Shown here in pieces: positions 1 to 64,000 of a stretch of 64,000 nucleotides of DNA. The number at the start of each line of letters is the position of its first letter. Positions within the stretch are counted from its first letter, which is position 1. The notes below the pieces were generated by a model that worked only from the letters and a program-made list of their open reading frames with translations, was not told where the DNA came from and made no database searches. Source of the stretch: Owenweeksia sp. (GTDB lineage Bacteria; Bacteroidota; Bacteroidia; Flavobacteriales; Schleiferiaceae); assembly GCA_965214115.1 (NCBI GenBank), contig CBDCAU010000008.1, positions 156,347 to 220,346 of the forward strand, given 5' to 3'. The position numbers were made by a program, and so were the translations under genes.

Positions 1-227
1 GACATATCGATAGCCCAATACGTGAGGGTGGGGTCGGCGGCACGACCTCGCGTCAACCGAGTGCCAAAGGCACGGCACAGCATCCCACTCTTGCGAGATA
101 ACACAAAACCATAAACCACCCTTATATAGAATAATCTTGGCTCTCAAATTGTTATGCAATTTCTATCTTCGATTTCCGTGCGCGTTTCTTAATCGTAATT
201 CGTTAATTCCTCATAAATCCCAACAAA

Positions 228-1865
228 ATGAAAATCCCAACCGCTGGTGCGCGACTGTGTCGCGTTCTTCAAATCACTTTCGCCATTCTGTTTTGCCTTT
301 CGGCAAATCTCACCTCCGCCCAAGACCCCATCCCCGTCCCCTCGGAAATCGATAAAGTGACCGTCTTCCAAAACGGGGCGCAAATCACCCGCACGGCGCG
401 GGTTTCCGTGCCAGCGGGCAATGCCACTTTGCTCTTCAAAAACATCACGCAGGCGATGGACGCGAACAGCATCCAACTGGAAGGGCGCGGCAACTTGACC
501 ATCCTCAGCATTTCTCAAAAGCGCAACTTTCTCGACCCCGAAGACAAGAGTGAAACGATGGTGCAACTGGAAACGGATTTGGAAAAAATCCAAATAGAAA
601 TCGACCAAAACCAAGCGAAACAGGACGCGCTGAAATCGGAAAAAGAAATGATTTTGGCGAACAAAGACATCGGCGGGAAGGAAGGTTTTTCGCTGGCGCA
701 ATTGCAGCAAACGGCGGATTTTTTTCGGAAACGCTTGGAAGAAATCGGTTTCCAAATGATTGATTTGCAGCAAAAACGAAAAGATTTGGAAGAGCGGAAA
801 CGCAAAATCCAAAGCCAACTGGGGCAGGAGCGGCAGGCGTTCTCGCAAAAAACCAGCGTGGTGGAAGTGAAAGTGGAAGCGGCCGCCGCGACCACCGCCA
901 ACTTTGAACTGACCTATCTGGTGAGCGGCGCGGGCTGGCAAAGCACTTACGACGCGCGGGTGACGGATTTGAACAGCCCCGTGCAACTGACCCAAAAAGC
1001 GCGCATCATCCAACAGACGGGCGAGGACTGGAAAAACGTCGATTTGACATTGAGCACCGGCAATCCCGCGCGGGGCGGGCAGGTGCCATATATGAATACT
1101 TGGTACGTGGATTTTGCGCCGGAACTTTATGGCTATCAAAATATTCCAAAGACGAAACGAGAATCAATGACAAGGAATGCTGATGCGATGATGATGGAAG
1201 CCGACGAGGAAGCTGGTGCGCCCGCCCTCGGCAACCAACAATTCCAAGTGAACGAAAACCTCATCGCCGAGGAATACACCATCGAGCGCAGGCAAACCAT
1301 CCTGAGCAGCGGCAGCCCCGAAACGGTGCAACTGCGCGAGCTGGACTTGCCCGCCCAATATCAATACCACATCAAACCGCGCTTGGACAAAGACGCTTTT
1401 CTGATTGCTAAAATTTATAATTGGGATGAATTCAATTTGATTCAAGGCGAACTGTCGCTGTTCAACGGCGCCACTTACGTGGGAAAAAGTTTCTTGAACA
1501 CGCAGAACCCCGACGACACTTTGCAGCTTTCGATGGGCCGTGACCAAGGGATCGTAGTGACGCGCAACCGCGTGCGCAGCAAGGAGGAAAAGAGTTTCCT
1601 CGGCGGCAAAAAGACGGAGCTTTTCACTTGGAAAATCGAGGTGCGCAACACCAAAAGCACGGCGGTGGAGGTGCTGTTGAAAGAACCGGTTCCTGTTTCC
1701 CGCAACGAGGACATTGAAGTGGAAGTGGAGGAACTTTCCGGCGGAAAACTGGAGCCGAAAAGCGGGATTGTGAAATGGGAGTTTGAATTGGCGGCGGGCG
1801 CGAAAAAGGCGTTTGTGGTTTCGTATGAGATTGAGTGGCCGAAGGGGAGGCGGGTGAATTTTTAA
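228..1865 (+). CDS. DUF4140/DUF4139 (TIGR02231, MuiA-like) secreted protein
   Basis: Signal peptide; EIDKVTVFQNGAQITR start, coiled-coil middle, QQTGEDWKNVDLTLSTG and C-terminal W.FEL motifs typical of this family. Confidence 0.85.
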   Translation: MKIPTAGARLCRVLQITFAILFCLSANLTSAQDPIPVPSEIDKVTVFQNGAQITRTARVSVPAGNATLLFKNITQAMDANSIQLEGRGNLTILSISQKRNFLDPEDKSETMVQLETDLEKIQIEIDQNQAKQDALKSEKEMILANKDIGGKEGFSLAQLQQTADFFRKRLEEIGFQMIDLQQKRKDLEERKRKIQSQLGQERQAFSQKTSVVEVKVEAAAATTANFELTYLVSGAGWQSTYDARVTDLNSPVQLTQKARIIQQTGEDWKNVDLTLSTGNPARGGQVPYMNTWYVDFAPELYGYQNIPKTKRESMTRNADAMMMEADEEAGAPALGNQQFQVNENLIAEEYTIERRQTILSSGSPETVQLRELDLPAQYQYHIKPRLDKDAFLIAKIYNWDEFNLIQGELSLFNGATYVGKSFLNTQNPDDTLQLSMGRDQGIVVTRNRVRSKEEKSFLGGKKTELFTWKIEVRNTKSTAVEVLLKEPVPVSRNEDIEVEVEELSGGKLEPKSGIVKWEFELAAGAKKAFVVSYEIEWPKGRRVNF

Positions 1866-1920
1866 GCCCCCTCAATCCCCCACCGTGTGCCGTATCGGCA
1901 ACGATGCACGGCAAAGGGGG
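1866..1920. repeat. Composite REP-like palindrome (CCCCC..AAAGGGGG hairpin containing CCGTG..CACGG)
   Basis: Near-identical inverted copy at 5418-5470. Confidence 0.8.
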
Positions 1921-1950
1921 AAGAATGGGAACCTGTCTGCCGACAGGCAG

Positions 1951-2132
1951 ACACGGATTTGACGGATGCGGCGGATTTTCACAGATAATAAGAAAGGTTT
2001 TTTACACGCAGATAACACAGATTTCGCAGATTTTTATGCGAATTAGTTTTTGTTTTTCATCTGCGGAATCTGCAAAATCTGCGTACCTAAAAAATCCGTC
2101 ATAATCTGCTCTATCCGCGTCATCCGCGTTCC
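1951..2132. repeat. REP-like cluster of (GCGGAT/GCAGAT)n ... (ATCTGC/ATCCGC)n inverted repeats
   Basis: Same family at 2830-2922 and 4511-4592; intergenic. Confidence 0.8.
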
Positions 2133-2175
2133 CATAACCCAACGATTCCCCGCTTAGCCCCGTGTACTCTACCAA

Positions 2176-2817
2176 ATGAGCACATTCCAGAAAATCTACA
2201 AAATCGTCATCCTCCTTTTGTTTTTGATTGTCAGTTTGCTGGCATCGGCGCAAAATCAACCCACCGAAAACCAATCGGCCTTTCTTCTGAAAACCTATCC
2301 CATCCGCTACATCTATGGCGTGAACGGCGAAGCGACTTTTCTTTTCAAAAACGGCCATCAAGTCTCCGGAATGTACCAGCACCACGACCGCGACTTTTTC
2401 TCCATCCGTGGCCGAGGCGACGTGCTGGGCTTCGGCGCCATCCCCACTTTGCTGCCCGCCAATGGGTTTACGCTTTACCTTTCGTATGAATTTCCGATTG
2501 GCGACGAACTTTTTTGGTGGGGCCCAAAACTGGGGGGCAAATTCATCCGAGGGCGGGATAATGATTTTGAAAACAGCGATGGCGAAATTAACGTCGCACG
2601 CGTAGAACAGCAGAACGGCTACCTGCTGGCTCAGATTTCGGTACGCAATCAAAACAAAGGTTTCATCATAGAAGGCTACGCCCACGCGGGGATTGTTCAA
2701 ATCGAAAAGGACGAGATTTTTCTCAACCCAGATGGCTCGCTGGATTATGACCCCGACCCGCAAAGTTTGTGGCTGCCGCACATTTTGGTGGGATTTTCAA
2801 TCGGTTTTGGGATTTAG
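2176..2817 (+). CDS. Hypothetical outer-membrane beta-barrel protein (DUF3575-like)
   Basis: Signal peptide, alternating beta-strand pattern, C-terminal GFSIGFGI. Confidence 0.6.
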   Translation: MSTFQKIYKIVILLLFLIVSLLASAQNQPTENQSAFLLKTYPIRYIYGVNGEATFLFKNGHQVSGMYQHHDRDFFSIRGRGDVLGFGAIPTLLPANGFTLYLSYEFPIGDELFWWGPKLGGKFIRGRDNDFENSDGEINVARVEQQNGYLLAQISVRNQNKGFIIEGYAHAGIVQIEKDEIFLNPDGSLDYDPDPQSLWLPHILVGFSIGFGI

Positions 2818-2829
2818 CGCGAGATGGGA

Positions 2830-2922
2830 ACGCGGATTTAGCGGATACGGCGGATTAAGGCGGATAAGCAAATTTTATTGAAAATCCGTAAGAATCAGCT
2901 TAATCTGCGTCATCCGCGTTCC
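2830..2922. repeat. REP-like inverted-repeat doublet (ACGCGGAT...ATCCGCGT)
   Basis: Inverted repeats visible in the intergenic region. Confidence 0.75.
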
Positions 2923-2929
2923 TATCTTC

Positions 2930-2937
2930 TACCTTCG
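2930..2937 (+). promoter_or_regulatory. Probable Bacteroidota -7 promoter element (TACCTTCG)
   Basis: One mismatch to TAnnTTTG, about 25 nt upstream of the ATG at 2962. Confidence 0.5.
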
Positions 2938-2961
2938 CGCCTCGAAAAAATTCCCCCAAAA

Positions 2962-4503
2962 ATGAGCGATTTCAACATTCAAAATATTCTCAAAGAACTC
3001 AATGTAGAAGCCACCAACCACGGCACTTCCACCGGCCAAAAATCCTTTGGCGAGGGCGAGGTCATCGAAAGTTTTTCGCCTGTCGATGCGCATCTGATTG
3101 GCAAAGTTTCCACCACCACCAAAGACGAATACGAAAAAGTCATCGCGGCCGCGCAAGCGGCGTTCAAAAAATGGCGGATGATGCCCGCTCCACAACGTGG
3201 GGAAATCGTGCGGCAGTTTGGTTTGAAATTGCGGGAGAAAAAAGATGCGCTCGGCAAACTGGTTTCTTACGAAATGGGAAAATCGCTGCAAGAAGGCTGG
3301 GGCGAAGTGCAGGAAATGATTGACATCTGCGATTTTGCGGTGGGATTGAGCCGCCAGCTCTACGGCAAAACGATGCCCTCCGAACGCCCACTCCACCGGA
3401 TGTTCGAGCAGTGGCACCCGCTGGGGATTGTGGGGATTATTTCGGCCTTCAATTTCCCCGTGGCCGTTTGGGCGTGGAACACCGCCATCGCTTGGGTGTG
3501 CGGCGATGTGTGCGTTTGGAAACCTTCCGAAAAAACGCCGATGTGCGGCATCGCTTGCCAGCAGATTTTTGCTGAGGTTTTAAAAGAAAACGATTTGCCG
3601 GAAGGCATCTGCGGCCTGATAAACGGCGGCGCGGAAGTGGGCGAATGGCTCAGCAATGATGAGCGACTCCCGCTGATTTCCGCCACCGGCAGCACACGGA
3701 TGGGCCAAAAAGTGGGCACGGCCGTGGCGCGCCGCTTGGGCAAAACTATCCTCGAGCTGGGCGGCAACAACGCCATCATCATCACCGAAAACGCGGATTT
3801 GGACGCCACTTTGGTGGGCGCGGTTTTCGGCGCGGTGGGTACGGCCGGCCAGCGCTGCACCAGCACCCGCCGTCTTATCATCCACGAAAGTATTTACGAT
3901 TCTGTAAAAGAAAAATTGAAAAATGCCTACGACCAGTTGAAAATCGGCGACCCCTTGGATACGTCGAATCACGTCGGGCCGCTCATCGACACATTGGCGG
4001 TGGAAATGTACGAACACGCGCTGGGCAAAATCGCCAAGGAAGGCGGGCAGATGCTAGTGGACGGCGGCCGTTTGGAGGGCGACGATTACATCAGCGGTTG
4101 CTATGTAAAACCCTGCATCGCCGAGGTGGAAAACGATTATCAGATTGTTTGCACGGAGACGTTCGCGCCGATTTTATATTTGATAAAATACAAAGATTTG
4201 GACGAAGCCATCGAAATGCAAAACGCTGTTCCACAGGGACTTTCATCGGCGATAATGACCACCAATCTCCGCGAAAGCGAAAAATTCCTGAGCGCGGCGG
4301 GCAGCGACTGCGGCATTGCCAACGTGAACATCGGCACCAGCGGCGCGGAAATCGGCGGGGCCTTTGGCGGCGAAAAAGAAACCGGCGGCGGCCGCGAAAG
4401 TGGCTCCGACGCTTGGAAAGCGTATATGCGGCGGCAGACGAACACCGTGAATTACAACACGAAATTGCCGCTGGCGCAGGGGATTGAGTTTAATTTGGGA
4501 TAA
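2962..4503 (+). CDS. Aldehyde dehydrogenase family 7 (L-piperideine-6-carboxylate dehydrogenase-like)
   Basis: SAFNFPVAV, LELGGNNA, catalytic Cys in GQRCT, ETFAPIL. Start moved to ATG 2962 because the upstream extension reads through a repeat. Confidence 0.9.
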   Translation: MSDFNIQNILKELNVEATNHGTSTGQKSFGEGEVIESFSPVDAHLIGKVSTTTKDEYEKVIAAAQAAFKKWRMMPAPQRGEIVRQFGLKLREKKDALGKLVSYEMGKSLQEGWGEVQEMIDICDFAVGLSRQLYGKTMPSERPLHRMFEQWHPLGIVGIISAFNFPVAVWAWNTAIAWVCGDVCVWKPSEKTPMCGIACQQIFAEVLKENDLPEGICGLINGGAEVGEWLSNDERLPLISATGSTRMGQKVGTAVARRLGKTILELGGNNAIIITENADLDATLVGAVFGAVGTAGQRCTSTRRLIIHESIYDSVKEKLKNAYDQLKIGDPLDTSNHVGPLIDTLAVEMYEHALGKIAKEGGQMLVDGGRLEGDDYISGCYVKPCIAEVENDYQIVCTETFAPILYLIKYKDLDEAIEMQNAVPQGLSSAIMTTNLRESEKFLSAAGSDCGIANVNIGTSGAEIGGAFGGEKETGGGRESGSDAWKAYMRRQTNTVNYNTKLPLAQGIEFNLG

Positions 4504-4510
4504 TTTTAGG

Positions 4511-4592
4511 CGCGCAGATTTCGCAAATTCCGCAGATTCTTTAATCTCAAAACGGACTGGTTTTTTATCTGCGAAATCCGCGAAATCTGCGT
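4511..4592. repeat. REP-like inverted-repeat doublet (GCAGATTTCGC...GCGAAATCTGC)
   Basis: Inverted repeats in the intergenic region. Confidence 0.75.
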
Positions 4593-4622
4593 GAGAAAAA
4601 AGCCTGAAATCCGCGCGAAAAA

Positions 4623-5357
4623 ATGCACCACCACAGACACGAAGCCCGCATCCACGGCAGCAAATACCCGCTCATCAACCGTTTCCAAGAATATTTGGGG
4701 GAGTTCGTTTATGGCGGGATTGACGGCAGCGTCACCACTTTTGCGGTGGTGGCCGGCGCGGCGGGGGCGGGTTTGGACAGCGCGGTGGTCATCATTTTGG
4801 GATTTGCCAATCTGATTGCCGATGGCTTTGCGATGAGCGTGGGCAGCTACCTTTCCACCAAATCCGAAAAAGAAAACTACGAAAAGCACAAGGCCGTGGA
4901 ATATTGGGAAGTGGACCACCTGCCCGAAAAGGAGCGCGAGGAAATCCGTGAGATTTACGCTGCCAAAGGCTTTGAGGGCGAAATGCTGGAAAAGGCCGTC
5001 GAAATCATCACCAAAGACAAAGACCGCTGGGTGGACGTGATGATGAAAGAAGAACTGGAAATGACCGAGGAAACGAAAAGCCCGATTGCGATGGGCGGCG
5101 TCACTTTTTTCAGTTTTTTACTTTTTGGATTCATTCCTTTACTGGTTTACGTTTTGGATTATTCGCTTTCGCTGGAGATGGATTTGTTTTTAATTTCATC
5201 CATAATGACGGCGGTCGTGTTTTGCATCATCGGATTTTTGAAAGCGATGGTCAATCAAACAAAAATTTTGAAAAGCATTTTGGAAACGCTTTTCCTCGGT
5301 GGGGCAGCGGCATTTCTCGCCTATTTTGTGGGAGATATTTTGGAGGGGATGTTTTAG
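4623..5357 (+). CDS. VIT1/CCC1 family metal (Fe/Mn) transporter
   Basis: [34 protein letters not shown]; five TM helices; His-rich N-terminus. Confidence 0.92.
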
Positions 5358-5417
5358 GTCTTCTCTTTTCAAAATAGAATGTGATGTATGAACCTTTTGC
5401 GCAAAGTGTAGCTAAAG

Positions 5418-5470
5418 CCCCCTTTGCCGTGCATCGTTGCCGATTCGGCACACGGTGGGGGTTTGGGGGC
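5418..5470. repeat. Composite REP-like palindrome, inverted copy of 1866-1920
   Basis: Direct sequence comparison. Confidence 0.8.
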
Positions 5471-5507
5471 TTAATCATTCCGCCCCCTTTTCCGTTGTCT
5501 TATCCTT

Positions 5508-6974
5508 ATGAAAATCCTCCTCACCGGCGCCAACGGCTATATCGGGATGCGGCTCCTCCCAGTGCTCGTGGAGGCCGGCCACGACGTTGTATGCTGCGTC
5601 CGCTCGCAATCACGTTTTCCCGTCAAAAAATCATTGAAAGAGAAAGTCGAGGTTTTTGAAATCGACTTCCTGAAACCGGAGGAAGCCGAAAACCCGCCCA
5701 CCGATTTCGATGCCGCCTTTTATCTGATGCACTCGATGAGCGGCGGCGGCAATTTTGAAGAAAAGGAACAGAAAATGGCCGAAAATTTTGTCGGGTTTTT
5801 AGACAAAACTTCGTGCAGACAATTGGTGTATTTGAGTGGGATTGTCAATACCGACGAGCTTTCACAGCATCTTCGCTCGCGTTTAAAAACCGAAGAGATC
5901 CTCAAAAAAGCAAAGGCGAAACACACCGTTCTCCGCGCGGGAATCATCGTGGGAAGTGGAAGTGCAAGTTTTGAAATCATCCGCGATTTGGTGGAAAAAC
6001 TGCCGGTGATGATTACGCCGAAATGGCTCAATACCCAATGCCAGCCCATCGCCATTCGCAACGTTTTGCATTATCTGCGCGACGTTCTCGGCCACGAAAA
6101 ATGCCTCGATAAAATCTTCGACATCGGCGGGCCAGATGTTTTGACTTACAAAGAAATGCTCCTCCAATTTGCCGAGGTGCGCGGTTTCAAACGCTACATT
6201 TTCACCCTGCCGGTGATGACGCCGCGCCTCTCCAGCTACTGGTTGTTTTTCGTCACCAGCACCAGCTATCGGTTGGCGGTAAACCTCGTGAACAGTATGA
6301 AGGTGGACGTGGTGGCTGAGAAAACCGAAATCTTGGACATCCTCCCGATGGAATTGTTTTCTTATAAAAAAGCGGTGGAATTGGCCTTCCAAAAAATTGA
6401 GCAGAACGCGGTGGTCAGTTCGTGGAAAGACGCGATGAGCGGTAGCAAACTGGGCAGCTTGAGCGAGTTTGTGGAAGTGCCGCAGAACGGTGTTTTTATC
6501 GATAAAAAATCCCGCAAAATCAAAAATGATAAGGAGCAGGTCATTGAAAATATTTTCTCCATCGGCGGGCAGCGTGGCTGGTATTACGGCAGTTTTTTGT
6601 GGAAAATCCGAGGCTTTCTTGACCAAATGGTGGGCGGGCCGGGCCTGCGGCGGGGGCGCACCCACGGCTCGCACATTTTCGTGGGCGATTCGCTGGATTT
6701 TTGGCGCGTCATCGTGGCCGACCGCGAAGAGCCTCGCCTTTTGCTCTACGCCGAAATGCGCCTGCCGGGCGAGGCGTGGCTGGAATTCTGCATCGATGAA
6801 AGCGGCGAAACCCCTATCCTAAAACAGAAAGCGGTATTCCGACCGCGCGGCATTTTAGGGCGATTGTACTGGTGGTCGGTGCTGCCGTTCCATTATTTCG
6901 TTTTCAATGGAATGATTACGAATATCAAGAAATTTCGGCCGGAACGGGCTGGCCGGAGCGTTGCCCACGGTTGA
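5508..6974 (+). CDS. Atypical SDR oxidoreductase with DUF2867 (YbjT-like)
   Basis: TGANGYIG Rossmann motif, GSGSASFE, C-terminal EMRLPGEAWLEF. The stop codon lies inside a REP. Confidence 0.9.
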   Translation: MKILLTGANGYIGMRLLPVLVEAGHDVVCCVRSQSRFPVKKSLKEKVEVFEIDFLKPEEAENPPTDFDAAFYLMHSMSGGGNFEEKEQKMAENFVGFLDKTSCRQLVYLSGIVNTDELSQHLRSRLKTEEILKKAKAKHTVLRAGIIVGSGSASFEIIRDLVEKLPVMITPKWLNTQCQPIAIRNVLHYLRDVLGHEKCLDKIFDIGGPDVLTYKEMLLQFAEVRGFKRYIFTLPVMTPRLSSYWLFFVTSTSYRLAVNLVNSMKVDVVAEKTEILDILPMELFSYKKAVELAFQKIEQNAVVSSWKDAMSGSKLGSLSEFVEVPQNGVFIDKKSRKIKNDKEQVIENIFSIGGQRGWYYGSFLWKIRGFLDQMVGGPGLRRGRTHGSHIFVGDSLDFWRVIVADREEPRLLLYAEMRLPGEAWLEFCIDESGETPILKQKAVFRPRGILGRLYWWSVLPFHYFVFNGMITNIKKFRPERAGRSVAHG

Positions 6975-7078
6975 AACCGTGGGTTGTGGCGGGGTTTTCT
7001 GACCGATGGTTTTTAGTGTCGCCCACGGTTGAACCGTGGTTTGAGACCAGCACCCCAACCGACGGTTTCAACCGTTGG
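6964..7078. repeat. REP cluster (CCCACGGTTGAAACCGTGGG family), 3 units
   Basis: Palindromes at 6964-6983, 7022-7039 and 7055-7078; same family at 9581-9648. Confidence 0.85.
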
Positions 7079-7196
7079 CTCTTTAAAGGCCAAAACCCAA
7101 ACAGACATTAAAAAATAAAAAAATTAAGGTTTATAAAATTTCCATTCTTTTTTTTGAGGTCTGAAATCCATCAAACATCAAAAAATCCGATTTTTA

Positions 7197-8326
7197 ATGT
7201 CTGTAGAATTCTATCAAATAAACTCCGACCGGAACACGCCGTGGAATGATTTGCCGCCCTTGCCCATCAGGGACGAACTTTATCGAACTGTTGAAATCAT
7301 TGAAAAACTGGGGGCGCCAAAGCGGCTTTGGCCCGCTTGCAGGGGCGCAGCGCGGTGATTCCCAACCAAGGTTTGCTGATCAACACCATCAGCCTGCAAG
7401 AGGGGAAAACCTCCAGCGAAATCGAGAATATCTTTACCACGGACGATGAGCTTTACAAAGCGTTCAGCGACAAAAAAACCGAAGCTACGGGCGCTCCCAA
7501 AGAGGTGTTGCGCTACCGCGAAGCCCTTTGGTCGGGGTTTCATTATTTGGAGGAGAAGGGCACGTTTGACCCCCGTTATTTTGTGCGTGTATTTCAAGAA
7601 GTAAAGCAGACGAAGGACGGCATCCGGCCGGTTTTTTCTAAAACCACCATCAAGCAGGGCGGCACGAGGCCCAATACCGGCCAAGTGGTTTACACCCCGC
7701 CGAAAGGCCCAAAATTGATAGAAGAAAAATTAGAAAACCTGACCGCTTTTTTAAACGATGATGAGCAATTCAACATTGACCCTTTGCTGAAAATGGCGAT
7801 GGCGCATTATCAGTTTGAAGCCATCCATCCCTTTCGCGATGGTAACGGGCGGACGGGCAGGATTTTCAATATCAATTACCTCACGCACAAAAATTTGATA
7901 GACGTTCCCATCCTTTTTTTGAGTAAATATATCCTCGATTTTAAGAATGATTATTATGCAGGATTGCGCGGCATTTCGCAAACGGGAAATTGGAAAGAAT
8001 GGCTACTTTTTATGATGCGGGCGGTGGAGAATACGTCCAACCTTACGTTTCAAAAAATCAACGATATCGTTTCGGCCAAAGATGCCATTTTGGAATATAT
8101 CAAAAATGACAAACGTAAATTCAAAAATCCCGAGCCTTTGATAGAAGCACTTTTTACCCAGCCTTTTACCAAAGTCAAACACTTGGTAGAAGCGGGGATG
8201 TATGCCGAGAATACCGCTCGCGATTATCTGAACCAATTGTGCGAAATGAGCATCCTTGAAAAAAAGGAAATGGAAGGGCATAATTATTATTTGAACCTCG
8301 AACTTTACCGGATTTTATCGGAATAA
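7197..8326 (+). pseudogene. Fic-domain protein (Fic_N + Fic + wHTH) with a 1-nt frameshift near 7310-7314
   Basis: Canonical HPFRDGNGRTGR motif. The N-terminus MSVEFYQINSDRNTPWNDLPPLP is in another frame and joins at a G5 run. Confidence 0.8.
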
Positions 8327-8623
8327 AGGAAGACGCTGCCAATCTTAATAAAAAACGGTAAACCCACTCATTGCGCATTTTCAGATATTCTTGCAGAAAG
8401 ATGGCTGTTTTTTCAGAATTGCAACACGCCATTGGCGTAGTGAACATAGAGCTGACCGCTCCTCTCAGTTTTACCCGAAATATGGGTTGCGTTGAAGCGC
8501 AGGGGGCGGGGGGAAATTTATTATTCCACAGCGCTAAAGCGACTGTGCAATTCTGTAATGCGCAACGAGTTAAACCCCACTATATTTACGCCCCTCAAAG
8601 CTAAATTCTAAACACAATTCCCA

Positions 8624-9580
8624 ATGATCGTCCGCCGGAATTTAGACCCCAAAGTTGTTTTTCTCTATACTTGGAAGCACCTGCTGTACTATCTGCTGTT
8701 GGCGCTGGCGGTTTATTTTATAGATGAGCATTTCAGCAGCGTGCGCGTCCACGTGCCGCCGGTCACCATCGCGGCCTTTAGCACGGCGCTGGCCATTTTT
8801 TTGGGATTCAATAACAACCAAGCCTATGACCGCTGGTGGGAAGCCCGCAAAATTTGGGGCCTGATGGTGAACTACAGCCGAGCGTGGGCGCGGCAGGCTT
8901 CCACTTTTTTGATGACCAAAGATGAGGCCGAACAACCCGAAGTGCGCCGCCTGCAGCAGCGGATGATTTATCGCCATTCCGCCTTCGTGCACGCCCTGCG
9001 GGTGTTTTTGCGAATTGACAATCACTACGATGCCGACCAATATGAATATATGAAACCCAAAAATGCCTACAATGATACCGAGCACTTGTTGACCGAAAAA
9101 GAGTTCCGCGTTTTTTGTCAAAAAGATAATCCGCCCAATTACTTGATTCAACTGCAGGGCGAAGATTTGCGGCGCGCCTACCAGCGCGGCTGGATCAGTG
9201 ATTTCCGCTATGTGCAGATGGACCAGACGCTGGTGGAATTCAACAACATCCAGGGCCGGAGCGAGCGTATCAAAAACACGCCGATGCCGCGGCCCTACAC
9301 CTATTTCTCGCGGATTTTCGTGTTCCTCCACGCCACCCTGCTGCCCTTTGCGTTTGTGGAGGGCCTCGGCCTTTTGATGGTGCCGGTATCGCTCGCCGTC
9401 TCGTTCGTTTTCCTCACCCTCGATTGGATAGGCCAGCGCACGCAAGACCCTTTCGACAAAAAAATCGACGACACGCCGCTGACCTCGCTGAGCGTGACCA
9501 TCGAACGCAACGTAAAGGAACAATGGGGCGACAAGGAACTGCCGGAAAACCCCGCGCCGGTGGAGGGGATCGTGTTTTAG
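8624..9580 (+). CDS. Bestrophin family ion channel (YneE-like)
   Basis: AYDRWWEARKIWG, ERIKNTP, DPF motifs. Confidence 0.9.
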   Translation: MIVRRNLDPKVVFLYTWKHLLYYLLLALAVYFIDEHFSSVRVHVPPVTIAAFSTALAIFLGFNNNQAYDRWWEARKIWGLMVNYSRAWARQASTFLMTKDEAEQPEVRRLQQRMIYRHSAFVHALRVFLRIDNHYDADQYEYMKPKNAYNDTEHLLTEKEFRVFCQKDNPPNYLIQLQGEDLRRAYQRGWISDFRYVQMDQTLVEFNNIQGRSERIKNTPMPRPYTYFSRIFVFLHATLLPFAFVEGLGLLMVPVSLAVSFVFLTLDWIGQRTQDPFDKKIDDTPLTSLSVTIERNVKEQWGDKELPENPAPVEGIVF

Positions 9581-9648
9581 AGATGCCGCAACCCACGGTC
9601 GAAACCGTGGGTTGCGGCATCTCCCGACCGACGGTTTCAACCGTCGGC
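9581..9648. repeat. REP doublet and probable bidirectional terminator
   Basis: 18-bp perfect stem AGATGCCGCAACCCACGG/CCGTGGGTTGCGGCATCT plus a second palindrome, between convergent genes. Confidence 0.85.
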
Positions 9649-9654
9649 AGCAAA

Positions 9655-10254
9655 CTAAAACTTACTCACAAATCGGCTTTTGTTCCAATAAAACCGCCAC
9701 GGCAATGCCGCATCTTCCTCTGCATAATCCACGCCGATGCGGGTGGTTTTTGTGATTTCCCTTTCGGGGATTTTCAGGTCAGAATGTTCTATCCAAATGA
9801 AGTCGCCGTCCAATTTTTCGCCGTAGTTTTTGGTGGTGATTCCCAGCGCCGCGCTCATATTTCCGGGCCCAGCGGTCAGTGTTTTATCGACTTTGGTTTT
9901 CCCTCGCCGTTCCAGCATTTTTTCGATGCCGTCCACGGGTTCAATCGCGCGGATTAAAATTGCGTCCGCCAGACCTTTTTCATTCGTCACGATATTAAAA
10001 AGATGATGAATCCCGTAACACAAATAAACATAAGCGCGGCCAGCGGGGCCGAACATAATTTCGGTGCGTTTGGTGCGGCGGTTCAGGTGGGCGTGGCAGG
10101 CTTTGTCCGTCAGGCCGCAGTAGGCTTCCGTTTCGGTGATGATGCCAGATGTCAAAATCCCACCGAAAAAAGTGCACAGTTTTTTACCGATCAAATCTTG
10201 CGCGAGGAAGACGACATCGGGATTTTTATAATAAGAAAGCGGGAGTTTTTTCAT
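9655..10254 (-). CDS. mpg: DNA-3-methyladenine glycosylase (MPG/AAG family)
   Basis: GIITETEAY, YVYLCYGIHH, LIRAIEP, GPG, TTRIGV, PWRF. Confidence 0.95.
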   Translation of the reverse strand: MKKLPLSYYKNPDVVFLAQDLIGKKLCTFFGGILTSGIITETEAYCGLTDKACHAHLNRRTKRTEIMFGPAGRAYVYLCYGIHHLFNIVTNEKGLADAILIRAIEPVDGIEKMLERRGKTKVDKTLTAGPGNMSAALGITTKNYGEKLDGDFIWIEHSDLKIPEREITKTTRIGVDYAEEDAALPWRFYWNKSRFVSKF

Positions 10255-10480
10255 TGGGAAAACCGAATGATATTTTTAAAATTAAGGATGTTTGTAGGAT
10301 AGCGTATTTACCGTTTCAATTTTTTTGGACAACGAAAAATTACCACCGCCGCTCGCTGACACGGCCTTTTGGCAAAATCATAGAAATGTTTTCCGCTTAT
10401 AATTTCCCGCCCGTTTTTCGTTTAAAAACGTTCAACGCGCGCAAATGTGGAAATTAGCGGCGGATTCCTAAAATTTCGGT

Positions 10481-13400
10481 TTGGCAAAAGGGCGGTTTTT
10501 TTTCATTTGTATGTTGTTGCAAAGCCTCGCTTTCGCGCAAAGCGACAGCACATTGTGGTCGCCCGCCCGTTCGGTTTTCGTCCCCGCCCAGTCCGATTCG
10601 CTTTTTTTGGATTCATTGCCCGTCTTGGAAAACAGCATTTCCATAAATGATTCCAATGGAAATCCATTACCCGTTTTATTCACATTTTATAAAAAGCCTT
10701 TTTCGCATCTGAAATTTCCACAAAAAACCGCGCAAATTTTATATGTAAATTATCAAATCATTGACATTCCTCTGAACCGAATTTATAGGAACAAAGACAC
10801 GACACTTATTTTACCCGAAATTGGCAGCGCGCCCAAAAACCTCTACGAAACGCAAGCCGCAGGGGGCGCGTTCCAGCCGTTCGCAGGGCTGAATTCGTCC
10901 GGTAGCATCAGCCGCAGCGTGAGCGTGGGCAACAATCAGGACGCGGTTTTGAACAGTAGTTTGAATTTGCAATTAAGTGGGGACTTGGGCGAGAACACCC
11001 AAATCCGGGCGAGCATCACCGACAACAGCATCCCCGTGCAAACGGGCGGCTACACCCAGCAATTGCGGGAGTTTGACCGCGTTTACCTCGAACTGGAAAA
11101 CCCAGATTTCGGCCTCCTGCGCGCGGGCGATTATAATATGACCAGCCAGCAAAACCAGTTTTTGCGGTTTGATAAACGGATTTCTGGCGCGGGGATTTTC
11201 ACCAAAATCAATCCTTCGGCAAGCTCAGGACAGGCGACGGGGGGAAACCAAATTCCGCTGCAACTGCAGGGCGGCATCGCGCGGGGAAAGTTTGCGCGCA
11301 ACCGTTTTCAGGGTTCGGAAGGAAACCAAGGCCCGTATAAATTGACGGGCGCGAACGGCGAACGGTTCGTGATCATTATCAGCGGTTCGGAGCGGGTCTA
11401 TATCGACGGAATCCTGATGCAGCGTGGCGAGCAGAACGATTATGTGATGGATTACAATGCGGGCGAAATCACGTTTACCGCGCTGCAACCGATTACGAAA
11501 GAACGGCGCATCGTGGTGGAATTTCAGTACACCGAGCAGAATTTCCTGCGCTCGGTTTTTTATGGCGAAAGCGGTTTTGAAAGTGAAAACTGGCAAACGT
11601 CGGTCAGTTTTTACTCCGAACAAGATGCCAAAAACCAGCCGCTTTTGGAGGATTTGCAAGATTCTGAAAAAGAGCTTTTAAGCCAAGTGGGGGATGATCT
11701 GAACGCCGCCCGCGTTTCCGCGATTCGCCGCTCTGAATTTTCCAATGACTTGGTTTTGTATGAGTTGCGCGATTCGCTGGGCTTTGATTCGGTCTTGGTT
11801 TTTTCGCTGGACAGCAACGCTGTTTTGCACCAAGCCGCTTTTACTTTTCTGGGTGAAAACGGCGGCGATTATGTGCTCGCACAAAACAACGCCAACGGTC
11901 GCGTTTTCCGCTGGGTGCCGCCCATCAACGGGATTCCGCAGGGGCGGTACGCACCCGTAAAACAACTGGTGGCGCCCAATCAATTGCAAATACTGACCGC
12001 ACGAACGGCGGGAAAAATTGCCGAAAATCACGCGATAAATGCTGAATTGGCAATGAGCAAAAATGACATCAATTTATTTTCCAATTTAGAGGAAGAAAAT
12101 GACCAAGGCAGTGCGGGTAAAATTCAATATATTTTGGATAAAAAACTGGACAATTCCGTAGTGAATTTTGGTGTCAATTACGAATTCAACCAAGATAATT
12201 TTCGCACGATTGAACGGATTCGCCGCGTGGAATTTGCCCGCGACTGGAACTTGCCGCTGAATTTCAACGGTGGTTTGCAGCTCGGTGGGATTTCCGCGGG
12301 CATTTCCGATGAAAAAAAATCGCTAATTTTGGAATCCGACTTTTTGACGTTAGACGGTTACGATGGTTTTAAAAACGTAGTGGCTGGAAAACTGCGCGAC
12401 TCTTCCAACATCGGCTTTTTGCAAGCCAGTTTTTTAACCACCAAAGACAGCCTCGGAAGCACGGAATTTTTACGCGAAAGCGGAGAATTTGCGCATTTTG
12501 TGACCCCGAACTTTTGGGCGGGAATCGGTTCGATTGGCGAATGGAACCAGCGCCAGGCGCGCGGCACCGACACGCTGCGCCGCGCCAGTTATAACTTTTT
12601 AGAATACCGTCTTTTCACGGGTTTCGGCGATTCGTCCGCCAATTTTACGGAGCTGAGTTTTCTGGAAAGATGGGACGACACTGCGCGCTTTGGTCGCTTT
12701 GTAAATTTCTCAAAAGCAACCACTTACCGAGTGGAATCGAATTACAAAACGAAATTTAACAGTACGCTAAACGCGAAAATCAACCTGCGGAATTTGAAGA
12801 TTCTGGAACCGGAGGAGAAAGAAATCCAACGCACCGTGACCACGCGCTTCAATTATTTGCAGCGGTTTTTTAGTAACAGCGTGGTCAGCACCACTTTTTA
12901 CGAGGCCGGGGCAGGCAGCGAACCGCGCCGCACTTTCAGTTATTTGGAAGTGCCGGCCGGCACGGGAACTTTTACCCACACCGATTATAACGGAAACGGA
13001 ATCAAGGAGTTGGATGAATTTGAAGTGGCGCCCACGCCAGACTTGGCAACCTTTGTCCGCATCTTTACGCCAAACAATGAATTTGTAAGGACGAGCCTCC
13101 AAAAATTTGGGCAGACCTTGAATTTGAACGCGCCTTCCAACTGGAAATCCGCCGAGGGAATCCGTAGCGGTTTGCACCGTTTCTCGCTGTTGTTCAATTA
13201 TTTAATAGATAGAAAAACCCTGCTGGACGGGACGACCAACCGATTGAATCCCTTTGAAGAAATTCCCGACGACACCTTGATCGTGGCGCTAAACCGCAAC
13301 TTCCGCAGCACGGTTTTCTTCAACCGCGCGTCCACCCTTTTGGGCGCGGATTACACCTATCGGAACACGGACAATCGCAATCTTTTGAGTTTTGGAATCG

Positions 13401-13936
13401 AGCAACGGAAAGTTATCGAAAACACCATCAAAATCCGCTATCAAATTTTTGAGCCTTTTTTGATAAAAACGGGCGCATCTTTTTTTGATAAAAACAACCT
13501 TTCGGGAAACTTTGCTTCGCGCAATTTTGGTATCGATCAATTTCGTAACGAAAACTCGATTTCCTACCAACCGGGCGAAAAATTGGTACTGACCGCACTC
13601 TATATTTTGGATGAACAAAATAGCAGTGCGGAAGAAAACGAAAACACGCTTTTCGCACAAACGGCGGGCGTGGAAATGAGCTATAATGCGGGGCAAAAAC
13701 TGAGTTTGCAGCTGAACCTCAATTACATCAAAAACGATTTTGAAGGGGCGCAAAATTCGCCGGCCGGCTTTGAAATGCTGCGCGAACTGAAACCCGGAAA
13801 CAACGGCACTTGGGGACTAACGCTGCAAAGGACGTTCAACAAAAATATCTTGGTAAGCCTGAACTACAACGGGCGGACGAGCGAAAACTCGCGGCCCATC
13901 CACAATGGGAACGTGGAAGTGAAGGCGTTTTTTTAA
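10481..13936 (+). CDS. Large conserved Bacteroidota outer-membrane protein of unknown function
   Basis: 1151 aa ORF with signal peptide, GSISRSVSVGNNQD...LNLQLSG motif and terminal beta-strand ending in F. Confidence 0.75.
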   Translation: MAKGRFFFICMLLQSLAFAQSDSTLWSPARSVFVPAQSDSLFLDSLPVLENSISINDSNGNPLPVLFTFYKKPFSHLKFPQKTAQILYVNYQIIDIPLNRIYRNKDTTLILPEIGSAPKNLYETQAAGGAFQPFAGLNSSGSISRSVSVGNNQDAVLNSSLNLQLSGDLGENTQIRASITDNSIPVQTGGYTQQLREFDRVYLELENPDFGLLRAGDYNMTSQQNQFLRFDKRISGAGIFTKINPSASSGQATGGNQIPLQLQGGIARGKFARNRFQGSEGNQGPYKLTGANGERFVIIISGSERVYIDGILMQRGEQNDYVMDYNAGEITFTALQPITKERRIVVEFQYTEQNFLRSVFYGESGFESENWQTSVSFYSEQDAKNQPLLEDLQDSEKELLSQVGDDLNAARVSAIRRSEFSNDLVLYELRDSLGFDSVLVFSLDSNAVLHQAAFTFLGENGGDYVLAQNNANGRVFRWVPPINGIPQGRYAPVKQLVAPNQLQILTARTAGKIAENHAINAELAMSKNDINLFSNLEEENDQGSAGKIQYILDKKLDNSVVNFGVNYEFNQDNFRTIERIRRVEFARDWNLPLNFNGGLQLGGISAGISDEKKSLILESDFLTLDGYDGFKNVVAGKLRDSSNIGFLQASFLTTKDSLGSTEFLRESGEFAHFVTPNFWAGIGSIGEWNQRQARGTDTLRRASYNFLEYRLFTGFGDSSANFTELSFLERWDDTARFGRFVNFSKATTYRVESNYKTKFNSTLNAKINLRNLKILEPEEKEIQRTVTTRFNYLQRFFSNSVVSTTFYEAGAGSEPRRTFSYLEVPAGTGTFTHTDYNGNGIKELDEFEVAPTPDLATFVRIFTPNNEFVRTSLQKFGQTLNLNAPSNWKSAEGIRSGLHRFSLLFNYLIDRKTLLDGTTNRLNPFEEIPDDTLIVALNRNFRSTVFFNRASTLLGADYTYRNTDNRNLLSFGIEQRKVIENTIKIRYQIFEPFLIKTGASFFDKNNLSGNFASRNFGIDQFRNENSISYQPGEKLVLTALYILDEQNSSAEENENTLFAQTAGVEMSYNAGQKLSLQLNLNYIKNDFEGAQNSPAGFEMLRELKPGNNGTWGLTLQRTFNKNILVSLNYNGRTSENSRPIHNGNVEVKAFF

Positions 13937-14074
13937 CCTCACCCCCAGCCCCTCTCCCACGGGAGAGGGGTGACGCAACGGACGGACGCAGTAAAGAAAC
14001 CTCATTAATATTTAATGCGGGATTTTTACGTCCAGCCACCCCCTCCCTGAAGGAGAGGGGGACGGGGGGTGAGG
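13937..14074. repeat. REP doublet (CCTCACCCCCAGCCCCTCTCCC...GGGAGAGGGG family)
   Basis: Two inverted GC-rich hairpin units. Confidence 0.8.
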
Positions 14075-14132
14075 TAATTTCGACCACACTTTCAGGGCGT
14101 GTCACTCGGCAAGAAATTATCAGCAGGATGTT

Positions 14133-14403
14133 TCATTGCAATTTTGCCAGAATCGTATCCGGCCTAAATACGGGCGGCCGCTCTTCCAAGGCCTTTTTCA
14201 AACTATCATTTTCTTTTTGCAATTTTTGCTTTAATAGAAGCTCTTCGGCGTAGCGATCGATCAGCACCTTTTTATGCGAATTGAGTTGCTTTACTTCTTG
14301 CAAATTTTGGTATAAAAAAAACGGCGGTATATACCAATCCCACGAAAATCAAAACGATGACCCAGACCAATCCCTTGTTTATGATGATAGTTTTGCGGCG
14401 CAT
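14133..14403 (-). pseudogene. Small N-terminally anchored coiled-coil protein (89 aa after correction), +1 frameshift in an A8 run
   Basis: MRRKTIIINKGLVWVIVLIFVGLVYTAVF then, shifted by 1 nt at 14314-14321, YQNLQEVKQLN...ILAKLQ*. Span 271 nt = 3n+1. Confidence 0.6.
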
Positions 14404-14444
14404 TTGTTATTTTTAAAAATTCAAATGTAGTTTTTTACTTACCA

Positions 14445-15143
14445 ATGAAGCGGCCTTTTTTCGTTCGAGATGTGGTGGATTTAGTGTATCCCGATGCTTG
14501 CGCGGGCTGCAGCAGCCCGTTGGTGGGAAAGGAAGAGTGGATTTGCCTGGACTGCCTGCACGACTTGCCCACCACGGATTTTCACAAAATGCAGGAAAAT
14601 CCTGTCTTGCAAATTTTTGCAGGGCGCGCGAAAATCGAAAAGGCGGCGGCCTATTTTTATTTTGAGAAAGGCGGCACGGTGCAGCGGCTAATGCATCATT
14701 TCAAATATGAAAACCAACCCGAAATCGGGACGCTGCTGGGGCAGTTGGCGGGGAAAGAATTGTTGAAAAGCGACTTTTTGGATGGGGTGGATTGTCTTGT
14801 CCCCATCCCGCTGCACCCGAAAAAGCTGAAACAGCGCGGCTTCAACCAAAGCCTCGTTTTGGCGCAAGCCATTTCGGATAGGACACGGATTCCCGTGCAT
14901 TTTGGCCATTTGACGCGCGATGTTTTCACGGAAACCCAGACGCGGAAATCGCGCTTTGCACGGTGGAAAAACGTGGAGAAAGTGTTCACCATCCAAAATT
15001 CCGCGAAGCTGGACGGCCAGCACGTTTTGCTGATTGATGACGTGATAACCACCGGTTCCACGGCCGAAGGTGCCGCGATTCAAATTCTGGGTTTGAAGAA
15101 TACCAAGGTTTCTTTTTTTGCTTTGGCGAAAGCCTCCAAATAA
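14445..15143 (+). CDS. comF: ComF family phosphoribosyltransferase-like protein
   Basis: CAGC..ICLDC zinc finger, PIPLH, RGFNQS, LLIDDVITTGST. Confidence 0.92.
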   Translation: MKRPFFVRDVVDLVYPDACAGCSSPLVGKEEWICLDCLHDLPTTDFHKMQENPVLQIFAGRAKIEKAAAYFYFEKGGTVQRLMHHFKYENQPEIGTLLGQLAGKELLKSDFLDGVDCLVPIPLHPKKLKQRGFNQSLVLAQAISDRTRIPVHFGHLTRDVFTETQTRKSRFARWKNVEKVFTIQNSAKLDGQHVLLIDDVITTGSTAEGAAIQILGLKNTKVSFFALAKASK

Positions 15144-15172
15144 AAAACCCCCGACGTTTCCGCCGAGGGTTT
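15142..15172 (-). terminator. Rho-independent terminator of the T9SS gene
   Basis: Minus strand CCCTCGGCG-GAAA-CGTCGGGGG followed by a T run. Confidence 0.75.
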
Positions 15173-15196
15173 GTGAAAGATTCAATTTCTATAAAA

Positions 15197-18100
15197 TCAT
15201 TGCTTGATGAGCTTCACGTTGGCCGTGCCAGTGGCGGTTTGCACCTGCACCGTGTACACGCCGTTGGCCAAGTTGGCCACGTCCAACCGGTCGCTCACGA
15301 GGCCGACCTCGCCATAGTTTTTGCTCATCACGATTTTGCCGCTAACATCCAGAAGGCGCATTGTTACGGCGCTGCGCTCGTCCAGTTGGATGTCCAAATT
15401 CAGTTCATCCGTGGCGGGGTTGGGGAACATCAGCAACTGCCCGCCAATGTTGGTTTCTTCCAAGCTTACGTTGGCGAGGGTAACGGTGGCACTGTCCGTG
15501 CCGCAGTTGTTGCTCACCACCAGTTTCGCCGTGAAGGCTCCTCCCGTGGCGTAGGTGTTGGAAGTGGTCACTCCCGTTCCAGAATTTCCGTCGCCAAAGT
15601 CCCACGCGTAGTTGTTTCCACTGCCCGTGCTGGCGCTGGCGTCAAAGTTTACGGTGAAGCCGTTGATGACTGGGGTGCCGATGCTGGCCACGGGCGCGCC
15701 TTCGTCTTTCACGTCCACCAAGGTAAATGCCGCCTGGCTGGTGTCGCTGCCGCAAACGTTGGAAACAATCACCAAATATCCCGTATTGGCCATCGTACCC
15801 GTCAGCGTATAAGAGCTGTCGTTGTAGATGGGAGCCAAGATGGGGGGGCTGGCAAAGTTGGTATCTAAGGCCGCGATGAAAGAAGTATCAGCCGCAGTGT
15901 TCCAAGTGATGATGATGCTATCGCAGGAAACTACGTTGGCAGCGAGGTTGGTGGGGGCGGAGCAGAAGGTAGCGCCAGCCTCCAAAATAGTTACATCATC
16001 TATAGCATTATCACCCGCGCAGCATCCGTTGGATACGGAACGAAAACGTACCTGAAAATCGGTTTGGGCGATGTAGTTGGAAAGATCCAAAACCGTATCC
16101 GTCCAAGCATCGGCTTGGGACGTTTGCGCGCCTATGGCATTGGTATAGGAGTGAAGGCCCAAATCCCAACTTGTGCCATTGAACACGTCCACGTACAAAT
16201 CGGCCATTTGAGTGCCGTACCTGTACACGGAGTAGGACAATTCTGGATTGGCAAGACCGGAAATGTCCACTACGGGAGAAATGAGCAGGGTGGAATCGGG
16301 AACGGTGCCGGAAGAACCTGAAACATCGGCGGTGATAAAATGGCCGCCCATCGCTGGGAAAAGCGTACGGTCGCCGCTGGGGCCGGTGGTGGTGCCGGAC
16401 GTCGTTTGGGCGGTATTCCTCACCTCCCAAGAATAATTACCACTGGGCGTTGTTCCTGGATTATTGGATTGGAATTCCCAACACCTTTCCGTACCGTCAA
16501 AATGGCCCACGGTAAAGTTTTCAAAATCCTCAAGATAAGGGGCTGTGAAAGGGGGGCAAGTAGTGCAGAACACAAAAGGCCCGGCCCAAAGCGAACTATC
16601 GCCCGGGGCGCATATCGCACGTACCAAGTATTCGTAGCAGAAGTTGCCCCGCAGAGTGTCAATCACGGCACTGGACGTATTGGTCAAAAATTTAGTACCG
16701 CCCACGGTAGTGGTGGCTTGGAAAAAGCCTTGAGGGCCAAACCATACTTGATAAGAACCCGCGAAACCGGGATCCGTCCAATTGAGCGTTGCGGAAGTAT
16801 CCCCAATGGAAGAAACGCCAAGGCTATTTGGAGCTGGGCAAGAAGGTAGGGCACAGGAGGCGGTGAAAATTCCTAAAGTGTCGCCAGCAGCTGGGCCGTT
16901 GCCAAACGTAGTAGGGTTAATCGAATCTACCAACATTGGAAAGGGGGAGAAAATTTTATATCCGATTTCGTAAGAAAATGTGCCTGCATTAGTCAAAACT
17001 ACATAGGTGGTGATACTGTCGCAAAGCCGGACTGTAGTCTGGAGGCTATCCCCATTGTTTACTGCAGAAGTAAAATTAGCGCCCACGGTTTTTACGCTAA
17101 CACCATTCTGCAAGAAAGAAATCTCCGCACCGTTCCAGCCGTCTCCAAAGTCATCGGTCAAAGTCACACCGAAGACGCAGCTTTGCGAGGTATCACAAAC
17201 TTCCGTATTGAACGCGAAAGGGCCCACTGGCGTACTCAGACTGCCGGAGCTGCAACTGTCTTGTACATAAAATTCGTAAGCGGTGCCCGCTGTCAGGCCA
17301 GTAACATTTAGCGTGTCATTCATAGTGGTAACGGAAGTACCTTGGCCGAGGGTAAAGCCGGCGGGCCCGTATTCCACAATTGAGTTTGATGCTCCGCCCG
17401 AACTCCAATAAAGGTTGGTAGTGGTAGTGGTAGCTCCAAAAGCACCCAAAGCGGTTGGATCAGGGCACACAATGTCTCTCACCTGAATATTATCTACCAT
17501 CCACCACCAAGCCCAATTACCCATATCGTCATACACAAAGCGAACTTTGAAATCCGCATTGGCATAGACAGATACATTAATGGTTTGGTGGTTGGGCGCT
17601 GAGAAGTTGCCTGTATTGGCAGTGACTGTATATACGGAAACCCACTGCACCCCATCAAACACCTCCACTTTTCCGGAAGAACTCAAGTGACGGTAATAGT
17701 GATCAAAATCGAGAGTTAGAACGCCATTTATCGTATCAGCATCAATGGCTGGCGTTTCCATAATTTCGAACAGAGTGGGGCCACTGCCCGGTGCGTCGCT
17801 ATTGGCAATAGCGAAAGCGGTTCCGTCCAAATCGCCGTTTACGGAAGAGCCTCCAGCAGGTTCTATCACCCAAGTATCAGGAGAACTGCCACCATCAACA
17901 ACGGAGATGCAGCCGAACATTTGGCTGTTGAAATTTTCGGAATAAGGCAGGTTTTGCTTGGGGCAGGTGGTGCAATATTGGAAAGGCCCCACCCAAGCTG
18001 AAGTGCCATTGCCCGTGCCTGTACAGTTTTTTCGGAAATAAAAATCGTAGCAAGTTTGCGCCATCAGTGGATTGTTGCAGATTCCGGTAACGGAAGCATT

Positions 18101-18817
18101 GGTGATGGTAAAAGTGTTGCTCTGGAATTGCGCGTTGCAACCCGTGCCCTGTAAAAACCCTACGGGTCCCCATTCAATATCGAAAGTGTCCGAAACTCCG
18201 CTCAAAGTAAAAGCCAATGAAGTATCCGTTGCATTAGAGGAAAGCACTATCGGGTCGGAGCAGGTAACTTCTTTCAGTTCAAAATTGTCAATCAGCCAAT
18301 ACCAAGCGAAACTGTTATTGTCATCATAAATAAAGCGTACCTGAAAATTAGCGTTGGCATAAATGGTTACATCAATAAGCTGATGATTAGGTGCGGAAAA
18401 TGCACCGATTGTATTTTCAACTACATAGACAGTTATCCAGCTTGCGCCATCGTACACTTGTACTTGGCCCGAATCGGACGAGCCTAAACTCCGGAAATAT
18501 TGGTCGAACTCCATTATTAGACTACCATTCAATGAAGCGGCATTTATTACTGGAGATTCGAGCGTCTCCGACAAAGTGTTACCAGAACCCGCCGCATCTG
18601 AATTGACAATCATATAGCCGGTGCCGTCCAAAGTGCCCACTCCGGCTGTATCCTGAAACCAAGTGTCAGGCGTATTCCCGCCATTGATGGGAGTGAAACA
18701 ACCCGTGTCTTGGTTAAAATTTTCAGAATAGGGGAGGGAAACTGGTGAGGTGCATTGCGCCTCCACCATTTGCCAACTACAAAAAACAACGGTTAAAAAA
18801 TAAACCAGATTTTTCAT
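15197..18817 (-). CDS. T9SS-secreted multidomain surface protein (MAM/cleaved-adhesin-like repeats, FN3, PKD, type A CTD)
   Basis: Signal peptide, repeated LPYSENF...WxIDN modules, YAWDFGDG PKD motif, C-terminal MFPNPA...GVYTVQV...KLIKQ. Confidence 0.85.
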   Translation of the reverse strand: MKNLVYFLTVVFCSWQMVEAQCTSPVSLPYSENFNQDTGCFTPINGGNTPDTWFQDTAGVGTLDGTGYMIVNSDAAGSGNTLSETLESPVINAASLNGSLIMEFDQYFRSLGSSDSGQVQVYDGASWITVYVVENTIGAFSAPNHQLIDVTIYANANFQVRFIYDDNNSFAWYWLIDNFELKEVTCSDPIVLSSNATDTSLAFTLSGVSDTFDIEWGPVGFLQGTGCNAQFQSNTFTITNASVTGICNNPLMAQTCYDFYFRKNCTGTGNGTSAWVGPFQYCTTCPKQNLPYSENFNSQMFGCISVVDGGSSPDTWVIEPAGGSSVNGDLDGTAFAIANSDAPGSGPTLFEIMETPAIDADTINGVLTLDFDHYYRHLSSSGKVEVFDGVQWVSVYTVTANTGNFSAPNHQTINVSVYANADFKVRFVYDDMGNWAWWWMVDNIQVRDIVCPDPTALGAFGATTTTTNLYWSSGGASNSIVEYGPAGFTLGQGTSVTTMNDTLNVTGLTAGTAYEFYVQDSCSSGSLSTPVGPFAFNTEVCDTSQSCVFGVTLTDDFGDGWNGAEISFLQNGVSVKTVGANFTSAVNNGDSLQTTVRLCDSITTYVVLTNAGTFSYEIGYKIFSPFPMLVDSINPTTFGNGPAAGDTLGIFTASCALPSCPAPNSLGVSSIGDTSATLNWTDPGFAGSYQVWFGPQGFFQATTTVGGTKFLTNTSSAVIDTLRGNFCYEYLVRAICAPGDSSLWAGPFVFCTTCPPFTAPYLEDFENFTVGHFDGTERCWEFQSNNPGTTPSGNYSWEVRNTAQTTSGTTTGPSGDRTLFPAMGGHFITADVSGSSGTVPDSTLLISPVVDISGLANPELSYSVYRYGTQMADLYVDVFNGTSWDLGLHSYTNAIGAQTSQADAWTDTVLDLSNYIAQTDFQVRFRSVSNGCCAGDNAIDDVTILEAGATFCSAPTNLAANVVSCDSIIITWNTAADTSFIAALDTNFASPPILAPIYNDSSYTLTGTMANTGYLVIVSNVCGSDTSQAAFTLVDVKDEGAPVASIGTPVINGFTVNFDASASTGSGNNYAWDFGDGNSGTGVTTSNTYATGGAFTAKLVVSNNCGTDSATVTLANVSLEETNIGGQLLMFPNPATDELNLDIQLDERSAVTMRLLDVSGKIVMSKNYGEVGLVSDRLDVANLANGVYTVQVQTATGTANVKLIKQ

Positions 18818-19060
18818 TTTTGGATTTTTTTAGAAGCAAATGGCTATACTAGGCAAAAAAGAATTCGTAGGCAACTTAATTCCTACAGTATTAGGAATCA
18901 GAAAAAGAACACCAAATTATTTAGCCAACCTCGAGACAAGAATAAGACCTAATTTCAAGTGCAGAAATTTATAGATGCCACTACTAGGAAATAGCGGTAA
19001 ATCTCCCGTAGCCAATCAATCACAAGAAAAACCATCATCTGAGGTTACTCCAACAATAAA

Positions 19061-19471
19061 CTAATGATGAAATAATACCCTACCTAGGGGCCCTCCCTGA
19101 TAATTACACACCCAACTATATTGAACTGGGTCATTAGAGCAACTTTCACAAACTAACGCAGAACTATTGCTAGGCTGATTTGGAGTGCAAACACAACCAC
19201 CTTGGATTACCTTCCCAAAATTTTTCGGACATTCCACGTATTTAAATTTCACACTATTAAAAAATTCTCCAGAAGGTGCTGTTGGGGCAATGTTTTGGCC
19301 TGGAGCCAAAGTATAACTGAGAGTTCTTGAATATTCGCAACTTCCATCTACAAGTGAAAAAACAATATCCAATGCACACGTTGTTTGATTTTGAACCAAC
19401 ACTTGAGATTGGGCGTTTGCAAACTGTAGTCCAATAGCGGAGATTAAAAGTAAGAATATTTTATTTTTCAT
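19061..19471 (-). CDS. Small secreted Cys-rich hypothetical protein
   Basis: Signal peptide ending ANA-Q; 8 Cys; AT-rich DNA. Confidence 0.7.
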   Translation of the reverse strand: MKNKIFLLLISAIGLQFANAQSQVLVQNQTTCALDIVFSLVDGSCEYSRTLSYTLAPGQNIAPTAPSGEFFNSVKFKYVECPKNFGKVIQGGCVCTPNQPSNSSALVCESCSNDPVQYSWVCNYQGGPLGRVLFHH

Positions 19472-19531
19472 TTTTGAATAATTTTAATTTCAGCAAAGAT
19501 AATTGATAGAGATAAATTCAATTATAAAATT

Positions 19532-21204
19532 ATGACAAGATTTTTTTTTTGGCTTTTTTAGTGTTTTATTTTGAGGCCACACTCACCTCCTGCGCCAGCC
19601 GCTCTTCCCCCAGCGGCGGCCCGCGCGATACCACCGCCCCCGCGCTGGACACTTCCTTCCCGCCCAACTTTTCCACCCGCTTTTCCGCCAAAGAAATCAA
19701 CTTGGTGTTCAACGAATACATCACCTTGAAAAACGCCCAGCAGCAAATCCGCTTCACGCCGCCGCTCAATGAAAAGCCTGACGTACAGTCGCGCGGCAAA
19801 GAAGTCAACATCCGGTGGGAAGACACTCTGCTGGAAAACACCACCTACACGATTTCCTTCGGCACGGCCATCGAGGATTTTACGGAAGGAAATACCCTGG
19901 AAAATTTCAAGTACGTCTTTTCCACCGGCGACTACATTGACAGCCTGAGCCTGCGCGGCACGGTGAAAAACAGCCAAACGGGCGGTGCAGAAAGTGGGAT
20001 TTTGGTCGCCCTTTACGATTTGGGCAACCTCAAAAAACCCGACTCCATCCCGTTCCTCAACCTTCCCACCTACTACGCCTACACGGGTGAGGCGGGCGAT
20101 TTCCAGCTTTCCAATTTAAAATACGGCCGCTTCCACATCGTGGCCTTCGAGGACAAGCGCGGCGATTTCAAAATGAGCGGCATCGGCAAAACGGCCTTTT
20201 TTGAAGATACCCTGACGCTGGGGCTGGACAACCCGCCGGTGGAACTTTTCACCTTTGAGCCGAATCCCGACCCACGATTTTTCGGGATGAAACAAGAAAG
20301 CCGCGGGATGGTGAGCCTGCCCTTCAACTACCCCGTGCCCAACCTGAAAATAGAACCGCTGAACCCGAACTGGGGCGAGCGTTTTTCCTACGTTTTATTT
20401 TCCAAAGAAAAAGACACCGCGCGCTTTTGGTTCGACCCCGAAAACTTGGACTCCGTCCGTTTGAAACTGTCAGTAGATTCTTCCTTTTCGGATACCGTCA
20501 CCACCAATTTGCGCAATTTGAAAATCCAAGATTTTACCCTGAGCTTGGCGCAAAGCGAAGTGAAATACAACGATCCGGTGAGCTTAAAGGCGCGCCGCCC
20601 CGTGCAAAAAGTAAATTTGGAAAAAGTGCTTTTCCTTAGCGGGAAAGACACGCTGGCGGCAGAATTGGACAGCAGCGCACTGCCCCTGTTTTTAAAATTC
20701 ACACTCAAAAAACGCCCGAAAGAATTCAAATTGATTTTGCTGAAAAACGCCATCGAACCCTACTTGGGCGAGGGCAATGATTCCGCGCAATTTTCGCTGA
20801 CCACCTTAAAAGGCGAGGATCTGGGGAATTTGGATTTTACCGTGAAAACGGGCGACACCGCGCAGCCGCTGGTTTTGGTGATGAAAAATCCTGCTGGGGA
20901 GGAAATCGTGCGAACCTCTTTCACAGAAAAAACCACCGAGAAGCTGCGGAAAATGAAGCCCGGCGTTTACACCGCGCAGCTCATTTTAGATGACGATGGC
21001 GACGGGAAATGGAGCACGGGAAATTACCTGAAAGGCCACCAGCCCGAAAAAATTCTCACCTATCCCGACAAGATGGAAATCCGCGCCAACTGGGACTTGG
21101 AACTGGACTGGCTTCCGAAAATCTCGGAAACGCCGAAAATTCCCACCATCCCCGTGGAAACCCTCAACGATTCCACCGGGGCGGCTCAGGATAGCTTAAA
21201 ATAA
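19532..21204 (+). CDS. Ig-like (Big_5) domain lipoprotein; the likely ATG (19532) is out of frame across a T10 run
   Basis: LTSC lipobox, SPSGGPRDTTAP, FNEYI, NTTYTISFG. ATG 19532 becomes in frame with T11 or T8 at 19541-19550; otherwise TTG 19549 is the start. Confidence 0.75.
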
Positions 21205-21992
21205 TCGCGGTCTCTCAAAAACCCAAATCTTTCGCGCGAGGCGTGGATTTTTTGGTAATCCAGTTCCACGGTTTTGATGGCTTCTTCGCCATTTTCAAAA
21301 TGCAAAACCGAATTGCCCAGTTCGTCGAACACCTCGGAATTTCCACTGTGGAGTACATTGTTCCCATCGCTTCCCACGCGGTTGAGCCCAGCCACGGCGC
21401 ACATATTTTCGATGGCGCGCGCCTTTAGTAAAGCGCTCCAGGCGTCGGCGCGGCGCTCCGGCCAGTTGGCTACGAAAAGCTGCAAATCCGCTTCCTCCGT
21501 ATTCCGGCACCAAACGGGAAAACGCAAATCGTAGCAGACCAGCGGCATAATCCGCCAGCCGCGAAATTCCACGATAAGATGCTCTTGGCCAGCAGAATAT
21601 ACCTTTTCTTCGCCCGCCAAAGTGAACAAATGCTTTTTGTCATAAATGGAATAATCGCCGTGGGGATGTACAAAATAAAGGCGGTTGTAAAAGTTTCCGT
21701 TTTCCTTTATGATAACGCTGCCGCAAATCGCCGTGTCCCAGTTGGCGGCCCAAGTTTGCATCCATTGCAGGGTCTCGCCTTCGGGGTCGTCCCACAGCGG
21801 CATTTCCGCTTGGGCGGCGTCCTGTCCAGCGGGGTTCATCGTAAATCCGGTGGTGAACATTTCCGGCAAAAGGATCAGGTCGGCCTTTTCCGCTTTCGCG
21901 AAAAGCGCTTCGAACTTGGCAAAATTGGCCGCCTTGTTTTCCCACGCCAAATCCGCTTGGGCCAAGGCGATGTTCAGGTTTTGTCTTTCCAT
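21186..21992 (-). CDS. Carbon-nitrogen hydrolase / omega-amidase (YafV-like)
   Basis: LPEMFTTGF, YDKKHLF, VCYDLRFP catalytic triad motifs. Confidence 0.92.
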   Translation of the reverse strand: MERQNLNIALAQADLAWENKAANFAKFEALFAKAEKADLILLPEMFTTGFTMNPAGQDAAQAEMPLWDDPEGETLQWMQTWAANWDTAICGSVIIKENGNFYNRLYFVHPHGDYSIYDKKHLFTLAGEEKVYSAGQEHLIVEFRGWRIMPLVCYDLRFPVWCRNTEEADLQLFVANWPERRADAWSALLKARAIENMCAVAGLNRVGSDGNNVLHSGNSEVFDELGNSVLHFENGEEAIKTVELDYQKIHASRERFGFLRDRDYFKLS

Positions 21993-22246
21993 AATTTTTT
22001 AAAAAAGAAAAAAAGGCGTCAGTGTTCGCGATTGAGAAATTTTTTTAAAAAAAACAAAACGATGAGCGGCGGCGACAAAACGGAATGGGGAAATTGTTTG
22101 GAAGTGGCGGGGAATCGGCAGGATGATGTTTAAAACCCATTTATCGCCGCGCCAAACCGACGGCGCGATACTATTTTCGCGCTCCCATTTTTAGGGGATT
22201 GAACCGTGGTTTGATTCCGCTTTGAAAACTCGCTTCCTTTATTGCA

Positions 22247-24130
22247 ATGAACTACCTCTCCGTCGAAAACATTTCCAAATCTTTCGGGCTGCGCACGCTC
22301 TTTAAGGATTTATCTTTTGGAATTGCGGAAGGCCAAAAAGTGGCACTGGTAGCGCAGAACGGCACGGGCAAAACTTCCATCTTGGAAATGCTGGCCGGCG
22401 AGGAGCAACCAGATTCGGGGCGCGTGGTTTTCCGTAAAGGAATGAAAGTGGGCTACCTGCCGCAAGACCCTGAAATGCAGATGGGTATTTCGATTTTGGA
22501 TAGTGTTTTAAATGTCGAAAACCCCGCCACGGAGGCCATCAAAAATTACGAAAAAGCCCTCGAAAATCCCGAAGAAACAGAAGCCTACCAACGCGCTTTC
22601 GATGCGATGGACCGGCACAACGCTTGGGATTTTGAAAGTCAGGTGAAACAGATTTTGGGGAAACTCGGCCTGCACGAAACTTCGCGGAAAACCGACAACC
22701 TGAGCGGTGGCCAAAAAAAGCGCGTGGCTCTTGCCAAAACCCTCATTTCCAAACCCGATTTGCTAATTCTCGACGAGCCCACCAACCACCTCGACGTGGA
22801 GATGATCGAGTGGCTGGAAGAATATCTCGCGCAGCCGGGCATCACGCTTTTTATGGTCACGCACGACCGTTGGTTTTTGGAAGTGGTTTGCGATAACATT
22901 CTCGAACTCGAAAACGAAAAACTCTACTCCCACGCGGGCAATTATTCCAAGTTTTTGGAACGCAAAAGCGAGCGCGAGGAAATAGAAGCCACCAACGTGG
23001 GCAAGGCCAAAAACCTGATGCGCAAGGAGTTGGAGTGGATTCGGCGGCAGCCCAAAGCGCGCGGCACGAAGAGCAAGGCGCGCGTCAGTGCCTTTGAAGA
23101 CGTAAAACGCGATGCCTCCCAAAAACTGGGGCGGGATGAACTGAAACTGGGCATCCGGATGGAGCGGCTGGGCAGCAAAATTTTGGAATTGCACCGCGTC
23201 CGCAAAAGCTACGGCGACTTGAAAATCGTGGACGGTTTTGATTATATTTTTAAACGAAAAGAACGCGCCGGCATCGTGGGGCCGAACGGGGTGGGGAAAT
23301 CCACTTTGCTGCGGATGATCACCGGAAGGGAAGAACCTGACGGCGGGAAAATCGTGAAGGGCGAAACGGTGAAATTCGGGTTTTACACCCAAAGCGGGAT
23401 GGCGCTGGACGAGGGCAAGCGCGTGATTGACGTGGTGAAAGAAATCGCCGAATACATCCCCGTGGGGCGCAAGGGCGGCGACATCACGGCGAGCCAATTG
23501 TTGGAGCGGTTTCTGTTTGAGGGCGACCAGCAATACACGTTCGTGAGCAAGCTGAGCGGCGGCGAAAAACGGCGGCTCTACCTCTGCACCATTTTGATGA
23601 GCAATCCCAACTTCCTCATCCTCGACGAGCCGACCAACGACTTGGACATCCTGACGCTCAATGTGTTGGAAGATTTTCTGTTGGAATTTGAAGGCTGCCT
23701 GTTGGTCGTCACCCACGACCGTTATTTTATGGACAAGCTCACCGACCACCTTTTTGTGATGGAAGGCGGCGGCCACATCCGCGACTTCCCCGGCAACTAT
23801 TCACAATGGCGCGCCAAAAAAGAAGCTGAGGAACAAACCGAAAAACTGCGCAAACAGAGCGCACCGGTTTCTAAAATTGCACAATCAAAAAAAGAAGAAA
23901 AACCTACCGAAAAAACCAAGCTGACCTACGCGGAGAAACTGGAAATGAAGGAAGTGGAAAAGGAATTGGAAGATTTGGAAAACCGCAAAACAGAAATCGC
24001 AGAGGAATTTGAAACGGCCGTTTCCGATGCGGAAAAACTGGAGGCGCTGTCGCGGGAAATGAAGGAACTGAACGAAAATTTGGAGGAAAAAGAAATGCGG
24101 TGGTTGGAGTTGAGTGAGGTAGAAAATTAA
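22247..24130 (+). CDS. ABC-F family ATPase (Uup/YfmR-like)
   Basis: Two ABC cassettes (NGTGKT and GPNGVGKS; LSGG; LILDEPTN), no TM segments, C-terminal coiled coil. Confidence 0.93.
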   Translation: MNYLSVENISKSFGLRTLFKDLSFGIAEGQKVALVAQNGTGKTSILEMLAGEEQPDSGRVVFRKGMKVGYLPQDPEMQMGISILDSVLNVENPATEAIKNYEKALENPEETEAYQRAFDAMDRHNAWDFESQVKQILGKLGLHETSRKTDNLSGGQKKRVALAKTLISKPDLLILDEPTNHLDVEMIEWLEEYLAQPGITLFMVTHDRWFLEVVCDNILELENEKLYSHAGNYSKFLERKSEREEIEATNVGKAKNLMRKELEWIRRQPKARGTKSKARVSAFEDVKRDASQKLGRDELKLGIRMERLGSKILELHRVRKSYGDLKIVDGFDYIFKRKERAGIVGPNGVGKSTLLRMITGREEPDGGKIVKGETVKFGFYTQSGMALDEGKRVIDVVKEIAEYIPVGRKGGDITASQLLERFLFEGDQQYTFVSKLSGGEKRRLYLCTILMSNPNFLILDEPTNDLDILTLNVLEDFLLEFEGCLLVVTHDRYFMDKLTDHLFVMEGGGHIRDFPGNYSQWRAKKEAEEQTEKLRKQSAPVSKIAQSKKEEKPTEKTKLTYAEKLEMKEVEKELEDLENRKTEIAEEFETAVSDAEKLEALSREMKELNENLEEKEMRWLELSEVEN

Positions 24131-24408
24131 GGGCGTTCTTGATTTTTGCGAAGACCGATGGCCGTTACCAAGTCTTTTTCTTCTTGAATTTTATATGTAA
24201 TACAATATCCTCGGAATGTCATATCTCGAATGTTTTCGTCATTGTAATAGCGGGATTTTCGATAGCGGAAAGGCATAAAATTCAAAGTGTGAATTTCGTC
24301 AATCACATCATTGAAAAATTTCCGCGACGCTTCTGGTTTGTCCCTTGCAATAAAATCTACTGTTTTTTGCAATATTTTGTCAAATCTTTTCGAAGTTCTA
24401 ACCTTCAT
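24127..24408 (-). CDS. RelE/ParE family toxin
   Basis: MKVRTSKRF..DFIARDKPEAS..MPFRYRKS..IRDMTFRGYCITY; 93 aa; start overlaps the upstream gene. Confidence 0.85.
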   Translation of the reverse strand: MKVRTSKRFDKILQKTVDFIARDKPEASRKFFNDVIDEIHTLNFMPFRYRKSRYYNDENIRDMTFRGYCITYKIQEEKDLVTAIGLRKNQERP

Positions 24409-24721
24409 ATTTTTTGACAATTTCTTCGCAAGATTTTCGCAACTCTTCCAAAGTGCTAAATTCAGCATCAGGGCGGTCTATATATTCTAAATCCTCCCTT
24501 AATTCATTCTGAAAATCAATAAATTTCTCTGATTCCTCCACACTATAAAACTTCGCGTTTGGAGACTTCATATATTCATAATCCTCGTGCAGTTGTTTTT
24601 TCGCAGCTTCAAATTCTTTTGGACTTTCAACCAAACGCGCCTCGTCATTATCAAATTGAGAGAGCCAATCTCCCAGTTTTTTATAGGCGTTTTCTTTTAA
24701 CTCTAAAGTGATTGTCTTCAT
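24398..24721 (-). CDS. Putative antitoxin with a duplicated C-terminal motif
   Basis: Acidic 107 aa protein overlapping the toxin start; internal repeat LHEDYEYMKSPNAKFYSVEE / LREDLEYIDRPDAEFSTLEE. Confidence 0.7.
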   Translation of the reverse strand: MKTITLELKENAYKKLGDWLSQFDNDEARLVESPKEFEAAKKQLHEDYEYMKSPNAKFYSVEESEKFIDFQNELREDLEYIDRPDAEFSTLEELRKSCEEIVKKYEG

Positions 24722-24773
24722 TTTTTAATTTTATAATAGCTCAATATGACGATAAATATTCAATAAAATGTCA

Positions 24774-25103
24774 TCAAATTGGGAAATTTTTATTTTCAAT
24801 TATAGCCTTCAACCGCTTTTTATAATTTCGGAATTCCGCCGTTTTTTTGAACTTTTCTTCCTCCAAAATTTTCAAATCCTCATTGTCGAATTTACCTAAT
24901 AGCAAATTGAATTCGTGCCAGCCGTTGTCACCAATTCCCAATTCAACGGTTTTCGAGAAGCCCTTCATATCCAAGTTCATTTTTGCGGCATCGAATGGCT
25001 CACCATTTTTCAATACTTGAATATCTTCTCCTTCAATTTCTGCCAATAGTCGCTGAAATTTTGGTTTTACAGAATCTCTGGGCAGCAAAGCGAGCGAGTA
25101 CAT
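24774..25103 (-). CDS. Hypothetical protein resembling the neighbouring antitoxin N-terminus, with an internal two-fold repeat
   Basis: FQRLLAEIEGEDIQVL / FNLLLGKFDNEDLKIL compared with WLSQFDNDEARLV. Confidence 0.55.
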   Translation of the reverse strand: MYSLALLPRDSVKPKFQRLLAEIEGEDIQVLKNGEPFDAAKMNLDMKGFSKTVELGIGDNGWHEFNLLLGKFDNEDLKILEEEKFKKTAEFRNYKKRLKAIIENKNFPI

Positions 25104-25197
25104 CTAATAAGTTTTTGATGATTTCAAAGATATTAAATGGTGCGAAGAGGTGGAAATTTATTCTCGAAAGAGCCGATTGCCAAACCAAACAAAACCG

Positions 25198-25205
25198 TAA
25201 ATTTG
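25198..25205 (+). promoter_or_regulatory. -7 promoter box of the tRNA gene (TAAATTTG)
   Basis: Exact TAnnTTTG match just upstream of the tRNA. Confidence 0.75.
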
Positions 25206-25221
25206 CCGACCCAAAAAAAAC

Positions 25222-25296
<75 letters not shown>

Positions 25297-25349
25297 AAAA
25301 ATCGTGATTGGTGATTCGTTAAATCTTTAATCAACTACGTTGAAAAAGT

Positions 25350-25374
25350 AGCCCCCACAGCGGGGCTTTTTTTT
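25350..25374 (+). terminator. Rho-independent terminator after the tRNA
   Basis: AGCCCC...GGGGCT stem followed by a T run. Confidence 0.8.
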
Positions 25375-25458
25375 GTGCTGAAATCAAAAAAAGGAGTTTC
25401 TTGCTAAATCGAAAAGAGGCCTTCCGGTCAATGGGGTTTATAAAGATTTTGAGAAACG

Positions 25459-25507
25459 AAAAAAGCCGCCCCCTTTTCCGAAAGAGGAAAAGCAATGGGC
25501 CGGCTTT
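25459..25507 (-). terminator. Probable minus-strand terminator
   Basis: Minus strand AAAGCCG...TTTTCC-..GGAAAA...CGGCTTTTT. Confidence 0.55.
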
Positions 25508-25756
25508 CTCAACACAACAACATCATTTACAGATAAATAGCGTTGAGCATCAGGTTCAAGTCTCGTTAAGCGGTTCGGGGTTTGTATTGGGCAACGGACT
25601 AAAAAATTGGTAAAATCTGGTCAAGCGATTCTCCTTTAATGCAGGCTTTTAAAAAAGGTAACCCATTATTTTTCAAAAATTTCAAAATATTTTTCCAACC
25701 TTGCCCACGGAAGCAAAATCAAGGGGGTTACCTTTTTATATAAAATACATACAAGC

Positions 25757-26314
25757 GTGGAAAACGAGCAAGACAACGCGCTCATCCAAAGGATAAAAAA
25801 CGGCGACGGGCGCGCGCTGGGCGAGTTTTACGAAAAGCACCGCGAGGAATTTGCGGGCTGGGCCTACAAGAAGTTCGGTATTCAAAACGAGGAGGCGATG
25901 GACGTTTATCAGGACACCATCCTCATCTTTAAGGAGAACATCGAATCGGAGAAGCTGAACGAATTGAAGAGCACGGCCAAGACTTACCTCTTCGCCATCG
26001 GGCGGAACAAGTGCTTGGAATGGCTGCGCGGCCAAGGCAAAACGGTGAGCAGCGAAAGCGCGCTTCACCCCGTGGTGGATGAAGGCGACGGCGATTTGGA
26101 AGAGAAGAAAGCGAAAGAAAAAATACTGGAGACGGTAGAAAAAAACCTGAAAGAACTGACGGAAAAGTGCCAGCGGATTTTGGAACTTTTTTACTACAAA
26201 GACTACTCGATGGAACAGATAGCGGAGGAAATGGATTACGACACCACCAACTCCGCCAAAACTCAAAAGCATAAGTGTATGAAGCGCCTGCGCCAATTGC
26301 ACCACTCAAATTGA
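25757..26314 (+). CDS. ECF-type RNA polymerase sigma factor
   Basis: Sigma2 region (DVYQDTILIF, TYLFAIGRNK) and sigma4 region (KCQRILELFYYKDYSMEQIAEEM); GTG start. Confidence 0.92.
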   Translation: MENEQDNALIQRIKNGDGRALGEFYEKHREEFAGWAYKKFGIQNEEAMDVYQDTILIFKENIESEKLNELKSTAKTYLFAIGRNKCLEWLRGQGKTVSSESALHPVVDEGDGDLEEKKAKEKILETVEKNLKELTEKCQRILELFYYKDYSMEQIAEEMDYDTTNSAKTQKHKCMKRLRQLHHSN

Positions 26315-26321
26315 CAACACA

Positions 26322-27065
26322 ATGGACGAGCAAATTATCATAGAAATAGAAAACTTGGTGGCGGGGCAGCTCCCGCCGGGGCGCGCGGCCGAATTGCGCG
26401 AGCGCATAAAGAACGAAGCGGAGCTGGCCAAGATTTACCAAACCGAGCTGGAACTGAAAGAAGGCATCATCCGAGCGGGGCGCCGCAAGGAAACCAAGGA
26501 ACACCTGCGCGAAGTGGAAGCCGGCCTGCCGCCTCTCCATTATGAAAAGGCCGAGCCGCAAAGCTCTGCCCGCAACTGGAAACCGCTGATGATTGCGGCC
26601 AGTTTGGTGTTGGTGTTTTCGCTTTATTTTGTAATGAACAACATTTTCGGCCCCAACCCCGAAAAACTTTATGAATCCTATTATGAGCCGTATTCCGCGT
26701 ATTCATCGGTAATAAAGCGCGGCTCGGAAGTTTCCCAAGAAAAATACGACCAAGCGATGGCGGCCTACGAAAGTGGCGATTTTGCCGATGCGGCCGAGCA
26801 GTTTTCAGGTTTGCCCGTGTCCACCCAGCGCAATTTCTACCTCGCGCAAAGCCATTTGGCTTCCGGCGATGCCGAGGCGGCGCTCCCGCTTTTTCTGAAG
26901 TTGGAAAAAGACCGATCGGCGCCGCGCAGCACGGTGCTTTGGTACTTGGCGATGGCGGAACTGAAACTGGATAAGGAAAAAGACGCGGAGGCGACCTTGC
27001 AAAAACTCGCCGAAATGAACAGCGGCTACCACTCGCGCGCGGAAGAAATTCTCGAAAAACTGTAA
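26322..27065 (+). CDS. Putative anti-sigma factor: cytoplasmic N-domain, one TM helix, periplasmic TPR repeats
   Basis: Directly follows the ECF gene; TM LMIAASLVLVFSLYFVM; TPR-like FYLAQSHL and WYLAMAELKL. Confidence 0.75.
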   Translation: MDEQIIIEIENLVAGQLPPGRAAELRERIKNEAELAKIYQTELELKEGIIRAGRRKETKEHLREVEAGLPPLHYEKAEPQSSARNWKPLMIAASLVLVFSLYFVMNNIFGPNPEKLYESYYEPYSAYSSVIKRGSEVSQEKYDQAMAAYESGDFADAAEQFSGLPVSTQRNFYLAQSHLASGDAEAALPLFLKLEKDRSAPRSTVLWYLAMAELKLDKEKDAEATLQKLAEMNSGYHSRAEEILEKL

Positions 27066-27118
27066 ACACGAGGAATCCCGTTCACGGGAAAATTTTTAAT
27101 AACTAAAATTCAATTAAA

Positions 27119-27268
27119 ATGTCAGAACAAGAACATAGAGACTCGACCCCTCCCACCGTAAAAAACAAAGGCATAAAACCGGGCGAAATCCGAGCCGCGA
27201 TAGTGGCAGGAATTATTACCGGCGCGGCGCTCACGGCAGATGCTATTCATTCTATCGCCACGGGATAA
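27119..27268 (+). CDS. Unannotated 49-aa peptide with a hydrophobic Gly/Ala-rich C-terminus
   Basis: MSEQEHRDSTPPTVKNKGIKPGEIRAAIVAGIITGAALTADAIHSIATG*; A-rich start context; below the ORF-track length cutoff. Confidence 0.5.
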   Translation: MSEQEHRDSTPPTVKNKGIKPGEIRAAIVAGIITGAALTADAIHSIATG

Positions 27269-30176
27269 CGCGCCGCAAGCCGAAAAAAAGAAGAACGGCC
27301 GCGCCCCCGCCCAGTAGCCACGGCCATACCGGGCGCGGCTGGCGATTTTGAACTGTCAGGGCGGGATCGCCGCCAATCTGCACGAAACCCGCCCAGTTGT
27401 TGGGGTGCGCGCCGTATTCGTCCGCATTTTCCAAATAATGCAATTTTGCATCGGCCAAGGCGCTGGACACGGGTTTTTCGGCGGATACCCCTTCGTAAAA
27501 ATCACTGAAGAATGCGGCGCATTTTTGATCGCTGACGCGCCACAGGCTGGCCACCGTGGTGGGTACGCCCATATAGGCAAACCCGCGCCCGATGCTGAAG
27601 ATGCCCTGCCCGCGCAGCGCCTCGCCATAGCCGCTTTTACAAGCGCTCAAAACCACCAATTTCGCTTGGCTTTGCAGTCGGTACATTTCGTGCATATACA
27701 GCAACTCGGCTTCATTTTTTTGCTCGTTTTGTGATGGAAAAACCAGCCCTGATTCGTAGGGATTGAACGTATTGTAAACATTGTGAAATGCAACGTGTAC
27801 GACTTGGGCATTTTGTAAGGCTTCCGAAAACTGAGGCTTGGTGGCCGCGTGCCCTGAATATCCCCGAAAATCGCCCCGCCAAAGTTTCTGGATGGCATCC
27901 ACTTCCTTTTGAGAGTGGGGGAGGTGATTATCGGAATGGGCATCCCTGCCATAGGAAAACGCGCTCAGCGCACATTTTGCATCCATTTTTTTCAATATGG
28001 GCAGACTGGAAATAAACCAACTGGCGGAAAAAGCATAGCGCATTTTGGGGCCGCTGATCAAATAAACCAAGTTGCGGTAGTTCACCTCTGGGGTGGGCGA
28101 TTTTTCCACCACGAACGCCTCGAAAGGCACCTGCGCCAACCCACCATCGGGGATGATGATGCAATCTTTCCCTTTCGGTTTTACAATGGCCACCAAATTT
28201 TGATACAGCCAGTGCGCGCTGTTTTGAAATTCCATAAAATCCGCCGAGGCCGTGCCTTCTGAAAAACCTTGGGAAAGGTGGCGGGCAAAAATCCTCAAAT
28301 GCTTTTTTGCCGGTGCCGCGGGGATTTTGGCAAACTGCCAATTCCCATCGGAAACGGCAATGATAAATATAGCAGAATCACCTTCAAAGTAGGAAAGCAA
28401 GCTGGTTTCGCTCCCCAAAAAATCCTCCGTTTCTTGCCTTGAAACCACCTCTGCGTCGGGGGTTTGGGGCACGATTCCTTTCAATAGGATTTCCAGCGAA
28501 TCGTGGCGACGGTCTAAATCAAAAATGGCTTGGTTGGCCGCCGCGCGGGTTTCGTCTGTTGTCAAATTTTTTTGCTGGGAGGCGCGCGCGGACTCCACAT
28601 TTTGCAGTTCGTAAAAAAGTACGCTTGCCTCAGGGCTTTGGTCGCGCACTTGGCTTTCCGCCAAGGCCTCCATCAGGTTGGCGGCCTTGCTGCACTCCAT
28701 AAAATACCAAGCCGCTTCCAGCGCTTTTTCTCGGTATTCATCATAACGGTACAGGCCGTGGGCGGCTTTTAGGGCACTTACAAATACTTTGAAGTTGAGG
28801 TCGGAATGAAGGAACTTGCCCGGTTCGCCATCCACTTTTTGGCGTTCCAAGGTTTTTAATTTTTCTAATTCCTGAAAATCCTTCAAAGCCCGCAGCAGGT
28901 GGCCCGGGCTGTTTTCCTGCGTTCCAATATCGGTCAGCAAGCTGGCGCGTTCGGCCAAGGTGTTAATGGTATAAAACCGGCCTTTGGATTTTTTGAAAGA
29001 AGGATGTAGCGCCTCGTTGAAATAATACAAGGCTGAATCTTTTTTATCGACGTTTTTGTGCCAAATCCCCATACAATAGAGGCTGCGCTGGTGGTTTAAA
29101 TCGCCCTCTTCAGGAAAAAGCCGCCGCGAGAGCGCCAGCATTTTTCGCATATTGGCATACCCCGCTTGGTTTTGCTGTGCCAATCCCAGCTGAATATACG
29201 ATTCCCAAATACCCGAAGAATCTTGCTGGGGGGCGGCTGCTTCCAGCGCTTGGCCTTTTTTTAGATAATAAAGTGCCGAATCATTGTCTTGCCCCATCAA
29301 GGCATTGGCCAAGTTATAGTAGGAATTGGCAATCAGGTCAGCGGGGTCGCCCGCCGCGATGCGAGAGCGCAGCGATTGTTTGAAATAATATTCCGCCGTT
29401 TCGTAGCGGTCTTGGTCATAAAACAAAGAACCCAGACCATTCAAGCAATAGCCCTCGAAATTGTGGGGAGAGTCTTCCATCCGGCCGCTGCTTTCCAATA
29501 CTTTTTCAAAAAAAACCTGGGCCTTTTCTACATCGCCCAGTTGCCGGTATACTGCACCCAAATTAAAATATTCGACCAGCAATTCAGCGGAGAGTTTGCC
29601 GTTGCTTTCACGCAGCGTGGCGGCCTGCAGATAATGCGGCTCCGCGGCCGAAACGTTGGAAAGCTCGTCTCGGTAAACGTAGCCCACGAAAGAGTGGCTG
29701 TTGGCCAAATCCTCCCAGTCTTGTGGACGCAGGCCCTCGCGGATTTCCAAGGCTTTTTTATGAAATGAAAGAGCTTGTGGCGCCTGTCCCAAAAGCACCG
29801 CGCTCGTGCCCCTGTAATAGAGTCCATCGGCGCGCAGCTTTTGCGCCACCGGAGAAAGTTGGCTGGGCAAGGAATCCAAGAAAACCAGCGATTGGCTGGC
29901 CTCTTGGGTCTTGCCCAGCTCCACAAAGGCTTGGGCTTTTGCCACCGCCCACAAAAGTTTGGTCTCAAGGGTTTTGGCCTGTTCCGCTTGCGATTCCGCC
30001 AAGGCCAAGGCCGATGAAAAATCACCCTTTTCCAAAAGCGAATCAACGTGCCGCCACGCAGGGGATTGCAGCTTTTTTTCGGCCGTCCGCCAGTTTTGGC
30101 CTTGCATTTCTAAAGTAGAAATCACAAAAACCAAAAGCGAAAAAAGAATCTTGAAAACGGCCCACTCCTTCTTCAT
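27252..30176 (-). CDS. TPR-CHAT domain caspase-like protease with signal peptide and C-terminal membrane anchor
   Basis: TPR repeats; IIIPDGGLAQVPFEAF; HVAFH (His); LVVLSACKSG (Cys); SLWRVSD; P..WAGF; terminal hydrophobic helix. Confidence 0.9.
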   Translation of the reverse strand: MKKEWAVFKILFSLLVFVISTLEMQGQNWRTAEKKLQSPAWRHVDSLLEKGDFSSALALAESQAEQAKTLETKLLWAVAKAQAFVELGKTQEASQSLVFLDSLPSQLSPVAQKLRADGLYYRGTSAVLLGQAPQALSFHKKALEIREGLRPQDWEDLANSHSFVGYVYRDELSNVSAAEPHYLQAATLRESNGKLSAELLVEYFNLGAVYRQLGDVEKAQVFFEKVLESSGRMEDSPHNFEGYCLNGLGSLFYDQDRYETAEYYFKQSLRSRIAAGDPADLIANSYYNLANALMGQDNDSALYYLKKGQALEAAAPQQDSSGIWESYIQLGLAQQNQAGYANMRKMLALSRRLFPEEGDLNHQRSLYCMGIWHKNVDKKDSALYYFNEALHPSFKKSKGRFYTINTLAERASLLTDIGTQENSPGHLLRALKDFQELEKLKTLERQKVDGEPGKFLHSDLNFKVFVSALKAAHGLYRYDEYREKALEAAWYFMECSKAANLMEALAESQVRDQSPEASVLFYELQNVESARASQQKNLTTDETRAAANQAIFDLDRRHDSLEILLKGIVPQTPDAEVVSRQETEDFLGSETSLLSYFEGDSAIFIIAVSDGNWQFAKIPAAPAKKHLRIFARHLSQGFSEGTASADFMEFQNSAHWLYQNLVAIVKPKGKDCIIIPDGGLAQVPFEAFVVEKSPTPEVNYRNLVYLISGPKMRYAFSASWFISSLPILKKMDAKCALSAFSYGRDAHSDNHLPHSQKEVDAIQKLWRGDFRGYSGHAATKPQFSEALQNAQVVHVAFHNVYNTFNPYESGLVFPSQNEQKNEAELLYMHEMYRLQSQAKLVVLSACKSGYGEALRGQGIFSIGRGFAYMGVPTTVASLWRVSDQKCAAFFSDFYEGVSAEKPVSSALADAKLHYLENADEYGAHPNNWAGFVQIGGDPALTVQNRQPRPVWPWLLGGGAAVLLFFGLRRVIPWR

Positions 30177-30198
30177 TATGAAAGCACTTTCTAACGGT

Positions 30199-30396
30199 TC
30201 AAGTAGGCATTATACCTTTAAGTTTCACGTTCACGCTCCCGCCGCCCTTGTCCACGCGGGCGTAATAATTTTCGAGACCTTCCTCCTCATAATTCAGGTT
30301 CATCTCTTGGGCGCGCTCCTCTTCCGTCAGCGCGGCCAGTGCGTCATACAGTTCTTGAAAGGTGGTGCAGGTCTTGGGCCATTCTCCGTTTGCCAT
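30199..30396 (-). CDS. Unannotated 65-aa acidic protein upstream of the CHAT gene
   Basis: MANGEWPKTCTTFQELYDALAALTEEERAQEMNLNYEEEGLENYYARVDKGGGSVNVKLKGIMPT*; A-rich start context; TACATTTG box on the minus strand at 30435-30442. Confidence 0.65.
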   Translation of the reverse strand: MANGEWPKTCTTFQELYDALAALTEEERAQEMNLNYEEEGLENYYARVDKGGGSVNVKLKGIMPT

Positions 30397-30520
30397 TTTG
30401 TTTTGATTTTTAAGATGAATAAATTGTGAAGCACCAAATGTAAATTTTCGGTTTAACCCCACCAATTTTTTTAATGGAAACCTTTGGTTTGCCCTTTCTT
30501 TGCACCCCTTTTTACAGAAA

Positions 30521-31165
30521 ATGAACGAGCTTTTTCGCAGTATCCTCGGCGATGCCATTTCCATCTTCACCATTATGAACCCGCTTTCGGCGGGCGTGGT
30601 GATGCTCACGCTCTTGGACGAAGACGTCACCAAAAAAGAAATCCAAAAGACGGCGTGGAAAAACACCCGCGCGGTTTTCATCACGATGCTCGTGCTTTTT
30701 CTGCTGGGCGCTTACATTTTTGATTTCTTTGGGATTTCGCCGCACGGGCTGCGGGTTTTCGGTGGGATAATTTTGTTGGTGATGGGCTTCAATATGGTGC
30801 AGGGCGTGGGCAAAAAGGTGAACCACACCGCCGCCGACCAGCGCGCCGCCGCCGAGCGCAACGACATCAGCACCGTGCCGCTGGCCATCCCCATCATTGT
30901 GGGGCCGGGGATGGCGACGACCCTGATTACAATGAGCGTGGCCAGCGCCGGTTGGCAGGGCTACGTCAGCGCCATTTCCGCCATCGTGATTTGCTGCGCG
31001 GCCAGTTTGGTCATCCTGCGGCGGATGCCTTTTATCAAAAGAACCCTCGGCGCCAACGGCCTGAAAGTGATGAACCGCCTGATGGGATTGATTGTGGGGT
31101 CGCTGGCGGCGCAGATGATTTTGAGGGGGGTGCTGGGGTTGTATGAGTTGTTTTTGGTCCCCTAA
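30521..31165 (+). CDS. MarC family integral membrane protein
   Basis: IFTIMNPL, FFGIS..LRVFGGIIL, VPLAIPIIVGPG, RLMGLI. Confidence 0.92.
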   Translation: MNELFRSILGDAISIFTIMNPLSAGVVMLTLLDEDVTKKEIQKTAWKNTRAVFITMLVLFLLGAYIFDFFGISPHGLRVFGGIILLVMGFNMVQGVGKKVNHTAADQRAAAERNDISTVPLAIPIIVGPGMATTLITMSVASAGWQGYVSAISAIVICCAASLVILRRMPFIKRTLGANGLKVMNRLMGLIVGSLAAQMILRGVLGLYELFLVP

Positions 31166-31208
31166 ATCTCCCTGTGCATAAAAGGTCTAATAGGGAATAC
31201 AAATTGGC

Positions 31209-31493
31209 CTACGTTTTTTCGATGACAAAACGGCCTTCCCTTTTTCTAACTTCCAAATGGCCTTCCATAATATCCCAAAACTGTTCTTTACTGATGGACA
31301 AAGCGCGGAGTGCATTTTTCACAATAAATTCTGGGACGGGCTGGATGTGGGTCTGAAAAATAACGGGCCGGCGTAAATCGTCGCGGGAATATTTGCAGTG
31401 TCCACCTTTGATACCGACCAATTCACACAAGGCCAGTTCCAAAAAAGACTCGAATTGGGAAATGAAAATATTTCGCAGATGGCGGGTGGACAT
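31209..31493 (-). CDS. HicA-like toxin
   Basis: KGGH.KYSR..LRRPVIFQTH..VPEFIVKNALR pattern. Confidence 0.7.
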   Translation of the reverse strand: MSTRHLRNIFISQFESFLELALCELVGIKGGHCKYSRDDLRRPVIFQTHIQPVPEFIVKNALRALSISKEQFWDIMEGHLEVRKREGRFVIEKT

Positions 31494-31494
31494 T

Positions 31495-31878
31495 TCAGAC
31501 CAAGGCTAATTCCAATGAAGTTGTGGATTGGGTCATCCCATCCTTAGCTTGGATTCCGACCAATGGCTCGCTTTCGGCCAAAAGCGTTTCATAATCGGGG
31601 GCCAAAAGCCATTTCCGGCGGCGGTTTACCAGCCAGCCCAGCCGTTCCAGCTCGTCGAAAAGCGTGGATTTTTCCATCATATACTGGACAGTTTCGGCCA
31701 AGGTGATGTCGAAGGATTGGGTGGCCTCTTGAGAGGATTTTCCGTAGCCGGTCAAATCCAAGGCGGGGGAATAAATGAAAAAAACGCCGTCCTCTTCCCA
31801 CGAAAAAAGATGCAACTCTACCTTGGTTTTGCTCGATTTTTCGTCTATCGAAGTTTTCTGTTGATGTTTCGTCCGCAT
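31495..31878 (-). CDS. HicB-like antitoxin
   Basis: EEDGVFFIYSPALDLTGYGKS.QEA..SF partial RNase H-like HicB pattern. Confidence 0.7.
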   Translation of the reverse strand: MRTKHQQKTSIDEKSSKTKVELHLFSWEEDGVFFIYSPALDLTGYGKSSQEATQSFDITLAETVQYMMEKSTLFDELERLGWLVNRRRKWLLAPDYETLLAESEPLVGIQAKDGMTQSTTSLELALV

Positions 31879-32033
31879 CGCGTTTTCTAAAGAGTGATTT
31901 TACAAAAATAAGTTTTTTGGTATGGAAACCCCAAAAGGTGGAATTCGGATTCTTTGGTGGTAATTTTTTGGTTGAAAATTAAAACTGTTTTCGATTAAAG
32001 TTTTAGTTTGCCAACCTTTAATTTTTTATAAAA

Positions 32034-33371
32034 ATGAATATTTCCGTTTTCTTAATCATCACCGTCTTAGTGGTGCTTTTCGCTTTGTTGGTCATTGGGT
32101 TTGTCCTCTCGCTGCGCTCGGGGAAGGTGCGGCGCGCGGCGGAAACCGAGCGGGCGGATCTGAACGAAATCCTGACCACGGAACGCATTTCCCGCGAAAG
32201 CGCCGAGAAAAATCTGGCGAAAGCCGAAACCGAACTGGAAACAAAACGTGGCGAGGTGGTGGCGCTGTCGCGCGATTTGGCCTCCCGCGAAAGCGACCTG
32301 AAAAATCTAAACGAAAAACTGGCCGAGCAAAAAGGGGAAGTGGAAAAACTGAACGAGAAATTTTCAGTAGAATTCAAAAACTTGGCGAACGAAATTTTGG
32401 AAGAAAAAACCAAAAAATTCACCACCCAAAACAAGGAAAACCTCGACCAAGTGCTGAACCCATTGCGCGATAGGATTTTGGAATTTCAAAAGAAAGTGGA
32501 AGACAATCACACGGCGGGCGAAAAACGCGGCGCGGCGCTGCACCAACAGCTCAATCATCTCAAAGAAATGAACCGCCAAATCACTAAGGAGGCGGAAAGC
32601 CTGACGAAAGCGCTACGCGGCGAAAGCAAGACCCAAGGCGGCTGGGGCGAGATGCAGTTGGAAACCATCCTCGAAAAAGTGGGGCTGCAAAAAGATGTGC
32701 ATTACCAAAAAGAACAGAACCTGAAAACCGAGGAAGGCGGCAACCAGCGGCTGGATTTCATCATCAATCTGCCCGATGGAAAACACTTGATTTTGGATTC
32801 CAAGGTGTCGCTTTCGGCTTATGCCAATTATTTTGATACCGAAGACGAGGCGGAACAGGCGCGCTTTTTAAAACAGCATTTGGCGAGTATGCACGCCCAC
32901 ATCAAAACGCTGAGCGGCAAGAATTACCAAAATTTATATAATATAAATGCGCCGGATTATGTGCTGATGTTCATCGCCAACGAACCCGCGCTGACGATGG
33001 CGCTGAAGGAAGACCCGACGATTTATGAAAAGGCACTCGACCAAAACATCGTGCTGGTTTCCACGACCACCTTACTGGCCACGCTGCGCACCATTTCCTA
33101 CATCTGGAAACAAGACCAGCAAAACAAAAACGCCGATGAAATAGCGCGGCAGGCGGCGGCGCTTTATGATAAGTTCGTGGGTTTTACGGAAGATTTGATC
33201 AAACTGGGAAACCAACTCGGCACGGTGCAAAAAACCTATCAGGATTCAATGAAAAAGCTGAGTTCCGGCCGTGGGAACTTGGTACAAAAAACGGAACAGC
33301 TCCAAAAACTGGGCGCTAATCCCGCCAAACGAATCGACCAAAAATTGTTGGACAGGAGTGAGAAGGAATAG
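32034..33371 (+). CDS. rmuC: DNA recombination protein RmuC
   Basis: N-terminal TM helix, coiled coil, QGGWGEMQLE, IINLPDG..LILDSKVSL, DYVLMFI. Confidence 0.93.
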   Translation: MNISVFLIITVLVVLFALLVIGFVLSLRSGKVRRAAETERADLNEILTTERISRESAEKNLAKAETELETKRGEVVALSRDLASRESDLKNLNEKLAEQKGEVEKLNEKFSVEFKNLANEILEEKTKKFTTQNKENLDQVLNPLRDRILEFQKKVEDNHTAGEKRGAALHQQLNHLKEMNRQITKEAESLTKALRGESKTQGGWGEMQLETILEKVGLQKDVHYQKEQNLKTEEGGNQRLDFIINLPDGKHLILDSKVSLSAYANYFDTEDEAEQARFLKQHLASMHAHIKTLSGKNYQNLYNINAPDYVLMFIANEPALTMALKEDPTIYEKALDQNIVLVSTTTLLATLRTISYIWKQDQQNKNADEIARQAAALYDKFVGFTEDLIKLGNQLGTVQKTYQDSMKKLSSGRGNLVQKTEQLQKLGANPAKRIDQKLLDRSEKE

Positions 33372-33456
33372 CGAATAGGTAATAATGAATTAGTAAAATA
33401 GGCAGGGCGAAAAAGTACTCCGACTACTTATTACCTATTCATTATTACTTATTTTC

Positions 33457-33609
33457 TCACATCCGATTTCCCCCAATCACTTTGAAAACCAAGATGATAA
33501 ATGCAAGCACCAGCAGGAGGTGGACGTAATCGCCCCAATCGAAAAAGATGAGACCCGCCAACCAGATGACAGCGAGGATAATGGCGATGGGATAAGAGAA
33601 TTTGCTCAT
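33457..33609 (-). CDS. lmo0937/DUF5670-like 50-aa membrane protein
   Basis: MSKFSYPIAIILAVIWLAGLIFFDWGDYVHLLLVLAFIILVFKVIGGNRM*; W..G...G..VHLLLVLA family pattern. Confidence 0.75.
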   Translation of the reverse strand: MSKFSYPIAIILAVIWLAGLIFFDWGDYVHLLLVLAFIILVFKVIGGNRM

Positions 33610-33709
33610 ACTTTAATGGTCGTGCCGTGGTCCTTATGCGGATTTACGAATCAACGGATTAACGAATCACCGATGAACGAGTTCGCGCTGTTTCGCTCGC
33701 CAGCGGTTT

Positions 33710-34747
33710 TCACCTCTTTTTCTTTTTGGGAGTGTCTTCCATCAATAAAACCAAGGGCCTCAAAGTTTCGCTGTGGCTGAATACCAAGCGCAAAATACCC
33801 ACGGCGGGGAGCGCCAATATCAATCCGGCCACGCCCAAGATTTGTCCGCCCACAATAAGGCTGAGCAAGGCCACCAGCGGGTTGATGCTGACTTTGCTGC
33901 CCATTATGTTGGGGGTGATAAAATTGCCCTCGCAAAACTGGATGAACGCAAAAACGGCGATGACGCCCACCGCAAACCACGCCGAATCTTTGGTGACCAG
34001 CGCCACCAACACCGCCACCAGCCCGCCCAAAAAATTGCCCACATAAGGGATAATCGTGAGCATCGCCGAAAAAATACCGAGGAAAATGGCGTAGGGAATC
34101 CCCAAGATCAAAAGGCCGATGGAATTGAGCGTGGCCAAGATCAAGATGACCCAGAACATCCCCGCCACGTAGCCCTGCACCACCACCTTCACTTCCTGCA
34201 TCCGCGCGGCCGACGATTCCACCAGCTTGCTCATAAACTGCTTGAACCGGTCGCGGTAAAGCAATATCAAAAAGAGGTAAATGGGAATCTGCACCAAGAT
34301 GGTGAGCACGTGGGAGGTAGTTTGCACCAGCCCCGTGAGAAAGGGCGCGGCGCGCTGGGCCAAGTCGCCCATCCACACGTTGCGCTCGGGGATTTCGATG
34401 CCCATTTTCTCGGTGATGAAATCCTGCACGTTCACGATCAGATTGGTGATGCGCTGGGAAAGTTCCGGCAGGTCGCGCACCAAACTCGTAACCTGGAATC
34501 CCATAAAAAAGAGGATGCCGCTGGCCACGACCATAAAGGTGAGCAAAACGATGGTGATGCCCAATATGCGCGGGGTGTTGATGCGTTCCAGCCGTTTCAA
34601 AAATGGGTTGAGCACGATGGCGAATAGAAACGCGAACGCCAGCGGGATGATAACGGCGCTGGCGGCCATCGTGATCACCACCAAAAAGGCAATGATGATG
34701 CTGATGTGGCTGAGGGCTTGGGCTTTTTGCCGGAAGTTTTCGGTCAT
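33710..34747 (-). CDS. AI-2E family transporter
   Basis: IIPLAFAFLFAIVLNP, IPYVG, QFCEGNFITPNIMG, INPLVALLSL. Confidence 0.92.
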   Translation of the reverse strand: MTENFRQKAQALSHISIIIAFLVVITMAASAVIIPLAFAFLFAIVLNPFLKRLERINTPRILGITIVLLTFMVVASGILFFMGFQVTSLVRDLPELSQRITNLIVNVQDFITEKMGIEIPERNVWMGDLAQRAAPFLTGLVQTTSHVLTILVQIPIYLFLILLYRDRFKQFMSKLVESSAARMQEVKVVVQGYVAGMFWVILILATLNSIGLLILGIPYAIFLGIFSAMLTIIPYVGNFLGGLVAVLVALVTKDSAWFAVGVIAVFAFIQFCEGNFITPNIMGSKVSINPLVALLSLIVGGQILGVAGLILALPAVGILRLVFSHSETLRPLVLLMEDTPKKKKR

Positions 34748-35056
34748 CGGGGGCGGGTGAAGTTTTTATAAGAAGGGCGTAACACCGCTGGGCGCGAAAG
34801 TGTTCCGTCCCGTTCGGCATCAATGGTCGAAAGGGCGCATTTGACGTTTCACGTTTTTAAGGAAAATGTTGAACGTCATCCCAGCGGGCAACTTGTTGAG
34901 CCAAAATACCGTCCGCTGCCAACCGGAATTTGGAGGAGGGATTGGTATGTTAATTGCTGCCCGCGCCCGCAACCGAACTGCTGGCCGAATTGGGTAACAT
35001 TTTGTGTTAAACGCAATTTCTACAAGATATTCCCGCGCTGCCACAGTTTAAGAGGA

Positions 35057-35089
35057 GTCCCGAAGCGTAAGTTTCGGGGCTTTTTTTTG
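35057..35089 (+). terminator. Rho-independent terminator
   Basis: GTCCCGAAGC-GTAA-GTTTCGGGGC followed by a T run. Confidence 0.65.
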
Positions 35090-35369
35090 GTGTTTGATAA
35101 AATATCCAAATTTTCGCTATGCGAGCATAGCATATTGCCAATTCCTTGCTGCTCAGTTTTGTAGGAAAAAGAATTAACCTAATTCCTACAAAAATTTCCA
35201 TAACTATTTGACAACTTAACAAATAGATAACATCGAATATTTGGCAGTCTCATTTTTTTTTTTTTTGGTTTGTCAGGATTTTCCTCAAGAAGCTGGCCAG
35301 CCAATGATAAAAATCAAACAGAGGCTGGGAATAGTTCCCAGCCGTTTTTTAACTCTAATTTTTTTCAAA

Positions 35370-36416
35370 ATGAAAAAGTTATTTTTACCCCTCGCGGCTT
35401 GCGTTGCTTTAGCAAGCTGTAGCAAAGAGGAAACGATGAATGAGGCAAATGCACCTTTGGTGAAGAAGAGTATTCCGACTGAGGATGATGGCATATTGCT
35501 TGTCGTGCAGGATTTCGAGTCTACTTATTACGAATGGAAAGATGAAAATTACACTCCTTCTGCTGCGAAAACAATTGAGTATGAATATGCCATTTGGTTG
35601 GTGGAAGGTACGTTCAATTATGTGAATCGTGTAGGCGCAGAAGAGGTGCTTGAACATCCAAATTATACGAATCCTCAGTTTTATACTACCACCATTCCCG
35701 TGAGTGTAGAAAATAGCTCGGGCTACGTTTCGGAGGAAGATATGCTGGCACTCTTTGATGAGTTGGCGGGATTGCCAGGAGATCCTGCTCCAATCGCAAA
35801 TCTTTCCTTAACGGGGGTCTCTAACGGTAATTTGGAACTGGAACATAAGCGGTATTTATTTCCCGCAGCTCATAACGGTATCCCATATCCTATTACTGGC
35901 ACAGATAACTGGTTGGCGATTAATCCGGGAAAATGTAATTCACCTTCTTCTAAAAATGCGTCAGACCGCATCACCGAGGCTTTCTTGTATTATGACTATA
36001 CACAAGATGCAAGTTGGTACAATGGTTTGCAATCAATACATTTTTTTCCATGGAGCGCAGTGCCTGGTCTTTCCTTACAAGCATCGAAAGATTTTAAGCC
36101 GTGTATGTTGAGTGTTGATATGTCTGGAAACCAAATCATAACTGTTGTGGGTACGGGAACTAAATATTGCAATAGTTTTTGGGGTGGAAAAGAATATTGT
36201 GATGGCTTACCGTCACTCTCGCCTTCCGATTGCATTAACAGTACTGAAATGTCCGTTTTGGCTAATAAAGTAGATGCTATCTACGATGCAGAGTCCAATC
36301 TTATCGGCGATCCGCTGAGTGGTGGGGTGAGCGGTTTTCAGTCAGGTGGATACTTCACTCACGATATGTCATATGACATAGGTTTGGCAGGAAAGGCCGT
36401 AGCCGTAACACTGTAA
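35370..36416 (+). CDS. Hypothetical lipoprotein (low GC)
   Basis: MKKLFLPLAACVALASC lipobox; start moved to ATG 35370. Confidence 0.8.
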   Translation: MKKLFLPLAACVALASCSKEETMNEANAPLVKKSIPTEDDGILLVVQDFESTYYEWKDENYTPSAAKTIEYEYAIWLVEGTFNYVNRVGAEEVLEHPNYTNPQFYTTTIPVSVENSSGYVSEEDMLALFDELAGLPGDPAPIANLSLTGVSNGNLELEHKRYLFPAAHNGIPYPITGTDNWLAINPGKCNSPSSKNASDRITEAFLYYDYTQDASWYNGLQSIHFFPWSAVPGLSLQASKDFKPCMLSVDMSGNQIITVVGTGTKYCNSFWGGKEYCDGLPSLSPSDCINSTEMSVLANKVDAIYDAESNLIGDPLSGGVSGFQSGGYFTHDMSYDIGLAGKAVAVTL

Positions 36417-37981
36417 TGAGGCATATTTTAAATCCCAAAAGGAAAAATGCAGTTCTTGTGCTGCATTTTTTCTTTTGTTTTATGATAAGCTTGAACGCGC
36501 AAACTTTTGCAGATTTAGGCCAAAATGAATTTCAAAACAGTCCAGCACGTTACGACGCTTCTTGTAATTGTTTTGAAACCATAGTATCCTCCACACCTGC
36601 ATTTTATCAAAGTGCGGACTCAAATATGGTTTTTGTGCGACTACGCTACGACACTATTGGTCAGGTGATTGACAGCAATCGAATAAGCTTTTTGAATAAT
36701 TTCAATGCGAAATATCCCTTTAGTATTGACGCAGTTGATGGTTCCGAGACTATGGTTTTGGTTCGTTTCGCCGATTTTACCCGGTGTCATCCACAATCTA
36801 CCTCTGGAGTGCCGCAATGTTTGTCATCGGCTTATTTATCCCAATGGGATAATGATTCGGTCATCCTATTAGATAATGTGGCTACCGATTCTGCTTACGG
36901 CCTAAAAATTCTGGGTCATCAAAAAATTGGCGACTCCCTTTTTTTTGTAACAGAATACTATAGTGGATTAAAAGATACCGCAAAAAATTTATATTTTACC
37001 TCCATATACCTTCCCGATGGTTCTAAAAAAACTAAAATACTGAACTTGAAAATAGGTATGACGGATTTGGGTTTAGGTCGATTTCGGAGAGATCAAAATT
37101 CAAATGACTGGTTTGCTGTAGGGATTTTACAAAATACTTTTACACCTCTTATCTGTCGGTTAAATGCTGGAATGCAATTTGTAAAATCTTTTGATAATCT
37201 CTCATTTATCCCGCTTAATGGATTCACTAATATTTGGCAAACTAATAAGGAAATTTATGTCTATACTACTGGTGCAGTCATTACGCCTAAAGCATCCTCA
37301 AATATTTTAATGACTTATGCAATTGAAGTTTTTGACAAAAACCAAGATTCTATAACGGCGCGCCATTTCTATAATTTTTCACCTGACTCTACTGGTTGGG
37401 AGGCCAATTTGGCGGGTTTTGATTCTTATTTTGACGGAGAGCGCTTTGTGCTAACTGGTGTTTCAGATACCGACCCTTCTTTGGCCGGCCGTAGATTGAA
37501 AACCGTCTTATTTGAAGTAGACACCAGTTTTACGATTAAGAAAGCTCTTGAAATTTCGGACAGTACAAGTAATTACCGAGGTTCAATAACCCGATTATTA
37601 AAGGTTTCGCAATTCCCGTCCAAAATTTTCTACTTTGGAACAGTGAATAGTTCAATTCTAACGGGGTCTGCCGGTTTCAACTTGATGTTCGGCGAGTTTG
37701 TGATAAATGACTCATCTATTTCGACTGCTGACTACGTTTTCCATAAGGCCAATATGTACCTCTACCCCAACCCCTCAAAGGGCAAACTAAACTTACTATG
37801 GGACGGCGAAGATTTCAAACCCTATCCTGTAAAAGTGTATGATGTAAACGGCCGATTGGTCTTTCAAGCGCAAATCAAGAACGCGCGGGAAAAACTGGAT
37901 TTAAAACTTCCCGCCGGGCAGTATTTTTTAGAGGCACGGGAGGGCAGGTTTGCGGAAACGCAAAGTTTTATAGTGGAGTAG
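36416..37981 (+). CDS. T9SS type A sorting-domain protein (low GC)
   Basis: C-terminal LYPNPSKG...VYDVNGRLV...LPAGQYFL CTD; start overlaps the upstream stop. Confidence 0.82.
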   Translation: MRHILNPKRKNAVLVLHFFFCFMISLNAQTFADLGQNEFQNSPARYDASCNCFETIVSSTPAFYQSADSNMVFVRLRYDTIGQVIDSNRISFLNNFNAKYPFSIDAVDGSETMVLVRFADFTRCHPQSTSGVPQCLSSAYLSQWDNDSVILLDNVATDSAYGLKILGHQKIGDSLFFVTEYYSGLKDTAKNLYFTSIYLPDGSKKTKILNLKIGMTDLGLGRFRRDQNSNDWFAVGILQNTFTPLICRLNAGMQFVKSFDNLSFIPLNGFTNIWQTNKEIYVYTTGAVITPKASSNILMTYAIEVFDKNQDSITARHFYNFSPDSTGWEANLAGFDSYFDGERFVLTGVSDTDPSLAGRRLKTVLFEVDTSFTIKKALEISDSTSNYRGSITRLLKVSQFPSKIFYFGTVNSSILTGSAGFNLMFGEFVINDSSISTADYVFHKANMYLYPNPSKGKLNLLWDGEDFKPYPVKVYDVNGRLVFQAQIKNAREKLDLKLPAGQYFLEAREGRFAETQSFIVE

Positions 37982-37985
37982 CCCA

Positions 37986-38014
37986 CTTTTCCAAAGTTCG
38001 GAACTTTGGAAAAG
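37986..38014. terminator. Perfect palindrome; probable bidirectional terminator or REP
   Basis: CTTTTCCAAAGTT-CGG-AACTTTGGAAAAG. Confidence 0.65.
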
Positions 38015-38101
38015 CTATAATTTCAAACACACATTCTTCTTCTCCGTAAAAAAATCCAGCGCCTCGAAACCGCCCTCGCGTCCCACGCCGCTGTTTTTCA
38101 T
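38015..38101 (-). pseudogene. Orphan duplicate of the ALDH gene 3' end
   Basis: 38022-38101 matches 38788-38867 at 77/80 nt; encodes MKNSGVGREGGFEALDFFTEKKNVCLKL*. Confidence 0.9.
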
Positions 38102-38139
38102 CTCAATGAAACCAACGATTAATAATGAGATTTTGAATT

Positions 38140-38493
38140 TCAATACGACTGGTTTCTCAAATTTTCCCCATCGTAAACGTAAAGCCTCCGAGCAGGATTT
38201 ATTTTTTCCACCGAAATCAAGTGTTCCACCAATTCACCAGCGTACTTGATTTGCTCAGCCTCAAGACGCAAAAAGATGACGCCCGCTTCGGGATAGAGAC
38301 CTTTCTGAAAAATCAAGCGTCCAAAATCGCTGTCAAAAGTGACGATGACGCGGTTCTCCAAATTGGAAATCGCAATGATGTTTTCATCCTTGATACTGGG
38401 GTGCGCCCGACCCACGGCTTTCACATCGTGGCCTTTTTCGATGAGATAATCTATCATCTTATTCGATAGATTTTCGTCCGCCAAGAGCCTCAT
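38140..38493 (-). CDS. DUF5615 family PIN-like protein (putative toxin)
   Basis: MRLLADENL, VIVTFDSDFG, GVIFLR. Confidence 0.88.
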   Translation of the reverse strand: MRLLADENLSNKMIDYLIEKGHDVKAVGRAHPSIKDENIIAISNLENRVIVTFDSDFGRLIFQKGLYPEAGVIFLRLEAEQIKYAGELVEHLISVEKINPARRLYVYDGENLRNQSY

Positions 38494-38732
38494 CCCGAAA
38501 CCTTTTGCGGGAAGGGCAGGTAGAGCGATTCCTGCAATTCTTCACTGACGTATTGAAAAATGGCCTGCAAATGCTCTTTGCGCAGCCTCGGATAATTCTC
38601 CAAAAGTTCTGCCTCGCTCCAGCCGCCCGCCATCAGTTTCACCAAAAACTCTATCGAAAGCCGCGTGCCTTTGATGGCGGGCTTGCCCATCAGCACTTCG
38701 GGGTCAGATACGATGTGGTTTCTCCAGTCCAT
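38490..38732 (-). CDS. DUF433 family protein (putative antitoxin)
   Basis: IVSDPEVLMGKPAIKGTRLSIE...ELLENYPRL. Confidence 0.9.
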   Translation of the reverse strand: MDWRNHIVSDPEVLMGKPAIKGTRLSIEFLVKLMAGGWSEAELLENYPRLRKEHLQAIFQYVSEELQESLYLPFPQKVSG

Positions 38733-38780
38733 TTTTTTGAGAATTGAAAAGCGAATTTCGGAAATTTTGAGGAGAACCTT

Positions 38781-40223
38781 TCAAACCTTCAAACACACAT
38801 TCTTCTTCTCCGTAAAAAAATTCAGCGCCTCGAAACCGCCCTCACGGCCCACGCCGCTGTTTTTCATTCCGCCAAAAGGCGTGCGCAAATCCCTGACCAG
38901 CCAGCAATTGAGCCACACAATTCCGGCATCCAACTTTGCCGTCACGCGGTGCGCGCGGTTCAAGTTTTCCGTGAAAACGGTGGCCGCCAAACCGTACTGC
39001 GTGGAGTTGGCCATTTTCAAAACTTCGGCCTCCGTTTCAAAAGGCGTGAGCGTCACCACCGGCCCGAAAATCTCTTCCTGGTTGGTGCGGCATTGGTAAT
39101 CCAAACCTTCGATTACCGTGGGTTCCAAATAAAAACCGTCGGCAAATTCGCCGTCCATTGTCAGGCGATTTCCGCCGTGCAGAACCGTCCCGCCTTCTTC
39201 TTTCGCCAGTTCGATGTAGCGCATCACTTTTTCCAAATGCGCTTCCGAAACCAGCGCGCCCATTTTGGAATTTTCGTCGGTGGGCGGCCCTACTTTCAAA
39301 GTTTTCACTCGTTCCAAATAGGCGTTTTTAAATTTTTCATAAATGCTTTTTTCAATAAAAAGACGGCTGCCGCAAAGGCAGATCTGTCCTTGGTTGGCAA
39401 AGCTGGCGGTGACGGAAGTTTTCACGGCGAGGTCAAAATCACAATCCGCAAAAATCAAATTGGGGTTTTTGCCACCCAGTTCCAGCGACAGTTTTTTGAA
39501 CATCGGGGCGGCGGTGCGCGCGAGATGTTCGCCCGTTTTCGTGCCGCCGGTAAAACTGATGGCTTTTATTTTGGGATGTTCCACGATGGCCTGCCCCACC
39601 TCCGGCCCCGTGCCGTGGAGGATGTTCAGAACGCCAGTGGGCATTCCGGCTTCTTGGCAGATTTCCGAAAGTAGGAAAGCAGTCATTGGCGTCACTTCGC
39701 TGGGTTTGGCAATCACGCAATTTCCCGCCGCCAGTGCTGGCGCAATTTTCCAAGTGAACAGATACAGCGGCAAATTCCACGGCGAAATGCAGCCCACCAC
39801 CCCAATCGGCTGGCGCAAAGTGTAATTGAAACCCTCGCCGCCCATTTGGTGGAAGTGGCTGTCTTCGTGCAAGATAGCCGTGGCAAAAAAGGCAAAATTG
39901 TCCCGCGCGCGGGGGATGTCCACGGCGGTGGCGAGCTTTACGGGCTTGCCGTTGTCGAGGCTTTCGGCTTGCGCCAATTTGTCCAAATTTTCATCAATTA
40001 AATTGGAAACCCGCAGCATAATTTCCGAGCGCTCCCTGGCGGAAAAACCGCTCCATTTTGGGAATGCCGCAGTTGCAGCATCCACCGCTTTTTGCACGTC
40101 TTTTTCGTCGGATTTCGGGATGAGCGAATACACTTTTCCCCGCGAGGGGTCGATGTTTTCCAGCCATTCGCCGGAAGCGGGTTCGTGCCATTCGCCGTTG
40201 ATGTAATTGAGGATTTTTTTCAT
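38781..40223 (-). CDS. Aldehyde dehydrogenase, probably 2-aminomuconate/2-hydroxymuconate semialdehyde dehydrogenase
   Basis: ISPWNLPLYL, ELGGKNP, NQGQICLCGSR, EEIFGPV, WLVRDLRTPFGGMK. Confidence 0.88.
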   Translation of the reverse strand: MKKILNYINGEWHEPASGEWLENIDPSRGKVYSLIPKSDEKDVQKAVDAATAAFPKWSGFSARERSEIMLRVSNLIDENLDKLAQAESLDNGKPVKLATAVDIPRARDNFAFFATAILHEDSHFHQMGGEGFNYTLRQPIGVVGCISPWNLPLYLFTWKIAPALAAGNCVIAKPSEVTPMTAFLLSEICQEAGMPTGVLNILHGTGPEVGQAIVEHPKIKAISFTGGTKTGEHLARTAAPMFKKLSLELGGKNPNLIFADCDFDLAVKTSVTASFANQGQICLCGSRLFIEKSIYEKFKNAYLERVKTLKVGPPTDENSKMGALVSEAHLEKVMRYIELAKEEGGTVLHGGNRLTMDGEFADGFYLEPTVIEGLDYQCRTNQEEIFGPVVTLTPFETEAEVLKMANSTQYGLAATVFTENLNRAHRVTAKLDAGIVWLNCWLVRDLRTPFGGMKNSGVGREGGFEALNFFTEKKNVCLKV

Positions 40224-40326
40224 TGGAATAAACGCAAGATGTTAGACACAAGACGCAAGTTTGGAGGGTCGGCATGATTGGCATGGAGTCATTGGCCCAT
40301 TGTCCCATTGACTAATTGTCTCATTA

Positions 40327-41115
40327 TTAAAGATTCCCCAGCCTTCCCCCATCCACCGGCAGATTAATCCCATTAATGTACCCCGCCGCCGGACTGCACA
40401 AAAACGCAATCGCATTGGCAATTTCTTCCGGCTTCGCAAAGCGCTTCAGCGGCACTTCCGCCGTCATTTTTTTCTCCACCGCTTTTTCAGGCGTCCCCGT
40501 TTTTTTCGCCTTGTTTTCGATGATGGAACTGAGCCGCCCCGTCTCCGTCGCGCCCGGCAGCACGTTGTTCACGGTGATGCCGAATTCGCCCAGTTCATTG
40601 GACAAAGTCTTGCTCCAATTGGCCACCGCGCCACGAATCGTGTTGCTCACGCCGAGGTTGGGCAGCGGTGCTTTCACGCTGGTGCTGATTACGTTTACGA
40701 TGCGGCCGTACTTTGATTTTTGCATCCCCGGCAATAACAGTTTTACCAATAATTGATTGCACAACAAATGCTGCCGAAACGCATCCACAAATTCTTCCAA
40801 ATCTGCTTTATGCGCCGGGCCAGCAGGTGGGCCGCCCGTATTATTAATTAGAATATTAAAATCGTTGCCATTATTCAGACAACCCGAAACCACACTCTCC
40901 AATGAAACAGGATCATTAAAATCCGCCACCAAAAATTGGTGTTTTTGATTATGGCTGGTGCTGAGGTTTTTCTGCACTTTTTCCAGCTTTTCCGCATTCC
41001 GCGCCAGCAAGGTAATTTCCGCGCCCATCCGCGCCAGTTCTTCGGCGGCGGCCTTTCCGATGCCGTCAGAACTTCCGCATACGAGGGCTTTTTTATTGGT
41101 GAGATTTAAGTCCAT
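40327..41115 (-). CDS. SDR family oxidoreductase
   Basis: CGSSDGIG, NNTGGPP, SNTIR, NNVLPG, VDGG. Confidence 0.9.
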   Translation of the reverse strand: MDLNLTNKKALVCGSSDGIGKAAAEELARMGAEITLLARNAEKLEKVQKNLSTSHNQKHQFLVADFNDPVSLESVVSGCLNNGNDFNILINNTGGPPAGPAHKADLEEFVDAFRQHLLCNQLLVKLLLPGMQKSKYGRIVNVISTSVKAPLPNLGVSNTIRGAVANWSKTLSNELGEFGITVNNVLPGATETGRLSSIIENKAKKTGTPEKAVEKKMTAEVPLKRFAKPEEIANAIAFLCSPAAGYINGINLPVDGGRLGNL

Positions 41116-41195
41116 AGAAGAGTGTAATTTGTAATTGGGTAATTTATTGTAATTGGTAATTCAGTTGTAATTCGATAGTAATTCATTGTAATTTT

Positions 41196-41352
41196 CCTCC
41201 CCCGGCTCGTGCCTCGCCACCCCCTCAAAGAGGGGGATAGGGGCCGCCACCCCGAACCACGGAACGACTAAACTGGCGGTCTTCCAAAAAGTTGGAGCGT
41301 GCGCTGTCCCCCTCTTTGAGGGGGTGTCTCGGCTCAGCCGAGACGGGGGAGG
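41196..41352. repeat. REP doublet / MITE-like element (CCTCCCCCGG...CCCCTCAAAGAGGGGG family)
   Basis: Terminal inverted repeats flanked by degenerate octamer tracts. Confidence 0.75.
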
Positions 41353-41422
41353 TTTTCACTATTCCCCTAATTAACTAATTGTCCGATTGTCTCATTGGCA
41401 AATTGCCTAATTGTCCCATTGA

Positions 41423-42130
41423 CTAATTGTCCAATTGCCCCATTGTCTCATTCATTTTATCACTCTCCACCATCCCGTCCCGCAGCCGGATCACCCGCTT
41501 GGCGTGCAGCGCGATTTCCTCTTCGTGCGTCACCAAAATCACCGTGTTGCCGTTGCGATGGATTTCTTCAAACAAATTCATTATTTCGATGGAGGTTTTG
41601 CTATCCAAATTCCCCGTTGGTTCATCCGCCAAAATGATGGAGGGATTGTTCACCAGCGCCCGCGCCACGGCCACGCGCTGCCTTTGCCCGCCGCTGAGTT
41701 GGTTCGGCCGATGGTCCATCCGGTCGCCCAGCCCCACGGATTCCAAAACTTCCTCCGCGCGTTTTTTCCGAGCGGAACTGGACATCCCCGCGTAAACCAA
41801 AGGCAGCGTAACATTCTCCAAAGCGGTGCTGCGCGGCAATAAATTAAAAGTTTGGAAGACAAACCCAATCTCGCGGTTGCGGATTTCAGCCAGCTCATTG
41901 TCAGACAGTTGGCTTACGTCCTGTTCGTTCAGAATATACTCGCCGGAAGTGGGCGTGTCCAGACAGCCAATCAAATTCATCAAGGTAGATTTCCCGCTCC
42001 CGCTCGGCCCCATCAAAGCGACGTACTCGTTCCGCTTGATGTCCAAGTCAATGCTTTTCAGCACTTTAACGACTTGATTTCCAAGGGGAAAATTGCGGAT
42101 GATTTGGCGGAGACGGATGATTTCGTTCAT
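41423..42130 (-). CDS. ABC transporter ATP-binding protein (LolD/MacB-like)
   Basis: [27 protein letters not shown]. Confidence 0.95.
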
Positions 42131-42245
42131 TTTTTTTCAATGTGCTAATCAGTCAATCGGACAGTTAGTCAATGAATAGGAGTGGGTAAAATTAGGAGAT
42201 AGAAATCGAACATCTTGTTAAAGATTTTAGCCGATTGTTTAGCAA

Positions 42246-42410
42246 ATTGTCCCATTGTCCCATTGTCCCATTGTCCCATTGTCCCATTGTCCCATTGTCC
42301 CATTGTCCCATTGTCCCATTGTCCCATTGTCCCATTGTCCCATTGTCCCATTGTCCCATTGTCCCATTGTCCCATTGTCCCATTGTCCCATTGTCCCATT
42401 GTCCCATTGT
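42246..42410. repeat. Octamer microsatellite (ATTGTCCC)x20
   Basis: Perfect tandem copies at 42246-42405 plus a partial unit; degenerate relatives at about 40291-40325 and 41369-41453. Confidence 0.95.
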
Positions 42411-42418
42411 CAAATTGA

Positions 42419-43417
42419 CTAATTCTCTTCATCTCCTTCATAAAAAGTTTTCACCGCCACCGCGTTCAGCCCCATTTCTTCGCGCAGCCACTTGGCGTAA
42501 ATATCTTGAAACCCGTGGGTTACATAAATATTTTCGGCTTCCGTTTCTTGGATCGCCATATTCAAACCTTGCCAATCGGCGTGGTCGGAAAGGACGAAGC
42601 CACGGTCGGCGGCGCGGCGGCGGCGTGCGCCACGCAGCGCCATCCAACCCGAACAAAAACCGGTGCTGTACGGCGTCATCTTCCGCGACCACGGCGTGCC
42701 GATGGCCGAGGGCGGGCAAACCACCATCGAACCTTTCAAATCCGCCTTCTTGGTTTCTTTGGTAATCAATTCGGTGTCAGGCAGTTCGATGCCTTGCTTG
42801 CGCAAAATCTCGTTGGTGTTTTCCACCGCGCCGTGGGTGTAGATTTTACCGATAGAAACGTCCAGCCCGCGTAAGATCCGCTGCGCTTTTCCCAGCGCAT
42901 AGCCCGCCAAGATGCTGGTTTTTCCTTCTTCTAAATTTTTGCGCCACCAGTTATTGATTTCTACGAAAATTTCAGATTGCGGCCGCCAAGTGTAAACGGG
43001 CAGCGCGAAGGTGCTTTCGGTAATAAAATGATGGCAGGGCACCGGCTGGAATCTCGCCGAAAGGCCGTCGTCCTCCAGTTTGTAATCGCCACTGGCCACC
43101 CAGATTTCGCCCTTATGTTCCACGCGAATCTGCGCCGAGCCGGGGATGTGGCCGGCGGGGTGGAAACTGAATTTCACGCCATTTATAGAAAAAATTTCTC
43201 CGTACGGAACGCCTCGGACGTCAATGTCTTCGCCCAAGCGGTGGCGCATCACGGGGAGGGAATCTTCCTGCGCCACGTATTTTTCCATCCCCCAGCGGCT
43301 GTGGTCGGCGTGGGCGTGGGTGATAAGGGCTTTCTTCACCGGTTTCCACGGGTCGATATACACATCGGCGGGCGGGCAGTAGATGCCGTTTTCGTTGAAA
43401 ACCAAAAGATTTTTCAT
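42419..43417 (-). CDS. Ligase-associated DNA damage response exonuclease (MBL/beta-CASP, TIGR04122-like)
   Basis: YIDPWKPV, ITHAHADH, AGHIPGS, SGDYK, ITESTF, LSDHADW. Confidence 0.9.
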   Translation of the reverse strand: MKNLLVFNENGIYCPPADVYIDPWKPVKKALITHAHADHSRWGMEKYVAQEDSLPVMRHRLGEDIDVRGVPYGEIFSINGVKFSFHPAGHIPGSAQIRVEHKGEIWVASGDYKLEDDGLSARFQPVPCHHFITESTFALPVYTWRPQSEIFVEINNWWRKNLEEGKTSILAGYALGKAQRILRGLDVSIGKIYTHGAVENTNEILRKQGIELPDTELITKETKKADLKGSMVVCPPSAIGTPWSRKMTPYSTGFCSGWMALRGARRRRAADRGFVLSDHADWQGLNMAIQETEAENIYVTHGFQDIYAKWLREEMGLNAVAVKTFYEGDEEN

Positions 43418-43480
43418 TGTGAAAAGAGACAAACGCGTTTCACTAAAAGTTTGATTTTATTTTGAAAATGCATCTGTTTT

Positions 43481-43875
43481 GCCACAAAGACGCAAAGAAC
43501 ATCAAGCTATCTGAGCTCGATTTATATTTTAAAAATTTAGATTTCGTCCAAGGTGCTGAAACCCATAGGGCCTGCCTGCGGTAGGCAGGTTTCCATATTT
43601 GTAGAACCGTTTCAAGCCTACGAAAAACGACCCCAGCGGGGTCGTATTACGCCAATATATGACCCCGATGGGGTCATAGTGTGGTCTAAATATTTTGCTA
43701 CAAATATTTGATGCCTACGGTATCTTAGCATTTTAAATAAATGACTGAATTTCAGTAATTTAAGTTATCTACATAGATTTTTTAAGAATCGAACTCAGGT
43801 AAGCTACCTTAATCTCAGCAAATAATTGGCTGCAATTCAGCGCAATAAACTTTGTGTCCTTAGTGTCTTTGTGGT
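43481..43875. mobile_element. Nested non-autonomous repeat composite (REP/MITE-like)
   Basis: Outer inverted repeat CCACAAAGAC.., inner inverted repeat AGCTATCTGAGCTCGATT/AATCGAACTCAGGTAAGCT, internal hairpins; no ORF. Confidence 0.6.
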
Positions 43876-44008
43876 CAATAATGAAAAACTTTAAAATGTT
43901 TCATTGCGGTTAAACTAAAACATTTTCTTAGAAAGTATTTTCTTACAATGAACTTTTTAGAAGCACATTTTTTAACTAATCCAATCGGAAATCTAAATTT
44001 TTAGGGAA

Positions 44009-45061
44009 ATGAAAAAACTGAGATTGACACCTTTTATCGCGGCTGCCGCCATTGCGATGAGCGGCTGCGCGCGGTCGTCCAATACGGTGGCCGAGGACGG
44101 CGACCCGGTGATTGATTTGAGCGAAAGCGCCGAAATGGACAATGGCGAAATGGAAGACAAAAGTGATTCGCCGGATTCCATCGTGGTGAATATGAAAGGA
44201 CTCTACCCCGAAGGCATCGACTATGATACAAAAAACGACCGCTTTCTAATTACCTCGCTGACCCAAGGCCAAGTGGGCGCAGTGGATTGGGAAGGAAATT
44301 ACTCCGTTTTGGTGAAAGACGACCAAGTGATTTCCGCCATCGGCATTTATATAGATGAAGAACGCGACCGGATTTTGGTGGCCACCAGCGACCCCGGCGC
44401 CAGTCCGAATTCTACTGAAGAAACCAAGCGCAAACAGGCGCATTTGGCCATTTATGATTTGGAAACGGGGGAGCGCGAAGCTCTTGTTGATTTAGATGCC
44501 TCAGGCGGTGGGCAGATGCATTTTGCCAACGACATCACCGTGGACGGCAGCGGGAATATCTACGTTACCAACAGTTTTTCGCCCATCATCTATAAAGTAG
44601 ATTTGGAAAACAAAGTGAAAATTTTGGCGAACAACGAAATTTGGTCGGCCAAGGAAGGGCAGTTTGGACTGAACGGAATCGTGTGGCATCCCGGCGGTTA
44701 TTTGGTGGTGGCGCATTCGGCGGCGGGCAAATTGTTCCGGCTGAACCCCGACCGGCCGTTGGAAATTTTGGAGATAAAAACCGACCAGCCGCTGCCCAAA
44801 GGCTTGGACGGACTGGAAATCACCCAAAACGGCGGGCTGGCCGTGGTATCCAACGCCAAGGGAAAAGTGATGCTTTTGGAAGGCACGGACAATTGGGAAA
44901 AAGCGAAGGTGAAAAGCGAATTTGAAGTGGGCAAGGTATTTCCTACCACCGCCGCCGCCGTAGATGGCGACCTCTACGTTTTGGAGGCGCACCTCGGCAA
45001 GCTGTTCGGCGGCAATGCCAACCACGAAAATTTCGTAATCCGAAGAGTGGATTTTAAATAA
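44009..45061 (+). CDS. SMP-30/gluconolactonase-like beta-propeller lipoprotein
   Basis: Lipobox AMSGC; YPEGI, FANDITVDGSGNIYVT, GLNGI, GLDGL. Confidence 0.82.
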   Translation: MKKLRLTPFIAAAAIAMSGCARSSNTVAEDGDPVIDLSESAEMDNGEMEDKSDSPDSIVVNMKGLYPEGIDYDTKNDRFLITSLTQGQVGAVDWEGNYSVLVKDDQVISAIGIYIDEERDRILVATSDPGASPNSTEETKRKQAHLAIYDLETGEREALVDLDASGGGQMHFANDITVDGSGNIYVTNSFSPIIYKVDLENKVKILANNEIWSAKEGQFGLNGIVWHPGGYLVVAHSAAGKLFRLNPDRPLEILEIKTDQPLPKGLDGLEITQNGGLAVVSNAKGKVMLLEGTDNWEKAKVKSEFEVGKVFPTTAAAVDGDLYVLEAHLGKLFGGNANHENFVIRRVDFK

Positions 45062-45148
45062 AGATTTTTTGTTTGACTACGAGAGCATCCGTTTTGTGGA
45101 AAGCGGGTGCTTTTTTTATTCGATTATTTTTACAAAAATTTTTACAAA

Positions 45149-45562
45149 ATGAGCAAAGCTCCCAAGCCCGTCGGCAGTTATCCCTTAGCCCGAAAAGCGG
45201 GTAACCTTTTGTTTTTGAGTGGCGTAGGGCCGCGCATCGCCGGCAGCGACGAGAACGACAGCGGCGTACCAGAACTGGAACTCGACCACAATGGCAATTT
45301 CAAATCCTTCGATTTTGGCGCGCAAGTCCGCTCCGTTTTTCAGAATGTGAAAAATATTCTCGAAGAACACGGCTCTTCGTGGGAAAAACTGGTGGACATC
45401 CAAGTTTTTTTGGTGAATATGAAACGGGATTTCCGCGAATTCAATCAAATCTACGCGGAGCTTTTCGCGGATTGCGACCCGAAACCTTGCCGGACGACCA
45501 TTGAAATCGGGAGTCTGCCTACGCCGATTGCGGTTGAATTGAAATGTGTGGCGGAGGTTTGA
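45149..45562 (+). CDS. RidA family protein (probable 2-aminomuconate deaminase)
   Basis: PVGSYP, LFLSGVGP, PCRTT, PIAVELK; start moved to ATG 45149. Confidence 0.85.
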   Translation: MSKAPKPVGSYPLARKAGNLLFLSGVGPRIAGSDENDSGVPELELDHNGNFKSFDFGAQVRSVFQNVKNILEEHGSSWEKLVDIQVFLVNMKRDFREFNQIYAELFADCDPKPCRTTIEIGSLPTPIAVELKCVAEV

Positions 45563-45718
45563 GGAGGGTAATTCGGTAGAAACTCTTGTGCAATTTTAAA
45601 TGGACGTGTGCCAAAATTTAAGGTAGTCCTGATACTTCGGTTTGAATGTTAATATCTTGGTTTGAAAATGTTTAGCGTAAATTCGCGTCCCATATTTAAA
45701 AAGTGTATTTTTAACACA

Positions 45719-45940
45719 ATGAATGTTTATCTCGAAAAAAAGCTAAAAGAATTGGGCATCGATGATATCCTTGACTACGATTACAAATCACACCGCCAAG
45801 CCACTCGCGAAAATTTGGTAAGTGCCAAAGTGCGCGGCAACGTTAGGATGCAGCAGAAAAAAGTGCTGACCGAAAAGGAGTTCTTGGCCAAGAAAGAATC
45901 CATTTTAGCTTCCAGCCGGTTGCTCCGCGCTAAAATTTAA
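45719..45940 (+). CDS. Small basic hypothetical protein (73 aa)
   Basis: MNVYLEKKLKELG...VRGNVRMQQKKVLTEKEF; lies 15 nt before the next gene. Confidence 0.6.
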   Translation: MNVYLEKKLKELGIDDILDYDYKSHRQATRENLVSAKVRGNVRMQQKKVLTEKEFLAKKESILASSRLLRAKI

Positions 45941-45955
45941 CCTAAATCTTCTTAT

Positions 45956-46614
45956 GTGCCTTCCTCCAAAGAGCAGATTTTTTTAGAAGGTTTTCAAAAC
46001 CTGCTTCCCCTCTATTTGAAGGTCAAAGAAAGGATTGCCTTGGCCGAAGAAATCTCCGGTGATGTTTATTTAGGTGCCATCAATGAAATGCGCAACGCGC
46101 TCGACCATCTGATGCGGGCCTATGAACGGCAGGAAAGCGGCATTGTCAAGGAACTGGAAGAATGCAAGGAACATTTGATAAGGGCGGCTTTTGACTCTTT
46201 TGACTTGGTGGCAATGGAACTATTGGAAAACAATGAAAGAAAATTCCAAGGTTTCAAAATAGAACTGATCGCCAAAATCTATCCTGATTATTTCAAGGAA
46301 TTTATTCCAAAACTGAATCAAATGCTTGAGGCCAAAGCGGCGGTAAGGGCTAAAAATACGATGACCTCATTGCCAAACCTTCCCTTACTCCTTCTGAAAA
46401 GTTTGACAAGATTTTTGAAAAATACGACCATCTGCTAACTGAAATACTCCAGCTTGACCAAGATGCTAACGGCCTTATTCCAACCCTCATAAAAGCTAAG
46501 GAGGAAGCCGAAATGCAAGCTCGAAAAAGAAAAAATTTCGATTGGATTAAAATTGCGGTTGCCGCCGTTTTGGGCGGGCTGCTCTCTTTGTTCGTCCGTT
46601 ATTTTATGATGTAA
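45956..46614 (+). pseudogene. All-helical protein with an RxxxxH (HEPN-like) motif and C-terminal TM helix; 1-nt frameshift in an A5 run
   Basis: NEMRNALDH. Adding one A at 46352-46356 gives a 219-aa ORF ending WIKIAVAAVLGGLLSLFVRYFMM*. Confidence 0.65.
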
Positions 46615-46745
46615 ATTAAGCGGAAATCACTTTTCATTTTTTCCCACCTCACAAAAAATCGAAAATCGAAGAAATCGAAAATTCTTCGGCGTTACGCTTT
46701 TTGCATATCTTGCCGTCCGCTTAACACAACTATCTCATTACTAAA

Positions 46746-47705
46746 ATGCTACACCCAACTCAGGACGCGCCGCGCATTTCCCGCGCAAGTGAATCCGACG
46801 CACTCTATCAAAAAATAATGGCGCGCGAGAACCTCTTCGTGAAAGCGCCGGCGGGGATGGGAAAAACCCACCTCATTCAAAAAACGATGGAAAATTTGGA
46901 AGGCCGCCGCGTCAGTTTTTATTCGTCTTTGCGGGGGTTGGATTCCATCGAAAAGTTTTTCAAAATGTTCCTTTTTGCCTTGCGCCGCACGATGGAAAAT
47001 CACGATAATGTGAATTTCCAGCTGGGCAAATTTCTCAATGAGAAAACCCAAACCGATTTTTCCCAAAAGGATGAAGCCGAAAAATTTATGCGCGAATTTT
47101 CCATCGTGCTGAGCCAGATTATGCAGGATTTTTTATTCGTTTTTGAAGATTTTGACCAATGGGAAGGGAGAGAGGATTTGCTGCCGATTTTGCTTTTGTT
47201 GGACTCTCAGAACAGTCAAAAGCTTATTTCATCCGAAAATGAAATGGAAATTTCCGAGGATTGGGAACGGTTTCCGTTGCGGCCGCTTGCGCGGGAAAAT
47301 GTGGAAAACGTGAGCGAAATCTCCATCGAAAACTTGGAAAACCTTTTGAATTGGACGCGCGGCAACACCGCTTTCTTTTTGGAAACCGCTGCATTTTACC
47401 CCGACAAACAGGATGTTGCAAAAACCAAAACCGCCGTTCTCAAAAAATACCACCCGCACTTTTCCTCCTTTAAAAAACGCTTCACGGATTTGCAATGGCG
47501 ACTTTTGAGAGCCTTGGCCAGCGCCGAAATCACCGCCCAGCCCCACGCTTTTGACTTCTTGGTCAAGCATAAATTGGGTGCGGCCAGCAGCGTGGAGCGA
47601 GCGCTGAAAAATTTGCTCGACACAGAAATGATTGAAAGATCAGAATACGGCTATTTTATAAAAAACGTGGCGCTGCAACGGTGGCTGCGCTGGGTGTATT
47701 TGTAA
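46746..47705 (+). CDS. P-loop ATPase with C-terminal wHTH (degenerate Walker A)
   Basis: APAGMGKT, FVFEDFD, ASSVERALKNL. Confidence 0.7.
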   Translation: MLHPTQDAPRISRASESDALYQKIMARENLFVKAPAGMGKTHLIQKTMENLEGRRVSFYSSLRGLDSIEKFFKMFLFALRRTMENHDNVNFQLGKFLNEKTQTDFSQKDEAEKFMREFSIVLSQIMQDFLFVFEDFDQWEGREDLLPILLLLDSQNSQKLISSENEMEISEDWERFPLRPLARENVENVSEISIENLENLLNWTRGNTAFFLETAAFYPDKQDVAKTKTAVLKKYHPHFSSFKKRFTDLQWRLLRALASAEITAQPHAFDFLVKHKLGAASSVERALKNLLDTEMIERSEYGYFIKNVALQRWLRWVYL

Positions 47706-47709
47706 AAAA

Positions 47710-48780
47710 TCATTCCGTTTCCGTCTCCGTTTTCAACCGATAAACCCACCGCTCCGATTTCAATGCCTTCACGATAAATGGGTCGAGGAAATCGCGCAGC
47801 CCACTCCCCTTCGGATAGGAAAAACTGTAGTAATCTGTTTTTAAATCCTTGGGGTTCAGTATCAAATCTTCGAATCCCATTTGGTTGAGGCCGTATTTTA
47901 ACAGCGGGCGGTCGTACACAAAAATGTCGATTTCGTCATTTTCCACCGCTGCCAAACCTTCGGAAACCGTTTTAAATTTCCGCGTTTCCACGCTGAAAAT
48001 ATCCAAATATTCCGCGCTGCTGCTGGCGGAAATTGTCCCGACCTCGAAGCGGCGCAAATCTTCCGCCGTATCGATTTTGGCATCCAGCGAGGATACCGTG
48101 AGCGCGCTGGCGATGCTGGCGGTGAGGCCGGAAATGAGCAAAATCGCGGCGAACATCCAGACGAACCCAATAATGCGGCCGGCGGTGGTTTCGGGGGCTT
48201 TATCGCCGTAGCCCACGGTGGTCATCGTCACGGCGCTCCACCAAAAACCGTGGCCCAGCCCGCGCATCCCGCCGCCGAATTGTTCCTTGTTTTTCTTGCG
48301 CTCTACCAGCCAAATCAAAAATCCGAAAATGAAAATCACCAAAACCAAACCCGCCACGGCCACCAAGAATTTCCAAGTGAAAATATTGCGCAAAACATCG
48401 AACCAGCCGCTGTCGTCCTTACGCACCATCGCCGTGCCGCTGATGTAAAATGGCTGGGCAAAATCGAGGAATTTCATCCGTTCTTCCGTTACCGTAATCG
48501 GATTGACGGACATATCCACCTCCTTGTTTTTCAGGGCGTTGAGAAGGTCGTCGAGGTTTTCGTACTCTCGAAATTCATAGCGGATTTGTGCCTCGCCTTC
48601 CACTTCGCTCCAAAAATCCAAGCTCAGACCATCGGGCGCCAAATCGTTGCGCAGTTCCACAAAGGGCGGCGCCTCCTTAATACCGACGGTGATGACGGAA
48701 TCGGTGAGGGAAGTGTCTTGGGCGTGGGGTTTTATCCCGAAAAGGAACAGGAAAGAAATTGCGAAAAGCCTAATTTTCAT
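47710..48780 (-). CDS. Ligand-gated K+ channel (GluR0-like): substrate-binding domain plus pore
   Basis: Split PBP domain (EAPPF, DMSVNPITVTEER) around TM-pore-TM with WWSAVTMTTVGYGD filter. Confidence 0.88.
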   Translation of the reverse strand: MKIRLFAISFLFLFGIKPHAQDTSLTDSVITVGIKEAPPFVELRNDLAPDGLSLDFWSEVEGEAQIRYEFREYENLDDLLNALKNKEVDMSVNPITVTEERMKFLDFAQPFYISGTAMVRKDDSGWFDVLRNIFTWKFLVAVAGLVLVIFIFGFLIWLVERKKNKEQFGGGMRGLGHGFWWSAVTMTTVGYGDKAPETTAGRIIGFVWMFAAILLISGLTASIASALTVSSLDAKIDTAEDLRRFEVGTISASSSAEYLDIFSVETRKFKTVSEGLAAVENDEIDIFVYDRPLLKYGLNQMGFEDLILNPKDLKTDYYSFSYPKGSGLRDFLDPFIVKALKSERWVYRLKTETETE

Positions 48781-48942
48781 TGAGTTGCGGGTTTATTTTT
48801 TAGCAATAAAGAAATGGGAAGCGGGCGGGAATTGTTCAGATTTTGGTTAAATCCAACTTTTATCGCTTATCCAATCACTTTAACATAAATTATTGGATTT
48901 TTACTTACTTTTATGGATTTAGTAAAATGAATATTCTTACAT

Positions 48943-49036
48943 AATCCAAAATTATTATGTTTGTTTAGGAATGAAATCCAAAATTATTATGTTTATTTGG
49001 GAATGAAATCCAAAATTATTATGTTTATTTGGGAAT
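48943..49036. repeat. Three tandem 32-bp direct repeats
   Basis: AATCCAAAATTATTATGTTTRTTTRGGAATGA at 48943, 48975 and 49007 (last copy 30 bp); no spacers. Confidence 0.9.
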
Positions 49037-49079
49037 TTGAAGATGAGTTGGTATTTTTGTGAACTCATTTTACTATCAA

Positions 49080-50210
49080 ATGATACTTCGGGAACAAATT
49101 GATTTTGTCCGCCAACGGCTTTTCCGAGGCAAGGCATTCATCATTTTCGGGCCACGCCAAGCCGGAAAAACCACTTTTGCTAAGCAACTTTTGGCTACTG
49201 AAGACCGAACCGTTTTTCATCTCAATGGAGATGACAGCGATGCACGGAATCTTCTTGCCCAACCCAATGCAACAATGTTAAGGGCACTGCTGGGCAAAAA
49301 TGAGATTTTCTTTTTGGACGAAGCCCAGCGTGTGCCCGACGCGGGACTTTTGATAAAAATTATAGTTGACCAAATTCCCGAAGTTCAGGTCATTGCCACG
49401 GGCTCCTCTTCTTTTGAATTGGCCAGCCATATCAACGAGCCGCTAACGGGCCGCAAATATGAGATGCAGCTTTTGCCACTTGCCTATCAGGAATTGGTGA
49501 GTCATACCGACCTTCTAACCGAAAATAGATTGTTAGAACAGCGGCTGGTTTTTGGCGCCTATCCAGAAATAGTGATGGATCCCATCAATGCGGAAGAACA
49601 CCTTAATTTATTGGCAAACAGTTATTTATATAAAGATGTCTTTGCATTGGAACAAATTCAAAAACCCAATCTTTTGGAGAAACTGGTGAAGGCGCTCGCC
49701 TTGCAAATCGGTAGCGAGGTGAACATCAACGAATTGAGCCGATTGCTGCGTGCCGACCACAAAACCATCGAAAAATACATACAGCTTTTGGAGTTGGCGT
49801 TCGTGATTTTTCAATTGCCCGCGCTAAACCGAAATGTGCGCACCGAAATCCGCAAAAGCCGCAAAATTTATTTTTTCGACAACGGGATTGTTAACGCCGT
49901 TACCGGAAATTTGAACCCATTGCACAACCGTAAAGACGTGGGCGCGCTTTGGGAAAATTACCTGATGAGCGAGCGCTATAAATATTTGGAATTCAAAAAG
50001 ATACGCGCCAAACAACTGTTTTGGCGCACCACGCAGCAACAGGAAATCGACTACATCGAAGAGACGTTTGACACAATGCTGGCCGCCGAATTCAAATGGA
50101 ATCCGAGCCGCAAAACCAACTTTTCAAAAACTTTTTTGCGCGCTTATCCCGAAGCGGAAACGCTGGTGGTGACGCCGGAAAACCGGCACGTGTTTTTGAC
50201 CGTTTCATAG
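49080..50210 (+). CDS. AAA_14 ATPase with DUF4143
   Basis: GPRQAGKT, FLDEAQ, ATGSSS, LTGR, GAYPE, KIYFFDNG, WENYL, EIDYI..AAEFKW. Confidence 0.9.
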   Translation: MILREQIDFVRQRLFRGKAFIIFGPRQAGKTTFAKQLLATEDRTVFHLNGDDSDARNLLAQPNATMLRALLGKNEIFFLDEAQRVPDAGLLIKIIVDQIPEVQVIATGSSSFELASHINEPLTGRKYEMQLLPLAYQELVSHTDLLTENRLLEQRLVFGAYPEIVMDPINAEEHLNLLANSYLYKDVFALEQIQKPNLLEKLVKALALQIGSEVNINELSRLLRADHKTIEKYIQLLELAFVIFQLPALNRNVRTEIRKSRKIYFFDNGIVNAVTGNLNPLHNRKDVGALWENYLMSERYKYLEFKKIRAKQLFWRTTQQQEIDYIEETFDTMLAAEFKWNPSRKTNFSKTFLRAYPEAETLVVTPENRHVFLTVS

Positions 50211-50433
50211 TGCGGCTGGGGAGCGGTTATTTCTTTCCATCGGACATTCCACCCTCAAAAAATTTACAGAATGCAAATAAAAAATATACAAGTTGTAGTT
50301 TACACTTTGTATATTTTTTGATGCAAAATGCTAAAATGTACTATTCATTTTGGAAATTTTCTGTGAAATAAGTGGGCGCTGGCTGACCCCACTCCGACCG
50401 ACAACTAAGAACCAAGAACTGACAACTCCACCG

Positions 50434-50441
50434 TACCTTTG
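50434..50441 (+). promoter_or_regulatory. -7 promoter box of ileS (TACCTTTG)
   Basis: Exact TAnnTTTG match 26 nt upstream of the ATG. Confidence 0.7.
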
Positions 50442-50467
50442 CCGCCCTTTTGCAAAAAGCAAAAAAT

Positions 50468-53400
50468 ATGGCGCGCAACTATCCCGAATTCAAGCAATTA
50501 GACCTTGTGAAAATCCACAACGACATTCTGGATTTTTGGAAGGAAAACGACATTTTTGAGCAAAGCGTTTCCTCCCGCGAGGGGCGCGAAAACTTCGTGT
50601 TTTACGAAGGGCCGCCCTCGGCCAACGGGATGCCGGGCATCCACCACGTGATGGGCCGCGCCATCAAGGATATTTTTTGCCGCTACAAAACATTGGACGG
50701 TTTTCAAGTCCATCGAAAAGCGGGTTGGGACACCCACGGACTGCCCGTGGAGCTTGGCGTGGAGAAGGAATTGGGTATAACAAAAGAGGACATCGGCAGC
50801 AAAATTTCTGTAAAAGAATACAACGAGGTCTGCAAAAAAGCGGTGATGAAATACACCGACGCGTGGAACGACCTGACCGAGAAAATGGGCTATTGGGTGG
50901 ATATGGGCGACCCCTATATCACCTACAAACCCAAGTATATGGAAACGGTGTGGTGGCTTCTCAAACAACTGTGGGACAAGGACTTAATGTATAAAGGCTA
51001 TACAATTCAACCGTATTCGCCGGCCGCCGGCACGGGGCTGAGTTCCCACGAAATCAATATGCCGGGCTGCTACCGCGAGGTGAAGGATACATCAGTAATT
51101 GCGCAGTTTCCGGTGGTGCGGAATGAGAAATTTCAAAAGGTTTTTGGCGAAGCGGTTTCGGTGGAGGATGCGGTGTATTTCCTCGCTTGGACGACCACGC
51201 CTTGGACGTTGCCCAGCAACACCGCGCTGACGGTGGGGAAAAGTATTCCCTATGTTTTAGTGGAAACTTTCAATCAATATACCCATCAAAAACAGAAGGT
51301 AGTTTTAGCCAAAAATTTAGTAGCTAAATATTTCAAAAAAGAGGCGAAAAATGTTTCTTTTTCTGATTATAGAAAGGATGGAAAAAATATTCCTTGGAAG
51401 ATTGTTTGGGAAGGTTTGGGCGAGCGGCTTTTAGATTTGAAATATGAGCAACTTTTGCCGTATGCAAAACCTTACGAAAATCCCGACCAAGCGTTTCGGG
51501 TGATTGCTGGCGATTTTGTGACGACAGAAGACGGAACTGGCATTGTCCACACTGCGCCTACGTTTGGTGCGGATGACGCGAAAGTGGCGAAAGAAAATGG
51601 CGTGCCGCCGATGTTGGTTTTGGATGAAAATGGCAACGCCGTCCCGCTGGTGGATTTGCAGGGGAAATTCCGAAAGGAAATGGGTGAATTCGCTGGAAAA
51701 TTCGTGAAAAACGAATATTATTTGGAAAGCGAAAAACCGGATAAATCAGTTGATGTAGAAATCGCCATTAAATTAAAAGAAGAAAACAAAGCTTTTTTAG
51801 TCGAAAAATACAGCCACAGCTATCCCCATTGTTGGCGCACGGACAAGCCCGTATTATATTATCCGCTGGACAGTTGGTTTGTGAAAGTGACCGCCGAGCG
51901 CGAAAAGCTGGTGGCGCTGAACAAAACCATCAATTGGAAACCCGCCGCCACGGGCGAAAAACGCTTTGGCAACTGGCTGGAAAACGCCAACGACTGGAAC
52001 CTTAGCCGCAGCCGTTCTTGGGGAATCCCGCTGCCGATTTGGAGTACCGAAGACGGCACGGAACGGCAAATCTTTGGCAGCGTGGCCGAGTTGAAAAGAG
52101 CCTGCGACGACGCCGTAGAAGCGGGTTTGATGGATTCCCATCCTTTTGAAAAATTCGAGTTGGACAATCTTTCCGATGAGAATTACGACACCGTGGATTT
52201 GCACCGTCACATTGTAGATGACATCATCCTAAAATCCCCGCAAGGGAAACCGATGAAACGGGAGGCGGATTTGATTGATGTGTGGTTTGATTCGGGGAGT
52301 ATGCCGTATGCGCAGTGGCATTATCCGTTTAGCCCCCTATCCCCCAAAGGGGGGAAATTGGAGCGTGAAAGCGCGCATAATAAAACGTCCAATTCTAACG
52401 TCCGTGTAGCTGAACCCCCCTTTGGGGGGCAGGGGGGCTGGCAAGATTTAGCGAGTGTTTTCCCCGCCAACTTCATCGCCGAAGGCGTGGACCAAACCCG
52501 CGGCTGGTTCTACACGCTCCACACCATCGCTGGATTGGTTTTCGATTCGGTGGCGTATAAGAATGTGATTTCCAACGGATTGGTGCTAGACAAAAACGGC
52601 CAGAAAATGTCGAAGCGCCTCAAAAATGCGGCTGACCCATTTGAGACTTTGGACAAATACGGCGCGGACGCGGTGCGCTGGTATATGATTGCGAATGCGC
52701 AGCCGTGGGACAATCTGAAATTTGATTTCGCGGGCATCGCCGAGGTGCAGCGCAAATTTTTTGGGACGCTATATAATACGTATTCGTTTTTTGCGCTGTA
52801 CGCGAATATCGATAGGTTTGAGTGGGATTCGGCGCGGCTTTCGGAGGTGAAAAACCGGCCGGAAATCGACCGCTGGATTTTGTCGCGGCTGCAAGTTTTG
52901 AAAAAAACGGTGCGCGAAAATTTCGACAATTACGAACCGACTTGGGCGGCGCGCGCCATCCAAAATTTTGTGGATGAGGAGCTAAGTAACTGGTATGTAA
53001 GGCTTTGCCGGAAACGGTTTTGGCGCGGCGAAATGAGCGCCGACAAACGGATGGCCTACGAAACGCTTTACGAATGCCTGTTCACGGTGAGCCAATTGAT
53101 GAGTCCGGTGGCGCCGTTTTTCGCGGATTGGCTGTACCGAAACCTGACGGAACATCTGCCGGAAGGCGAAAAAGAAAGCTCGGTGCATCTGACTTTTTTG
53201 GCGCAAGCCCAAGAAAACCAAATCGATACACATCTGAACGAGCGGATGAAAATGGCGCAGCGGCTCAGTTCGATGGTGCTGTCGTTGCGGCGGAGCGAGT
53301 CCATAAAAGTGCGGCAGCCGCTGCAAAAAATGATGGTGCCGGCGCTGAAACCGGAGGTGGCCGAACTGATAAAAAGCATCGAGGACATCGTGCTGGCGGA

Positions 53401-53971
53401 GGTGAACGTGAAAGAACTGGAAATTTTGCGCGACGTGCAGGGCGTGCTGGTGAAAAAGGCGAAACCGGATTTCAAAAAACTGGGCCCGAAATACGGCAAG
53501 TTGATGAAGCCAATCGCGGGCGCGGTGAAAAATTTTGACCAAGACCAAATCGAAAAACTGGAAGAAAAAGGCGTTTTGGATTTGGAAATCGGCGGGGAGA
53601 AAATCGCGCTGGCGCTGGGCGACGTGGACATCGAAACGGAGGACATCCAAGGTTGGCTGGTGGCCACGGAGGGCGGGCTGACGGTGGCTTTGGACGTCAC
53701 GATTTCGGACGAACTGCGCTACGAGGGCATCGCCCGCGAGCTGGTGAACCGCATCCAAAACCTGCGCAAAGACAGTGGGCTGGAAGTGACCGACCGCATT
53801 TCGCTGCAGATTTTGAAAAACGACGAAATCAGCAAGGCGCTGGCGCAAAACCGCGACTACATTGCCAGTGAAACCTTGGCGAACGAAGTGATTGAAAAAG
53901 AGGAAATGATTGGTGGGTTGGAGTTGGATTTAGGGGAAGTGCAGACGGCAATTGCGTTGGAGAAAGTTTAG
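50468..53971 (+). CDS. ileS: Isoleucine--tRNA ligase, carrying an in-frame palindrome insertion
   Basis: EGPPSANG.PGIHH, GWDTHGLP, WTTTPWT, DWNLSRSR.WG, DVWFDSG, EGVDQTRGWF, KMSKR. Confidence 0.97.
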   Translation: MARNYPEFKQLDLVKIHNDILDFWKENDIFEQSVSSREGRENFVFYEGPPSANGMPGIHHVMGRAIKDIFCRYKTLDGFQVHRKAGWDTHGLPVELGVEKELGITKEDIGSKISVKEYNEVCKKAVMKYTDAWNDLTEKMGYWVDMGDPYITYKPKYMETVWWLLKQLWDKDLMYKGYTIQPYSPAAGTGLSSHEINMPGCYREVKDTSVIAQFPVVRNEKFQKVFGEAVSVEDAVYFLAWTTTPWTLPSNTALTVGKSIPYVLVETFNQYTHQKQKVVLAKNLVAKYFKKEAKNVSFSDYRKDGKNIPWKIVWEGLGERLLDLKYEQLLPYAKPYENPDQAFRVIAGDFVTTEDGTGIVHTAPTFGADDAKVAKENGVPPMLVLDENGNAVPLVDLQGKFRKEMGEFAGKFVKNEYYLESEKPDKSVDVEIAIKLKEENKAFLVEKYSHSYPHCWRTDKPVLYYPLDSWFVKVTAEREKLVALNKTINWKPAATGEKRFGNWLENANDWNLSRSRSWGIPLPIWSTEDGTERQIFGSVAELKRACDDAVEAGLMDSHPFEKFELDNLSDENYDTVDLHRHIVDDIILKSPQGKPMKREADLIDVWFDSGSMPYAQWHYPFSPLSPKGGKLERESAHNKTSNSNVRVAEPPFGGQGGWQDLASVFPANFIAEGVDQTRGWFYTLHTIAGLVFDSVAYKNVISNGLVLDKNGQKMSKRLKNAADPFETLDKYGADAVRWYMIANAQPWDNLKFDFAGIAEVQRKFFGTLYNTYSFFALYANIDRFEWDSARLSEVKNRPEIDRWILSRLQVLKKTVRENFDNYEPTWAARAIQNFVDEELSNWYVRLCRKRFWRGEMSADKRMAYETLYECLFTVSQLMSPVAPFFADWLYRNLTEHLPEGEKESSVHLTFLAQAQENQIDTHLNERMKMAQRLSSMVLSLRRSESIKVRQPLQKMMVPALKPEVAELIKSIEDIVLAEVNVKELEILRDVQGVLVKKAKPDFKKLGPKYGKLMKPIAGAVKNFDQDQIEKLEEKGVLDLEIGGEKIALALGDVDIETEDIQGWLVATEGGLTVALDVTISDELRYEGIARELVNRIQNLRKDSGLEVTDRISLQILKNDEISKALAQNRDYIASETLANEVIEKEEMIGGLELDLGEVQTAIALEKV
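52331..52439. repeat. REP-doublet insertion inside ileS
   Basis: AGCCCCCTATCCCCCAAAGGGGGG ... CCCCCCTTTGGGGGGCAGGGGGGCT imperfect terminal inverted repeats. Confidence 0.85.
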
Positions 53972-54000
53972 GAAATTATTGAAAATAAAATCTCAATCTG

Positions 54001-54669
54001 ATGAACTCGAAAAAAATCATAAAAAGAATATCCGAGCACATAGCTTTGGAAGGTTTCAAACCAGCCGTAGTTAATTATCTTTTAATGCTCGCGCGAGTCA
54101 CCGAAAATAGAAGGGATGAAATTGTTTTTCCTACAACCAAACGGACGATGGCCAGCAATTTGGTAGCCAGAATTCAATTCCCTGCTGTTGAAGAAATATA
54201 TAAATCAGCGGTTAATAAGAATGATGGAAACTATGTATCGAGTACTCTTCTAAAACAAGTCGATGCCGATTCATTTGTCAATACGTATGAGATAATTTAT
54301 ACTGAGGATGTAGATAAAGACATTCCCTATTTTAAAGAAGCAATTGATAACGGTGCCATTCCATTTTTCAACAAATACCAATCGGTTGAAGCGGTTTACG
54401 GTGAGATGAAAAATATAAATAAATCGAACTACTTAGATTATATGCAAGGATTACACAAGTTTATTGGACATCCGGTTATCGTAAGATATTTAATCATACT
54501 TGGATTGATGGGCGATGATGATTTTTATAAAGAATCCGACAGGCAGTTGAAGTTTATAGAAGAGCATGAATCTTCTAATGCTGAAATTGACTTGCAGACT
54601 CGAAATGTCAACAAAATCTTACCCACGGTAATTCAGATGACCAAAGAAAAATTTGGCTCATTGAAATGA
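54001..54669 (+). CDS. Low-GC hypothetical protein
   Basis: 222-aa ORF with AT-rich codon usage; no family recognised with confidence. Confidence 0.7.
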   Translation: MNSKKIIKRISEHIALEGFKPAVVNYLLMLARVTENRRDEIVFPTTKRTMASNLVARIQFPAVEEIYKSAVNKNDGNYVSSTLLKQVDADSFVNTYEIIYTEDVDKDIPYFKEAIDNGAIPFFNKYQSVEAVYGEMKNINKSNYLDYMQGLHKFIGHPVIVRYLIILGLMGDDDFYKESDRQLKFIEEHESSNAEIDLQTRNVNKILPTVIQMTKEKFGSLK

Positions 54670-54872
54670 AAAAAGAATGGCGTTAGAGGTGGGTTCGGCT
54701 AAAGCCAAAACTCGGTGACCGAATTGAAACAACCGCACTAAAGCGGCGGTTCAATATCACCTCATTTCAGAAAGATTTCCTTAAAATATCGAATTTTCTA
54801 TATTTGGTCGCTTTTTGAGCAAATTTGTAAGAATACTCACTCTACCCAAATATTTGAAACCCTCTCGTCGGC

Positions 54873-54971
54873 GAAACCTTGGCGGATGAAGTGTTTGAAA
54901 AAGAGGAAGTTGGCGGCGGTTTGGAACTGGATTTTGATGCGGTAAAAGTGGCGATGGCGTGTGGAAAAGTG
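54873..54971 (+). pseudogene. Orphan diverged copy of the ileS 3' end
   Basis: ETLADEVFEKEEVGGGLELDFDAVKVAMACGKV aligns without gaps to ETLANEVIEKEEMIGGLELDLGEVQTAIALEKV (21/33 aa). Confidence 0.85.
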
Positions 54972-55097
54972 TGTGCATTTTGCCATTTAAATTAAGGTCT
55001 CCGTAAATGTTGCAGCGCCCCATTTTTTGCGTTTTGGCCAAAAACTAAAATCCATTTTAAAGATTGATTTTTTTACAATGGAAAACAAAAAATTGAA

Positions 55098-55790
55098 ATG
55101 ATAGTAAAAACAGTAGCCAATTCTACCGAAGCCGTGCGCGGCCTAAAAGACGGGATGACGCTGATGCTGGGCGGTTTCGGGCTGTGCGGCATCCCTGAAA
55201 ATTCCATCGCCGCCATCCGCGAAAACGGCGCGAAAAACCTAACCTGCATCAGCAACAACGCGGGCGTGGACGATTTTGGGTTGGGACTGCTGTTGCAGAC
55301 GCGGCAAATCAAAAAGATGATTTCCAGCTACGTGGGCGAAAATGCGCTGTTTGAAAAACAGATGCTGAGCGGCGAGCTGGAGGTGGATTTGGTGCCGCAA
55401 GGTTCGCTGGCCGAACGGTGTCGCGCGGCGGGAGCGGGCATCCCCGCGTTTTACACGCCCGCCGGCTACGGAACCGAAGTGGCGCACGGCAAGGAAGTTC
55501 GCTGGTTCAAAGGGAAACCGCACATTTTGGAACACGCTTTTGAAGCGGATTTTGCTTTCGTAAAAGCGTGGAAAGGCGACGATGCGGGCAATTTGATTTT
55601 CAAGGGCACGGCGCGGAATTTCAACCCCTTGATGGCGATGGCGGGGAAAATCACCGTGGCGGAAGTAGAGGAACTGGTGCCGGCGGGCGAGCTGGATCCG
55701 AACTTTATCCATACGCCGGGGATTTTTGTGCAGAGGATTTTTAAGGGGAAGAATTATGAAAAGAGGATTGAGCAGCGGACGACTCGGTAG
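55098..55790 (+). CDS. scoA: 3-oxoacid CoA-transferase subunit A
   Basis: [44 protein letters not shown]. Confidence 0.93.
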
Positions 55791-55832
55791 TCTTGAAATT
55801 TGCCACAAAGACTCAAAGGCGCTATTAGTTTT

Positions 55833-55840
55833 TACCTTTG
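55833..55840 (+). promoter_or_regulatory. -7 promoter box upstream of the TA array (TACCTTTG)
   Basis: Exact TAnnTTTG match 17 nt before ATG 55858. Confidence 0.65.
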
Positions 55841-55857
55841 GAAAAAAACCTACGCCA

Positions 55858-56166
55858 ATGCCTAAAATCTATGAATATCTTGGGATTTCGATTTTCTTCT
55901 TCTCCAATGAGCACGAGCCGATTCATGTGCACGGGCTGTACGGCGAATTTGAAAGCAAGGCGGAAATTTTCTGGATTGAAAAAAACGTTTTGAAAGTAGA
56001 AATTATAGAAATCTCAGGTAAAAGATCATTGAAAGGAAAAACTCTAAAAAACTTTGAGATATTCATTAATGAATATGCAGTAGAGATTATGGAAAAATGG
56101 AATCTGTATTTTAAGCAAGGAATTACTAAATTGACATTTGAAAGGATCACTAAAAAAATTCGATGA
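55858..56166 (+). CDS. DUF4160 family putative toxin, copy 1
   Basis: MPKIYEYLGISIFFFSNEHEPIHVH motif. Confidence 0.85.
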   Translation: MPKIYEYLGISIFFFSNEHEPIHVHGLYGEFESKAEIFWIEKNVLKVEIIEISGKRSLKGKTLKNFEIFINEYAVEIMEKWNLYFKQGITKLTFERITKKIR

Positions 56167-56507
56167 TGAAGGTAATTGTAGAAGTAAAATACGATGAAAA
56201 AACAGTAGATGACAACCGTAAAATCTATTCAGTTATCGATGCTCGCTACATCGGCGATTTTGCTATCCGTGTTTTCTTTTCCGATGGTCATCAAAAATTG
56301 GTGGATTTCAAGCCTTTTTTGGAGCAGGTTAAGCAGCCTCTTGCAATGCAATATTTAGAGGAAGAAAAGTTCAAAGAGTTTGAGATTGTCCACGGCAATT
56401 TGAACTGGAACGATTATGAGATGATTTTTCCCTTGGATGATTTATACAATAATTCTATCCTGAAGGAAACAAAGACAAAGGAGCGCGAAGTTTTAGAAAA
56501 TGCCTAA
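56163..56507 (+). CDS. DUF2442 family putative antitoxin, copy 1
   Basis: IRVFFSDG....VDF...L, LNWNDYEMIFPLDDLY. Confidence 0.85.
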   Translation: MMKVIVEVKYDEKTVDDNRKIYSVIDARYIGDFAIRVFFSDGHQKLVDFKPFLEQVKQPLAMQYLEEEKFKEFEIVHGNLNWNDYEMIFPLDDLYNNSILKETKTKEREVLENA

Positions 56508-56802
56508 AATTTATGAATATCTTGGGATTTCGATTTTCTTCTTTTCCCGTGAACACGAACCTATCCACGTTCACGCACGCTACGGAGAATTTCAAAGCAG
56601 GGCGGAATTTATTATCGCGGATGGCAAAGTGGTCGATATTCGAATTATTGGTGTTAAAGGTTCAGACCCTTTGGTAGGAAAAGTCTTGAAAAACTTTGAA
56701 GATTTCTTAGAAGTTTTTGCTGATGAAATGATACAAAAGTGGGTTGATTATTTTGTTTATGGCAAGAAGTTAAAGTTGAAAAGAATCACTAAAAAGCTTT
56801 GA
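56500..56802 (+). CDS. DUF4160 family putative toxin, copy 2
   Basis: MPKIYEYLGISIFFFSREHEPIHVH motif. Confidence 0.85.
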   Translation: MPKIYEYLGISIFFFSREHEPIHVHARYGEFQSRAEFIIADGKVVDIRIIGVKGSDPLVGKVLKNFEDFLEVFADEMIQKWVDYFVYGKKLKLKRITKKL

Positions 56803-56805
56803 AAA

Positions 56806-57135
56806 ATGAAGATAACCGTTGATTACAGCAATTTGAAAAAAGATAACCAAGTATATTCTGTAACCGATGCCAAGTACATCGGCGATTTTGCTATCCGTGT
56901 TTTCTTTTCCGATGGTCATCAAAAATTGGTGGATTTCAAGCCTTTTTTGGAACAGGTTACCCATCCCAGCGCCAAGCAATATTTTAATGAAGAAAAGTTT
57001 AAGGAATTTGAGATTGTGGATGGCATTTTGAATTGGAATGATTACGAAATGATTTTTCCCTTGGATGATTTATATAATAATACTATTCTGAAAGAAACGA
57101 AAACCAAGGAGCGCGAAGTTTTGGAAAATGCCTGA
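56806..57135 (+). CDS. DUF2442 family putative antitoxin, copy 2
   Basis: Same motifs as copy 1; 77-bp identical block (56247-56323 and 56875-56951). Confidence 0.85.
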   Translation: MKITVDYSNLKKDNQVYSVTDAKYIGDFAIRVFFSDGHQKLVDFKPFLEQVTHPSAKQYFNEEKFKEFEIVDGILNWNDYEMIFPLDDLYNNTILKETKTKEREVLENA

Positions 57136-57166
57136 AATTTCCAACTTTTAAAACAGAAAAACCTAA

Positions 57167-57706
57167 ATGACCAAAAGAGATTTTTTTATTTCACTTCTTA
57201 AAGTTTTTGGATTGTTTTCGGCGATAGCGGCGCTATTTTCTTCTCTGCCCTCCTACCTTTCTTTTGCCATTGCCAGTTTTGATTGGATTTCTCTCTTTTG
57301 GGTTTCGGTGGCTTCCATAGTGGTGATTGGGCTTTTTTTGCTTCTTATTTTTAAGTCAGAAAATATTGTAAGTATTTTAAAATTGGACAGCGGATTCGAT
57401 ACCGACCATATTGATTTTGGAAATTTGAAGGCGGTTGATTTAATCAAAATCGGGACTTTTGTGGTGGGAGGTTTTTTGATTTTAGATAATATCCCCACTT
57501 TTTTAGGTCACACTTTGTATGCTTTTAAAGGAGAGCAAATGGGCTTGGAATCTACTCCTCGTGATAATCTGATGTGGACGATGAGTGGGCTGAATCTCAT
57601 CATCGGATACATTTTGATTACCAACTACCATTTTGTGGCGGCCCGTTTTTACAAACACGAAAAGGGAGAAACGACCACTTCAACGAATCACGATTTAACG
57701 AGTTAA
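57167..57706 (+). CDS. Hypothetical multi-pass membrane protein
   Basis: Four hydrophobic segments. Confidence 0.7.
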
Positions 57707-57716
57707 CAAATCACGA

Positions 57717-58370
57717 ATGTTAGACAAAAACGGAATCGCAAAACGCATCGCCCAAGAACTGGAAGACGGCTACTACGTCAACCTCGGCATCGGCATCCCA
57801 ACGCTGGTCGCCAATTTTGTTCCAGCGGGAATTTCCGTGGAATTCCAGTCGGAGAACGGTATCCTCGGGATGGGACCATTTCCCACCGAAGCGGAAGTGG
57901 ACGCAGACCTGATAAACGCGGGAAAACAAACCATCACCGCCCTGCCCGGCGCCGTGTTTTTCGACTCGGCCAACAGCTTCGCGATGATCCGCGGCCAGCA
58001 CGTGGATATGACCGTCCTCGGCGCGATGGAAGTGAGCGAGCAGGGCGACATCGCCAACTGGAAAATCCCCGGCAAAATGGTGAAGGGGATGGGCGGCGCA
58101 ATGGATTTGGTGGCCAGCGCCGAAAACATCATCGTGGCGATGATGCACACCAACCGCGCGGGTGAATCCAAACTTTTGACGAAATGCACTTTGCCCTTGA
58201 CGGGCGTGCGCTGCGTCAAAAAAATCGTGACCAACCTTTGCGTGATGGACGTGACCGAACGGGGTTTTAAACTTTTGGAACTTGCCCCGGGGATTAGTAT
58301 CGACGAGGTGAAAAACGCCACCGAAGGCAGGCTTGTCGTGGAAGGGGATATTCCGGAAATGAAAATATGA
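57717..58370 (+). CDS. scoB: 3-oxoacid CoA-transferase subunit B
   Basis: [14 protein letters not shown] (catalytic Glu), [13 protein letters not shown]. Confidence 0.94.
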
Positions 58371-59728
58371 AACTCGACCGGATTTTTTCCAAGGCGCTGT
58401 GCCTTTATCTCAGCCTTGCTTTTTTAATCTTTTTTTTTATCCGTTTTTCAGGTGATTTGCGCGACAATCGCGGGCAAGAAACGCTGTTTATTTATGATGT
58501 CAATAATTATTACTCGTATCTGCCCGCTATTTTTATCCACAAAGATTTAACCTTTTCCTACCCCAACAATTACTGGACAAACCCCGCACCGGACGGGACA
58601 AAAATTGCCAAGGGAACGTATGGGATGGCCTTGATGTATTCTCCGTGGTTTTTTATCGCCCATCAGGTGGCGCTTTCACAACAAGATGAGGTTACTGGCT
58701 ATGAAAAAACATACGACTTTTTAATAAATTTTGGCAGTTTTACTTATGCGGTTTTAGCGGCTTTTTTTTTAATTAAGTCCTTGTTTTATTTTACCAAACC
58801 TTGGTTGGCGGCTTTGACTTATTTTGGGATTTTTTTTGGGACTAATTTATATTACTATACCGTTAGCCAAGGCGCGATGCCCCACTCGTATTTGTTCTTG
58901 CTTTTTTCGTTGATGATTTACCTTACTCTGCTTTGGCATAAAAACCCAAAACCTCTTTATCTGTCGGGTCTTGGCCTCACTTTGGGATTAATCATCTTAA
59001 TCCGCCCCACCGATTTGATAGTGGTGCTCATCCCGCTTCTTTATGGCGTAAATTCTAAAAATTCTTTTGTTGAAAAAATAAAATTACTGACCAAAAATAT
59101 AGGCCCACTATGTATCGCAGCCGTATTGTTTCTTCTTCCTTTTTTTGTTCAGATGATCTACTGGAAGGTTTATACAGATTCTTGGCTGTTCTTTAGCTAC
59201 GGAAGCAAAGAGCGTTTTTTCTTTTCTGATCCTAAAATTTGGCAAGTGCTTTTCAGCTTTCGCAAAGGATTGTTTGTTTACACTCCAATCGCTCTTCTTT
59301 TTATGGCTGGATTTTTTGTGAAATCTGCCCATAAAAAACAATGGATATGGCCCGTTTCCAGCTTATTTTTAACAACCATCTTTGTGGTTTCCAGTTGGTG
59401 GGATTGGTGGTTTGGTGGTTCGTTCGGGCATCGCGCTTTTGTGCAATATTATGCCTTTTTGGCCTTGCCTTTTAGTGCTTTTTTGCAATGGGCATTCCGC
59501 AGTTTTTGGCGTGCGATTCCCGTATTGATTTTTTGTGGCTTTTGCATTCATCTTAACTTGCTCCAATCGGCCCAGTACCGCCACAGCATTATCCATTATG
59601 ATTCGATGAGCAAAGAAGCCTATTTTTATGCCTTTGGAAAAACGCAATTGACCAAAGAGGAATACGAGGAACTGACCCAACTACTGGAACGACCGAATTA
59701 CGAAAAAGCTATCAATGGAAAAAGATAG
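58367..59728 (+). CDS. Polytopic membrane protein, probable GT-C glycosyltransferase
   Basis: About 11 TM segments; D...[24 protein letters not shown]. Confidence 0.65.
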
Positions 59729-60467
59729 TGTGAGACTAAAAAAACTATTAATCATTATTCCTTGCTACAATGAGGCTGGAAATGTGGTGAGTTTATATCA
59801 AGAAATCCAATCTTTGGATGAAATGGATTCGCTAAAAATAGACGTGATTTTTATAAATGACTCCAGTACAGATAATACTTTAGATATTCTCCAAAAAAAC
59901 AAGTTGCCGCATCTAAATTTACCTATCAATTTGGGGATTGGAGGAGCGGTGCAAACGGGTTTTAAATTTGCGGATTCGCGAGGGTTTGATTTTGCCGTAC
60001 AGATGGACGGCGATGGTCAACACCCGCCGAAAGAACTTTCCAAACTTTGGAACGCAATGCAGGCAAACCGCGCGGATATAGTTATCGGATCACGTTTTGT
60101 GGAGAAGGAGGGTTTTCAATCCAGCCGTAGCAGGAGACTGGGAATCAAGTTGTTATCCACTTGGTCAACCTTCTTGACAGGCGTAAAAATTCTCGACATT
60201 ACCTCGGGTTTCCGACTTTTGAACCGAAGGGCGGTGAAACTGGCCGCCGAGCATTATCCCGATTCTTATCCCGAGCCAGAAACGGTGGCGCTCTTTGCGG
60301 GGGCGGGACTAAAAATTACTGAAACGCCCGTGAAAATGCGCCCCCGGCAAAAGGGTGTTTCGTCCATCCGGCGGTGGTTCAGTTTGTTCTATATGTTCAA
60401 GGTCGGTTTGGGCATTTATTTTATGAAGAAAAAAGCACAAAAATTATGGAAAACATCGTCCCACTAA
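59715..60467 (+). CDS. GT2 glycosyltransferase (polyprenol-phosphate sugar synthase-like)
   Basis: IIPCYNEA, INDSSTD, QMDGDGQHPP, IVIGSRF, DITSGFR. Confidence 0.9.
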   Translation: MEKDSVRLKKLLIIIPCYNEAGNVVSLYQEIQSLDEMDSLKIDVIFINDSSTDNTLDILQKNKLPHLNLPINLGIGGAVQTGFKFADSRGFDFAVQMDGDGQHPPKELSKLWNAMQANRADIVIGSRFVEKEGFQSSRSRRLGIKLLSTWSTFLTGVKILDITSGFRLLNRRAVKLAAEHYPDSYPEPETVALFAGAGLKITETPVKMRPRQKGVSSIRRWFSLFYMFKVGLGIYFMKKKAQKLWKTSSH

Positions 60468-60796
60468 AAATTCAACTTTTAAGTATCACTGGGAGTATCT
60501 TGTTTTTGGCCTTTATCGCGCGGCTAATGTTGAAAGGAAAACTGCGCGAAGAATACTCTTTGGTTTGGATAGGTTGCACCTTGGTTTTTCTCACCTTTTC
60601 GATATGGCGGAATGGACTGGACGTGGTGGCTAATTTCTTGGGCGTTTACTACGCGCCTTCCTTGGTTTTTTTGTTCGGTTTTTTCGCCATAATTATATTT
60701 TTGGTGCATCTTTCAGTAGTGAATTCGCGCCAGCAAAAAGAAATCAAAAACTTGGCGCAGGAATTAGCACTTTTGAAAAAGAAAACTGATGGCTAA
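60446..60796 (+). CDS. DUF2304 family membrane protein
   Basis: LREEYSLVW, GVYYAPS, KNLAQELAL; start at ATG 60446. Confidence 0.85.
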   Translation: MENIVPLKIQLLSITGSILFLAFIARLMLKGKLREEYSLVWIGCTLVFLTFSIWRNGLDVVANFLGVYYAPSLVFLFGFFAIIIFLVHLSVVNSRQQKEIKNLAQELALLKKKTDG

Positions 60797-61598
60797 AACG
60801 TATTTATTTAGTATCGATTTAGAGGATGTCCGCGAAAATGTAAAAAACGGACATTTATATAAAGATCGTGTTCAGGAAAACACACTGGTTTTTTTAGAAT
60901 GGCTCGCTAAAAAAAAGGCCAAATGTACTTTTTTCGTGGTAGGAAAAATGGCGCAGAAATATCCTGATTTAATCAAAGAAATAGTAAGCCAAAACCACGA
61001 AGTTGCTGCCCACGGGATGCACCATATCTCATTGGATAAATTAAATAAAGATTCCTTCCAAAAAGATATTCAGGAAAATAAAGAAGCCCTGTTAAAAGCG
61101 GGCGCCAAAGACTGTGTGGGTTTTCGTGCGCCCATTTTCTCATTGACCAAGGAAAAATCGTGGGTGTATGAAACTTTGGCGGATGCTGGATTTGAGTACA
61201 GCAGCAGCGTTCTTCCGGCGCGCAACCCGCTTTTTGGCTGGGCCGATTTTGGTCAAGAGGCCCGAAAGGTGAATGGAGTTTGGGAACTTCCAATGTCAGT
61301 AGGAAAAGTTTTGCACCGCGCTTTTCCCGTGGCCGGCGGCATTTATTTTCGGGTGATTCCGTGGCTTTTTTTAAAACCGAAAATCCAAGATTCCAACACG
61401 GTCTTGGGCTATTTTCATCCTTACGATATTGATTATCAACAGGAAAGATTTATGCATTCGGGCATTAACGAAAGTAAATTTTACAACGAATTAATGTACT
61501 ATGGACGAAAGAATTTAATATCAAAAATGGATAAGATTTTGCGCTTAGGTTTTTCTATTGAAAAATACGATAGTTATGTCGAAAGGATATCAACTTAA
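60789..61598 (+). CDS. Polysaccharide deacetylase family protein (DUF3473-like)
   Basis: FSIDLED, TFFVVG, HEVAAHGMHH, GFRAP, YFHPYDID. Confidence 0.88.
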   Translation: MAKTYLFSIDLEDVRENVKNGHLYKDRVQENTLVFLEWLAKKKAKCTFFVVGKMAQKYPDLIKEIVSQNHEVAAHGMHHISLDKLNKDSFQKDIQENKEALLKAGAKDCVGFRAPIFSLTKEKSWVYETLADAGFEYSSSVLPARNPLFGWADFGQEARKVNGVWELPMSVGKVLHRAFPVAGGIYFRVIPWLFLKPKIQDSNTVLGYFHPYDIDYQQERFMHSGINESKFYNELMYYGRKNLISKMDKILRLGFSIEKYDSYVERIST

Positions 61599-62394
61599 AA
61601 TTATAGAAACGGACGATTCCCATTTGGAAAAATTGTCTGATTTTCTTAATACTATTTTCGGGAAAGATGCGCGATTTTCAACGGATTATTTACGATGGCA
61701 ATACCGCGACAACCCACTGGGGAAGGTGGTCGGTTTTGATGCTTTTTTGGGAGATGAACTGGCGGCACATTACGCCACCATCCCAGTTCGCTGGAAAATT
61801 GAAGGGGCGGAAAGAGCGGGCTTGCTTTCTCTAAATACGGCCACATCGGCCAACCACCGCGGCCAAGGGCTTTTCACAAAACTCGCCGCGCGGACTTACG
61901 AAGCCGCTGCGGAGCAAGGTTTCACATTCGTGATAGGCGTGGCGAACGCCAACAGTACACCGGGGTTTCTGCGCAAATTGGGTTTTGAACTCATTGCTCC
62001 GCTGGACGTACATTTTTCCTTATCCAAATTGTATAGACTTTCAAACATCAAAGACTTCCAAAACCACTCTATTTTAGATGATAAAACGGAAAAATGGCGA
62101 CTGAACAAACCCGCTGGAAATTATTACTCTAATACCCATAGCATTTTGTCTAAAGCAAAACCAGGCATTGGAGCGGTATTAAAAAAAGACAATCCAAAAC
62201 TACAAATGCCGTCTCAATTTTACCCGATTCACCTATTAATTGGATTAAATGAATCGTCCGGTTTTCGCTTGAAAATGCCACGAAAATGGCAGCCCTCTCC
62301 CTTGAATTTAATCTTTAAAAAATTGGACGAAAAGATGGAAATTCCAAAGCCAAAAATGATTTTGTTTAGGGCTATTGATTTTGATGCTTATTAG
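61576..62394 (+). CDS. GNAT family acyltransferase
   Basis: YLRWQY.DNP, TATSANHRGQGLF, VANANS.PGF. Confidence 0.82.
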   Translation: MSKGYQLKIIETDDSHLEKLSDFLNTIFGKDARFSTDYLRWQYRDNPLGKVVGFDAFLGDELAAHYATIPVRWKIEGAERAGLLSLNTATSANHRGQGLFTKLAARTYEAAAEQGFTFVIGVANANSTPGFLRKLGFELIAPLDVHFSLSKLYRLSNIKDFQNHSILDDKTEKWRLNKPAGNYYSNTHSILSKAKPGIGAVLKKDNPKLQMPSQFYPIHLLIGLNESSGFRLKMPRKWQPSPLNLIFKKLDEKMEIPKPKMILFRAIDFDAY

Positions 62395-62498
62395 AAATAC
62401 TTTAACCGCTAAGAACTGCGCCCGCTTTGCGTATCTCCTTTTTAGGTTTTTATACCTTTCGCCGATGTCCTTGAACGCCTTTTCATCGCTCGTATAAA

Positions 62499-63959
62499 AT
62501 GACACGCCATAGCCACCTTTCTTGGATTTACCTCACGCTTTCCTTGCTGGTTTTTTCCTACGTGGCCGCCCGCACTTGGCGGCTGGATGCCACTTATGAC
62601 GAGGTATGGACCATAACCGAATATCTGCCGCTGACCTATTGGGAAATCCTGAGCCGCGAACCCTGCAACTCCAATAACCACATCCTCAATTCCTTGCTCA
62701 TCAAGCTCTTTGACTCGGTGCTGCACGGCCGCATTGCTGGGCTACACGGTTTGGTTATCGCGCGGCTGCCCAATCTGATAGCTTTCGCGCTGTATCTGAC
62801 TTTCGCTTTCAAAACCGCCCGCCGCTTTTTCCCGCCCATCACCGGCCTGCTTTTCTTCGTGCTTTCTTGGTGCAACCCCTTCCTTCTGGACTTTTTCGGA
62901 CTGGCGCGCGGCTATGGGCTGGCGCTTGGTTTTATGATGCCCGCCCTCTATTTCCTGTTGCGCTTCCGAGAGAGGCTTTCGCTAAGATGCGCCGCACTTT
63001 CGCTGGCGTTTTCCCTCTGTTCGGTGCTTTCCAATTTGCCGTTTCTCAATGTGTATTTGGCCATCGCCGGTTTGGTTTTCCTTTTCCCTTTTATAAAGAA
63101 CAAAACTCGCCAACCGGATCTCAAACTCTTGGGAATCCTGTTCTTTTTCAGTTTTGCGCTCTTCGCCATTTTGTACGAGCCGGTGCGCAAGATGTTGGCT
63201 GGCGGCGATCTGTATTATGGTGGCTACGTGGGTTTTTACCACGACACCCTCCACTCGCTCACTAAGGCCTCCTTGGGACGCCCGTTTCAAGAAGAGGGTT
63301 TTCCGCTGCAGCTCAATTTGTTTCTGGCGGCCTTGGCGCTGCTCGTTATTTTGGGATGGCAGCGTGTCCCAAAGCTACCCGCCTTTGCCCTATTCTGCAC
63401 GGCCATTTTGGCTATCCCCATCCTTTCCAGCCTTCTCCAACATTGGTGGCTCGGCAACCTGTTTTTGATAGGCCGCACCGCGCTTTTTTATTTCCCGCTT
63501 TTTATTTTGGTGATGGCGGCTTGGGCGGGCAACGCGACTTCGGCGGCGATTCCCAACATTATCCTTTCGCTGGTGGTGGCTGGCCTGGTGGTAAACTTGG
63601 CCCAGAACGCCAACTTCTACAAAACCATCAACTGGCCGCACGACTCTCGGACTTCCGAAGTGGTGGAGCGGTTGAAATACGAAGCGGGACAAACGGGCAA
63701 AACCGCAAAGCTGGATGCTTCTTGGCCCTGCGAAAACTCGCTTCGCTATGCTTTGACGATAAAAGACACCTTCCCTAAAATTGAATATTCGGGCCGTGAA
63801 AGGCACCGATTAGAACCCGCGGCCACGCACTTTCTCTATTACGGCCAAACGCTCCATCGTGTGGGCTACTACCCAAGGGAGCTTGCGATAGATTCGTTGC
63901 CAAAAGACACCCTGCTACACTTTCCCGACGATAATTTGACCCTGTTCGTGCTAAGATGA
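62499..63959 (+). CDS. Polytopic membrane protein, probable GT-C (ArnT/PMT-like) glycosyltransferase
   Basis: TYDEVWT, NNHILNS, ARLPN, ARGYG motifs; many TM segments. Confidence 0.7.
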   Translation: MTRHSHLSWIYLTLSLLVFSYVAARTWRLDATYDEVWTITEYLPLTYWEILSREPCNSNNHILNSLLIKLFDSVLHGRIAGLHGLVIARLPNLIAFALYLTFAFKTARRFFPPITGLLFFVLSWCNPFLLDFFGLARGYGLALGFMMPALYFLLRFRERLSLRCAALSLAFSLCSVLSNLPFLNVYLAIAGLVFLFPFIKNKTRQPDLKLLGILFFFSFALFAILYEPVRKMLAGGDLYYGGYVGFYHDTLHSLTKASLGRPFQEEGFPLQLNLFLAALALLVILGWQRVPKLPAFALFCTAILAIPILSSLLQHWWLGNLFLIGRTALFYFPLFILVMAAWAGNATSAAIPNIILSLVVAGLVVNLAQNANFYKTINWPHDSRTSEVVERLKYEAGQTGKTAKLDASWPCENSLRYALTIKDTFPKIEYSGRERHRLEPAATHFLYYGQTLHRVGYYPRELAIDSLPKDTLLHFPDDNLTLFVLR

Positions 63960-64000
63960 AAAGAACCTCCCCAGCTACTTTTTCACCCCTGCGTCCTTTC

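Follow-up and report, generated by a model that had tools for sequence, protein, structure and literature searches.

Seven short groups of accessory genes in a Flavobacteriales genome each lie behind the stop codon of a core gene. Does this placement reflect a common route of entry? A preliminary description had proposed that it does, by a recombinase-free process in which toxin–antitoxin (TA) and defence genes hitchhike on core-gene 3' ends, possibly by natural transformation. We have examined the whole 64-kb stretch of DNA that carries them (the window). It is chromosomal DNA from a metagenome-assembled genome of an isolated Flavobacteriales lineage, with Owenweeksia, Croceimicrobium and Schleiferiaceae as closest relatives, and is present in one sequencing run only, at a low metagenome k-mer depth of 4–12. 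Coordinates are collected in Table 1.

Table 1. Host genes, islets, repeats and neighboring features of the window
Feature	Position	Strand	Remarks
Host 1, NAD(P)-binding + DUF2867 protein ('SDR')	5508..6974	+	Pfam DUF2867 3e-33, NAD_binding_10; GC3 0.65
Islet 1, SoFic-type Fic gene	7197..8326	+	Fic_N/Fic/SoFic_C; NCBIfam SoFic 3e-97
ComF-like gene	14445-15143		below Pfam's cut-offs
unk136, 136-aa secreted protein	19061..19471	-	GC3 0.27; between two 5' ends
Host 2, ABC-F ATPase	22247..24130	+	Pfam
Islet 2, ParE/RelE module	24127..25103	-	GC3 0.34-0.42
ParE/RelE-family toxin	24127-24468	-	ParE_toxin 1.7e-9; convergent with ABC-F, overlaps its stop by 4 bp
Putative antitoxin	24398-24721	-	
Antitoxin paralogue	24774-25103	-	paralogous to the putative antitoxin (both small and acidic), E 2e-4
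tRNA-Ala	25222-25296		after islet 2
Host 3, MarC-family membrane protein	30500..31165	+	Pfam MarC 4e-43
Islet 3, two-gene pair	31209..31878	-	genes of 94 aa (HicA-like) and 127 aa (possibly HicB); MarC and RmuC run the other way
Perfect hairpin, 14-bp stem	37986..38014		bidirectional terminator; between T9SS cargo gene stop (37981) and relic ALDH stop
Relic of ALDH 3' end	38015..38101	-	distal repeat copy 38022-38101; reads ...MKNSGVGREGGFEALDFFTEKKNVCLKL*; tblastn E 2e-14
Islet 4, DUF433 + DUF5615 (PIN-like)	38140..38732	-	Pfam 5e-19 and 4e-21
DUF5615	38140-38493	-	3.6e-21
DUF433	38490-38732	-	5.4e-19
Host 4, aldehyde dehydrogenase (ALDH)	38781..40223	-	Pfam Aldedh 6e-171
Proximal ALDH repeat copy	38788-38867	-	last 27 codons; ends ...NVCLKV*
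Host 5, RidA	45107..45562	+	Pfam Ribonuc_L-PSP
Islet 5, two-gene module	45662..46613	+	92 aa + frameshifted ~219-aa helical protein; in RidA|AAA16 spacer
AAA_14/DUF4143 ATPase	49059..50210	+	between 5' ends of GluR channel gene and ileS
Host 6, isoleucyl-tRNA synthetase (ileS)	50450..53971	+	Pfam
Proximal ileS repeat copy	53870-53967	+	last 33 codons
Islet 6, 222-aa orphan gene	54001..54669	+	29 bp past ileS stop; GC3 0.35
Relic of ileS 3' end (distal copy)	54873..54970	+	tblastn 58% aa, E 1e-8
Host 7, CoA-transferase subunit A (scoA)	55098..55790	+	Pfam CoA_trans 1e-75
Islet 7, DUF4160-DUF2442 pair x2 + membrane protein	55859..57706	+	Pfam, 1e-7 to 3e-11
Tandem pair copies	55859-56507 and 56500-57135	+	
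179-aa membrane protein	57167-57706	+	
scoB	57717..58370	+	Pfam CoA_trans; starts 10 bp past islet 7

All seven islets exist, and Pfam confirms their gene content mostly as first described. They are missing from the nearest syntenic relatives at genus and family level and are thus accessory; judged by these comparisons, at least five of the seven are lineage-specific insertions. The cargo measures 0.6–1.85 kb, against an earlier estimate of 0.7–2 kb. Most of the islets had been called AT-richer than their hosts. In islets 2, 6 and 7 the GC3 (0.34–0.43) is clearly below that of the host gene (0.62–0.69), and in islets 1, 3 and 5 mildly so, but the two genes of islet 4 (0.67/0.55) are not lower than ALDH (0.63). 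Judged by domains and layout, the cargo comprises type II TA pairs, an orphan gene, and a Fic gene and a two-gene module that are both decaying. The ParE and AT107 genes overlap, the Hic pair is 1 bp apart, DUF433 and DUF5615 overlap by 4 bp, and the DUF4160 and DUF2442 genes overlap or lie 3 bp apart, which fits the type II TA layout. As had been stated, Pfam, NCBIfam and PADLOC found no integrase or transposase domain in any islet; nor was a tyrosine or serine recombinase domain found in the islet ORFs or elsewhere among the ~58 window ORFs scanned.

The distances from host stop to islet are 222, −4, 43, 48, 99, 29 and 68 bp for islets 1 to 7 (353 bp for islet 1 if measured to the uncorrected start of the Fic ORF). 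Such docking is not above chance. At least one 3' end is offered by 30 of the 37 core-gene junctions in the window (81%), so that a geometric null gives P(7/7) = 0.23. With junction types counted, a preference for 3' ends thus has no statistical support within the window. Moreover, two accessory genes that had not been listed lie between 5' ends, and their inclusion gives 7 of 9 at 3' ends, as expected. One is unk136. The other encodes an AAA_14/DUF4143 ATPase (PADLOC candidate PDC-S01, 1e-149), in a GluR-IleS spacer of 1669 bp; the spacer is 137–228 bp in four relatives, 406 bp in another and 725 bp in another, and none of these six has the gene.

The ancestral spacers into which islets 3, 5 and 7 went were only 4–130 bp long, so lying behind a stop is there also lying before the next start. 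The gap between MarC and RmuC is 868 bp here, versus 4 bp in one relative (L161) and 12 bp in another (L190, Owenweeksia). The RidA|AAA16 spacer is 32–127 bp in nine relatives, and other cargo occupies it in 7 of 16 loci. Islet 7 splits scoA from scoB, which are separated by 260 bp or less in 50 of 70 relatives; other inserts are present in 20 of the 70 loci, including 23S_rRNA_IVP genes in five lineages. On the Owenweeksia chromosome L190 the ABC-F gene is followed by an ABC235 homologue, which makes the ABC-F 3' flank here, where islet 2 lies, an inversion breakpoint.

Most of the gene calls stand, and several required revision. The host of islet 1, called an SDR, is an NAD-binding/DUF2867 protein. 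The Fic gene behind it is real but frameshifted near position 7316 at a G5 run, with its N-terminus in another frame and its true start at 7197, and the frameshifted sequence is identical in an independent assembly. The RelE module was correctly recognized, Pfam assigning its toxin to the ParE/RelE family. The name HicBA for islet 3 rests on motif-level resemblance, neither protein matching a family in Pfam, NCBIfam or PADLOC; the sole HicA signal is that the 94-aa protein weakly matches the PDB entry 1whz (E 0.36), and the AF2 model of its 127-aa partner (pLDDT 37) was unusable. In islet 5 an apparent 160-aa gene is a frameshifted gene of ~219 aa, and a homologous pair is found in L352. The protein has a C-terminal TM helix and an Rx4H motif (RNALDH). 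The motif is the one HEPN-like feature observed; Pfam, NCBIfam, PADLOC, PDB and Foldseek gave no match (AF2 model pLDDT 56, Foldseek empty at E<0.5). The genes of islet 7 were confirmed, but the supposed array consists of a single pair duplicated in tandem, with 84–86% nucleotide identity.

Two islets carry a scar. Islet 4, whose gene calls were upheld by Pfam, runs in the same direction as ALDH, and a DUF433/DUF5615 pair was absent behind ALDH in 13 Bacteroidota loci, Owenweeksia among them. Directly repeated copies of the ALDH 3' end bracket it, 80 nt in length with 77 identical (96%). The proximal copy is the end of the functional gene. The distal copy lies 38 bp beyond the DUF5615 stop and is a relic that directly adjoins the terminator hairpin. 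The stop is at the same codon position in both copies, and within the repeat they differ by two synonymous changes and one non-synonymous change (mismatches C/T, G/A and T/G). A donor was not found, the best DUF5615 homologue being 62% identical.

Islet 6 is bracketed similarly. The orphan gene follows ileS as noted before, with no family match in Pfam, NCBIfam or PADLOC and only distant homologues (23–35% identity). The repeat of the ileS 3' end is 98 nt in length with 71% identity, and no exact core longer than ~14 nt is common to both copies. The relic lies ~200 bp beyond the orphan stop and lacks the ancestral stop; the scoA start is 127 bp further on. The two copies match at 21/33 amino acids, while the match to any relative is at most 18/33. 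The proximal copy ends in KV*, at the place where relatives end. Differences between the copies are concentrated at third codon positions (7/6/16). This excess speaks for the explanation that we favor below, but it is equally expected from decay of a relic after duplication in situ, a point on the other side.

No other gene-terminus relic was found among the ~50 window genes tested at both ends. Islets 1, 2, 3, 5 and 7 are without a scar, and a single route for all seven is therefore not upheld. That the scar is seen in only two of the seven, and that no donor was found, are also points against our favored explanation.

Might the repeats be false, created when a metagenome assembler stitched together strain variants? 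The low k-mer depth lends this some plausibility, but in an independent Logan assembly one contig spans IleS, orphan, relic and ScoA, and a 792-nt contig runs from one ALDH repeat copy across the TA pair to the other. In that assembly the depth of islet 4 equals that of ALDH, a 34-mer shared by the copies is present at twice that depth, and the copies differ in sequence. We regard an assembly artefact as scarcely credible.

We have surveyed 5.3 Mb of related DNA for the same scar. It is rare, is not confined to 3' ends but occurs at 5' ends too, and may accompany cargo other than TA genes. In L125 an mscL gene has a 118-nt repeat in which only the distal ~35 nt differ between the copies. Both copies end in ...EQNKS with a stop of their own, and the six codons ahead of this ending carry synonymous differences only. 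This pattern suggests two functional alleles. A pepP-like gene in L328 has a scar of the same architecture, and L189 has a mirror-image 5' scar. The cargo of these three encodes secreted or outer-membrane proteins, and no recombinase was found in it.

These data bear on the idea that a short tandem duplication, or a replication template switch, at a gene end captured unrelated DNA by local accident, the copies being identical at birth and diverging since. The ileS copies are closer to each other than to any relative, their codon-position pattern fits decay of one copy, and a plain tandem duplication with a 131-nt period is known at the RidA 3' end in L326. But the homology ends about one codon before the stop, and yet the proximal ALDH copy retains a sense codon and a stop at the ancestral position, just as the proximal ileS copy ends where its relatives do. 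We infer that an arbitrary insert would give such an ending only ~5% of the time per case. The mscL copies, resembling two alleles, also argue against local duplication, which we consider highly improbable.

The hypothesis that all seven islets entered by a dedicated, transformation-driven route for TA and defence genes fares a little better, yet is still very doubtful. In its favor are the 3'-end duplications at two islets, the lack of mobility genes, gaps to the host stop of 99 bp or less in six of the seven, and the reported comF homologue. A weakly ComF-like gene is indeed there, the one competence-related gene seen, but it scores below Pfam's cut-offs. The geometric null and the accessory genes between 5' ends count against it, as do the five unscarred islets, the small spacers, the inversion breakpoint at islet 2 and the end of islet 7 only 10 bp from the scoB start. 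What stands of the proposal is that the islets are accessory, that they have no mobility genes, and that the ALDH and ileS islets are flanked by a copy of the last 80–98 nt of the host gene; the scars elsewhere, at 5' ends and with secreted or outer-membrane cargo, make the process specific neither to 3' ends nor to TA or defence genes.

The explanation that we find the most satisfactory, and moderately probable, is insertion into spacers governed by geometry and selection, with homology-anchored integration at ALDH and ileS. Small lineage-specific modules have been inserted into spacers between conserved genes. Position behind stop codons would be mainly the product of geometry and purifying selection, insertions that break promoters or coding sequences being lost, and most junctions offering a 3' end. 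The footprint at ALDH and ileS is of the kind expected if cargo travels joined to the 3' end of a core gene and integrates by homology. The distal copy would be a displaced relic, and so the cargo would have come joined to a replacement gene tail. Beside the cargo, the incoming DNA would have brought a version of the final ~27–33 codons of the target gene, probably the present proximal copy. Recombination within the homologous tail would link the body of the resident gene with the new tail and cargo, displacing the resident tail to the far side, where it would persist as a non-functional relic by the original terminator or downstream DNA. This could occur if a circular intermediate underwent one Campbell-type crossover or, equally possibly, with linear DNA by one homologous and one illegitimate join (homology-facilitated illegitimate recombination). 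The insertions, the repeats, the make-up of the relics and the lack of recombinase genes are observed; which copy came in, the form of the donor DNA and its route of uptake are what we infer. Host recombination machinery, presumably dependent on RecA, would suffice, with no dedicated recombinase. Co-directional cargo between host stop and host terminator could be read through from the host gene.

Tyrosine-recombinase islands are typically flanked by direct repeats of a target 3' end, of which the incoming copy restores the gene, and TA genes resist deletion. The repeats might then be the attL and attR of gene-restoring elements that target 3' ends, decayed to an addictive TA or cargo core, or of integrase-less satellites (CIME-like) mobilized in trans. 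Repeat lengths of 80–118 nt are within the att range, and a site-specific integrase acting in trans may be encoded outside the 64-kb window. But no recombinase is found in the islets or in the cargo of the scarred loci elsewhere, and with targets as unrelated as ALDH and ileS, integrases of two different specificities would have to be assumed. So little DNA separates cargo stop from relic that the islets retain no debris of a larger element, and the ileS copies lack a long exact core. No empty-site or circular forms, seen as joints skipping islets 2, 3, 4, 6 or 7, were found in the one run, which is weak evidence because the data are low-depth contigs. We consider such an origin unlikely.

Compared with att-flanked genomic islands, IMEs, integrase-less CIMEs and degenerate tycheposons, islets 4 and 6 share repeats of the target 3' end, a proximal copy that restores the gene and a distal relic. 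The repeats characteristic of integrative elements are present in these two islets and in none of the other five. Unlike those elements they have no integrase, cargo of 0.6–0.7 kb and unrelated protein-gene targets, and no excised form was seen in the low-depth contigs of one run. Two other systems were rejected. Integron gene cassettes do not fit, there being no suitable inverted repeats at the cargo ends and no integrase. Nor does a diversity-generating retroelement; the ALDH mismatches are not adenine-specific, an RT domain is lacking, and it is housekeeping enzymes that are targeted. The window's ParE/RelE, HicAB, DUF433-DUF5615 and DUF4160-DUF2442 pairs resemble type II TA modules in being small two-gene operons of overlapping or abutting ORFs, with toxin or antitoxin family domains in all but the HicAB pair, patchy in distribution and atypical in composition, with a predicted toxin function.

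Homology-facilitated illegitimate recombination has reportedly been observed in Acinetobacter and pneumococcus, by de Vries and Wackernagel and by Prudhomme, both in 2002. Its usual outcome in the laboratory is insertion with deletion of recipient DNA, not duplication. Islets 4 and 6 differ from this in keeping 80–98 nt of recipient sequence as a duplicate, which speaks against our favored explanation. The likeness is that one core-gene anchor and a non-homologous join would explain entry where conservation is limited to a single flank; relatives indeed do not share the synteny downstream of ileS and ALDH. Homology-linked gain of accessory genes next to core genes is an established concept. 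Recombination tracts of neighboring core genes can bring in accessory genes, one edge of the tract being joined illegitimately (PMC12359135, where Hulter and Wackernagel 2008 is cited for homology-facilitated illegitimate recombination), and minimal mobile elements, or core-flanked 'genomic islets', are described in Neisseria (PMC3787668). Like the latter, the window has small cassettes that lack mobility genes and terminal repeats and lie between conserved genes, and alternative cargo at the same junction across lineages (scoA|scoB, RidA|AAA16 and the ALDH 3' flank, compared at genus and family level). Islets 4 and 6 are set apart by long duplications of the end of the flanking gene; crossovers in both flanks would not leave these behind.

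The gene content of the window was established from a six-frame ORF map with GC3, together with Pfam, NCBIfam and PADLOC scans, giving about 58 genes. The nearest relatives are Owenweeksia, Croceimicrobium and Schleiferiaceae MAGs, and these together with the T9SS sorting domains assign the window to an isolated lineage of the Flavobacteriales. Amino acid identity to the nearest relatives is 88-90% for ScoA, at most 84% for RidA, 80% for ALDH and 74-78% for IleS, and the best metagenomic IleS match is 75% identical. Only one metagenome run, of low depth, contains the DNA, so the source is a metagenome-assembled genome.

The preliminary description paired seven core genes with small accessory islets, mostly AT-richer than the host gene, behind their stop codons. 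Pfam shows the gene calls to be largely right. A NAD-binding/DUF2867 protein is followed by Fic (islet 1), ABC-F by a ParE/RelE-family toxin with a small acidic partner upstream and a paralogue of that partner (islet 2), MarC and RidA each by a two-gene pair (islets 3 and 5), ALDH by DUF433/DUF5615 (islet 4) and IleS by an orphan gene (islet 6). Islet 7 has the order ScoA, two DUF4160/DUF2442 units, a membrane protein and ScoB, where the supposed array is a tandem duplication. The labels HicBA (islet 3) and HEPN-like (islet 5) are unconfirmed, being without a family match. The 94-aa protein of islet 3 weakly resembles 1whz (E 0.36), the Rx4H protein of islet 5 gave a poor predicted model with no fold match, and the structure predictions of the HicB-like and Rx4H proteins were too poor for use. 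No recombinase or transposase domain is present in any islet, as had been stated. GC3 is 0.55-0.78 in the conserved genes and 0.27-0.5 in several small genes of the window; islets 2, 6 and 7 have clearly low values, but DUF433/DUF5615 is host-like in composition.

Two of the islets contain frameshifted genes. The frameshift in Fic also appears in an independent assembly, which makes a genuine pseudogene probable. The 160-aa gene of islet 5 is a frameshifted gene of ~219 aa, again in both assemblies. An intact homologue of the second gene of islet 5 lies together with its partner gene in one other contig. The module is rare and conserved, with only one other instance returned by a word-index search of 5.8 billion proteins. 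Relatives have a ~590-aa gene between scoA and scoB; the 179-aa membrane protein of islet 7 was considered as its remnant, and has no similarity to it.

Comparison with syntenic relatives bears out the accessory status of the islets wherever it can be tested. The scoA-scoB gap is 260 bp or less in 50 of 70 Bacteroidota loci, and the cargo of the window is found in none of the 70. Two Owenweeksia genomes have the order ABC-F, ABC ATPase, SDR, ALDH ... RmuC, MarC, with a MarC-RmuC gap of 4-12 bp and no TA pair behind ALDH. The order RidA-AAA16-GluR-IleS is kept in the nearest relatives, and the RidA/AAA16 spacer is 32-127 bp in nine relatives and holds unrelated cargo in seven. The Owenweeksia comparison also shows that the 3' flank of ABC-F is an inversion breakpoint in the window, with ~6 kb lying there (the ParE islet, tRNA-Ala, an ECF sigma factor, TPR and a CHAT protease). 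Two arrays of the CCATTGTC 8-mer lie near one end of the inverted block. An att site at tRNA-Ala was considered and rejected, as no att-like repeats were found, and an Rfam scan returned tRNA only.

Some further features of these loci were observed. Five distinct Bacteroidota lineages have, in the short spacer of the scoA/scoB operon, a gene for a ~115-aa 23S_rRNA_IVP protein (four-helix bundle); four of the genes are 54-66% identical and one is unrelated, and all are AT-richer than the sco genes. The spacer looks like a recurrent target of this small gene family. In 59 of 66 Bacteroidota loci (those of L081-L160 that extend far enough downstream) a dksA/traR-like gene lies 2-77 bp behind ileS and lspA comes next, an arrangement lost in the lineage of the window and its nearest relatives. 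RidA lies 3-5 bp upstream of ileS in many Schleiferiaceae and Cryomorphaceae. The coordinates of these and other features are collected in the table.

Coordinates of features in the window and in comparison loci (L-numbers; positions without an L-number are those of the window)
Feature	Position	Description
ALDH proximal repeat	38788-38867	last 27 codons of ALDH
ALDH distal repeat (relic)	38022-38101	beyond TA pair, runs on into '...NVCLKL*'
ileS distal repeat (relic)	54873-54970	127 bp before scoA
mscL scar	L125:6674-11394	marine Flavobacteriia contig, 118-nt repeat of mscL 3' end around 4.5 kb
AAA_14/DUF4143 ATPase	49059-50210	PADLOC candidate PDC-S01, 1e-149; GluR/ileS promoter region
Three tandem 32-nt repeats	48943-49036	precede AAA_14/DUF4143 gene
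Islet 5 module	45662-46613; L352:5636-6714	~92-118-aa protein and ~220-237-aa helical Rx4H protein, C-terminal TM helix
Fic (SoFic-type)	7197-8326	true start 7197; frameshifted near 7316 at G5 run
23S_rRNA_IVP genes	L016:10798-11139, L020:6953-7312, L027:7409-7759, L034:10720-11073, L076:10781-11074	scoA/scoB spacer
Region with inverted block	22247-42130	block from ABC ATPase to MarC inverted relative to L190 (Owenweeksia chromosome)
CCATTGTC array, perfect tandem	42246-42411	~21 copies, upstream of ABC ATPase gene
CCATTGTC array, degenerate	41371-41452	3' end of ABC ATPase gene
ACGGTTGAAACCGT-core REP-like hairpins (family of 4-5 copies)	6967-7075	begin on DUF2867 gene stop codon
ACGGTTGAAACCGT hairpins	9595-9644	between bestrophin and MPG glycosylase
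Inverted repeat, 59 nt	1862-1920 / 5418-5474	93% identical, around block unk2176-ALDH1-VIT1
ATCCGCGT-type repeats	2060-2132, 2850-2922, 4513-4601	42-89 nt, flank unk2176 and ALDH1 individually

The position of all seven islets behind stop codons had been taken to indicate a recombinase-free 3'-hitchhiking route for TA and defence genes. Such docking is not enriched beyond chance. Conserved genes of the window form 37 junctions with each other, of which 23 are co-directional, 7 convergent and 7 divergent. Since 81% of them therefore have a 3' end, the probability of seven out of seven is 0.23. When two accessory genes missing from the original list, both in divergent junctions, are included, the count becomes 7/9 at 3' ends. 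One counter-example is the AAA_14/DUF4143 gene, a candidate defence gene in PADLOC, which was inserted between the divergent GluR and ileS genes, i.e. between two 5' ends. The ancestral spacers of islets 3, 5 and 7 are very short, so that a place behind a stop codon is equally a place before the next start; islet 7 ends 10 bp from the start of scoB. No terminator-like hairpin was found between a host stop codon and co-directional cargo, making read-through transcription from the host gene into such cargo plausible. That an accessory gene lies behind a stop codon does not by itself indicate a mechanism, as the pattern arises from gene geometry.

Two of the insertions nevertheless left a legible trace: the tail of the neighboring gene is present in a second, displaced copy, which points to a join made by homology to the end of that gene. 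The DUF433/DUF5615 pair lies between 80-nt direct repeats that are identical at 77 of 80 positions. Both copies are complete ALDH tails that stop at the same codon, ending KV* and KL*, where relatives have IKL* or IKV*. Two synonymous changes and one non-synonymous change separate the two copies. A perfect terminator hairpin, common to the convergent gene, follows directly after the relic stop. The orphan gene behind ileS lies between 98-nt repeats with 71% nucleotide and 58% amino acid identity. The final 33 codons of ileS make up the proximal copy, which ends LEKV* exactly like relatives; it is without the ancestral FD motif, which is kept in the relic, where the stop is lost. This islet was at first suspected to be a simple synteny breakpoint from the ileS-dksA-lspA order of relatives, but the relic overturned that view and shows that the ileS-scoA adjacency predates the insertion. 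In the scar copies the homology breaks off about one codon short of the stop.

The repeats are not an assembly artefact. One Logan contig covers IleS, the orphan gene, the relic and ScoA, and a contig of 792 nt links both ALDH copies across the TA pair. Depth in the islet equals that of the gene, and the shared 34-mer is at double depth. When the 70 residues at the N- and C-termini of ~50 window genes were used as queries, only these two relics were returned, none of them N-terminal, and no scoA 3' relic was found in the scoA/scoB inserts of relatives.

To find gene-end relics in 350 loci (5.3 Mb), the terminal 130 nt at both ends of 3,494 ORFs (150 aa or longer) were compared with the adjoining 6 kb. 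The raw counts were 11 downstream relics of 3' ends and 7 upstream relics of 5' ends, with several of both being paralogues or repeats. Outside the window two 3' cases are genuine. The cleanest is mscL in L125, where the cargo is three genes for outer-membrane or secreted proteins (two of the Porph_ging family and a CarboxypepD_reg outer-membrane protein). Each mscL copy has its own stop; the copies differ only in the distal ~35 nt, and the six codons before the shared ...EQNKS are all synonymous. The second involves a pepP-like gene in L328; its repeat measures 171 nt and the cargo is a single secreted protein. L189 provides a mirror-image case, in which a T9SS cargo gene separates an ALDH-like gene from a 132-nt relic of its 5' region. 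None of these three cargoes encodes a recombinase. Scars therefore occur at both gene ends and their cargo is not bound to TA or defence functions, contrary to the proposed specificity. Such events are rare, at about one in every thousand genes. The window has two scars among ~40 long genes (Fisher p = 0.002, post hoc), and this excess may reflect the lineage, or the way in which the window was chosen.

The simplest reading is that incoming DNA brought a homologous tail beside the cargo. Recombination within the tail would join the incoming tail and cargo to the resident gene, displacing the resident tail. Either a single crossover with a circular molecule or, for linear DNA, one homologous and one illegitimate join would yield this structure. 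The linear route makes sense because only one flank is conserved, the DNA downstream of ileS and ALDH varying among relatives. A site-specific integrase acting in trans, or the decay of larger att-flanked elements, would leave the same repeats and, as the window covers only 64 kb, may still be their source. Yet that explanation fits poorly with such compact islets, requires two unrelated specificities, and recombinases are absent from all five scar-bearing loci. In-situ duplication with captured DNA is disfavored by the correctly placed stop codons, which an arbitrary insert would rarely provide, and by L125, where the pattern is synonymous only. Integron attC sites and DGRs were tested and rejected. 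So was a common junction motif or REP element at the islet borders, as the ACGGTTGAAACCGT hairpins occur at just two places; there are no other repeats in common between islets. The DUF2867 gene has its last five codons and stop repeated 58 nt downstream.

For islet 4, the host-like composition of the DUF433/DUF5615 pair and the 96% identity between the repeat copies point to a recent insertion from a closely related donor. The insertion behind ileS is old, or its donor was more distant; the codon-position pattern of 7/6/16 fits either. As to donors, DUF5615 has one homologue at 62%, and the orphan gene is without close relatives, its distant homologues being on ~1-kb contigs. It is conceivable, but we think improbable, that this lineage harbors address-tagged cassettes, in which a ~80-120-nt copy of a housekeeping-gene 3' end serves as a homology address: through it a RecA-dependent single crossover would insert the cassette after the corresponding gene of a related genome. 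Insertion would replace the gene tail and leave the gene unharmed. No donor, circle or second copy was found in support. Were it true, this would be a recombinase-free mobile element whose sole requirement in cis is a borrowed gene tail.

Scattered TA modules lacking mobility genes are commonplace, and the uptake of small accessory genes without mobility machinery is usually inferred statistically from pangenomes. Most of what the window shows is ordinary genome geography; one informative detail was missed by the preliminary description. Its observation is partly confirmed, and its interpretation gains partial support from the two scars, but not from any 3' excess or any TA or defence specificity. 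Relics are easy to search for, and could give a direct measure per event of recombination with one-sided homology, and thus of how often this, rather than integrases or transposases, seeds TA and orphan genes. In minimal mobile elements, core-flanked islets are swapped by homologous recombination (PMC3787668), and a recent study quantified accessory gains inside recombination tracts of neighboring core genes where one edge of the tract is an illegitimate join (PMC12359135). As natural footprints, the two scars agree with this family of mechanisms (PMC3787668, PMC12359135) and do not amount to a new kind of element.

What the first reader, a model, noticed from the sequence alone, without database searches (positions are those of the whole stretch)
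38015..38867. TA module bracketed by two versions of the ALDH gene 3' end
Seen: the DUF433/DUF5615 pair lies between 80-bp direct repeats (period 766 bp, 77/80 identical). Two of the differences are synonymous and one is Asn/Asp, and each copy ends with its own stop (KV* vs KL*), so both look like real alleles rather than a simple target duplication. No integrase or transposase is nearby. Known: homology-facilitated illegitimate recombination uses one homologous anchor and one illegitimate joint. Inference: donor DNA replaced the gene end, brought the TA cargo, and displaced the resident end downstream next to its old terminator (37986-38014).
Basis: partly seen in the sequence, partly recalled or inferred. 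Interest (0 to 1): 0.7.

Follow-up and report, generated by a model that had tools for sequence, protein, structure and literature searches.

The report
Toxin-antitoxin insert flanked by target duplication
A 686-bp toxin-antitoxin gene pair sits inside the last codons of an aldehyde dehydrogenase gene between two copies of 80 bp of that gene, which looks like the "insertion with long target duplication" already described for restriction-modification genes, here with a different selfish cargo.

Summary
An 80-nt direct repeat (38022-38101 / 38788-38867, 77/80 identical) brackets a DUF433 antitoxin and a DUF5615 PIN-like toxin. An independent assembly of the only public run holding this DNA supports both junctions.

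The distal copy ends KL*, the commonest ending among 120 homologues. KV* is never seen in them. Homology stops sharply 7 nt before the stop codon, so the Val-stop is read from insert DNA that starts with an 8-nt copy of the neighbouring gene sequence. The Asp in the distal copy occurs in no homologue. This fits one insertion with an 80-81 bp target duplication followed by drift. It does not require two alleles joined by homology-facilitated illegitimate recombination.

No integrase or transposase lies between 14 and 50 kb, and the insert has no terminal inverted repeats and no attC-like structure. The closest known kind is insertion with long target duplication, described for restriction-modification systems.

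Two extra leads:
- ileS in the same window has its last 33 codons repeated 1 kb downstream, around an orphan ORF.
- About 7% of 73 DUF433/DUF5615 modules elsewhere have clean flanking repeats of 29-102 nt.

No close relative exists in any collection, so the empty-site test could not be run. The mechanism is inferred.

The parts
38781..40223 (-). Aldehyde dehydrogenase gene (480 aa). Closest models are 2-hydroxymuconic / aminomuconate semialdehyde dehydrogenase. It is intact and ends ...NVCLKV*.
   Evidence: Pfam PF00171, E 6e-171. NCBIfam TIGR03216, 576 bits, below its equivalog cut-off. Homologues are at most 82% identical.
38788..38867 (-). Proximal copy of the 80-nt repeat. It is part of the working ALDH reading frame (codons for MKNSGVGREGGFEALNFFTEKKNVCLK).
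38102..38787 (-). The inserted segment: 686 nt that match nothing else in the window. It holds only the TA operon, a 55-nt leader and a 38-nt trailer. GC is 46%, against 47.6% for the window.
   Evidence: No terminal inverted repeats. No significant RNA structure in the leader.
38779..38794 (-). Proximal junction, read on the minus strand as GTTTGAAG|GTTTGAAA. The last 7 nt of the repeat are followed, one base on, by a copy of the 8-mer with which the original gene end continues. This supplies the Val codon and the TGA stop (38781-38783).
   Evidence: Shuffle test p about 0.01. A plain join at that 8-mer would lengthen ALDH by 24 codons.
38490..38732 (-). DUF433 (COG2442) antitoxin, 80 aa, a predicted DNA-binding helical bundle.
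   Evidence: Pfam PF04255, E 5e-19. PDB 2GA1, E 1e-4. A DUF433 gene lies directly upstream of the toxin homologue in 78 of 80 other loci.
38140..38493 (-). DUF5615 PIN-like toxin, 117 aa. Its start overlaps the antitoxin stop (ATGA).
   Evidence: Pfam PF18480, E 4e-21, with a weak PIN_10 hit. D6, E7, D54 and D56 are invariant in the alignment of six homologues.
38015..38101 (-). Dead copy of the last 29 codons of ALDH. It consists of the distal repeat copy (38022-38101) plus the original last codons and stop (...CLKL*, 38015-38021).
   Evidence: tblastn 93% over 29 aa. The KL ending is typical of the family. The sequence upstream of it is unrelated to ALDH.
37986..38014 (.). 29-nt perfect palindrome, flush with the stop of the dead copy and 4 nt after the stop of the convergent T9SS-tail gene. 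It is probably a two-way terminator hairpin and is a dispersed element.
   Evidence: The same palindrome has other flanks in at least two other contigs of run X1. It is single-copy in the window.
36416..37981 (+). Convergent neighbour: a T9SS C-terminal sorting-domain protein. It belongs to a low-GC block (34800-38000, 35-42% GC) that abuts the palindrome.
   Evidence: Pfam PF18962, TIGR04183, composition profile.

Best explanation
A 686-bp piece of foreign DNA, carrying only a DUF433/DUF5615 (PIN-COG2442, VapBC-like) toxin-antitoxin operon, was inserted two codons before the stop of the aldehyde dehydrogenase gene. In the same event 80-81 bp of the target were duplicated. This is 'insertion with long target duplication', the mode described for restriction-modification systems.

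The proximal copy keeps the gene whole. Its last residue and stop are now read from the insert. The distal copy is the original gene end (KL*), pushed 766 bp downstream against the hairpin.

I found no sigma-70-type promoter or terminator-like site, and no significant RNA structure, between ALDH and the antitoxin (Bacteroidetes-type promoters were not scanned). I infer that the pair is read through from ALDH and terminated at the old hairpin.

Recombination between the two 80-bp copies would excise a 766-bp circle and restore the ancestral gene exactly. I infer that the addictive property of the pair penalises that loss. This would explain why the repeats lasted long enough to collect three substitutions: two silent ones, and Asn to Asp in the dead copy.

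The molecular route of the duplication is not shown. The candidates are:
- joining of foreign DNA to offset breaks on sister strands near the hairpin-forming palindrome
- template switching during replication
- for spread between strains, single-crossover re-integration of an excised circle
For: - The repeat is real, unique and sharply bounded. Both junctions and a two-fold depth of the shared 34-mer are seen in an independent assembly.
- The distal copy carries the family-typical KL* end. KV, and Asp at the variable site, occur in none of 120 homologues.
- Val-stop is built from an 8-nt copy of the neighbouring sequence.
- No integrase or transposase was found among the ORFs scanned between 14 and 50 kb. 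There are no terminal inverted repeats.
- The toxin has no plasmid or phage relatives at E 1e-5.
- The structure meets Furuta et al.'s criteria for insertion with long target duplication, apart from the empty site: insert under 20 kb, duplication over 30 bp, no mobility genes, low-copy repeats (PMC2853133).
- Same architecture again in this window: the last 33 codons of ileS are repeated 1 kb downstream around an orphan ORF. The split of differences by codon position (7/6/15) fits, by my own rough expectation, one dead and one constrained copy.
- In 73 other DUF433/DUF5615 modules, 8 have flanking direct repeats of at least 40 bits, against 14 of 503 shifted control windows (Fisher p = 0.003). 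Five to six of these are clean unique repeats of 29-102 nt that lie tight against the cassette.
- A ParDE-like TA pair in Microcystis flanked by 152-bp direct repeats has been reported (PMC7935541).
Against: - No empty site or filled/empty pair could be examined. The nearest ALDH homologue is 82% identical and only one sequencing run holds this DNA. The direction of the event and the identity of the two copies at birth are therefore inferred.
- Three differences are too few to tell drift from allelic origin.
- The survey signal is mixed. One positive looks like an integron attC array (L052), one is a hairpin element (L085) and two are low-complexity sequence. Control positives cluster in a few repeat-rich loci.
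- The one empty-site search tried for a survey locus found only the filled form.
- The mechanism of long target duplication is unknown even for restriction-modification systems.
- The postulated stabilisation by post-segregational killing is untested.
Confidence: 0.55

Rival explanations
1. One reading: homology-facilitated illegitimate recombination. Donor DNA from a related strain, already carrying ALDH(KV*)-TA, recombined homologously inside ALDH. Its far end joined illegitimately 87 nt upstream of the recipient's stop, so the proximal copy is the donor allele and the distal copy the recipient allele. A mirror version is also possible, with the anchor on the T9SS/RmuC side and the distal copy arriving with the low-GC block.
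For: - The repeats are not identical, and 2 of the 3 differences are synonymous.
- The left boundary of the repeat is a sharp non-homologous joint.
- The ALDH-RmuC interval varies between relatives, and a low-GC block abuts the remnant. The site has therefore been hit by transfer more than once.
Against: - The model needs an earlier, unexplained event that put the TA pair two codons before the stop in the donor.
- KV* is absent from 120 homologues and is made of a local 8-nt copy.
- If KV* and KL* were alleles 96% alike, 6 differences in the last 9 nt would be odd.
- Asp in the distal copy is unknown in the family, which fits decay better than a working recipient allele.
Confidence: 0.17
2. 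Remnant of a site-specific integrative element. An island with a tyrosine or serine recombinase integrated into the 3' end of ALDH and carried its own copy of the gene end (attP). Later deletions removed everything except the TA pair and both att sites, leaving a CIME-like relic, possibly still mobilisable in trans.
For: - Integration into gene 3' ends with direct repeats of tens of bp, and an element-supplied gene end, is classic for genomic islands.
- TA pairs are common island stabilisers and would be the last genes lost.
- The ileS case nearby has the same geometry.
Against: - No recombinase gene was found among the ORFs scanned between 14 and 50 kb.
- Only 55 nt and 38 nt separate the repeats from the TA genes. 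That leaves no room for att arm sites and would need two deletions ending almost exactly at the cassette.
- The repeat sequences differ from locus to locus in other genomes and share no core.
- In the collections searched, the insert has no relatives on plasmids or phages.
Confidence: 0.1
3. Local duplication first, cargo later. A tandem duplication of the ALDH end, or of the whole gene, arose by slippage or unequal crossing-over. The TA pair then replaced the material between the copies.
For: Tandem duplications are frequent. Other tandemly duplicated modules exist in the window (DUF4160/DUF2442).
Against: - It needs at least two independent events with end points coinciding at the cassette edges.
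- No trace of further ALDH sequence lies between the copies.
Confidence: 0.05
4. Assembly artefact. The chromosome has one copy of the 80 nt, and a separate 766-bp circle or a strain variant was threaded into the contig.
For: In a k=31 graph the 34-nt identical stretch makes the loop ambiguous.
Against: - The TA unitig, the ALDH unitig and half the shared node all have the same depth (11.7, 11.2, 23/2).
- The two copies carry distinct variants, each linked within a unitig to its own junction.
- A 766-bp molecule with no replication gene, kept at exactly one copy per chromosome, is implausible.
Confidence: 0.03

Closest known systems
Insertion with long target duplication of restriction-modification systems (Nobusato et al. 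2000, Gene 259:99; Furuta, Abe & Kobayashi 2010, PMC2853133)
   Same: - A small addictive gene module with no mobility gene is inserted between long (more than 30 bp, variable, locus-specific) direct repeats of the target.
- Several published cases overlap the 3' end of a neighbouring gene.
- The repeats are near-identical but often not identical (44/46, 417/423).
- The mechanism is unknown, with DNA breakage suspected.
   Different: - The cargo is a type II toxin-antitoxin pair, not a restriction-modification system, so the module encodes no DNA endonuclease known to cut chromosomes.
- No empty-site genome is available here, whereas the published cases rest on filled/empty comparisons.
- The host is a Bacteroidota MAG-like genome of unknown competence.
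ParDE-like TA module downstream of the orthocaspase MaOC1 in Microcystis aeruginosa PCC 7806, 'fenced' by two identical 152-bp direct repeats (PMC7935541)
   Same: A two-gene type II TA module lies directly downstream of a host gene and between long direct repeats, with no mobility gene reported.
   Different: - Those repeats are intergenic, starting 14 bp after the stop, and contain a 16-bp inverted repeat.
- They were not shown to be target duplications.
- The TA family is different.
PIN-COG2442 (DUF433) toxin-antitoxin pairs, e.g. VapBC10 of Synechocystis (Makarova et al. 2009, PMC2701414; PMC3834315)
   Same: - Same domain pair and gene order: a small DUF433 antitoxin upstream and overlapping a PIN-like toxin.
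- The pairing is conserved in 78 of 80 loci from many phyla.
   Different: - Identity to the other DUF5615 toxins retrieved is only 31-62%, and no VapBC10 sequence was compared here.
- Toxicity and neutralisation are untested.
- No PADLOC or NCBIfam model matches.
Homology-facilitated illegitimate recombination in transformable bacteria
   Same: Foreign DNA joined with no recombinase, with one sharp illegitimate joint.
   Different: From my own knowledge of that literature, the usual outcome is insertion with deletion of recipient DNA. Here the target is duplicated, and the 'donor' gene end looks secondary rather than allelic.
Integron gene cassettes carrying TA modules
   Same: Promoter-less two-gene TA cassettes of about 0.7 kb bounded by repeats. 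One survey locus (L052) probably is such an array.
   Different: The repeat here is ALDH coding sequence without attC dyad symmetry. There is no intI and no cassette array.

Membership tests
Insertion with long target duplication (criteria of Furuta et al. 2010) | Direct repeats longer than 30 bp flank the inserted module | tested here: met
   80 nt, 77/80 identical.
Insertion with long target duplication (criteria of Furuta et al. 2010) | Insert shorter than 20 kb that contains the complete selfish module | tested here: met
   686 nt holding both TA genes intact. The cargo class differs: TA instead of restriction-modification.
Insertion with long target duplication (criteria of Furuta et al. 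2010) | No integrase, transposase or phage genes in or beside the insert | tested here: met
   Pfam scans of the larger ORFs from 14 to 50 kb found none. A few small ORFs were not scanned.
Insertion with long target duplication (criteria of Furuta et al. 2010) | Repeats are low-copy, not a dispersed repeat family | tested here: met
   Two copies only in the window. In run X1 only the expected unitigs match.
Insertion with long target duplication (criteria of Furuta et al. 2010) | A related genome shows the empty site with one copy of the repeat | not testable with these tools
   Best homologue is 82% identical. There is no exact-protein record, a single run holds the DNA and no variant contigs appear at 80% likeness. 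Indirect support only: the distal copy has the family-typical end.
Type II TA, PIN-COG2442 (DUF5615/DUF433) | Both domains present above the curated thresholds | tested here: met
   PF18480 at 75.5 bits (cut-off 23.8) and PF04255 at 68.2 bits (cut-off 23.6).
Type II TA, PIN-COG2442 (DUF5615/DUF433) | Small antitoxin gene directly upstream, overlapping or abutting the toxin, as a conserved pair | tested here: met
   4-nt ATGA overlap. The pair is conserved in 78 of 80 loci.
Type II TA, PIN-COG2442 (DUF5615/DUF433) | Conserved acidic residues of the PIN-like active site | tested here: met
   D6, E7, D54 and D56 are invariant in alignment A2. Their structural placement was not modelled.
Type II TA, PIN-COG2442 (DUF5615/DUF433) | The toxin arrests growth and the antitoxin neutralises it | not testable with these tools
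   Needs expression experiments.
Homology-facilitated illegitimate recombination | The proximal gene end is a genuine allele from a donor lineage | tested here: inconclusive
   KV is absent from 120 homologues, and homology ends before the last codon. No close lineage is available to compare.
Site-specific integrative element / CIME | Recombinase gene in cis or nearby, with att arms beside the core | tested here: not met
   No recombinase from 14 to 50 kb. Only 55 nt and 38 nt lie between the repeats and the genes.
Integron cassette | attC site with imperfect dyad symmetry, and intI with an attI-led array | tested here: not met
   The repeat is ALDH coding sequence. No inverted repeat lies within or at the insert ends, and no intI was found.
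IS / transposon / MITE | Terminal inverted repeats and a short (under 15 bp) target duplication | tested here: not met
   No terminal inverted repeats. The duplication is 80 bp.

The most novel reading that the evidence does not exclude
Small addiction modules such as DUF433/DUF5615 pairs may be autonomous mobile cassettes of about 0.7-1 kb. They would enter chromosomes by a recombinase-free route that duplicates 30-100 bp of target, the same route as restriction-modification systems. They would persist because excision through the repeats is lethal, and could spread as excised circles that re-integrate by a single crossover. The module's own DNA-binding protein and PIN-like nuclease might take part. 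The two gene-end duplications in this one window and the flanking repeats at about 7% of family members elsewhere would be footprints of that route.
Probability: 0.12. Interest if true: 0.75.

Novelty: new member of a known kind. Interest (0 to 1): 0.4.

Why it matters
How chromosomal toxin-antitoxin pairs move is still unclear. They are called mobile two-gene modules, but outside plasmids, prophages, integrons and transposons no insertion mechanism is assigned to them.

A clean case with both junctions preserved shows that a TA pair can arrive alone, with an 80-bp target duplication and a gene end repaired on the spot. This links TA mobility to the poorly understood 'long target duplication' route of restriction-modification systems.

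It also yields a testable idea: addiction protects the repeats from recombinational loss, so such modules preserve the scar of their own insertion.

For annotation there are two practical points. The 42-codon ORF over the distal copy is a gene fragment. The ALDH C-terminus is a chimera of gene and insert.

Tried and rejected
1. Extension of the repeat through the stop codon into the hairpin. An 18/23 match appeared in the MAFFT alignment, but it is not significant against shuffles (p = 0.09), so I dropped it.
2. Strain-level empty site. All of the following found no close relative:
   - exact-protein look-ups for ALDH, the toxin and P0122
   - an exact DNA scan of genome contigs
   - related loci by protein (at most 80% identity)
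   - a 5.8-billion-protein search (at most 82%)
   - SRA k-mer search (one run)
   - contigs laid at 80% likeness
3. Polarising the two synonymous differences with outgroups. L001 has GGC and L012 has GGA at the Gly codon, so this is uninformative.
4. Empty site for a survey locus. The L105 repeat in metagenome contigs returned only the same filled arrangement.
5. Shared motifs, microhomology or templated filler at the junctions of six other repeat-flanked modules. There is no recurrent pattern. Only the window's own 8-mer stands out (p about 0.01).
6. Plasmid or phage carriage of the toxin: no match.
7. PADLOC and NCBIfam naming of the TA proteins and of the orphan ORF: no match.
8. Flanking genes of the survey loci: mostly without Pfam hits, so whether those repeats are gene ends stayed open.
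9. Literature: I found no paper in the library describing long target duplication for TA modules. The Microcystis report of repeat-fenced ParDE is the nearest.
Full report
**What is in the sequence.** All the genes concerned lie on the minus strand. Reading in the direction of transcription, the order is:
- an aldehyde dehydrogenase gene (40223-38781, 480 aa; Pfam Aldedh E 6e-171; nearest NCBIfam model 2-hydroxymuconic semialdehyde dehydrogenase)
- a 48-nt gap
- a DUF433 gene (38732-38490, 80 aa)
- a DUF5615 PIN-like gene (38493-38140, 117 aa), whose ATG overlaps the DUF433 stop as ATGA
- 38 nt of spacer
- an 87-nt dead copy of the last 29 codons of the dehydrogenase (38101-38015)
- flush with its stop, a perfect 29-nt palindrome (37986-38014)
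- 4 nt further, the stop of a convergent T9SS-tail gene

The repeat finder and blastn find exactly two copies of an 80-nt segment, 38022-38101 and 38788-38867, 77/80 identical and 766 nt apart. The differences are one first-position change (Asn in the gene, Asp in the dead copy) and two third-position silent changes in adjacent Gly-Arg codons.

**Is it an assembly artefact?** Only one public run holds this DNA. Its Logan contigs are an assembly independent of the window.
- A 792-nt unitig runs from 38026 to 38817 without a mismatch, so it contains both junctions.
- The ALDH-side unitig starts at 38792.
- The 34-nt stretch that is identical in the two copies forms its own node at depth 23, against 11.7 and 11.2 for its neighbours.

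That is what two chromosomal copies give. An extra circle would raise the TA depth, and a mixed population would lower it. I take the structure as real. Read-level linkage across the 34-mer could not be checked.

**Where the homology ends.** A first alignment suggested that similarity ran past the stop into the hairpin (18 of 23). Against 2000 dinucleotide shuffles it is not significant (p = 0.09). Upstream of the repeat there is nothing (p = 0.75). The repeat is therefore sharply bounded at both ends, and its 3' boundary lies 7 nt before the stop codon.

The distal copy continues ...GTTTGAA-ATTATAG (Lys-Leu-stop). The proximal copy continues ...GTTTGAA-G-GTTTGAAA-GGTTC (Lys-Val-stop). The first bases of the insert thus repeat the 8-mer with which the original gene end goes on (shuffle p about 0.01; 4e-4 by composition). 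A plain join at that 8-mer would have lengthened the enzyme by 24 residues into the antitoxin start. The observed form stops at once. This looks like a junction made or mended locally, not a natural allele.

**Which copy is the original end?** No close relative exists.
- The best homologues among 5.8 billion proteins are 82% identical.
- The best genomes are Owenweeksia-like MAGs at 80%, with other genes downstream.

The family still gives a direction.
- Among the 120 best homologues the commonest C-terminus is ...NVC[ILV]KL.
- KV never occurs.
- At the Asn/Asp site the homologues carry His, Lys, Arg, Asn or Gln, never Asp.

So the dead copy keeps a family-typical end and has one change that no working enzyme shows. 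The working copy has an end found nowhere else. That is the pattern expected if the distal copy is the displaced original and the KV* end is secondary. The two silent differences can sit in either copy and do not decide anything.

**What the cargo is.**
- Both Pfam hits are far above threshold.
- The antitoxin matches the solved DUF433 protein 2GA1.
- Acidic residues D6, E7, D54 and D56 of the toxin are invariant among its homologues.
- In 78 of 80 loci from many phyla that encode a relative of the toxin, a DUF433 gene lies directly upstream.

[quoted passage not shown] (PMC2701414). One member, VapBC10 of Synechocystis, has been studied (PMC3834315, abstract). Toxicity of this particular pair is untested. 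I found no sigma-70-type promoter-like or terminator-like site between ALDH and the antitoxin, and the leader has no significant structure. I infer read-through from ALDH and termination at the hairpin (-16 to -18 kcal/mol).

**What is not there.**
- Pfam scans of the larger ORFs from 14 to 50 kb show no integrase, transposase or phage gene.
- The insert has no terminal inverted repeats.
- The repeat is coding sequence, not an attC-like dyad.
- The toxin has no relatives on plasmids or phages at E 1e-5.
- Only 55 nt and 38 nt separate the repeats from the genes. That leaves little room for the arm sites of a site-specific system.

**Best explanation.** A single insertion of a 686-bp TA cassette two codons before the ALDH stop, with duplication of 80-81 bp of target, followed by drift (three substitutions) and perhaps by the 8-nt event that restored an early stop.

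This is the structure that Kobayashi's group called insertion with long target duplication. It was first seen for restriction-modification genes in Helicobacter pylori and later in seven further genera (Furuta et al. 2010, PMC2853133; review PMC3874152). In those cases the repeats run from about 45 to about 420 bp, are often slightly unequal, and sometimes overlap the 3' end of a neighbouring gene, with no mobility genes present. All their criteria that can be tested here are met. The one that cannot is the empty site.

The mechanism is unknown for restriction-modification systems too. For this locus I note, as inference only, that the repeat ends 7 nt from a perfect palindrome, a sequence class prone to fork stalling and breakage. 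Joining foreign DNA to sister strands broken at offset positions, or a template switch, would give the duplication.

Recombination between the repeats would restore the ancestral gene exactly and release a 766-bp circle. I infer that the addictive nature of the cargo selects against such loss. The same logic has been proposed for restriction-modification systems, and it would explain why the scar is still legible.

**Rivals.**
It does not explain why the 'donor' end is a local 8-nt copy and unknown in the family. By my own knowledge of that literature, it normally produces deletions, not duplications.
- *A decayed integrative element (about 0.1).* It fails on the missing recombinase and the lack of space.
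- *Duplication first, cargo later (about 0.05).*
- *An assembly artefact (about 0.03).*

**Two further observations bear on generality.**

First, the window holds a second case.
- The last 33 codons of ileS (53870-53967) recur at 54873-54970, 71% identical with no indel.
- They bracket a 222-aa ORF with no homologue anywhere.
- Differences fall 7/6/15 on codon positions. By my own rough expectation this fits one free and one constrained copy.
- Against 13 relatives, the remnant keeps a Phe-Asp conserved in all of them where the working gene has Leu-Gly. The working gene keeps Thr, Ile, Leu, Glu and the stop where the remnant has drifted.
- Both copies have therefore diverged from a common target, the older analogue of the ALDH case.

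Second, I surveyed 73 other DUF433/DUF5615 modules.
- Eight have direct repeats of at least 40 bits within 400 nt on either side, against 14 of 503 shifted control windows in the same loci (Fisher p = 0.003).
- The positives are mixed. L052 looks like an integron array, L085 is a hairpin element, and L056 and L095 are low-complexity sequence.
- L104 (102 nt), L100 (55 nt, a fragment of an ABC-F gene end), L094 (40 nt) and L105 (32 nt) have unique, sharply bounded repeats lying tight against a 0.7-1 kb cassette.
- I could not find an empty site for any of them.
- A Microcystis ParDE-like pair 'fenced' by 152-bp direct repeats has been published without this interpretation (PMC7935541).

I regard the generality as a lead, not a result.

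**Verdict.** The feature is real and is best read as a toxin-antitoxin cassette inserted with a long target duplication. It is a new member, with a new cargo class, of a known but mechanistically unexplained kind of insertion. Interest is moderate: the case is clean and makes TA mobility more testable, but a specialist would not be greatly surprised, and the decisive comparison cannot be made with present data.

Noticed in passing
window 53870-53967 and 54873-54970, with ORF 54001-54669 between: The last 33 codons of ileS (gene 50450-53971) are repeated 1003 nt downstream (71% identical, no indel). They bracket a 222-aa ORF with no homologue in 5.8 billion proteins and no Pfam, PADLOC or NCBIfam hit. 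The remnant keeps a Phe-Asp conserved in 13 relatives where the working gene has Leu-Gly. This is the same architecture as the ALDH/TA case but older.
   Followed up: partly
window 55726-57706, between 55098-55790 and 57717-58370: Two tandem DUF4160/DUF2442 gene pairs (units 84-87% identical, period about 630-640 nt) plus a 179-aa membrane ORF separate the A and B subunits of a CoA-transferase. No flanking duplication of the host genes was found.
   Followed up: partly
window 42246-42411; also 40282-40331 and 41370-41452: A perfect 8-nt tandem array (ATTGTCCC, 20.8 copies), with degenerate arrays of the same unit, lies in three successive intergenic gaps of the ALDH-SDR-ABC gene row. These arrays create spurious ORFs (MGQWDNGT repeats).
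   Followed up: no
window 37986-38014, and other contigs of run X1: The 29-nt palindrome next to the ALDH remnant also occurs, with different flanks, in at least two other contigs of the same run. In one of them it again follows a TAG stop by 4 nt. It is a dispersed hairpin element rather than a terminator private to ALDH.
   Followed up: partly
window 34800-38000: A low-GC block (35-42%, against a window mean of 47.6%) holds a lipoprotein-like gene and a T9SS-tail gene and abuts the palindrome. In an Owenweeksia MAG (L001) the ALDH-to-RmuC/MarC interval holds other genes, so this interval is a variable spot.
   Followed up: partly
window 37600-39400 in run X1: The Logan contig covering the left flank (12.8 kb, ending at 38051) has mean depth 6.8, against 11.2-11.7 for the TA and ALDH contigs. 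This could reflect strain heterogeneity to the left of the insert, or a coverage bias of the low-GC block.
   Followed up: no
window 2091-2135, 2881-2925 and 2827-2846: A 45-nt repeat (84%, spacing 790 nt), with a third degenerate inverted copy, surrounds an unannotatable 259-aa ORF upstream of a second aldehyde dehydrogenase gene. It looks like a short dispersed repeat element.
   Followed up: no
window 48943-49036: A 32-nt tandem repeat, 2.9 copies, 96% matches, in the gap upstream of a DUF4143/AAA_14 ATPase gene.
   Followed up: no
L052 (Gemmatimonadales MAG) 1578-4943: The DUF433/DUF5615 module lies in a run of units about 650 nt long, separated by repeats containing GCCTAAC...GTTAGAC-like motifs. 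It is probably a chromosomal integron cassette array.
   Followed up: no
L100 (Chromatiales MAG) 2582-2636 and 3413-3467: The 55-nt repeats flanking this TA module encode the C-terminal residues of an ABC-F ATPase (...VRWFDGNYAMYEKDRK). No intact ABC-F gene adjoins either copy, as if the cassette had moved together with a fragment of an earlier target.
   Followed up: partly

Follow-up and report, generated by a model that had tools for sequence, protein, structure and literature searches.

The window analysed here, a stretch of DNA of 64,000 nucleotides (64 kb), carries ileS, the gene for a type-2 isoleucyl-tRNA synthetase (IleRS), and a GC-rich palindrome lies in frame within it. The ileS open reading frame (1173 aa) begins with a TTG codon at 50450; the true start is likely the ATG at 50468 (MARNYPEF...), which agrees with the protein on record (1167 aa) and with the consensus of orthologues. 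The protein is 73-77% identical to the IleRS of Flavobacteriales (Owenweeksia and relatives) and contains the Pfam domains tRNA-synt_1, Anticodon_1 and DUF5915. The features of the gene that concern us are the following.

50450/50468 to 53971, plus strand: ileS, type-2 isoleucyl-tRNA synthetase, the host gene (ORF and homology)
52331 to 52438, plus strand: whole in-frame element, 36 codons, S622-G657 in the numbering of P0001, SPLSPKGG...EPPFGGQGG
52331 to 52439: DNA palindrome proper, AGCCCCC...GGGGGGCT
52331 to 52354, plus strand: left arm, AGCCCCCTATCCCCCAAAGGGGGG, coding SPLSPKGG
52355 to 52414, plus strand: core of 60 nt, coding KLERESAHNKTSNSNVRVAE, with its own stem, AATTGGAGCG.../...ACGTCCAATT
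52415 to 52439, plus strand: right arm, CCCCCCTTTGGGGGGCAGGGGGGCT, pairing with the left arm in inverted orientation, coding PPFGGQGG
52439 to 52459, plus strand: linker WQDLASV, seven codons, in place of the native ENxxxFxxQ (alignment)
52460 to 52462, plus strand: first host codon past the element, TTC, the F of FPANF (alignment)

An in-frame palindrome in ileS

An earlier sequence-only reading of the window had pointed to a GC-rich inverted-repeat doublet within ileS that adds about 36 aa in frame upstream of the KMSKR motif, and this description is borne out. The 36 codons at 52331-52438 (peptide SPLSPKGGKLERESAHNKTSNSNVRVAEPPFGGQGG) share a single open frame with ileS on both sides, and KMSKR lies approximately 55 residues downstream of the insert. 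The inverted repeat had also been placed correctly; the seven further residues that precede FPANF, WQDLASV, had gone unmentioned. The arms measure 22 nt (52333-52354 and 52415-52436), are 91% complementary and have 60 nt between them; they can be extended to 24 nt (52331-52354 and 52416-52439). The left arm consists of a run of C on the outside, then a spacer and, innermost, the hairpin CCCCC-AAA-GGGGG; it fits a phylum-wide pattern, GCCCCC-N2-3-CCCCC-NAA-GGGGG. Each arm holds its own mini-hairpin, CCCCCAAAGGGGG, a 13-mer that occurs in the 64 kb solely at the two arm sites (0.15 occurrences expected from shuffles). Folded as RNA, the 121-nt stretch reaches -60.4 kcal/mol (z -5.1; equalled by 0 of 200 shuffles), and folded as DNA it reaches -32 kcal/mol (z -4.9).

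Alignment with orthologues and modelling of the loop had been suggested as checks on the insert, and both agree with it. Orthologues have no segment of the same length at this position: about 95 of the best 120 IleRS matches have an empty site with a linker of 9-11 aa (ENxxxFxxQ, typically 9 aa), whereas the window IleRS has 43 aa there, and solved IleRS structures have 4-9 residues. The structure prediction renders the insert as unstructured coil with pLDDT below 50, in a model of IleRS that is mediocre overall (mean pLDDT 74) and whose low-confidence stretch, 608-679, includes the host residues flanking the insert.

That the insert is an assembly artefact arising at the palindrome is hardly credible. 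Assemblers can be confused by palindromes, and the depth of the contig concerned is low (about 5); however, a second assembler gives exactly the same stretch. In the Logan assembly of public run X1, a 3503-nt contig is identical to the window and gap-free across 51800-52509, with ileS on both sides of an unchanged insert, and an insert-less ileS joint is found in no contig of that assembly. The insert moreover preserves the frame, and many unrelated assemblies carry a like insert at the same ileS site.

No second copy of the arm-plus-core of this element was found within the 64-kb window, and an arm-plus-core 27-mer has no exact match in a genome collection of 185,579 species, which excludes the window's own genome. 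An exact counterpart of the IleRS protein was likewise not found among recorded gene calls. Other contigs from the same metagenome have the left arm plus 10-15 nt in common with it and differ in their flanks, and the point at which these arm-sharing contigs (runs X1 and X2) diverge is the left boundary, 52331/52332. No flanking direct repeat of the kind expected from a target-site duplication was found at the window copy or at any of 25 doublets of the family; the flanks of the doublets are typically A(A) on the left and T(T) on the right, which lengthens the palindrome.

The arm family and its association with DUF559

The arm design, (A)AGCCCCC-NNN-CCCCC-RAA-GGGGG, is almost confined to Bacteroidota: the pattern search returned at least 119 loci, and among 80 listed titles all but two or three are Bacteroidota. 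The 25 doublets share one architecture, 62-177 nt long with a core that is variable in both length and sequence. Frames open for at least 60 codons on each side surround 35 of 147 arm matches, and a known Pfam family could be assigned to 19 of 25 scanned host ORFs (IleRS twice, MetH, UvrA, DnaG twice, NadB, AspRS, an ABC ATPase and others). The sequence-only reading had seen in the element a selfish palindrome, comparable to the Rickettsia palindromic elements (RPEs), that is tolerated in a loop of an essential enzyme. This gains support from the repeated and often in-frame occurrence of the arm family, and tolerance of the loop is further supported by its prediction as coil and by a 63-nt palindrome of unrelated sequence that a Flavobacterium IleRS (L124) carries in frame in this very loop.

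Two intergenic doublets of the window have related arms.

13936 to 14075, no strand assigned: intergenic doublet of a related arm family, ACCTCACCCCCAGCCCCTCTCCCACGGGAGAGGGG ... CCCCTCCCTGAAGGAGAGGGGGACGGGGGGTGAGGT, its start coinciding with the stop codon of the gene at 10481-13936
41196 to 41355, no strand assigned: intergenic doublet of another related arm family, CCTCCCCC...CCCCCTCAAAGAGGGGG ... CCCCCTCTTTGAGGGGG...GGGGGAGG

Elements at 1866, 5418, 13937 and 41196 had been assigned to the same general type as the one in ileS. This holds for the two doublets just listed, which have the same architecture with other sequence, but not for 1864-1923 and 5414-5474, each of which is a copy of one and the same single arm, its loop being enlarged. 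Similarly, the label 'REP-like' suits the shape of the element but not its details. There is no GTAG/CGTC tag, as the arms begin (A)AGCCCCC and have no GT[AG]G/C[TC]AC at the hairpin foot (definition in PMC3733652 and PMC6006769), and no ORF with the HuH...Y motif of a RAYT is present in any frame of the 64-kb window.

The arms are linked to a nuclease family, DUF559. The DUF559 profile matches PDB 3HRL (3e-32) and 3R3P, the 'mobile intron protein' I-Bth0305I (1e-8; PMC3239194), and judged by this homology DUF559 is a Vsr-like PD-(D/E)XK nuclease and kin of that homing endonuclease. At one free-standing DUF559 gene (L127) the left arm lies 10 nt before the ATG and the right arm 24 nt past the stop, and at two further loci (L125, L130) arms stand immediately downstream of DUF559. 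Arms like those of the 13936-14075 doublet flank DUF559 genes at metagenome locus L134, and arms like those of the 41196-41355 doublet flank DUF559 at L132 and L136. A GC-rich inverted repeat with a score of at least 14 spans the DUF559 ORF at 39 of 76 metagenome loci, compared with 0 of 64 displaced windows, a control drawn from the same metagenome DUF559 loci. A strict arm regular expression finds arms at only 22 of 75 metagenome DUF559 loci; it under-detects because arm families vary, and the inverted-repeat score with two controls was used instead. DUF559 adjoins an arm at only 2 of at least 119 arm loci, so most of the small elements may move, if they are still mobile, without a nearby nuclease. 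By tblastn the 64-kb window has no genuine match to DUF559, and no separate ORF is present in the 60-nt core. A match at 6108-6236 on the minus strand (E = 0.008) was dismissed as spurious, being antisense within the 5508-6974 gene.

DUF559 also occurs inside other genes. At least 80 open codons lie on each side of 32 of 80 metagenome copies, and 20 of 20 embedded copies that were scanned are in conserved genes (LeuRS, ValRS/IleRS-type, MetRS, RecG, PriA, MetH, SF1 helicase and DegT). These cassettes reuse the same sites (RecG, MetH, LeuRS, ValRS-type) and have P/G/S-rich peptides at both ends. At one locus (L002), three 76-nt arm units that are about 90% alike flank DUF559 on either side in direct orientation. 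Palindromes in frame are not new in themselves, RPEs and intragenic REPs being examples; a description of the association between palindrome arms and DUF559 was not found in the literature, an absence that is not proof of priority.

Occupied and empty sites in IleRS

Arms together with DUF559 occupy the same site in frame, between HYPF and FPADF, in nine of the closest homologues of the window IleRS (P0002, P0004, P0011, P0012, P0013, P0024, P0026, P0035 and P0056) and in Psychroflexus (L032). The near-invariant nuclease residues of the family are kept in all of these IleRS-borne copies despite about 50% divergence, and their DUF559 domains cluster in neighbour-joining trees, which carry no support values and are built from 120-aa domains that are 48-89% identical. 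The insert-bearing IleRS do not form a clade, and the nearest neighbours of carriers have empty sites (P0002/P0003, 92.2% identity; P0004/P0010, 94.4%; P0011/P0018, 94.0%). The closest full and empty pair at the DNA level (L001 and L003) is 82% identical overall and 73-78% identical within 30-60 nt of the site, which is too diverged for a co-conversion tract to be resolved. At a second IleRS site, AQFK/YFLAWTTTPW, Bergeyella (L008) has arms only and another locus (L181) has arms with DUF559.

The sequence following the window insert has its likeness in the DUF559 alleles. WQDLASV resembles the linkers that come after the DUF559 cassettes of other IleRS alleles (QDLKDAGL, KDLKEAGV, QDVTKSSV, QDITKSSA, KGLEEAGL) and, because of this similarity, probably moves together with the element; nothing like it is present among the approximately 95 empty-site IleRS linkers. 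The next codon specifies F in 8 of 10 insert-bearers, compared with 9 of 50 sequences from the same clade that have an empty site (Fisher p = 3e-4). Sites without an insert usually have Y here, and the sister P0033 reads YPANF. The F residue and the non-native linker that accompany the insert are indirect signs of homing.

We propose that 52331-52438 is a nuclease-less 'mini' copy of a Bacteroidota-wide, spliceless homing-type cassette and that it is translated as a disordered loop, a reading that as a whole we regard as fairly probable. The full cassette comprises a DUF559 gene between two inverted GC-rich arms with a small hairpin in each, and inside genes it would be translated straight through as part of the host protein. 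Since the arms, through their C- and G-runs, are read as Pro/Gly/Ser linkers free of stops (SPLTPxGG ... PxGGxGA), the insert could hang off a tolerant surface loop, either as a flexible loop itself or folded separately into a nuclease domain. In this group of Flavobacteriales such a cassette has occupied the HYPF/FPADF loop of IleRS, and it would have passed among close relatives by recombination, most likely by nuclease-driven homing with a short co-conversion tract that carried along the cassette's own linker and the F codon. In the window lineage the nuclease would subsequently have been lost, rather than the element being a precursor that awaits invasion, and the most likely cause is recombination between flanking repeated arm units of the kind seen at L002, which would leave the arms and a short core. 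The remnant would be transcribed and translated, and would form a disordered loop of 36 aa within an enzyme that is intact in other respects.

Another possibility, which we rate as unlikely, is that an ordinary small MITE transposed into a permissive IleRS loop and has no historical tie to the DUF559 cassettes there; the site would be shared because the loop is among the few places in essential genes where inserts survive. The unrelated palindrome in the Flavobacterium loop, the predicted disorder of the loop, the same-metagenome contigs with other flanks and the predominance of arms-only over DUF559-linked loci (117 of at least 119) would all fit such an origin. The junction positions are also unequal among insert-bearing IleRS (after E1, after residue 8, with or without an extra linker), and this variation would be accounted for equally well by repeated, independent events in a permissive loop and by homing. 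However, in 112 kb (the window, L001 and L002) the arms are present only in this 27-nt loop of ileS, a rarity which makes repeated chance insertions into it unlikely. It also counts against an independent MITE that both the F residue and the non-native linker on the 3' side (QDL...V) are common to the window and the DUF559 alleles, that the IleRS-borne DUF559 domains cluster in the tree and that the second IleRS site has both states, arms only and arms with DUF559.

If the element were missing from the mature enzyme, having been spliced from the RNA as an intron, spliced from the protein or bypassed by the ribosome, it would not be retained as a loop at all. We judge this very improbable, despite an mRNA hairpin that is very stable (-60 kcal/mol) and despite phages in which bypassing and odd non-splicing insertions are known (bioRxiv 10.1101/2022.08.31.505936; PMC11855218). 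Rfam covariance models, including those of group I and group II ribozyme cores, give no match at the gathering threshold in the window and none at E <= 1 in 52150-52650. The host frame is open through inserts of very unequal length in 11 of 11 IleRS alleles and in 20 of 20 scanned cassettes elsewhere, and this counts against removal, which would not require an open frame. At 108 nt, the element is below the size of a self-splicing intron. An intein was considered and rejected: the precomputed Pfam lists of the long alleles contain no Hint/intein domain, and the junctions (F/SPL... and ...QGG/WQD in the window, ...GLGA/K... in the long alleles) lack the Cys/Ser ... His-Asn-Cys/Ser/Thr residues of a splice junction.

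It is also improbable that the insert has been co-opted by the host as a peptide loop or mRNA hairpin, for example in the control of translation or mRNA stability or as an interaction surface. The element is intact in an essential gene and its arms have kept their complementarity, and the nuclease residues that are conserved in the long alleles through such divergence point to selection on at least part of these inserts. Yet the nearest IleRS is 77% identical and the window version has no close relatives, the cores are free to vary between copies, empty-site alleles are the norm and the peptide is predicted to be disordered.

Relation to known mobile elements

RPEs and intragenic REPs are in-frame palindromes of approximately 100-150 nt in unrelated, often essential genes (Ogata et al.; Di Nocera et al. 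2013, PMC3733652; PMC10969869). Their hosts include uvrA and uvrB, and the 20-50 residues that they add are believed to be accommodated by loops or linkers (PMC3733652; PMC10969869). The window family is similarly a short palindromic repeat in frame in many, often essential genes. It differs in its sequence and its occurrence in Bacteroidota, in arms with C5/G5 runs and a nested hairpin that code Pro/Gly linkers, and in that the arms also bracket DUF559, sometimes in frame, no such partner of RPEs being described in these papers (PMC3733652; PMC10969869). Membership of the RPEs is not expected, because the host is Flavobacteriales-like and the arm pattern is almost confined to Bacteroidota, and the resemblance is a functional one between in-frame palindromes. 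REPs of subclass 2.4 (Cyanobacteria, Bacteroidetes) have been reported within genes with the frame unbroken (PMC6006769, PMC3733652). With REPINs and RAYTs the window family shares an inverted hairpin pair around a short spacer, the lack of an obvious target-site duplication, and non-autonomous copies alongside a single associated gene between the same hairpins; that gene, however, codes for a Vsr-like PD-(D/E)XK nuclease and not for an HUH Y1 transposase, and copy density is low.

The nuclease has sequence homology to the Vsr-like EDxHD homing endonucleases (I-Bth0305I, PMC3239194; 'fractured genes', PMC2677866). Like homing endonuclease genes, the cassettes occupy fixed sites in conserved genes (aaRS, RecG, PriA, MetH) and are patchily distributed among close relatives, and for IleRS a fixed conserved-gene site with sporadic presence among close relatives is what was found. 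A nuclease of its own is absent from the window copy and present in the same-site alleles of relatives, and, as with mini-inteins without a nuclease, full and nuclease-less forms share one site. In contrast to inteins and introns, the insert of the window family is without a splicing element and probably stays in the protein, with hairpin-coded flexible linkers on either side. The ShiLan insertion in DNA methylases of actinophages is actively homing and is neither an intron nor an intein (PMC11855218). There too the frame of the host gene remains open and the inserted segment is predicted to protrude from the host protein as a loop, but its HNH nuclease lies in another frame, its host is a phage and no hairpin arms have been described for it (PMC11855218), whereas the nuclease of the window family is in the host frame and miniature derivatives exist.

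It is quite possible, although we would not yet call it probable, that DUF559 with hairpin-coded Pro/Gly arms represents an unrecognised mobile class, a 'spliceless intein'. Such an element would insert itself by homing at set positions in conserved genes (IleRS, LeuRS, ValRS, MetRS, RecG, PriA, MetH), would never be removed and, once expressed, would give the host protein an additional domain; its decay would yield arms-only minis that seed peptide loops across Bacteroidota proteomes and perhaps act as landing pads for re-invasion. By itself the window offers another palindromic repeat in frame in an essential gene, a curiosity known since the Rickettsia elements. The DUF559 partner provides a testable answer to what moves in-frame palindromes and why they land where they do, and a homing element could persist in essential genes without an intron or intein by being translatable and flexible instead of removable. 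If this is true, many aaRS, RecG, PriA and MetH proteins of Bacteroidota would be chimeras with a nuclease domain, with consequences for annotation, for intein-like tools and for the entry of new loops and domains into conserved proteins. That the element may be the nuclease-less form of a DUF559 cassette found at the same site in related genomes was not visible to the sequence-only reading; its phrase 'de novo protein sequence in progress' is speculation.

The bacterial MITEs Correia/NEMIS, ERIC and Nezha (PMC10969869, PMC3184786, PMC2759123) are, like the window family, small, with terminal inverted repeats and no transposase, and copies of both, which for the window family are numerous across the phylum, are now and then intragenic with an open frame. 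The window family differs from them in that neither a target-site duplication nor a parental IS of the DDE type was found, the presumed parent carrying a small nuclease only. In the broad sense of the term, the element has the size of a MITE (108-109 nt with arms of 22-24 nt) and no mobilising enzyme of its own, and longer, autonomous relatives with the same ends are found in the DUF559 genes that lie between like arms (L127, L001).

An in-frame palindrome in the isoleucyl-tRNA synthetase gene

The ileS gene, encoding isoleucyl-tRNA synthetase (IleRS), is interrupted without loss of frame by exactly 36 codons (52331-52438), in agreement with the sequence-only reading, which had described an in-frame inverted repeat of about 36 amino acids at this point. 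Read directly from the window, 52331-52439 is AGCCCCCTATCCCCCAAAGGGGGG, 60 nt, CCCCCCTTTGGGGGGCAGGGGGGCT. A repeat finder returned two arms of 22 nt each, 52333-52354 and 52415-52436, which are 91% complementary and separated by 60 nt, and the inner 13-mer CCCCCAAAGGGGG occurs in the window at the two arm positions only, against 0.15 occurrences expected. The RNA of the element folds as a single long hairpin (-60.4 kcal/mol, z = -5.1; 0 of 200 shuffles equally stable), with a similar outcome for the DNA. The encoded peptide is SPLSPKGGKLERESAHNKTSNSNVRVAEPPFGGQGG, followed by WQDLASV and then by FPANFIAEGVDQTRGWF.

Gene and palindromes in the window
50450-53971, + strand: ileS, likely start ATG 50468, giving the 1167-aa product P0001
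13936-14075: related doublet, intergenic
41196-41355: related doublet, intergenic
1864-1923 and 5414-5474: 60-nt unit, two copies in opposite orientation, solo arms

The insert lies between the conserved motifs HYPF and FPADF, which are 4-9 residues apart in solved IleRS structures. About 95 of the best 120 database homologues have a linker of 9-11 amino acids here, of the form ENxxxFxxQ, and the comparison with orthologues gave no segment of equal length. A 3503-nt contig (depth about 5) in the Logan assembly of public run X1 matches 51800-52509 without a difference, and no joint bypassing the insert was found among the contigs of that assembly. Given the reading frame, the linkers of the homologues and this independent contig, the insert is real, in frame and missing from orthologues; the earlier interpretation of the element is supported in its essentials. 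High-depth short contigs of runs X1/X2, with depths reaching about 1200, correspond to the conserved GVDQTRGWF...KMSK stretch at 52518-52659, and one joint among them leaves out 140 nt; they probably represent the synthetase genes of other, more abundant organisms of the same metagenome and not the window genome. Directly 5' of ileS is a gene for an AAA_14/DUF4143-type ATPase (49059-50210), which is also the neighbour in locus L001 (8745-9872); local gene order is therefore conserved with the genome of the IleRS P0002.

Four other palindromes had been likened to the ileS element. Those at 13936-14075 and 41196-41355 are indeed related doublets, whereas the other two are solo arms: the 60-nt unit resembles a single arm, AAGCCCCC-NNN-CCCCC ... 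AAAGGGGG, with its inner loop enlarged by a 30-nt hairpin, ACCGTGTGCCG.ATCGGCAACGATGCACGGC. The ileS element is the sole case in the window of an arm-type peptide in a long frame. A separate palindrome family occupies 6963-7079, overlapping the end of the 5508-6974 gene, and 9580-9647, with CCCACGGTTGAAACCGTGGG-type hairpins at 6964, 7023 and 9628 and a perfect 20+20 nt palindrome at 9580-9623. Imperfect inverted repeats of 34-44 nt, rich in GCGGAT/ATCTGCG motifs (2822-2927, 4504-4600), may be yet another family. AT-rich short tandem motifs (GTAATTG/GTAATTC every ~11 nt, 41120-41195) lie directly 5' of the 41196 doublet, and the TAATAA-type inverted repeats at 33363-33453 are similar to them.

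A family of arms and a DUF559 nuclease

With one genome taken per species, the pattern GCCCCC-N2-3-CCCCC-NAA-GGGGG matched at least 119 loci. The 80 titled matches listed were all from Bacteroidota (Flavobacteriales, Cytophagales, Chitinophagales, Saprospiraceae, Bacteroidales and Sphingobacteriales), except for Streptomyces, 'Candidatus Evtepia' and a single unnamed bacterium. A common plan was seen in 25 doublets: (A)A-GCCCCC-NN(N)-CCCCC-RAA-GGGGG is followed by 18-130 nt of core and by a mirror image ending GGGGGC-T(T). Their full length is 62-177 nt and conservation is confined to the arms; no target-site duplication was found at any of them. Of 147 arm matches, 35 sit in a frame with 60 or more open codons to each side, and known Pfam families were present in 19 of 25 scanned arm-bearing ORFs: IleRS (two), MetH, a NadB-type oxidase, UvrA, a DnaG-type primase (two), AspRS, an ABC ATPase, a C39-ABC exporter, a TonB receptor, a type ISP restriction enzyme, a DNA methylase, MeaB, GSCFA, an FG-GAP protein (two), PMT_2 and a TMEM260-like protein. 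The peptide encoded by in-gene arms is [S/R/C]P[L/P]xP[K/E]GG at one end and P[F/L]GGxGA or PPSGxxGL at the opposite end. At least four complete doublets of 62-85 nt lie in the first 1500 nt of an open frame of 1400 codons (L112:1-4200) for which Pfam gave no match.

The partner gene of the arms became apparent from nine of the closest IleRS homologues (1277-1394 aa), whose precomputed Pfam annotation also includes DUF559 (PF04480) and MTES_1575. Each of the nine is longer by 153-267 residues, inserted exactly between HYPF and FPADF, in the form of a DUF559 domain flanked by one to three SPLTPxGG...PLGGLGA modules. The DNA order is arm, DUF559, arm in L001, and two complete 76-nt doublets, DUF559 and a third doublet in L002; Psychroflexus locus L032 has the same arrangement of arms and DUF559 at the same site. 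Around the free-standing DUF559 gene L127 the arms lie 10 nt 5' of the ATG (left) and 24 nt 3' of the stop (right), and in two others (L125, L130) an arm or doublet lies just downstream. An inverted repeat spanning the DUF559 ORF scored at least 14 in 39 and at least 12 in 47 of 76 metagenome loci, compared with 0 of 64 outward-displaced windows of the same loci and 9 of 226 permuted pairs. In the converse direction the association is weak: DUF559 adjoins the arm in 2 of 119 arm loci listed, both intragenic, so that small arms-only elements far outnumber nuclease-bearing ones.

The profile of these domains matches PDB 3HRL (3e-32) and 3R3P (1e-8), the latter being the catalytic domain of the group-I-intron homing endonuclease I-Bth0305I (PMC3239194); DUF559, Vsr and I-Bth0305I form one common PD-(D/E)XK clade (PMC3424549). 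In a neighbour-joining tree without support values the nine IleRS-borne domains cluster apart from MetH-borne and free-standing ones, and at 48-89% identity they keep the invariant residues of the family.

Recurring sites in IleRS and other conserved genes

In an IleRS tree with the insert masked, the insert-bearers are not a clade.

Insert-bearing IleRS and their nearest relatives
P0002: nearest empty-site P0003, 92.2%; nearest other insert-bearer, 86.0%
P0004: nearest empty-site P0010, 94.4%; nearest other insert-bearer, 85.8%
P0011: nearest empty-site P0018, 94.0%; nearest other insert-bearer, 85.8%

Empty sites always have the ENxxxFxxQ linker, whereas six insert-bearers of different branches and the window have another 3' linker (QDLKDAGL, KDLKEAGV, KGLEEAGL, QDVTKSSV or QDITKSSA; WQDLASV in the window). 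Eight of 10 carriers have F as the first host residue 3' of the insert, against 9 of 50 same-clade empty sequences (Fisher p = 3e-4); the window reads FPANF and its sister P0033 YPANF. Across 112 kb of the window, L001 and L002, arms are confined to the IleRS loop. Patchy presence, a travelling linker and F residue and the rarity of arms are expected of recombinational exchange between related genomes at one site with a short flank. Such a distribution is the pattern of homing, but not proof of nuclease-driven homing. Junction positions vary among carriers, and in a Flavobacterium-like MAG (L124:3885-3955, IleRS P0105; P0115 alike) the same loop holds an in-frame palindrome of ~63 nt, GTCATTCTGAACTTGATTCAGAATC...CCTGAATCAAGTTCAGGTTGAC (peptide VCHSELDSESKPENLNQVQVD), whose sequence is unrelated to that of the window's element; the loop is thus host to a second repeat family, and its tolerance of inserts also contributes.

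At a second IleRS site, AQFK/YFLAWTTTPW, arms with DUF559 are found in metagenome contig L181:757-3357 and an arms-only element in a Bergeyella MAG (L008:6259-7998), repeating the pair of states at an independent site. Beyond IleRS, the frame continues for at least 80 codons on one or both sides of 48 of 80 metagenome DUF559 copies (both sides in 32), and all 20 in-frame copies scanned lie in a conserved host gene: LeuRS (six, one with two DUF559 domains), ValRS/IleRS-type (three), MetRS, RecG (four), PriA, MetH (three), an SF1 helicase and a DegT aminotransferase. A single position is used by all four RecG inserts, by all three MetH inserts (the same as in protein P0130) and by most LeuRS inserts, and Pro/Gly/Ser-rich peptides bracket every in-gene insert examined. 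The doubly occupied LeuRS (L156:412-3363) is a single ORF with separate in-frame domains at residues ~400-480 and 766-872. In other ORFs DUF559 is at the very start (P0123, P0125, P0135; L132, L133, L136, L152, L154, L158, L167, L175), with 160-220 further codons into another protein, for example a Polysacc_synt_C end; either the cassette has split the host gene or the gene call begins within the cassette.

Relation to known elements and proposed origin

Palindromic repeats kept in frame are already established, among them the RPEs of Rickettsia and GTAG/CGTC REPs within genes, with uvrA and uvrB among the hosts (PMC3733652; PMC10969869). In Bacteroidetes and Cyanobacteria, REPs also lie inside tnpA-REP genes and leave the frame intact (PMC6006769); alone, the window's element is a further case. 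Its earlier description as REP-like holds for the doublet shape, which recalls REPINs, but the GTAG/CGTC tag is absent and such arms enclose a gene other than a RAYT, so it is not classed as a REP. It resembles a MITE in most respects; it has no target-site duplication, and the 64-kb window contains one copy. The nuclease side recalls Vsr-like EDxHD homing endonucleases and, in phage methylases, the ShiLan insertion, which does not splice (PMC11855218); the DUF559 cassette is distinguished by the lack of a splicing element and by translation in frame with the host. In the literature covered, which was incomplete, no description was found that connects DUF559 with arms of this kind or with insertion in frame. 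The element's link to a spliceless nuclease cassette that is read in frame and recurs at particular sites of conserved genes is, as far as we found, new, and merits experimental testing.

We propose that a cassette-less allele would be cleaved and then repaired from a carrier, and that cassettes may survive within genes as the arms contain no stop codon in the frames that are read and would encode flexible linkers, so that nothing would need splicing out. After fixation the nuclease could be lost, for example by recombination between direct arm units such as those of L002, leaving a miniature element akin to mini-inteins after endonuclease loss. The reverse order, in which the arms-only element came first and was later invaded through arm homology, is also conceivable. 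Under the proposed nuclease loss the window's element would be such a remnant. Its removal appears unlikely, because it has no Rfam match, the IleRS alleles compared contain no intein domain or intein junction residues and the host frame is open in every one, with inserts of 36 to 267 residues. In the structure model, residues 608-662, which include the insert, were predicted as coil with pLDDT below 50; the model is itself only fair (mean pLDDT 74, pTM 0.59); the remnant is thus predicted to be unstructured.
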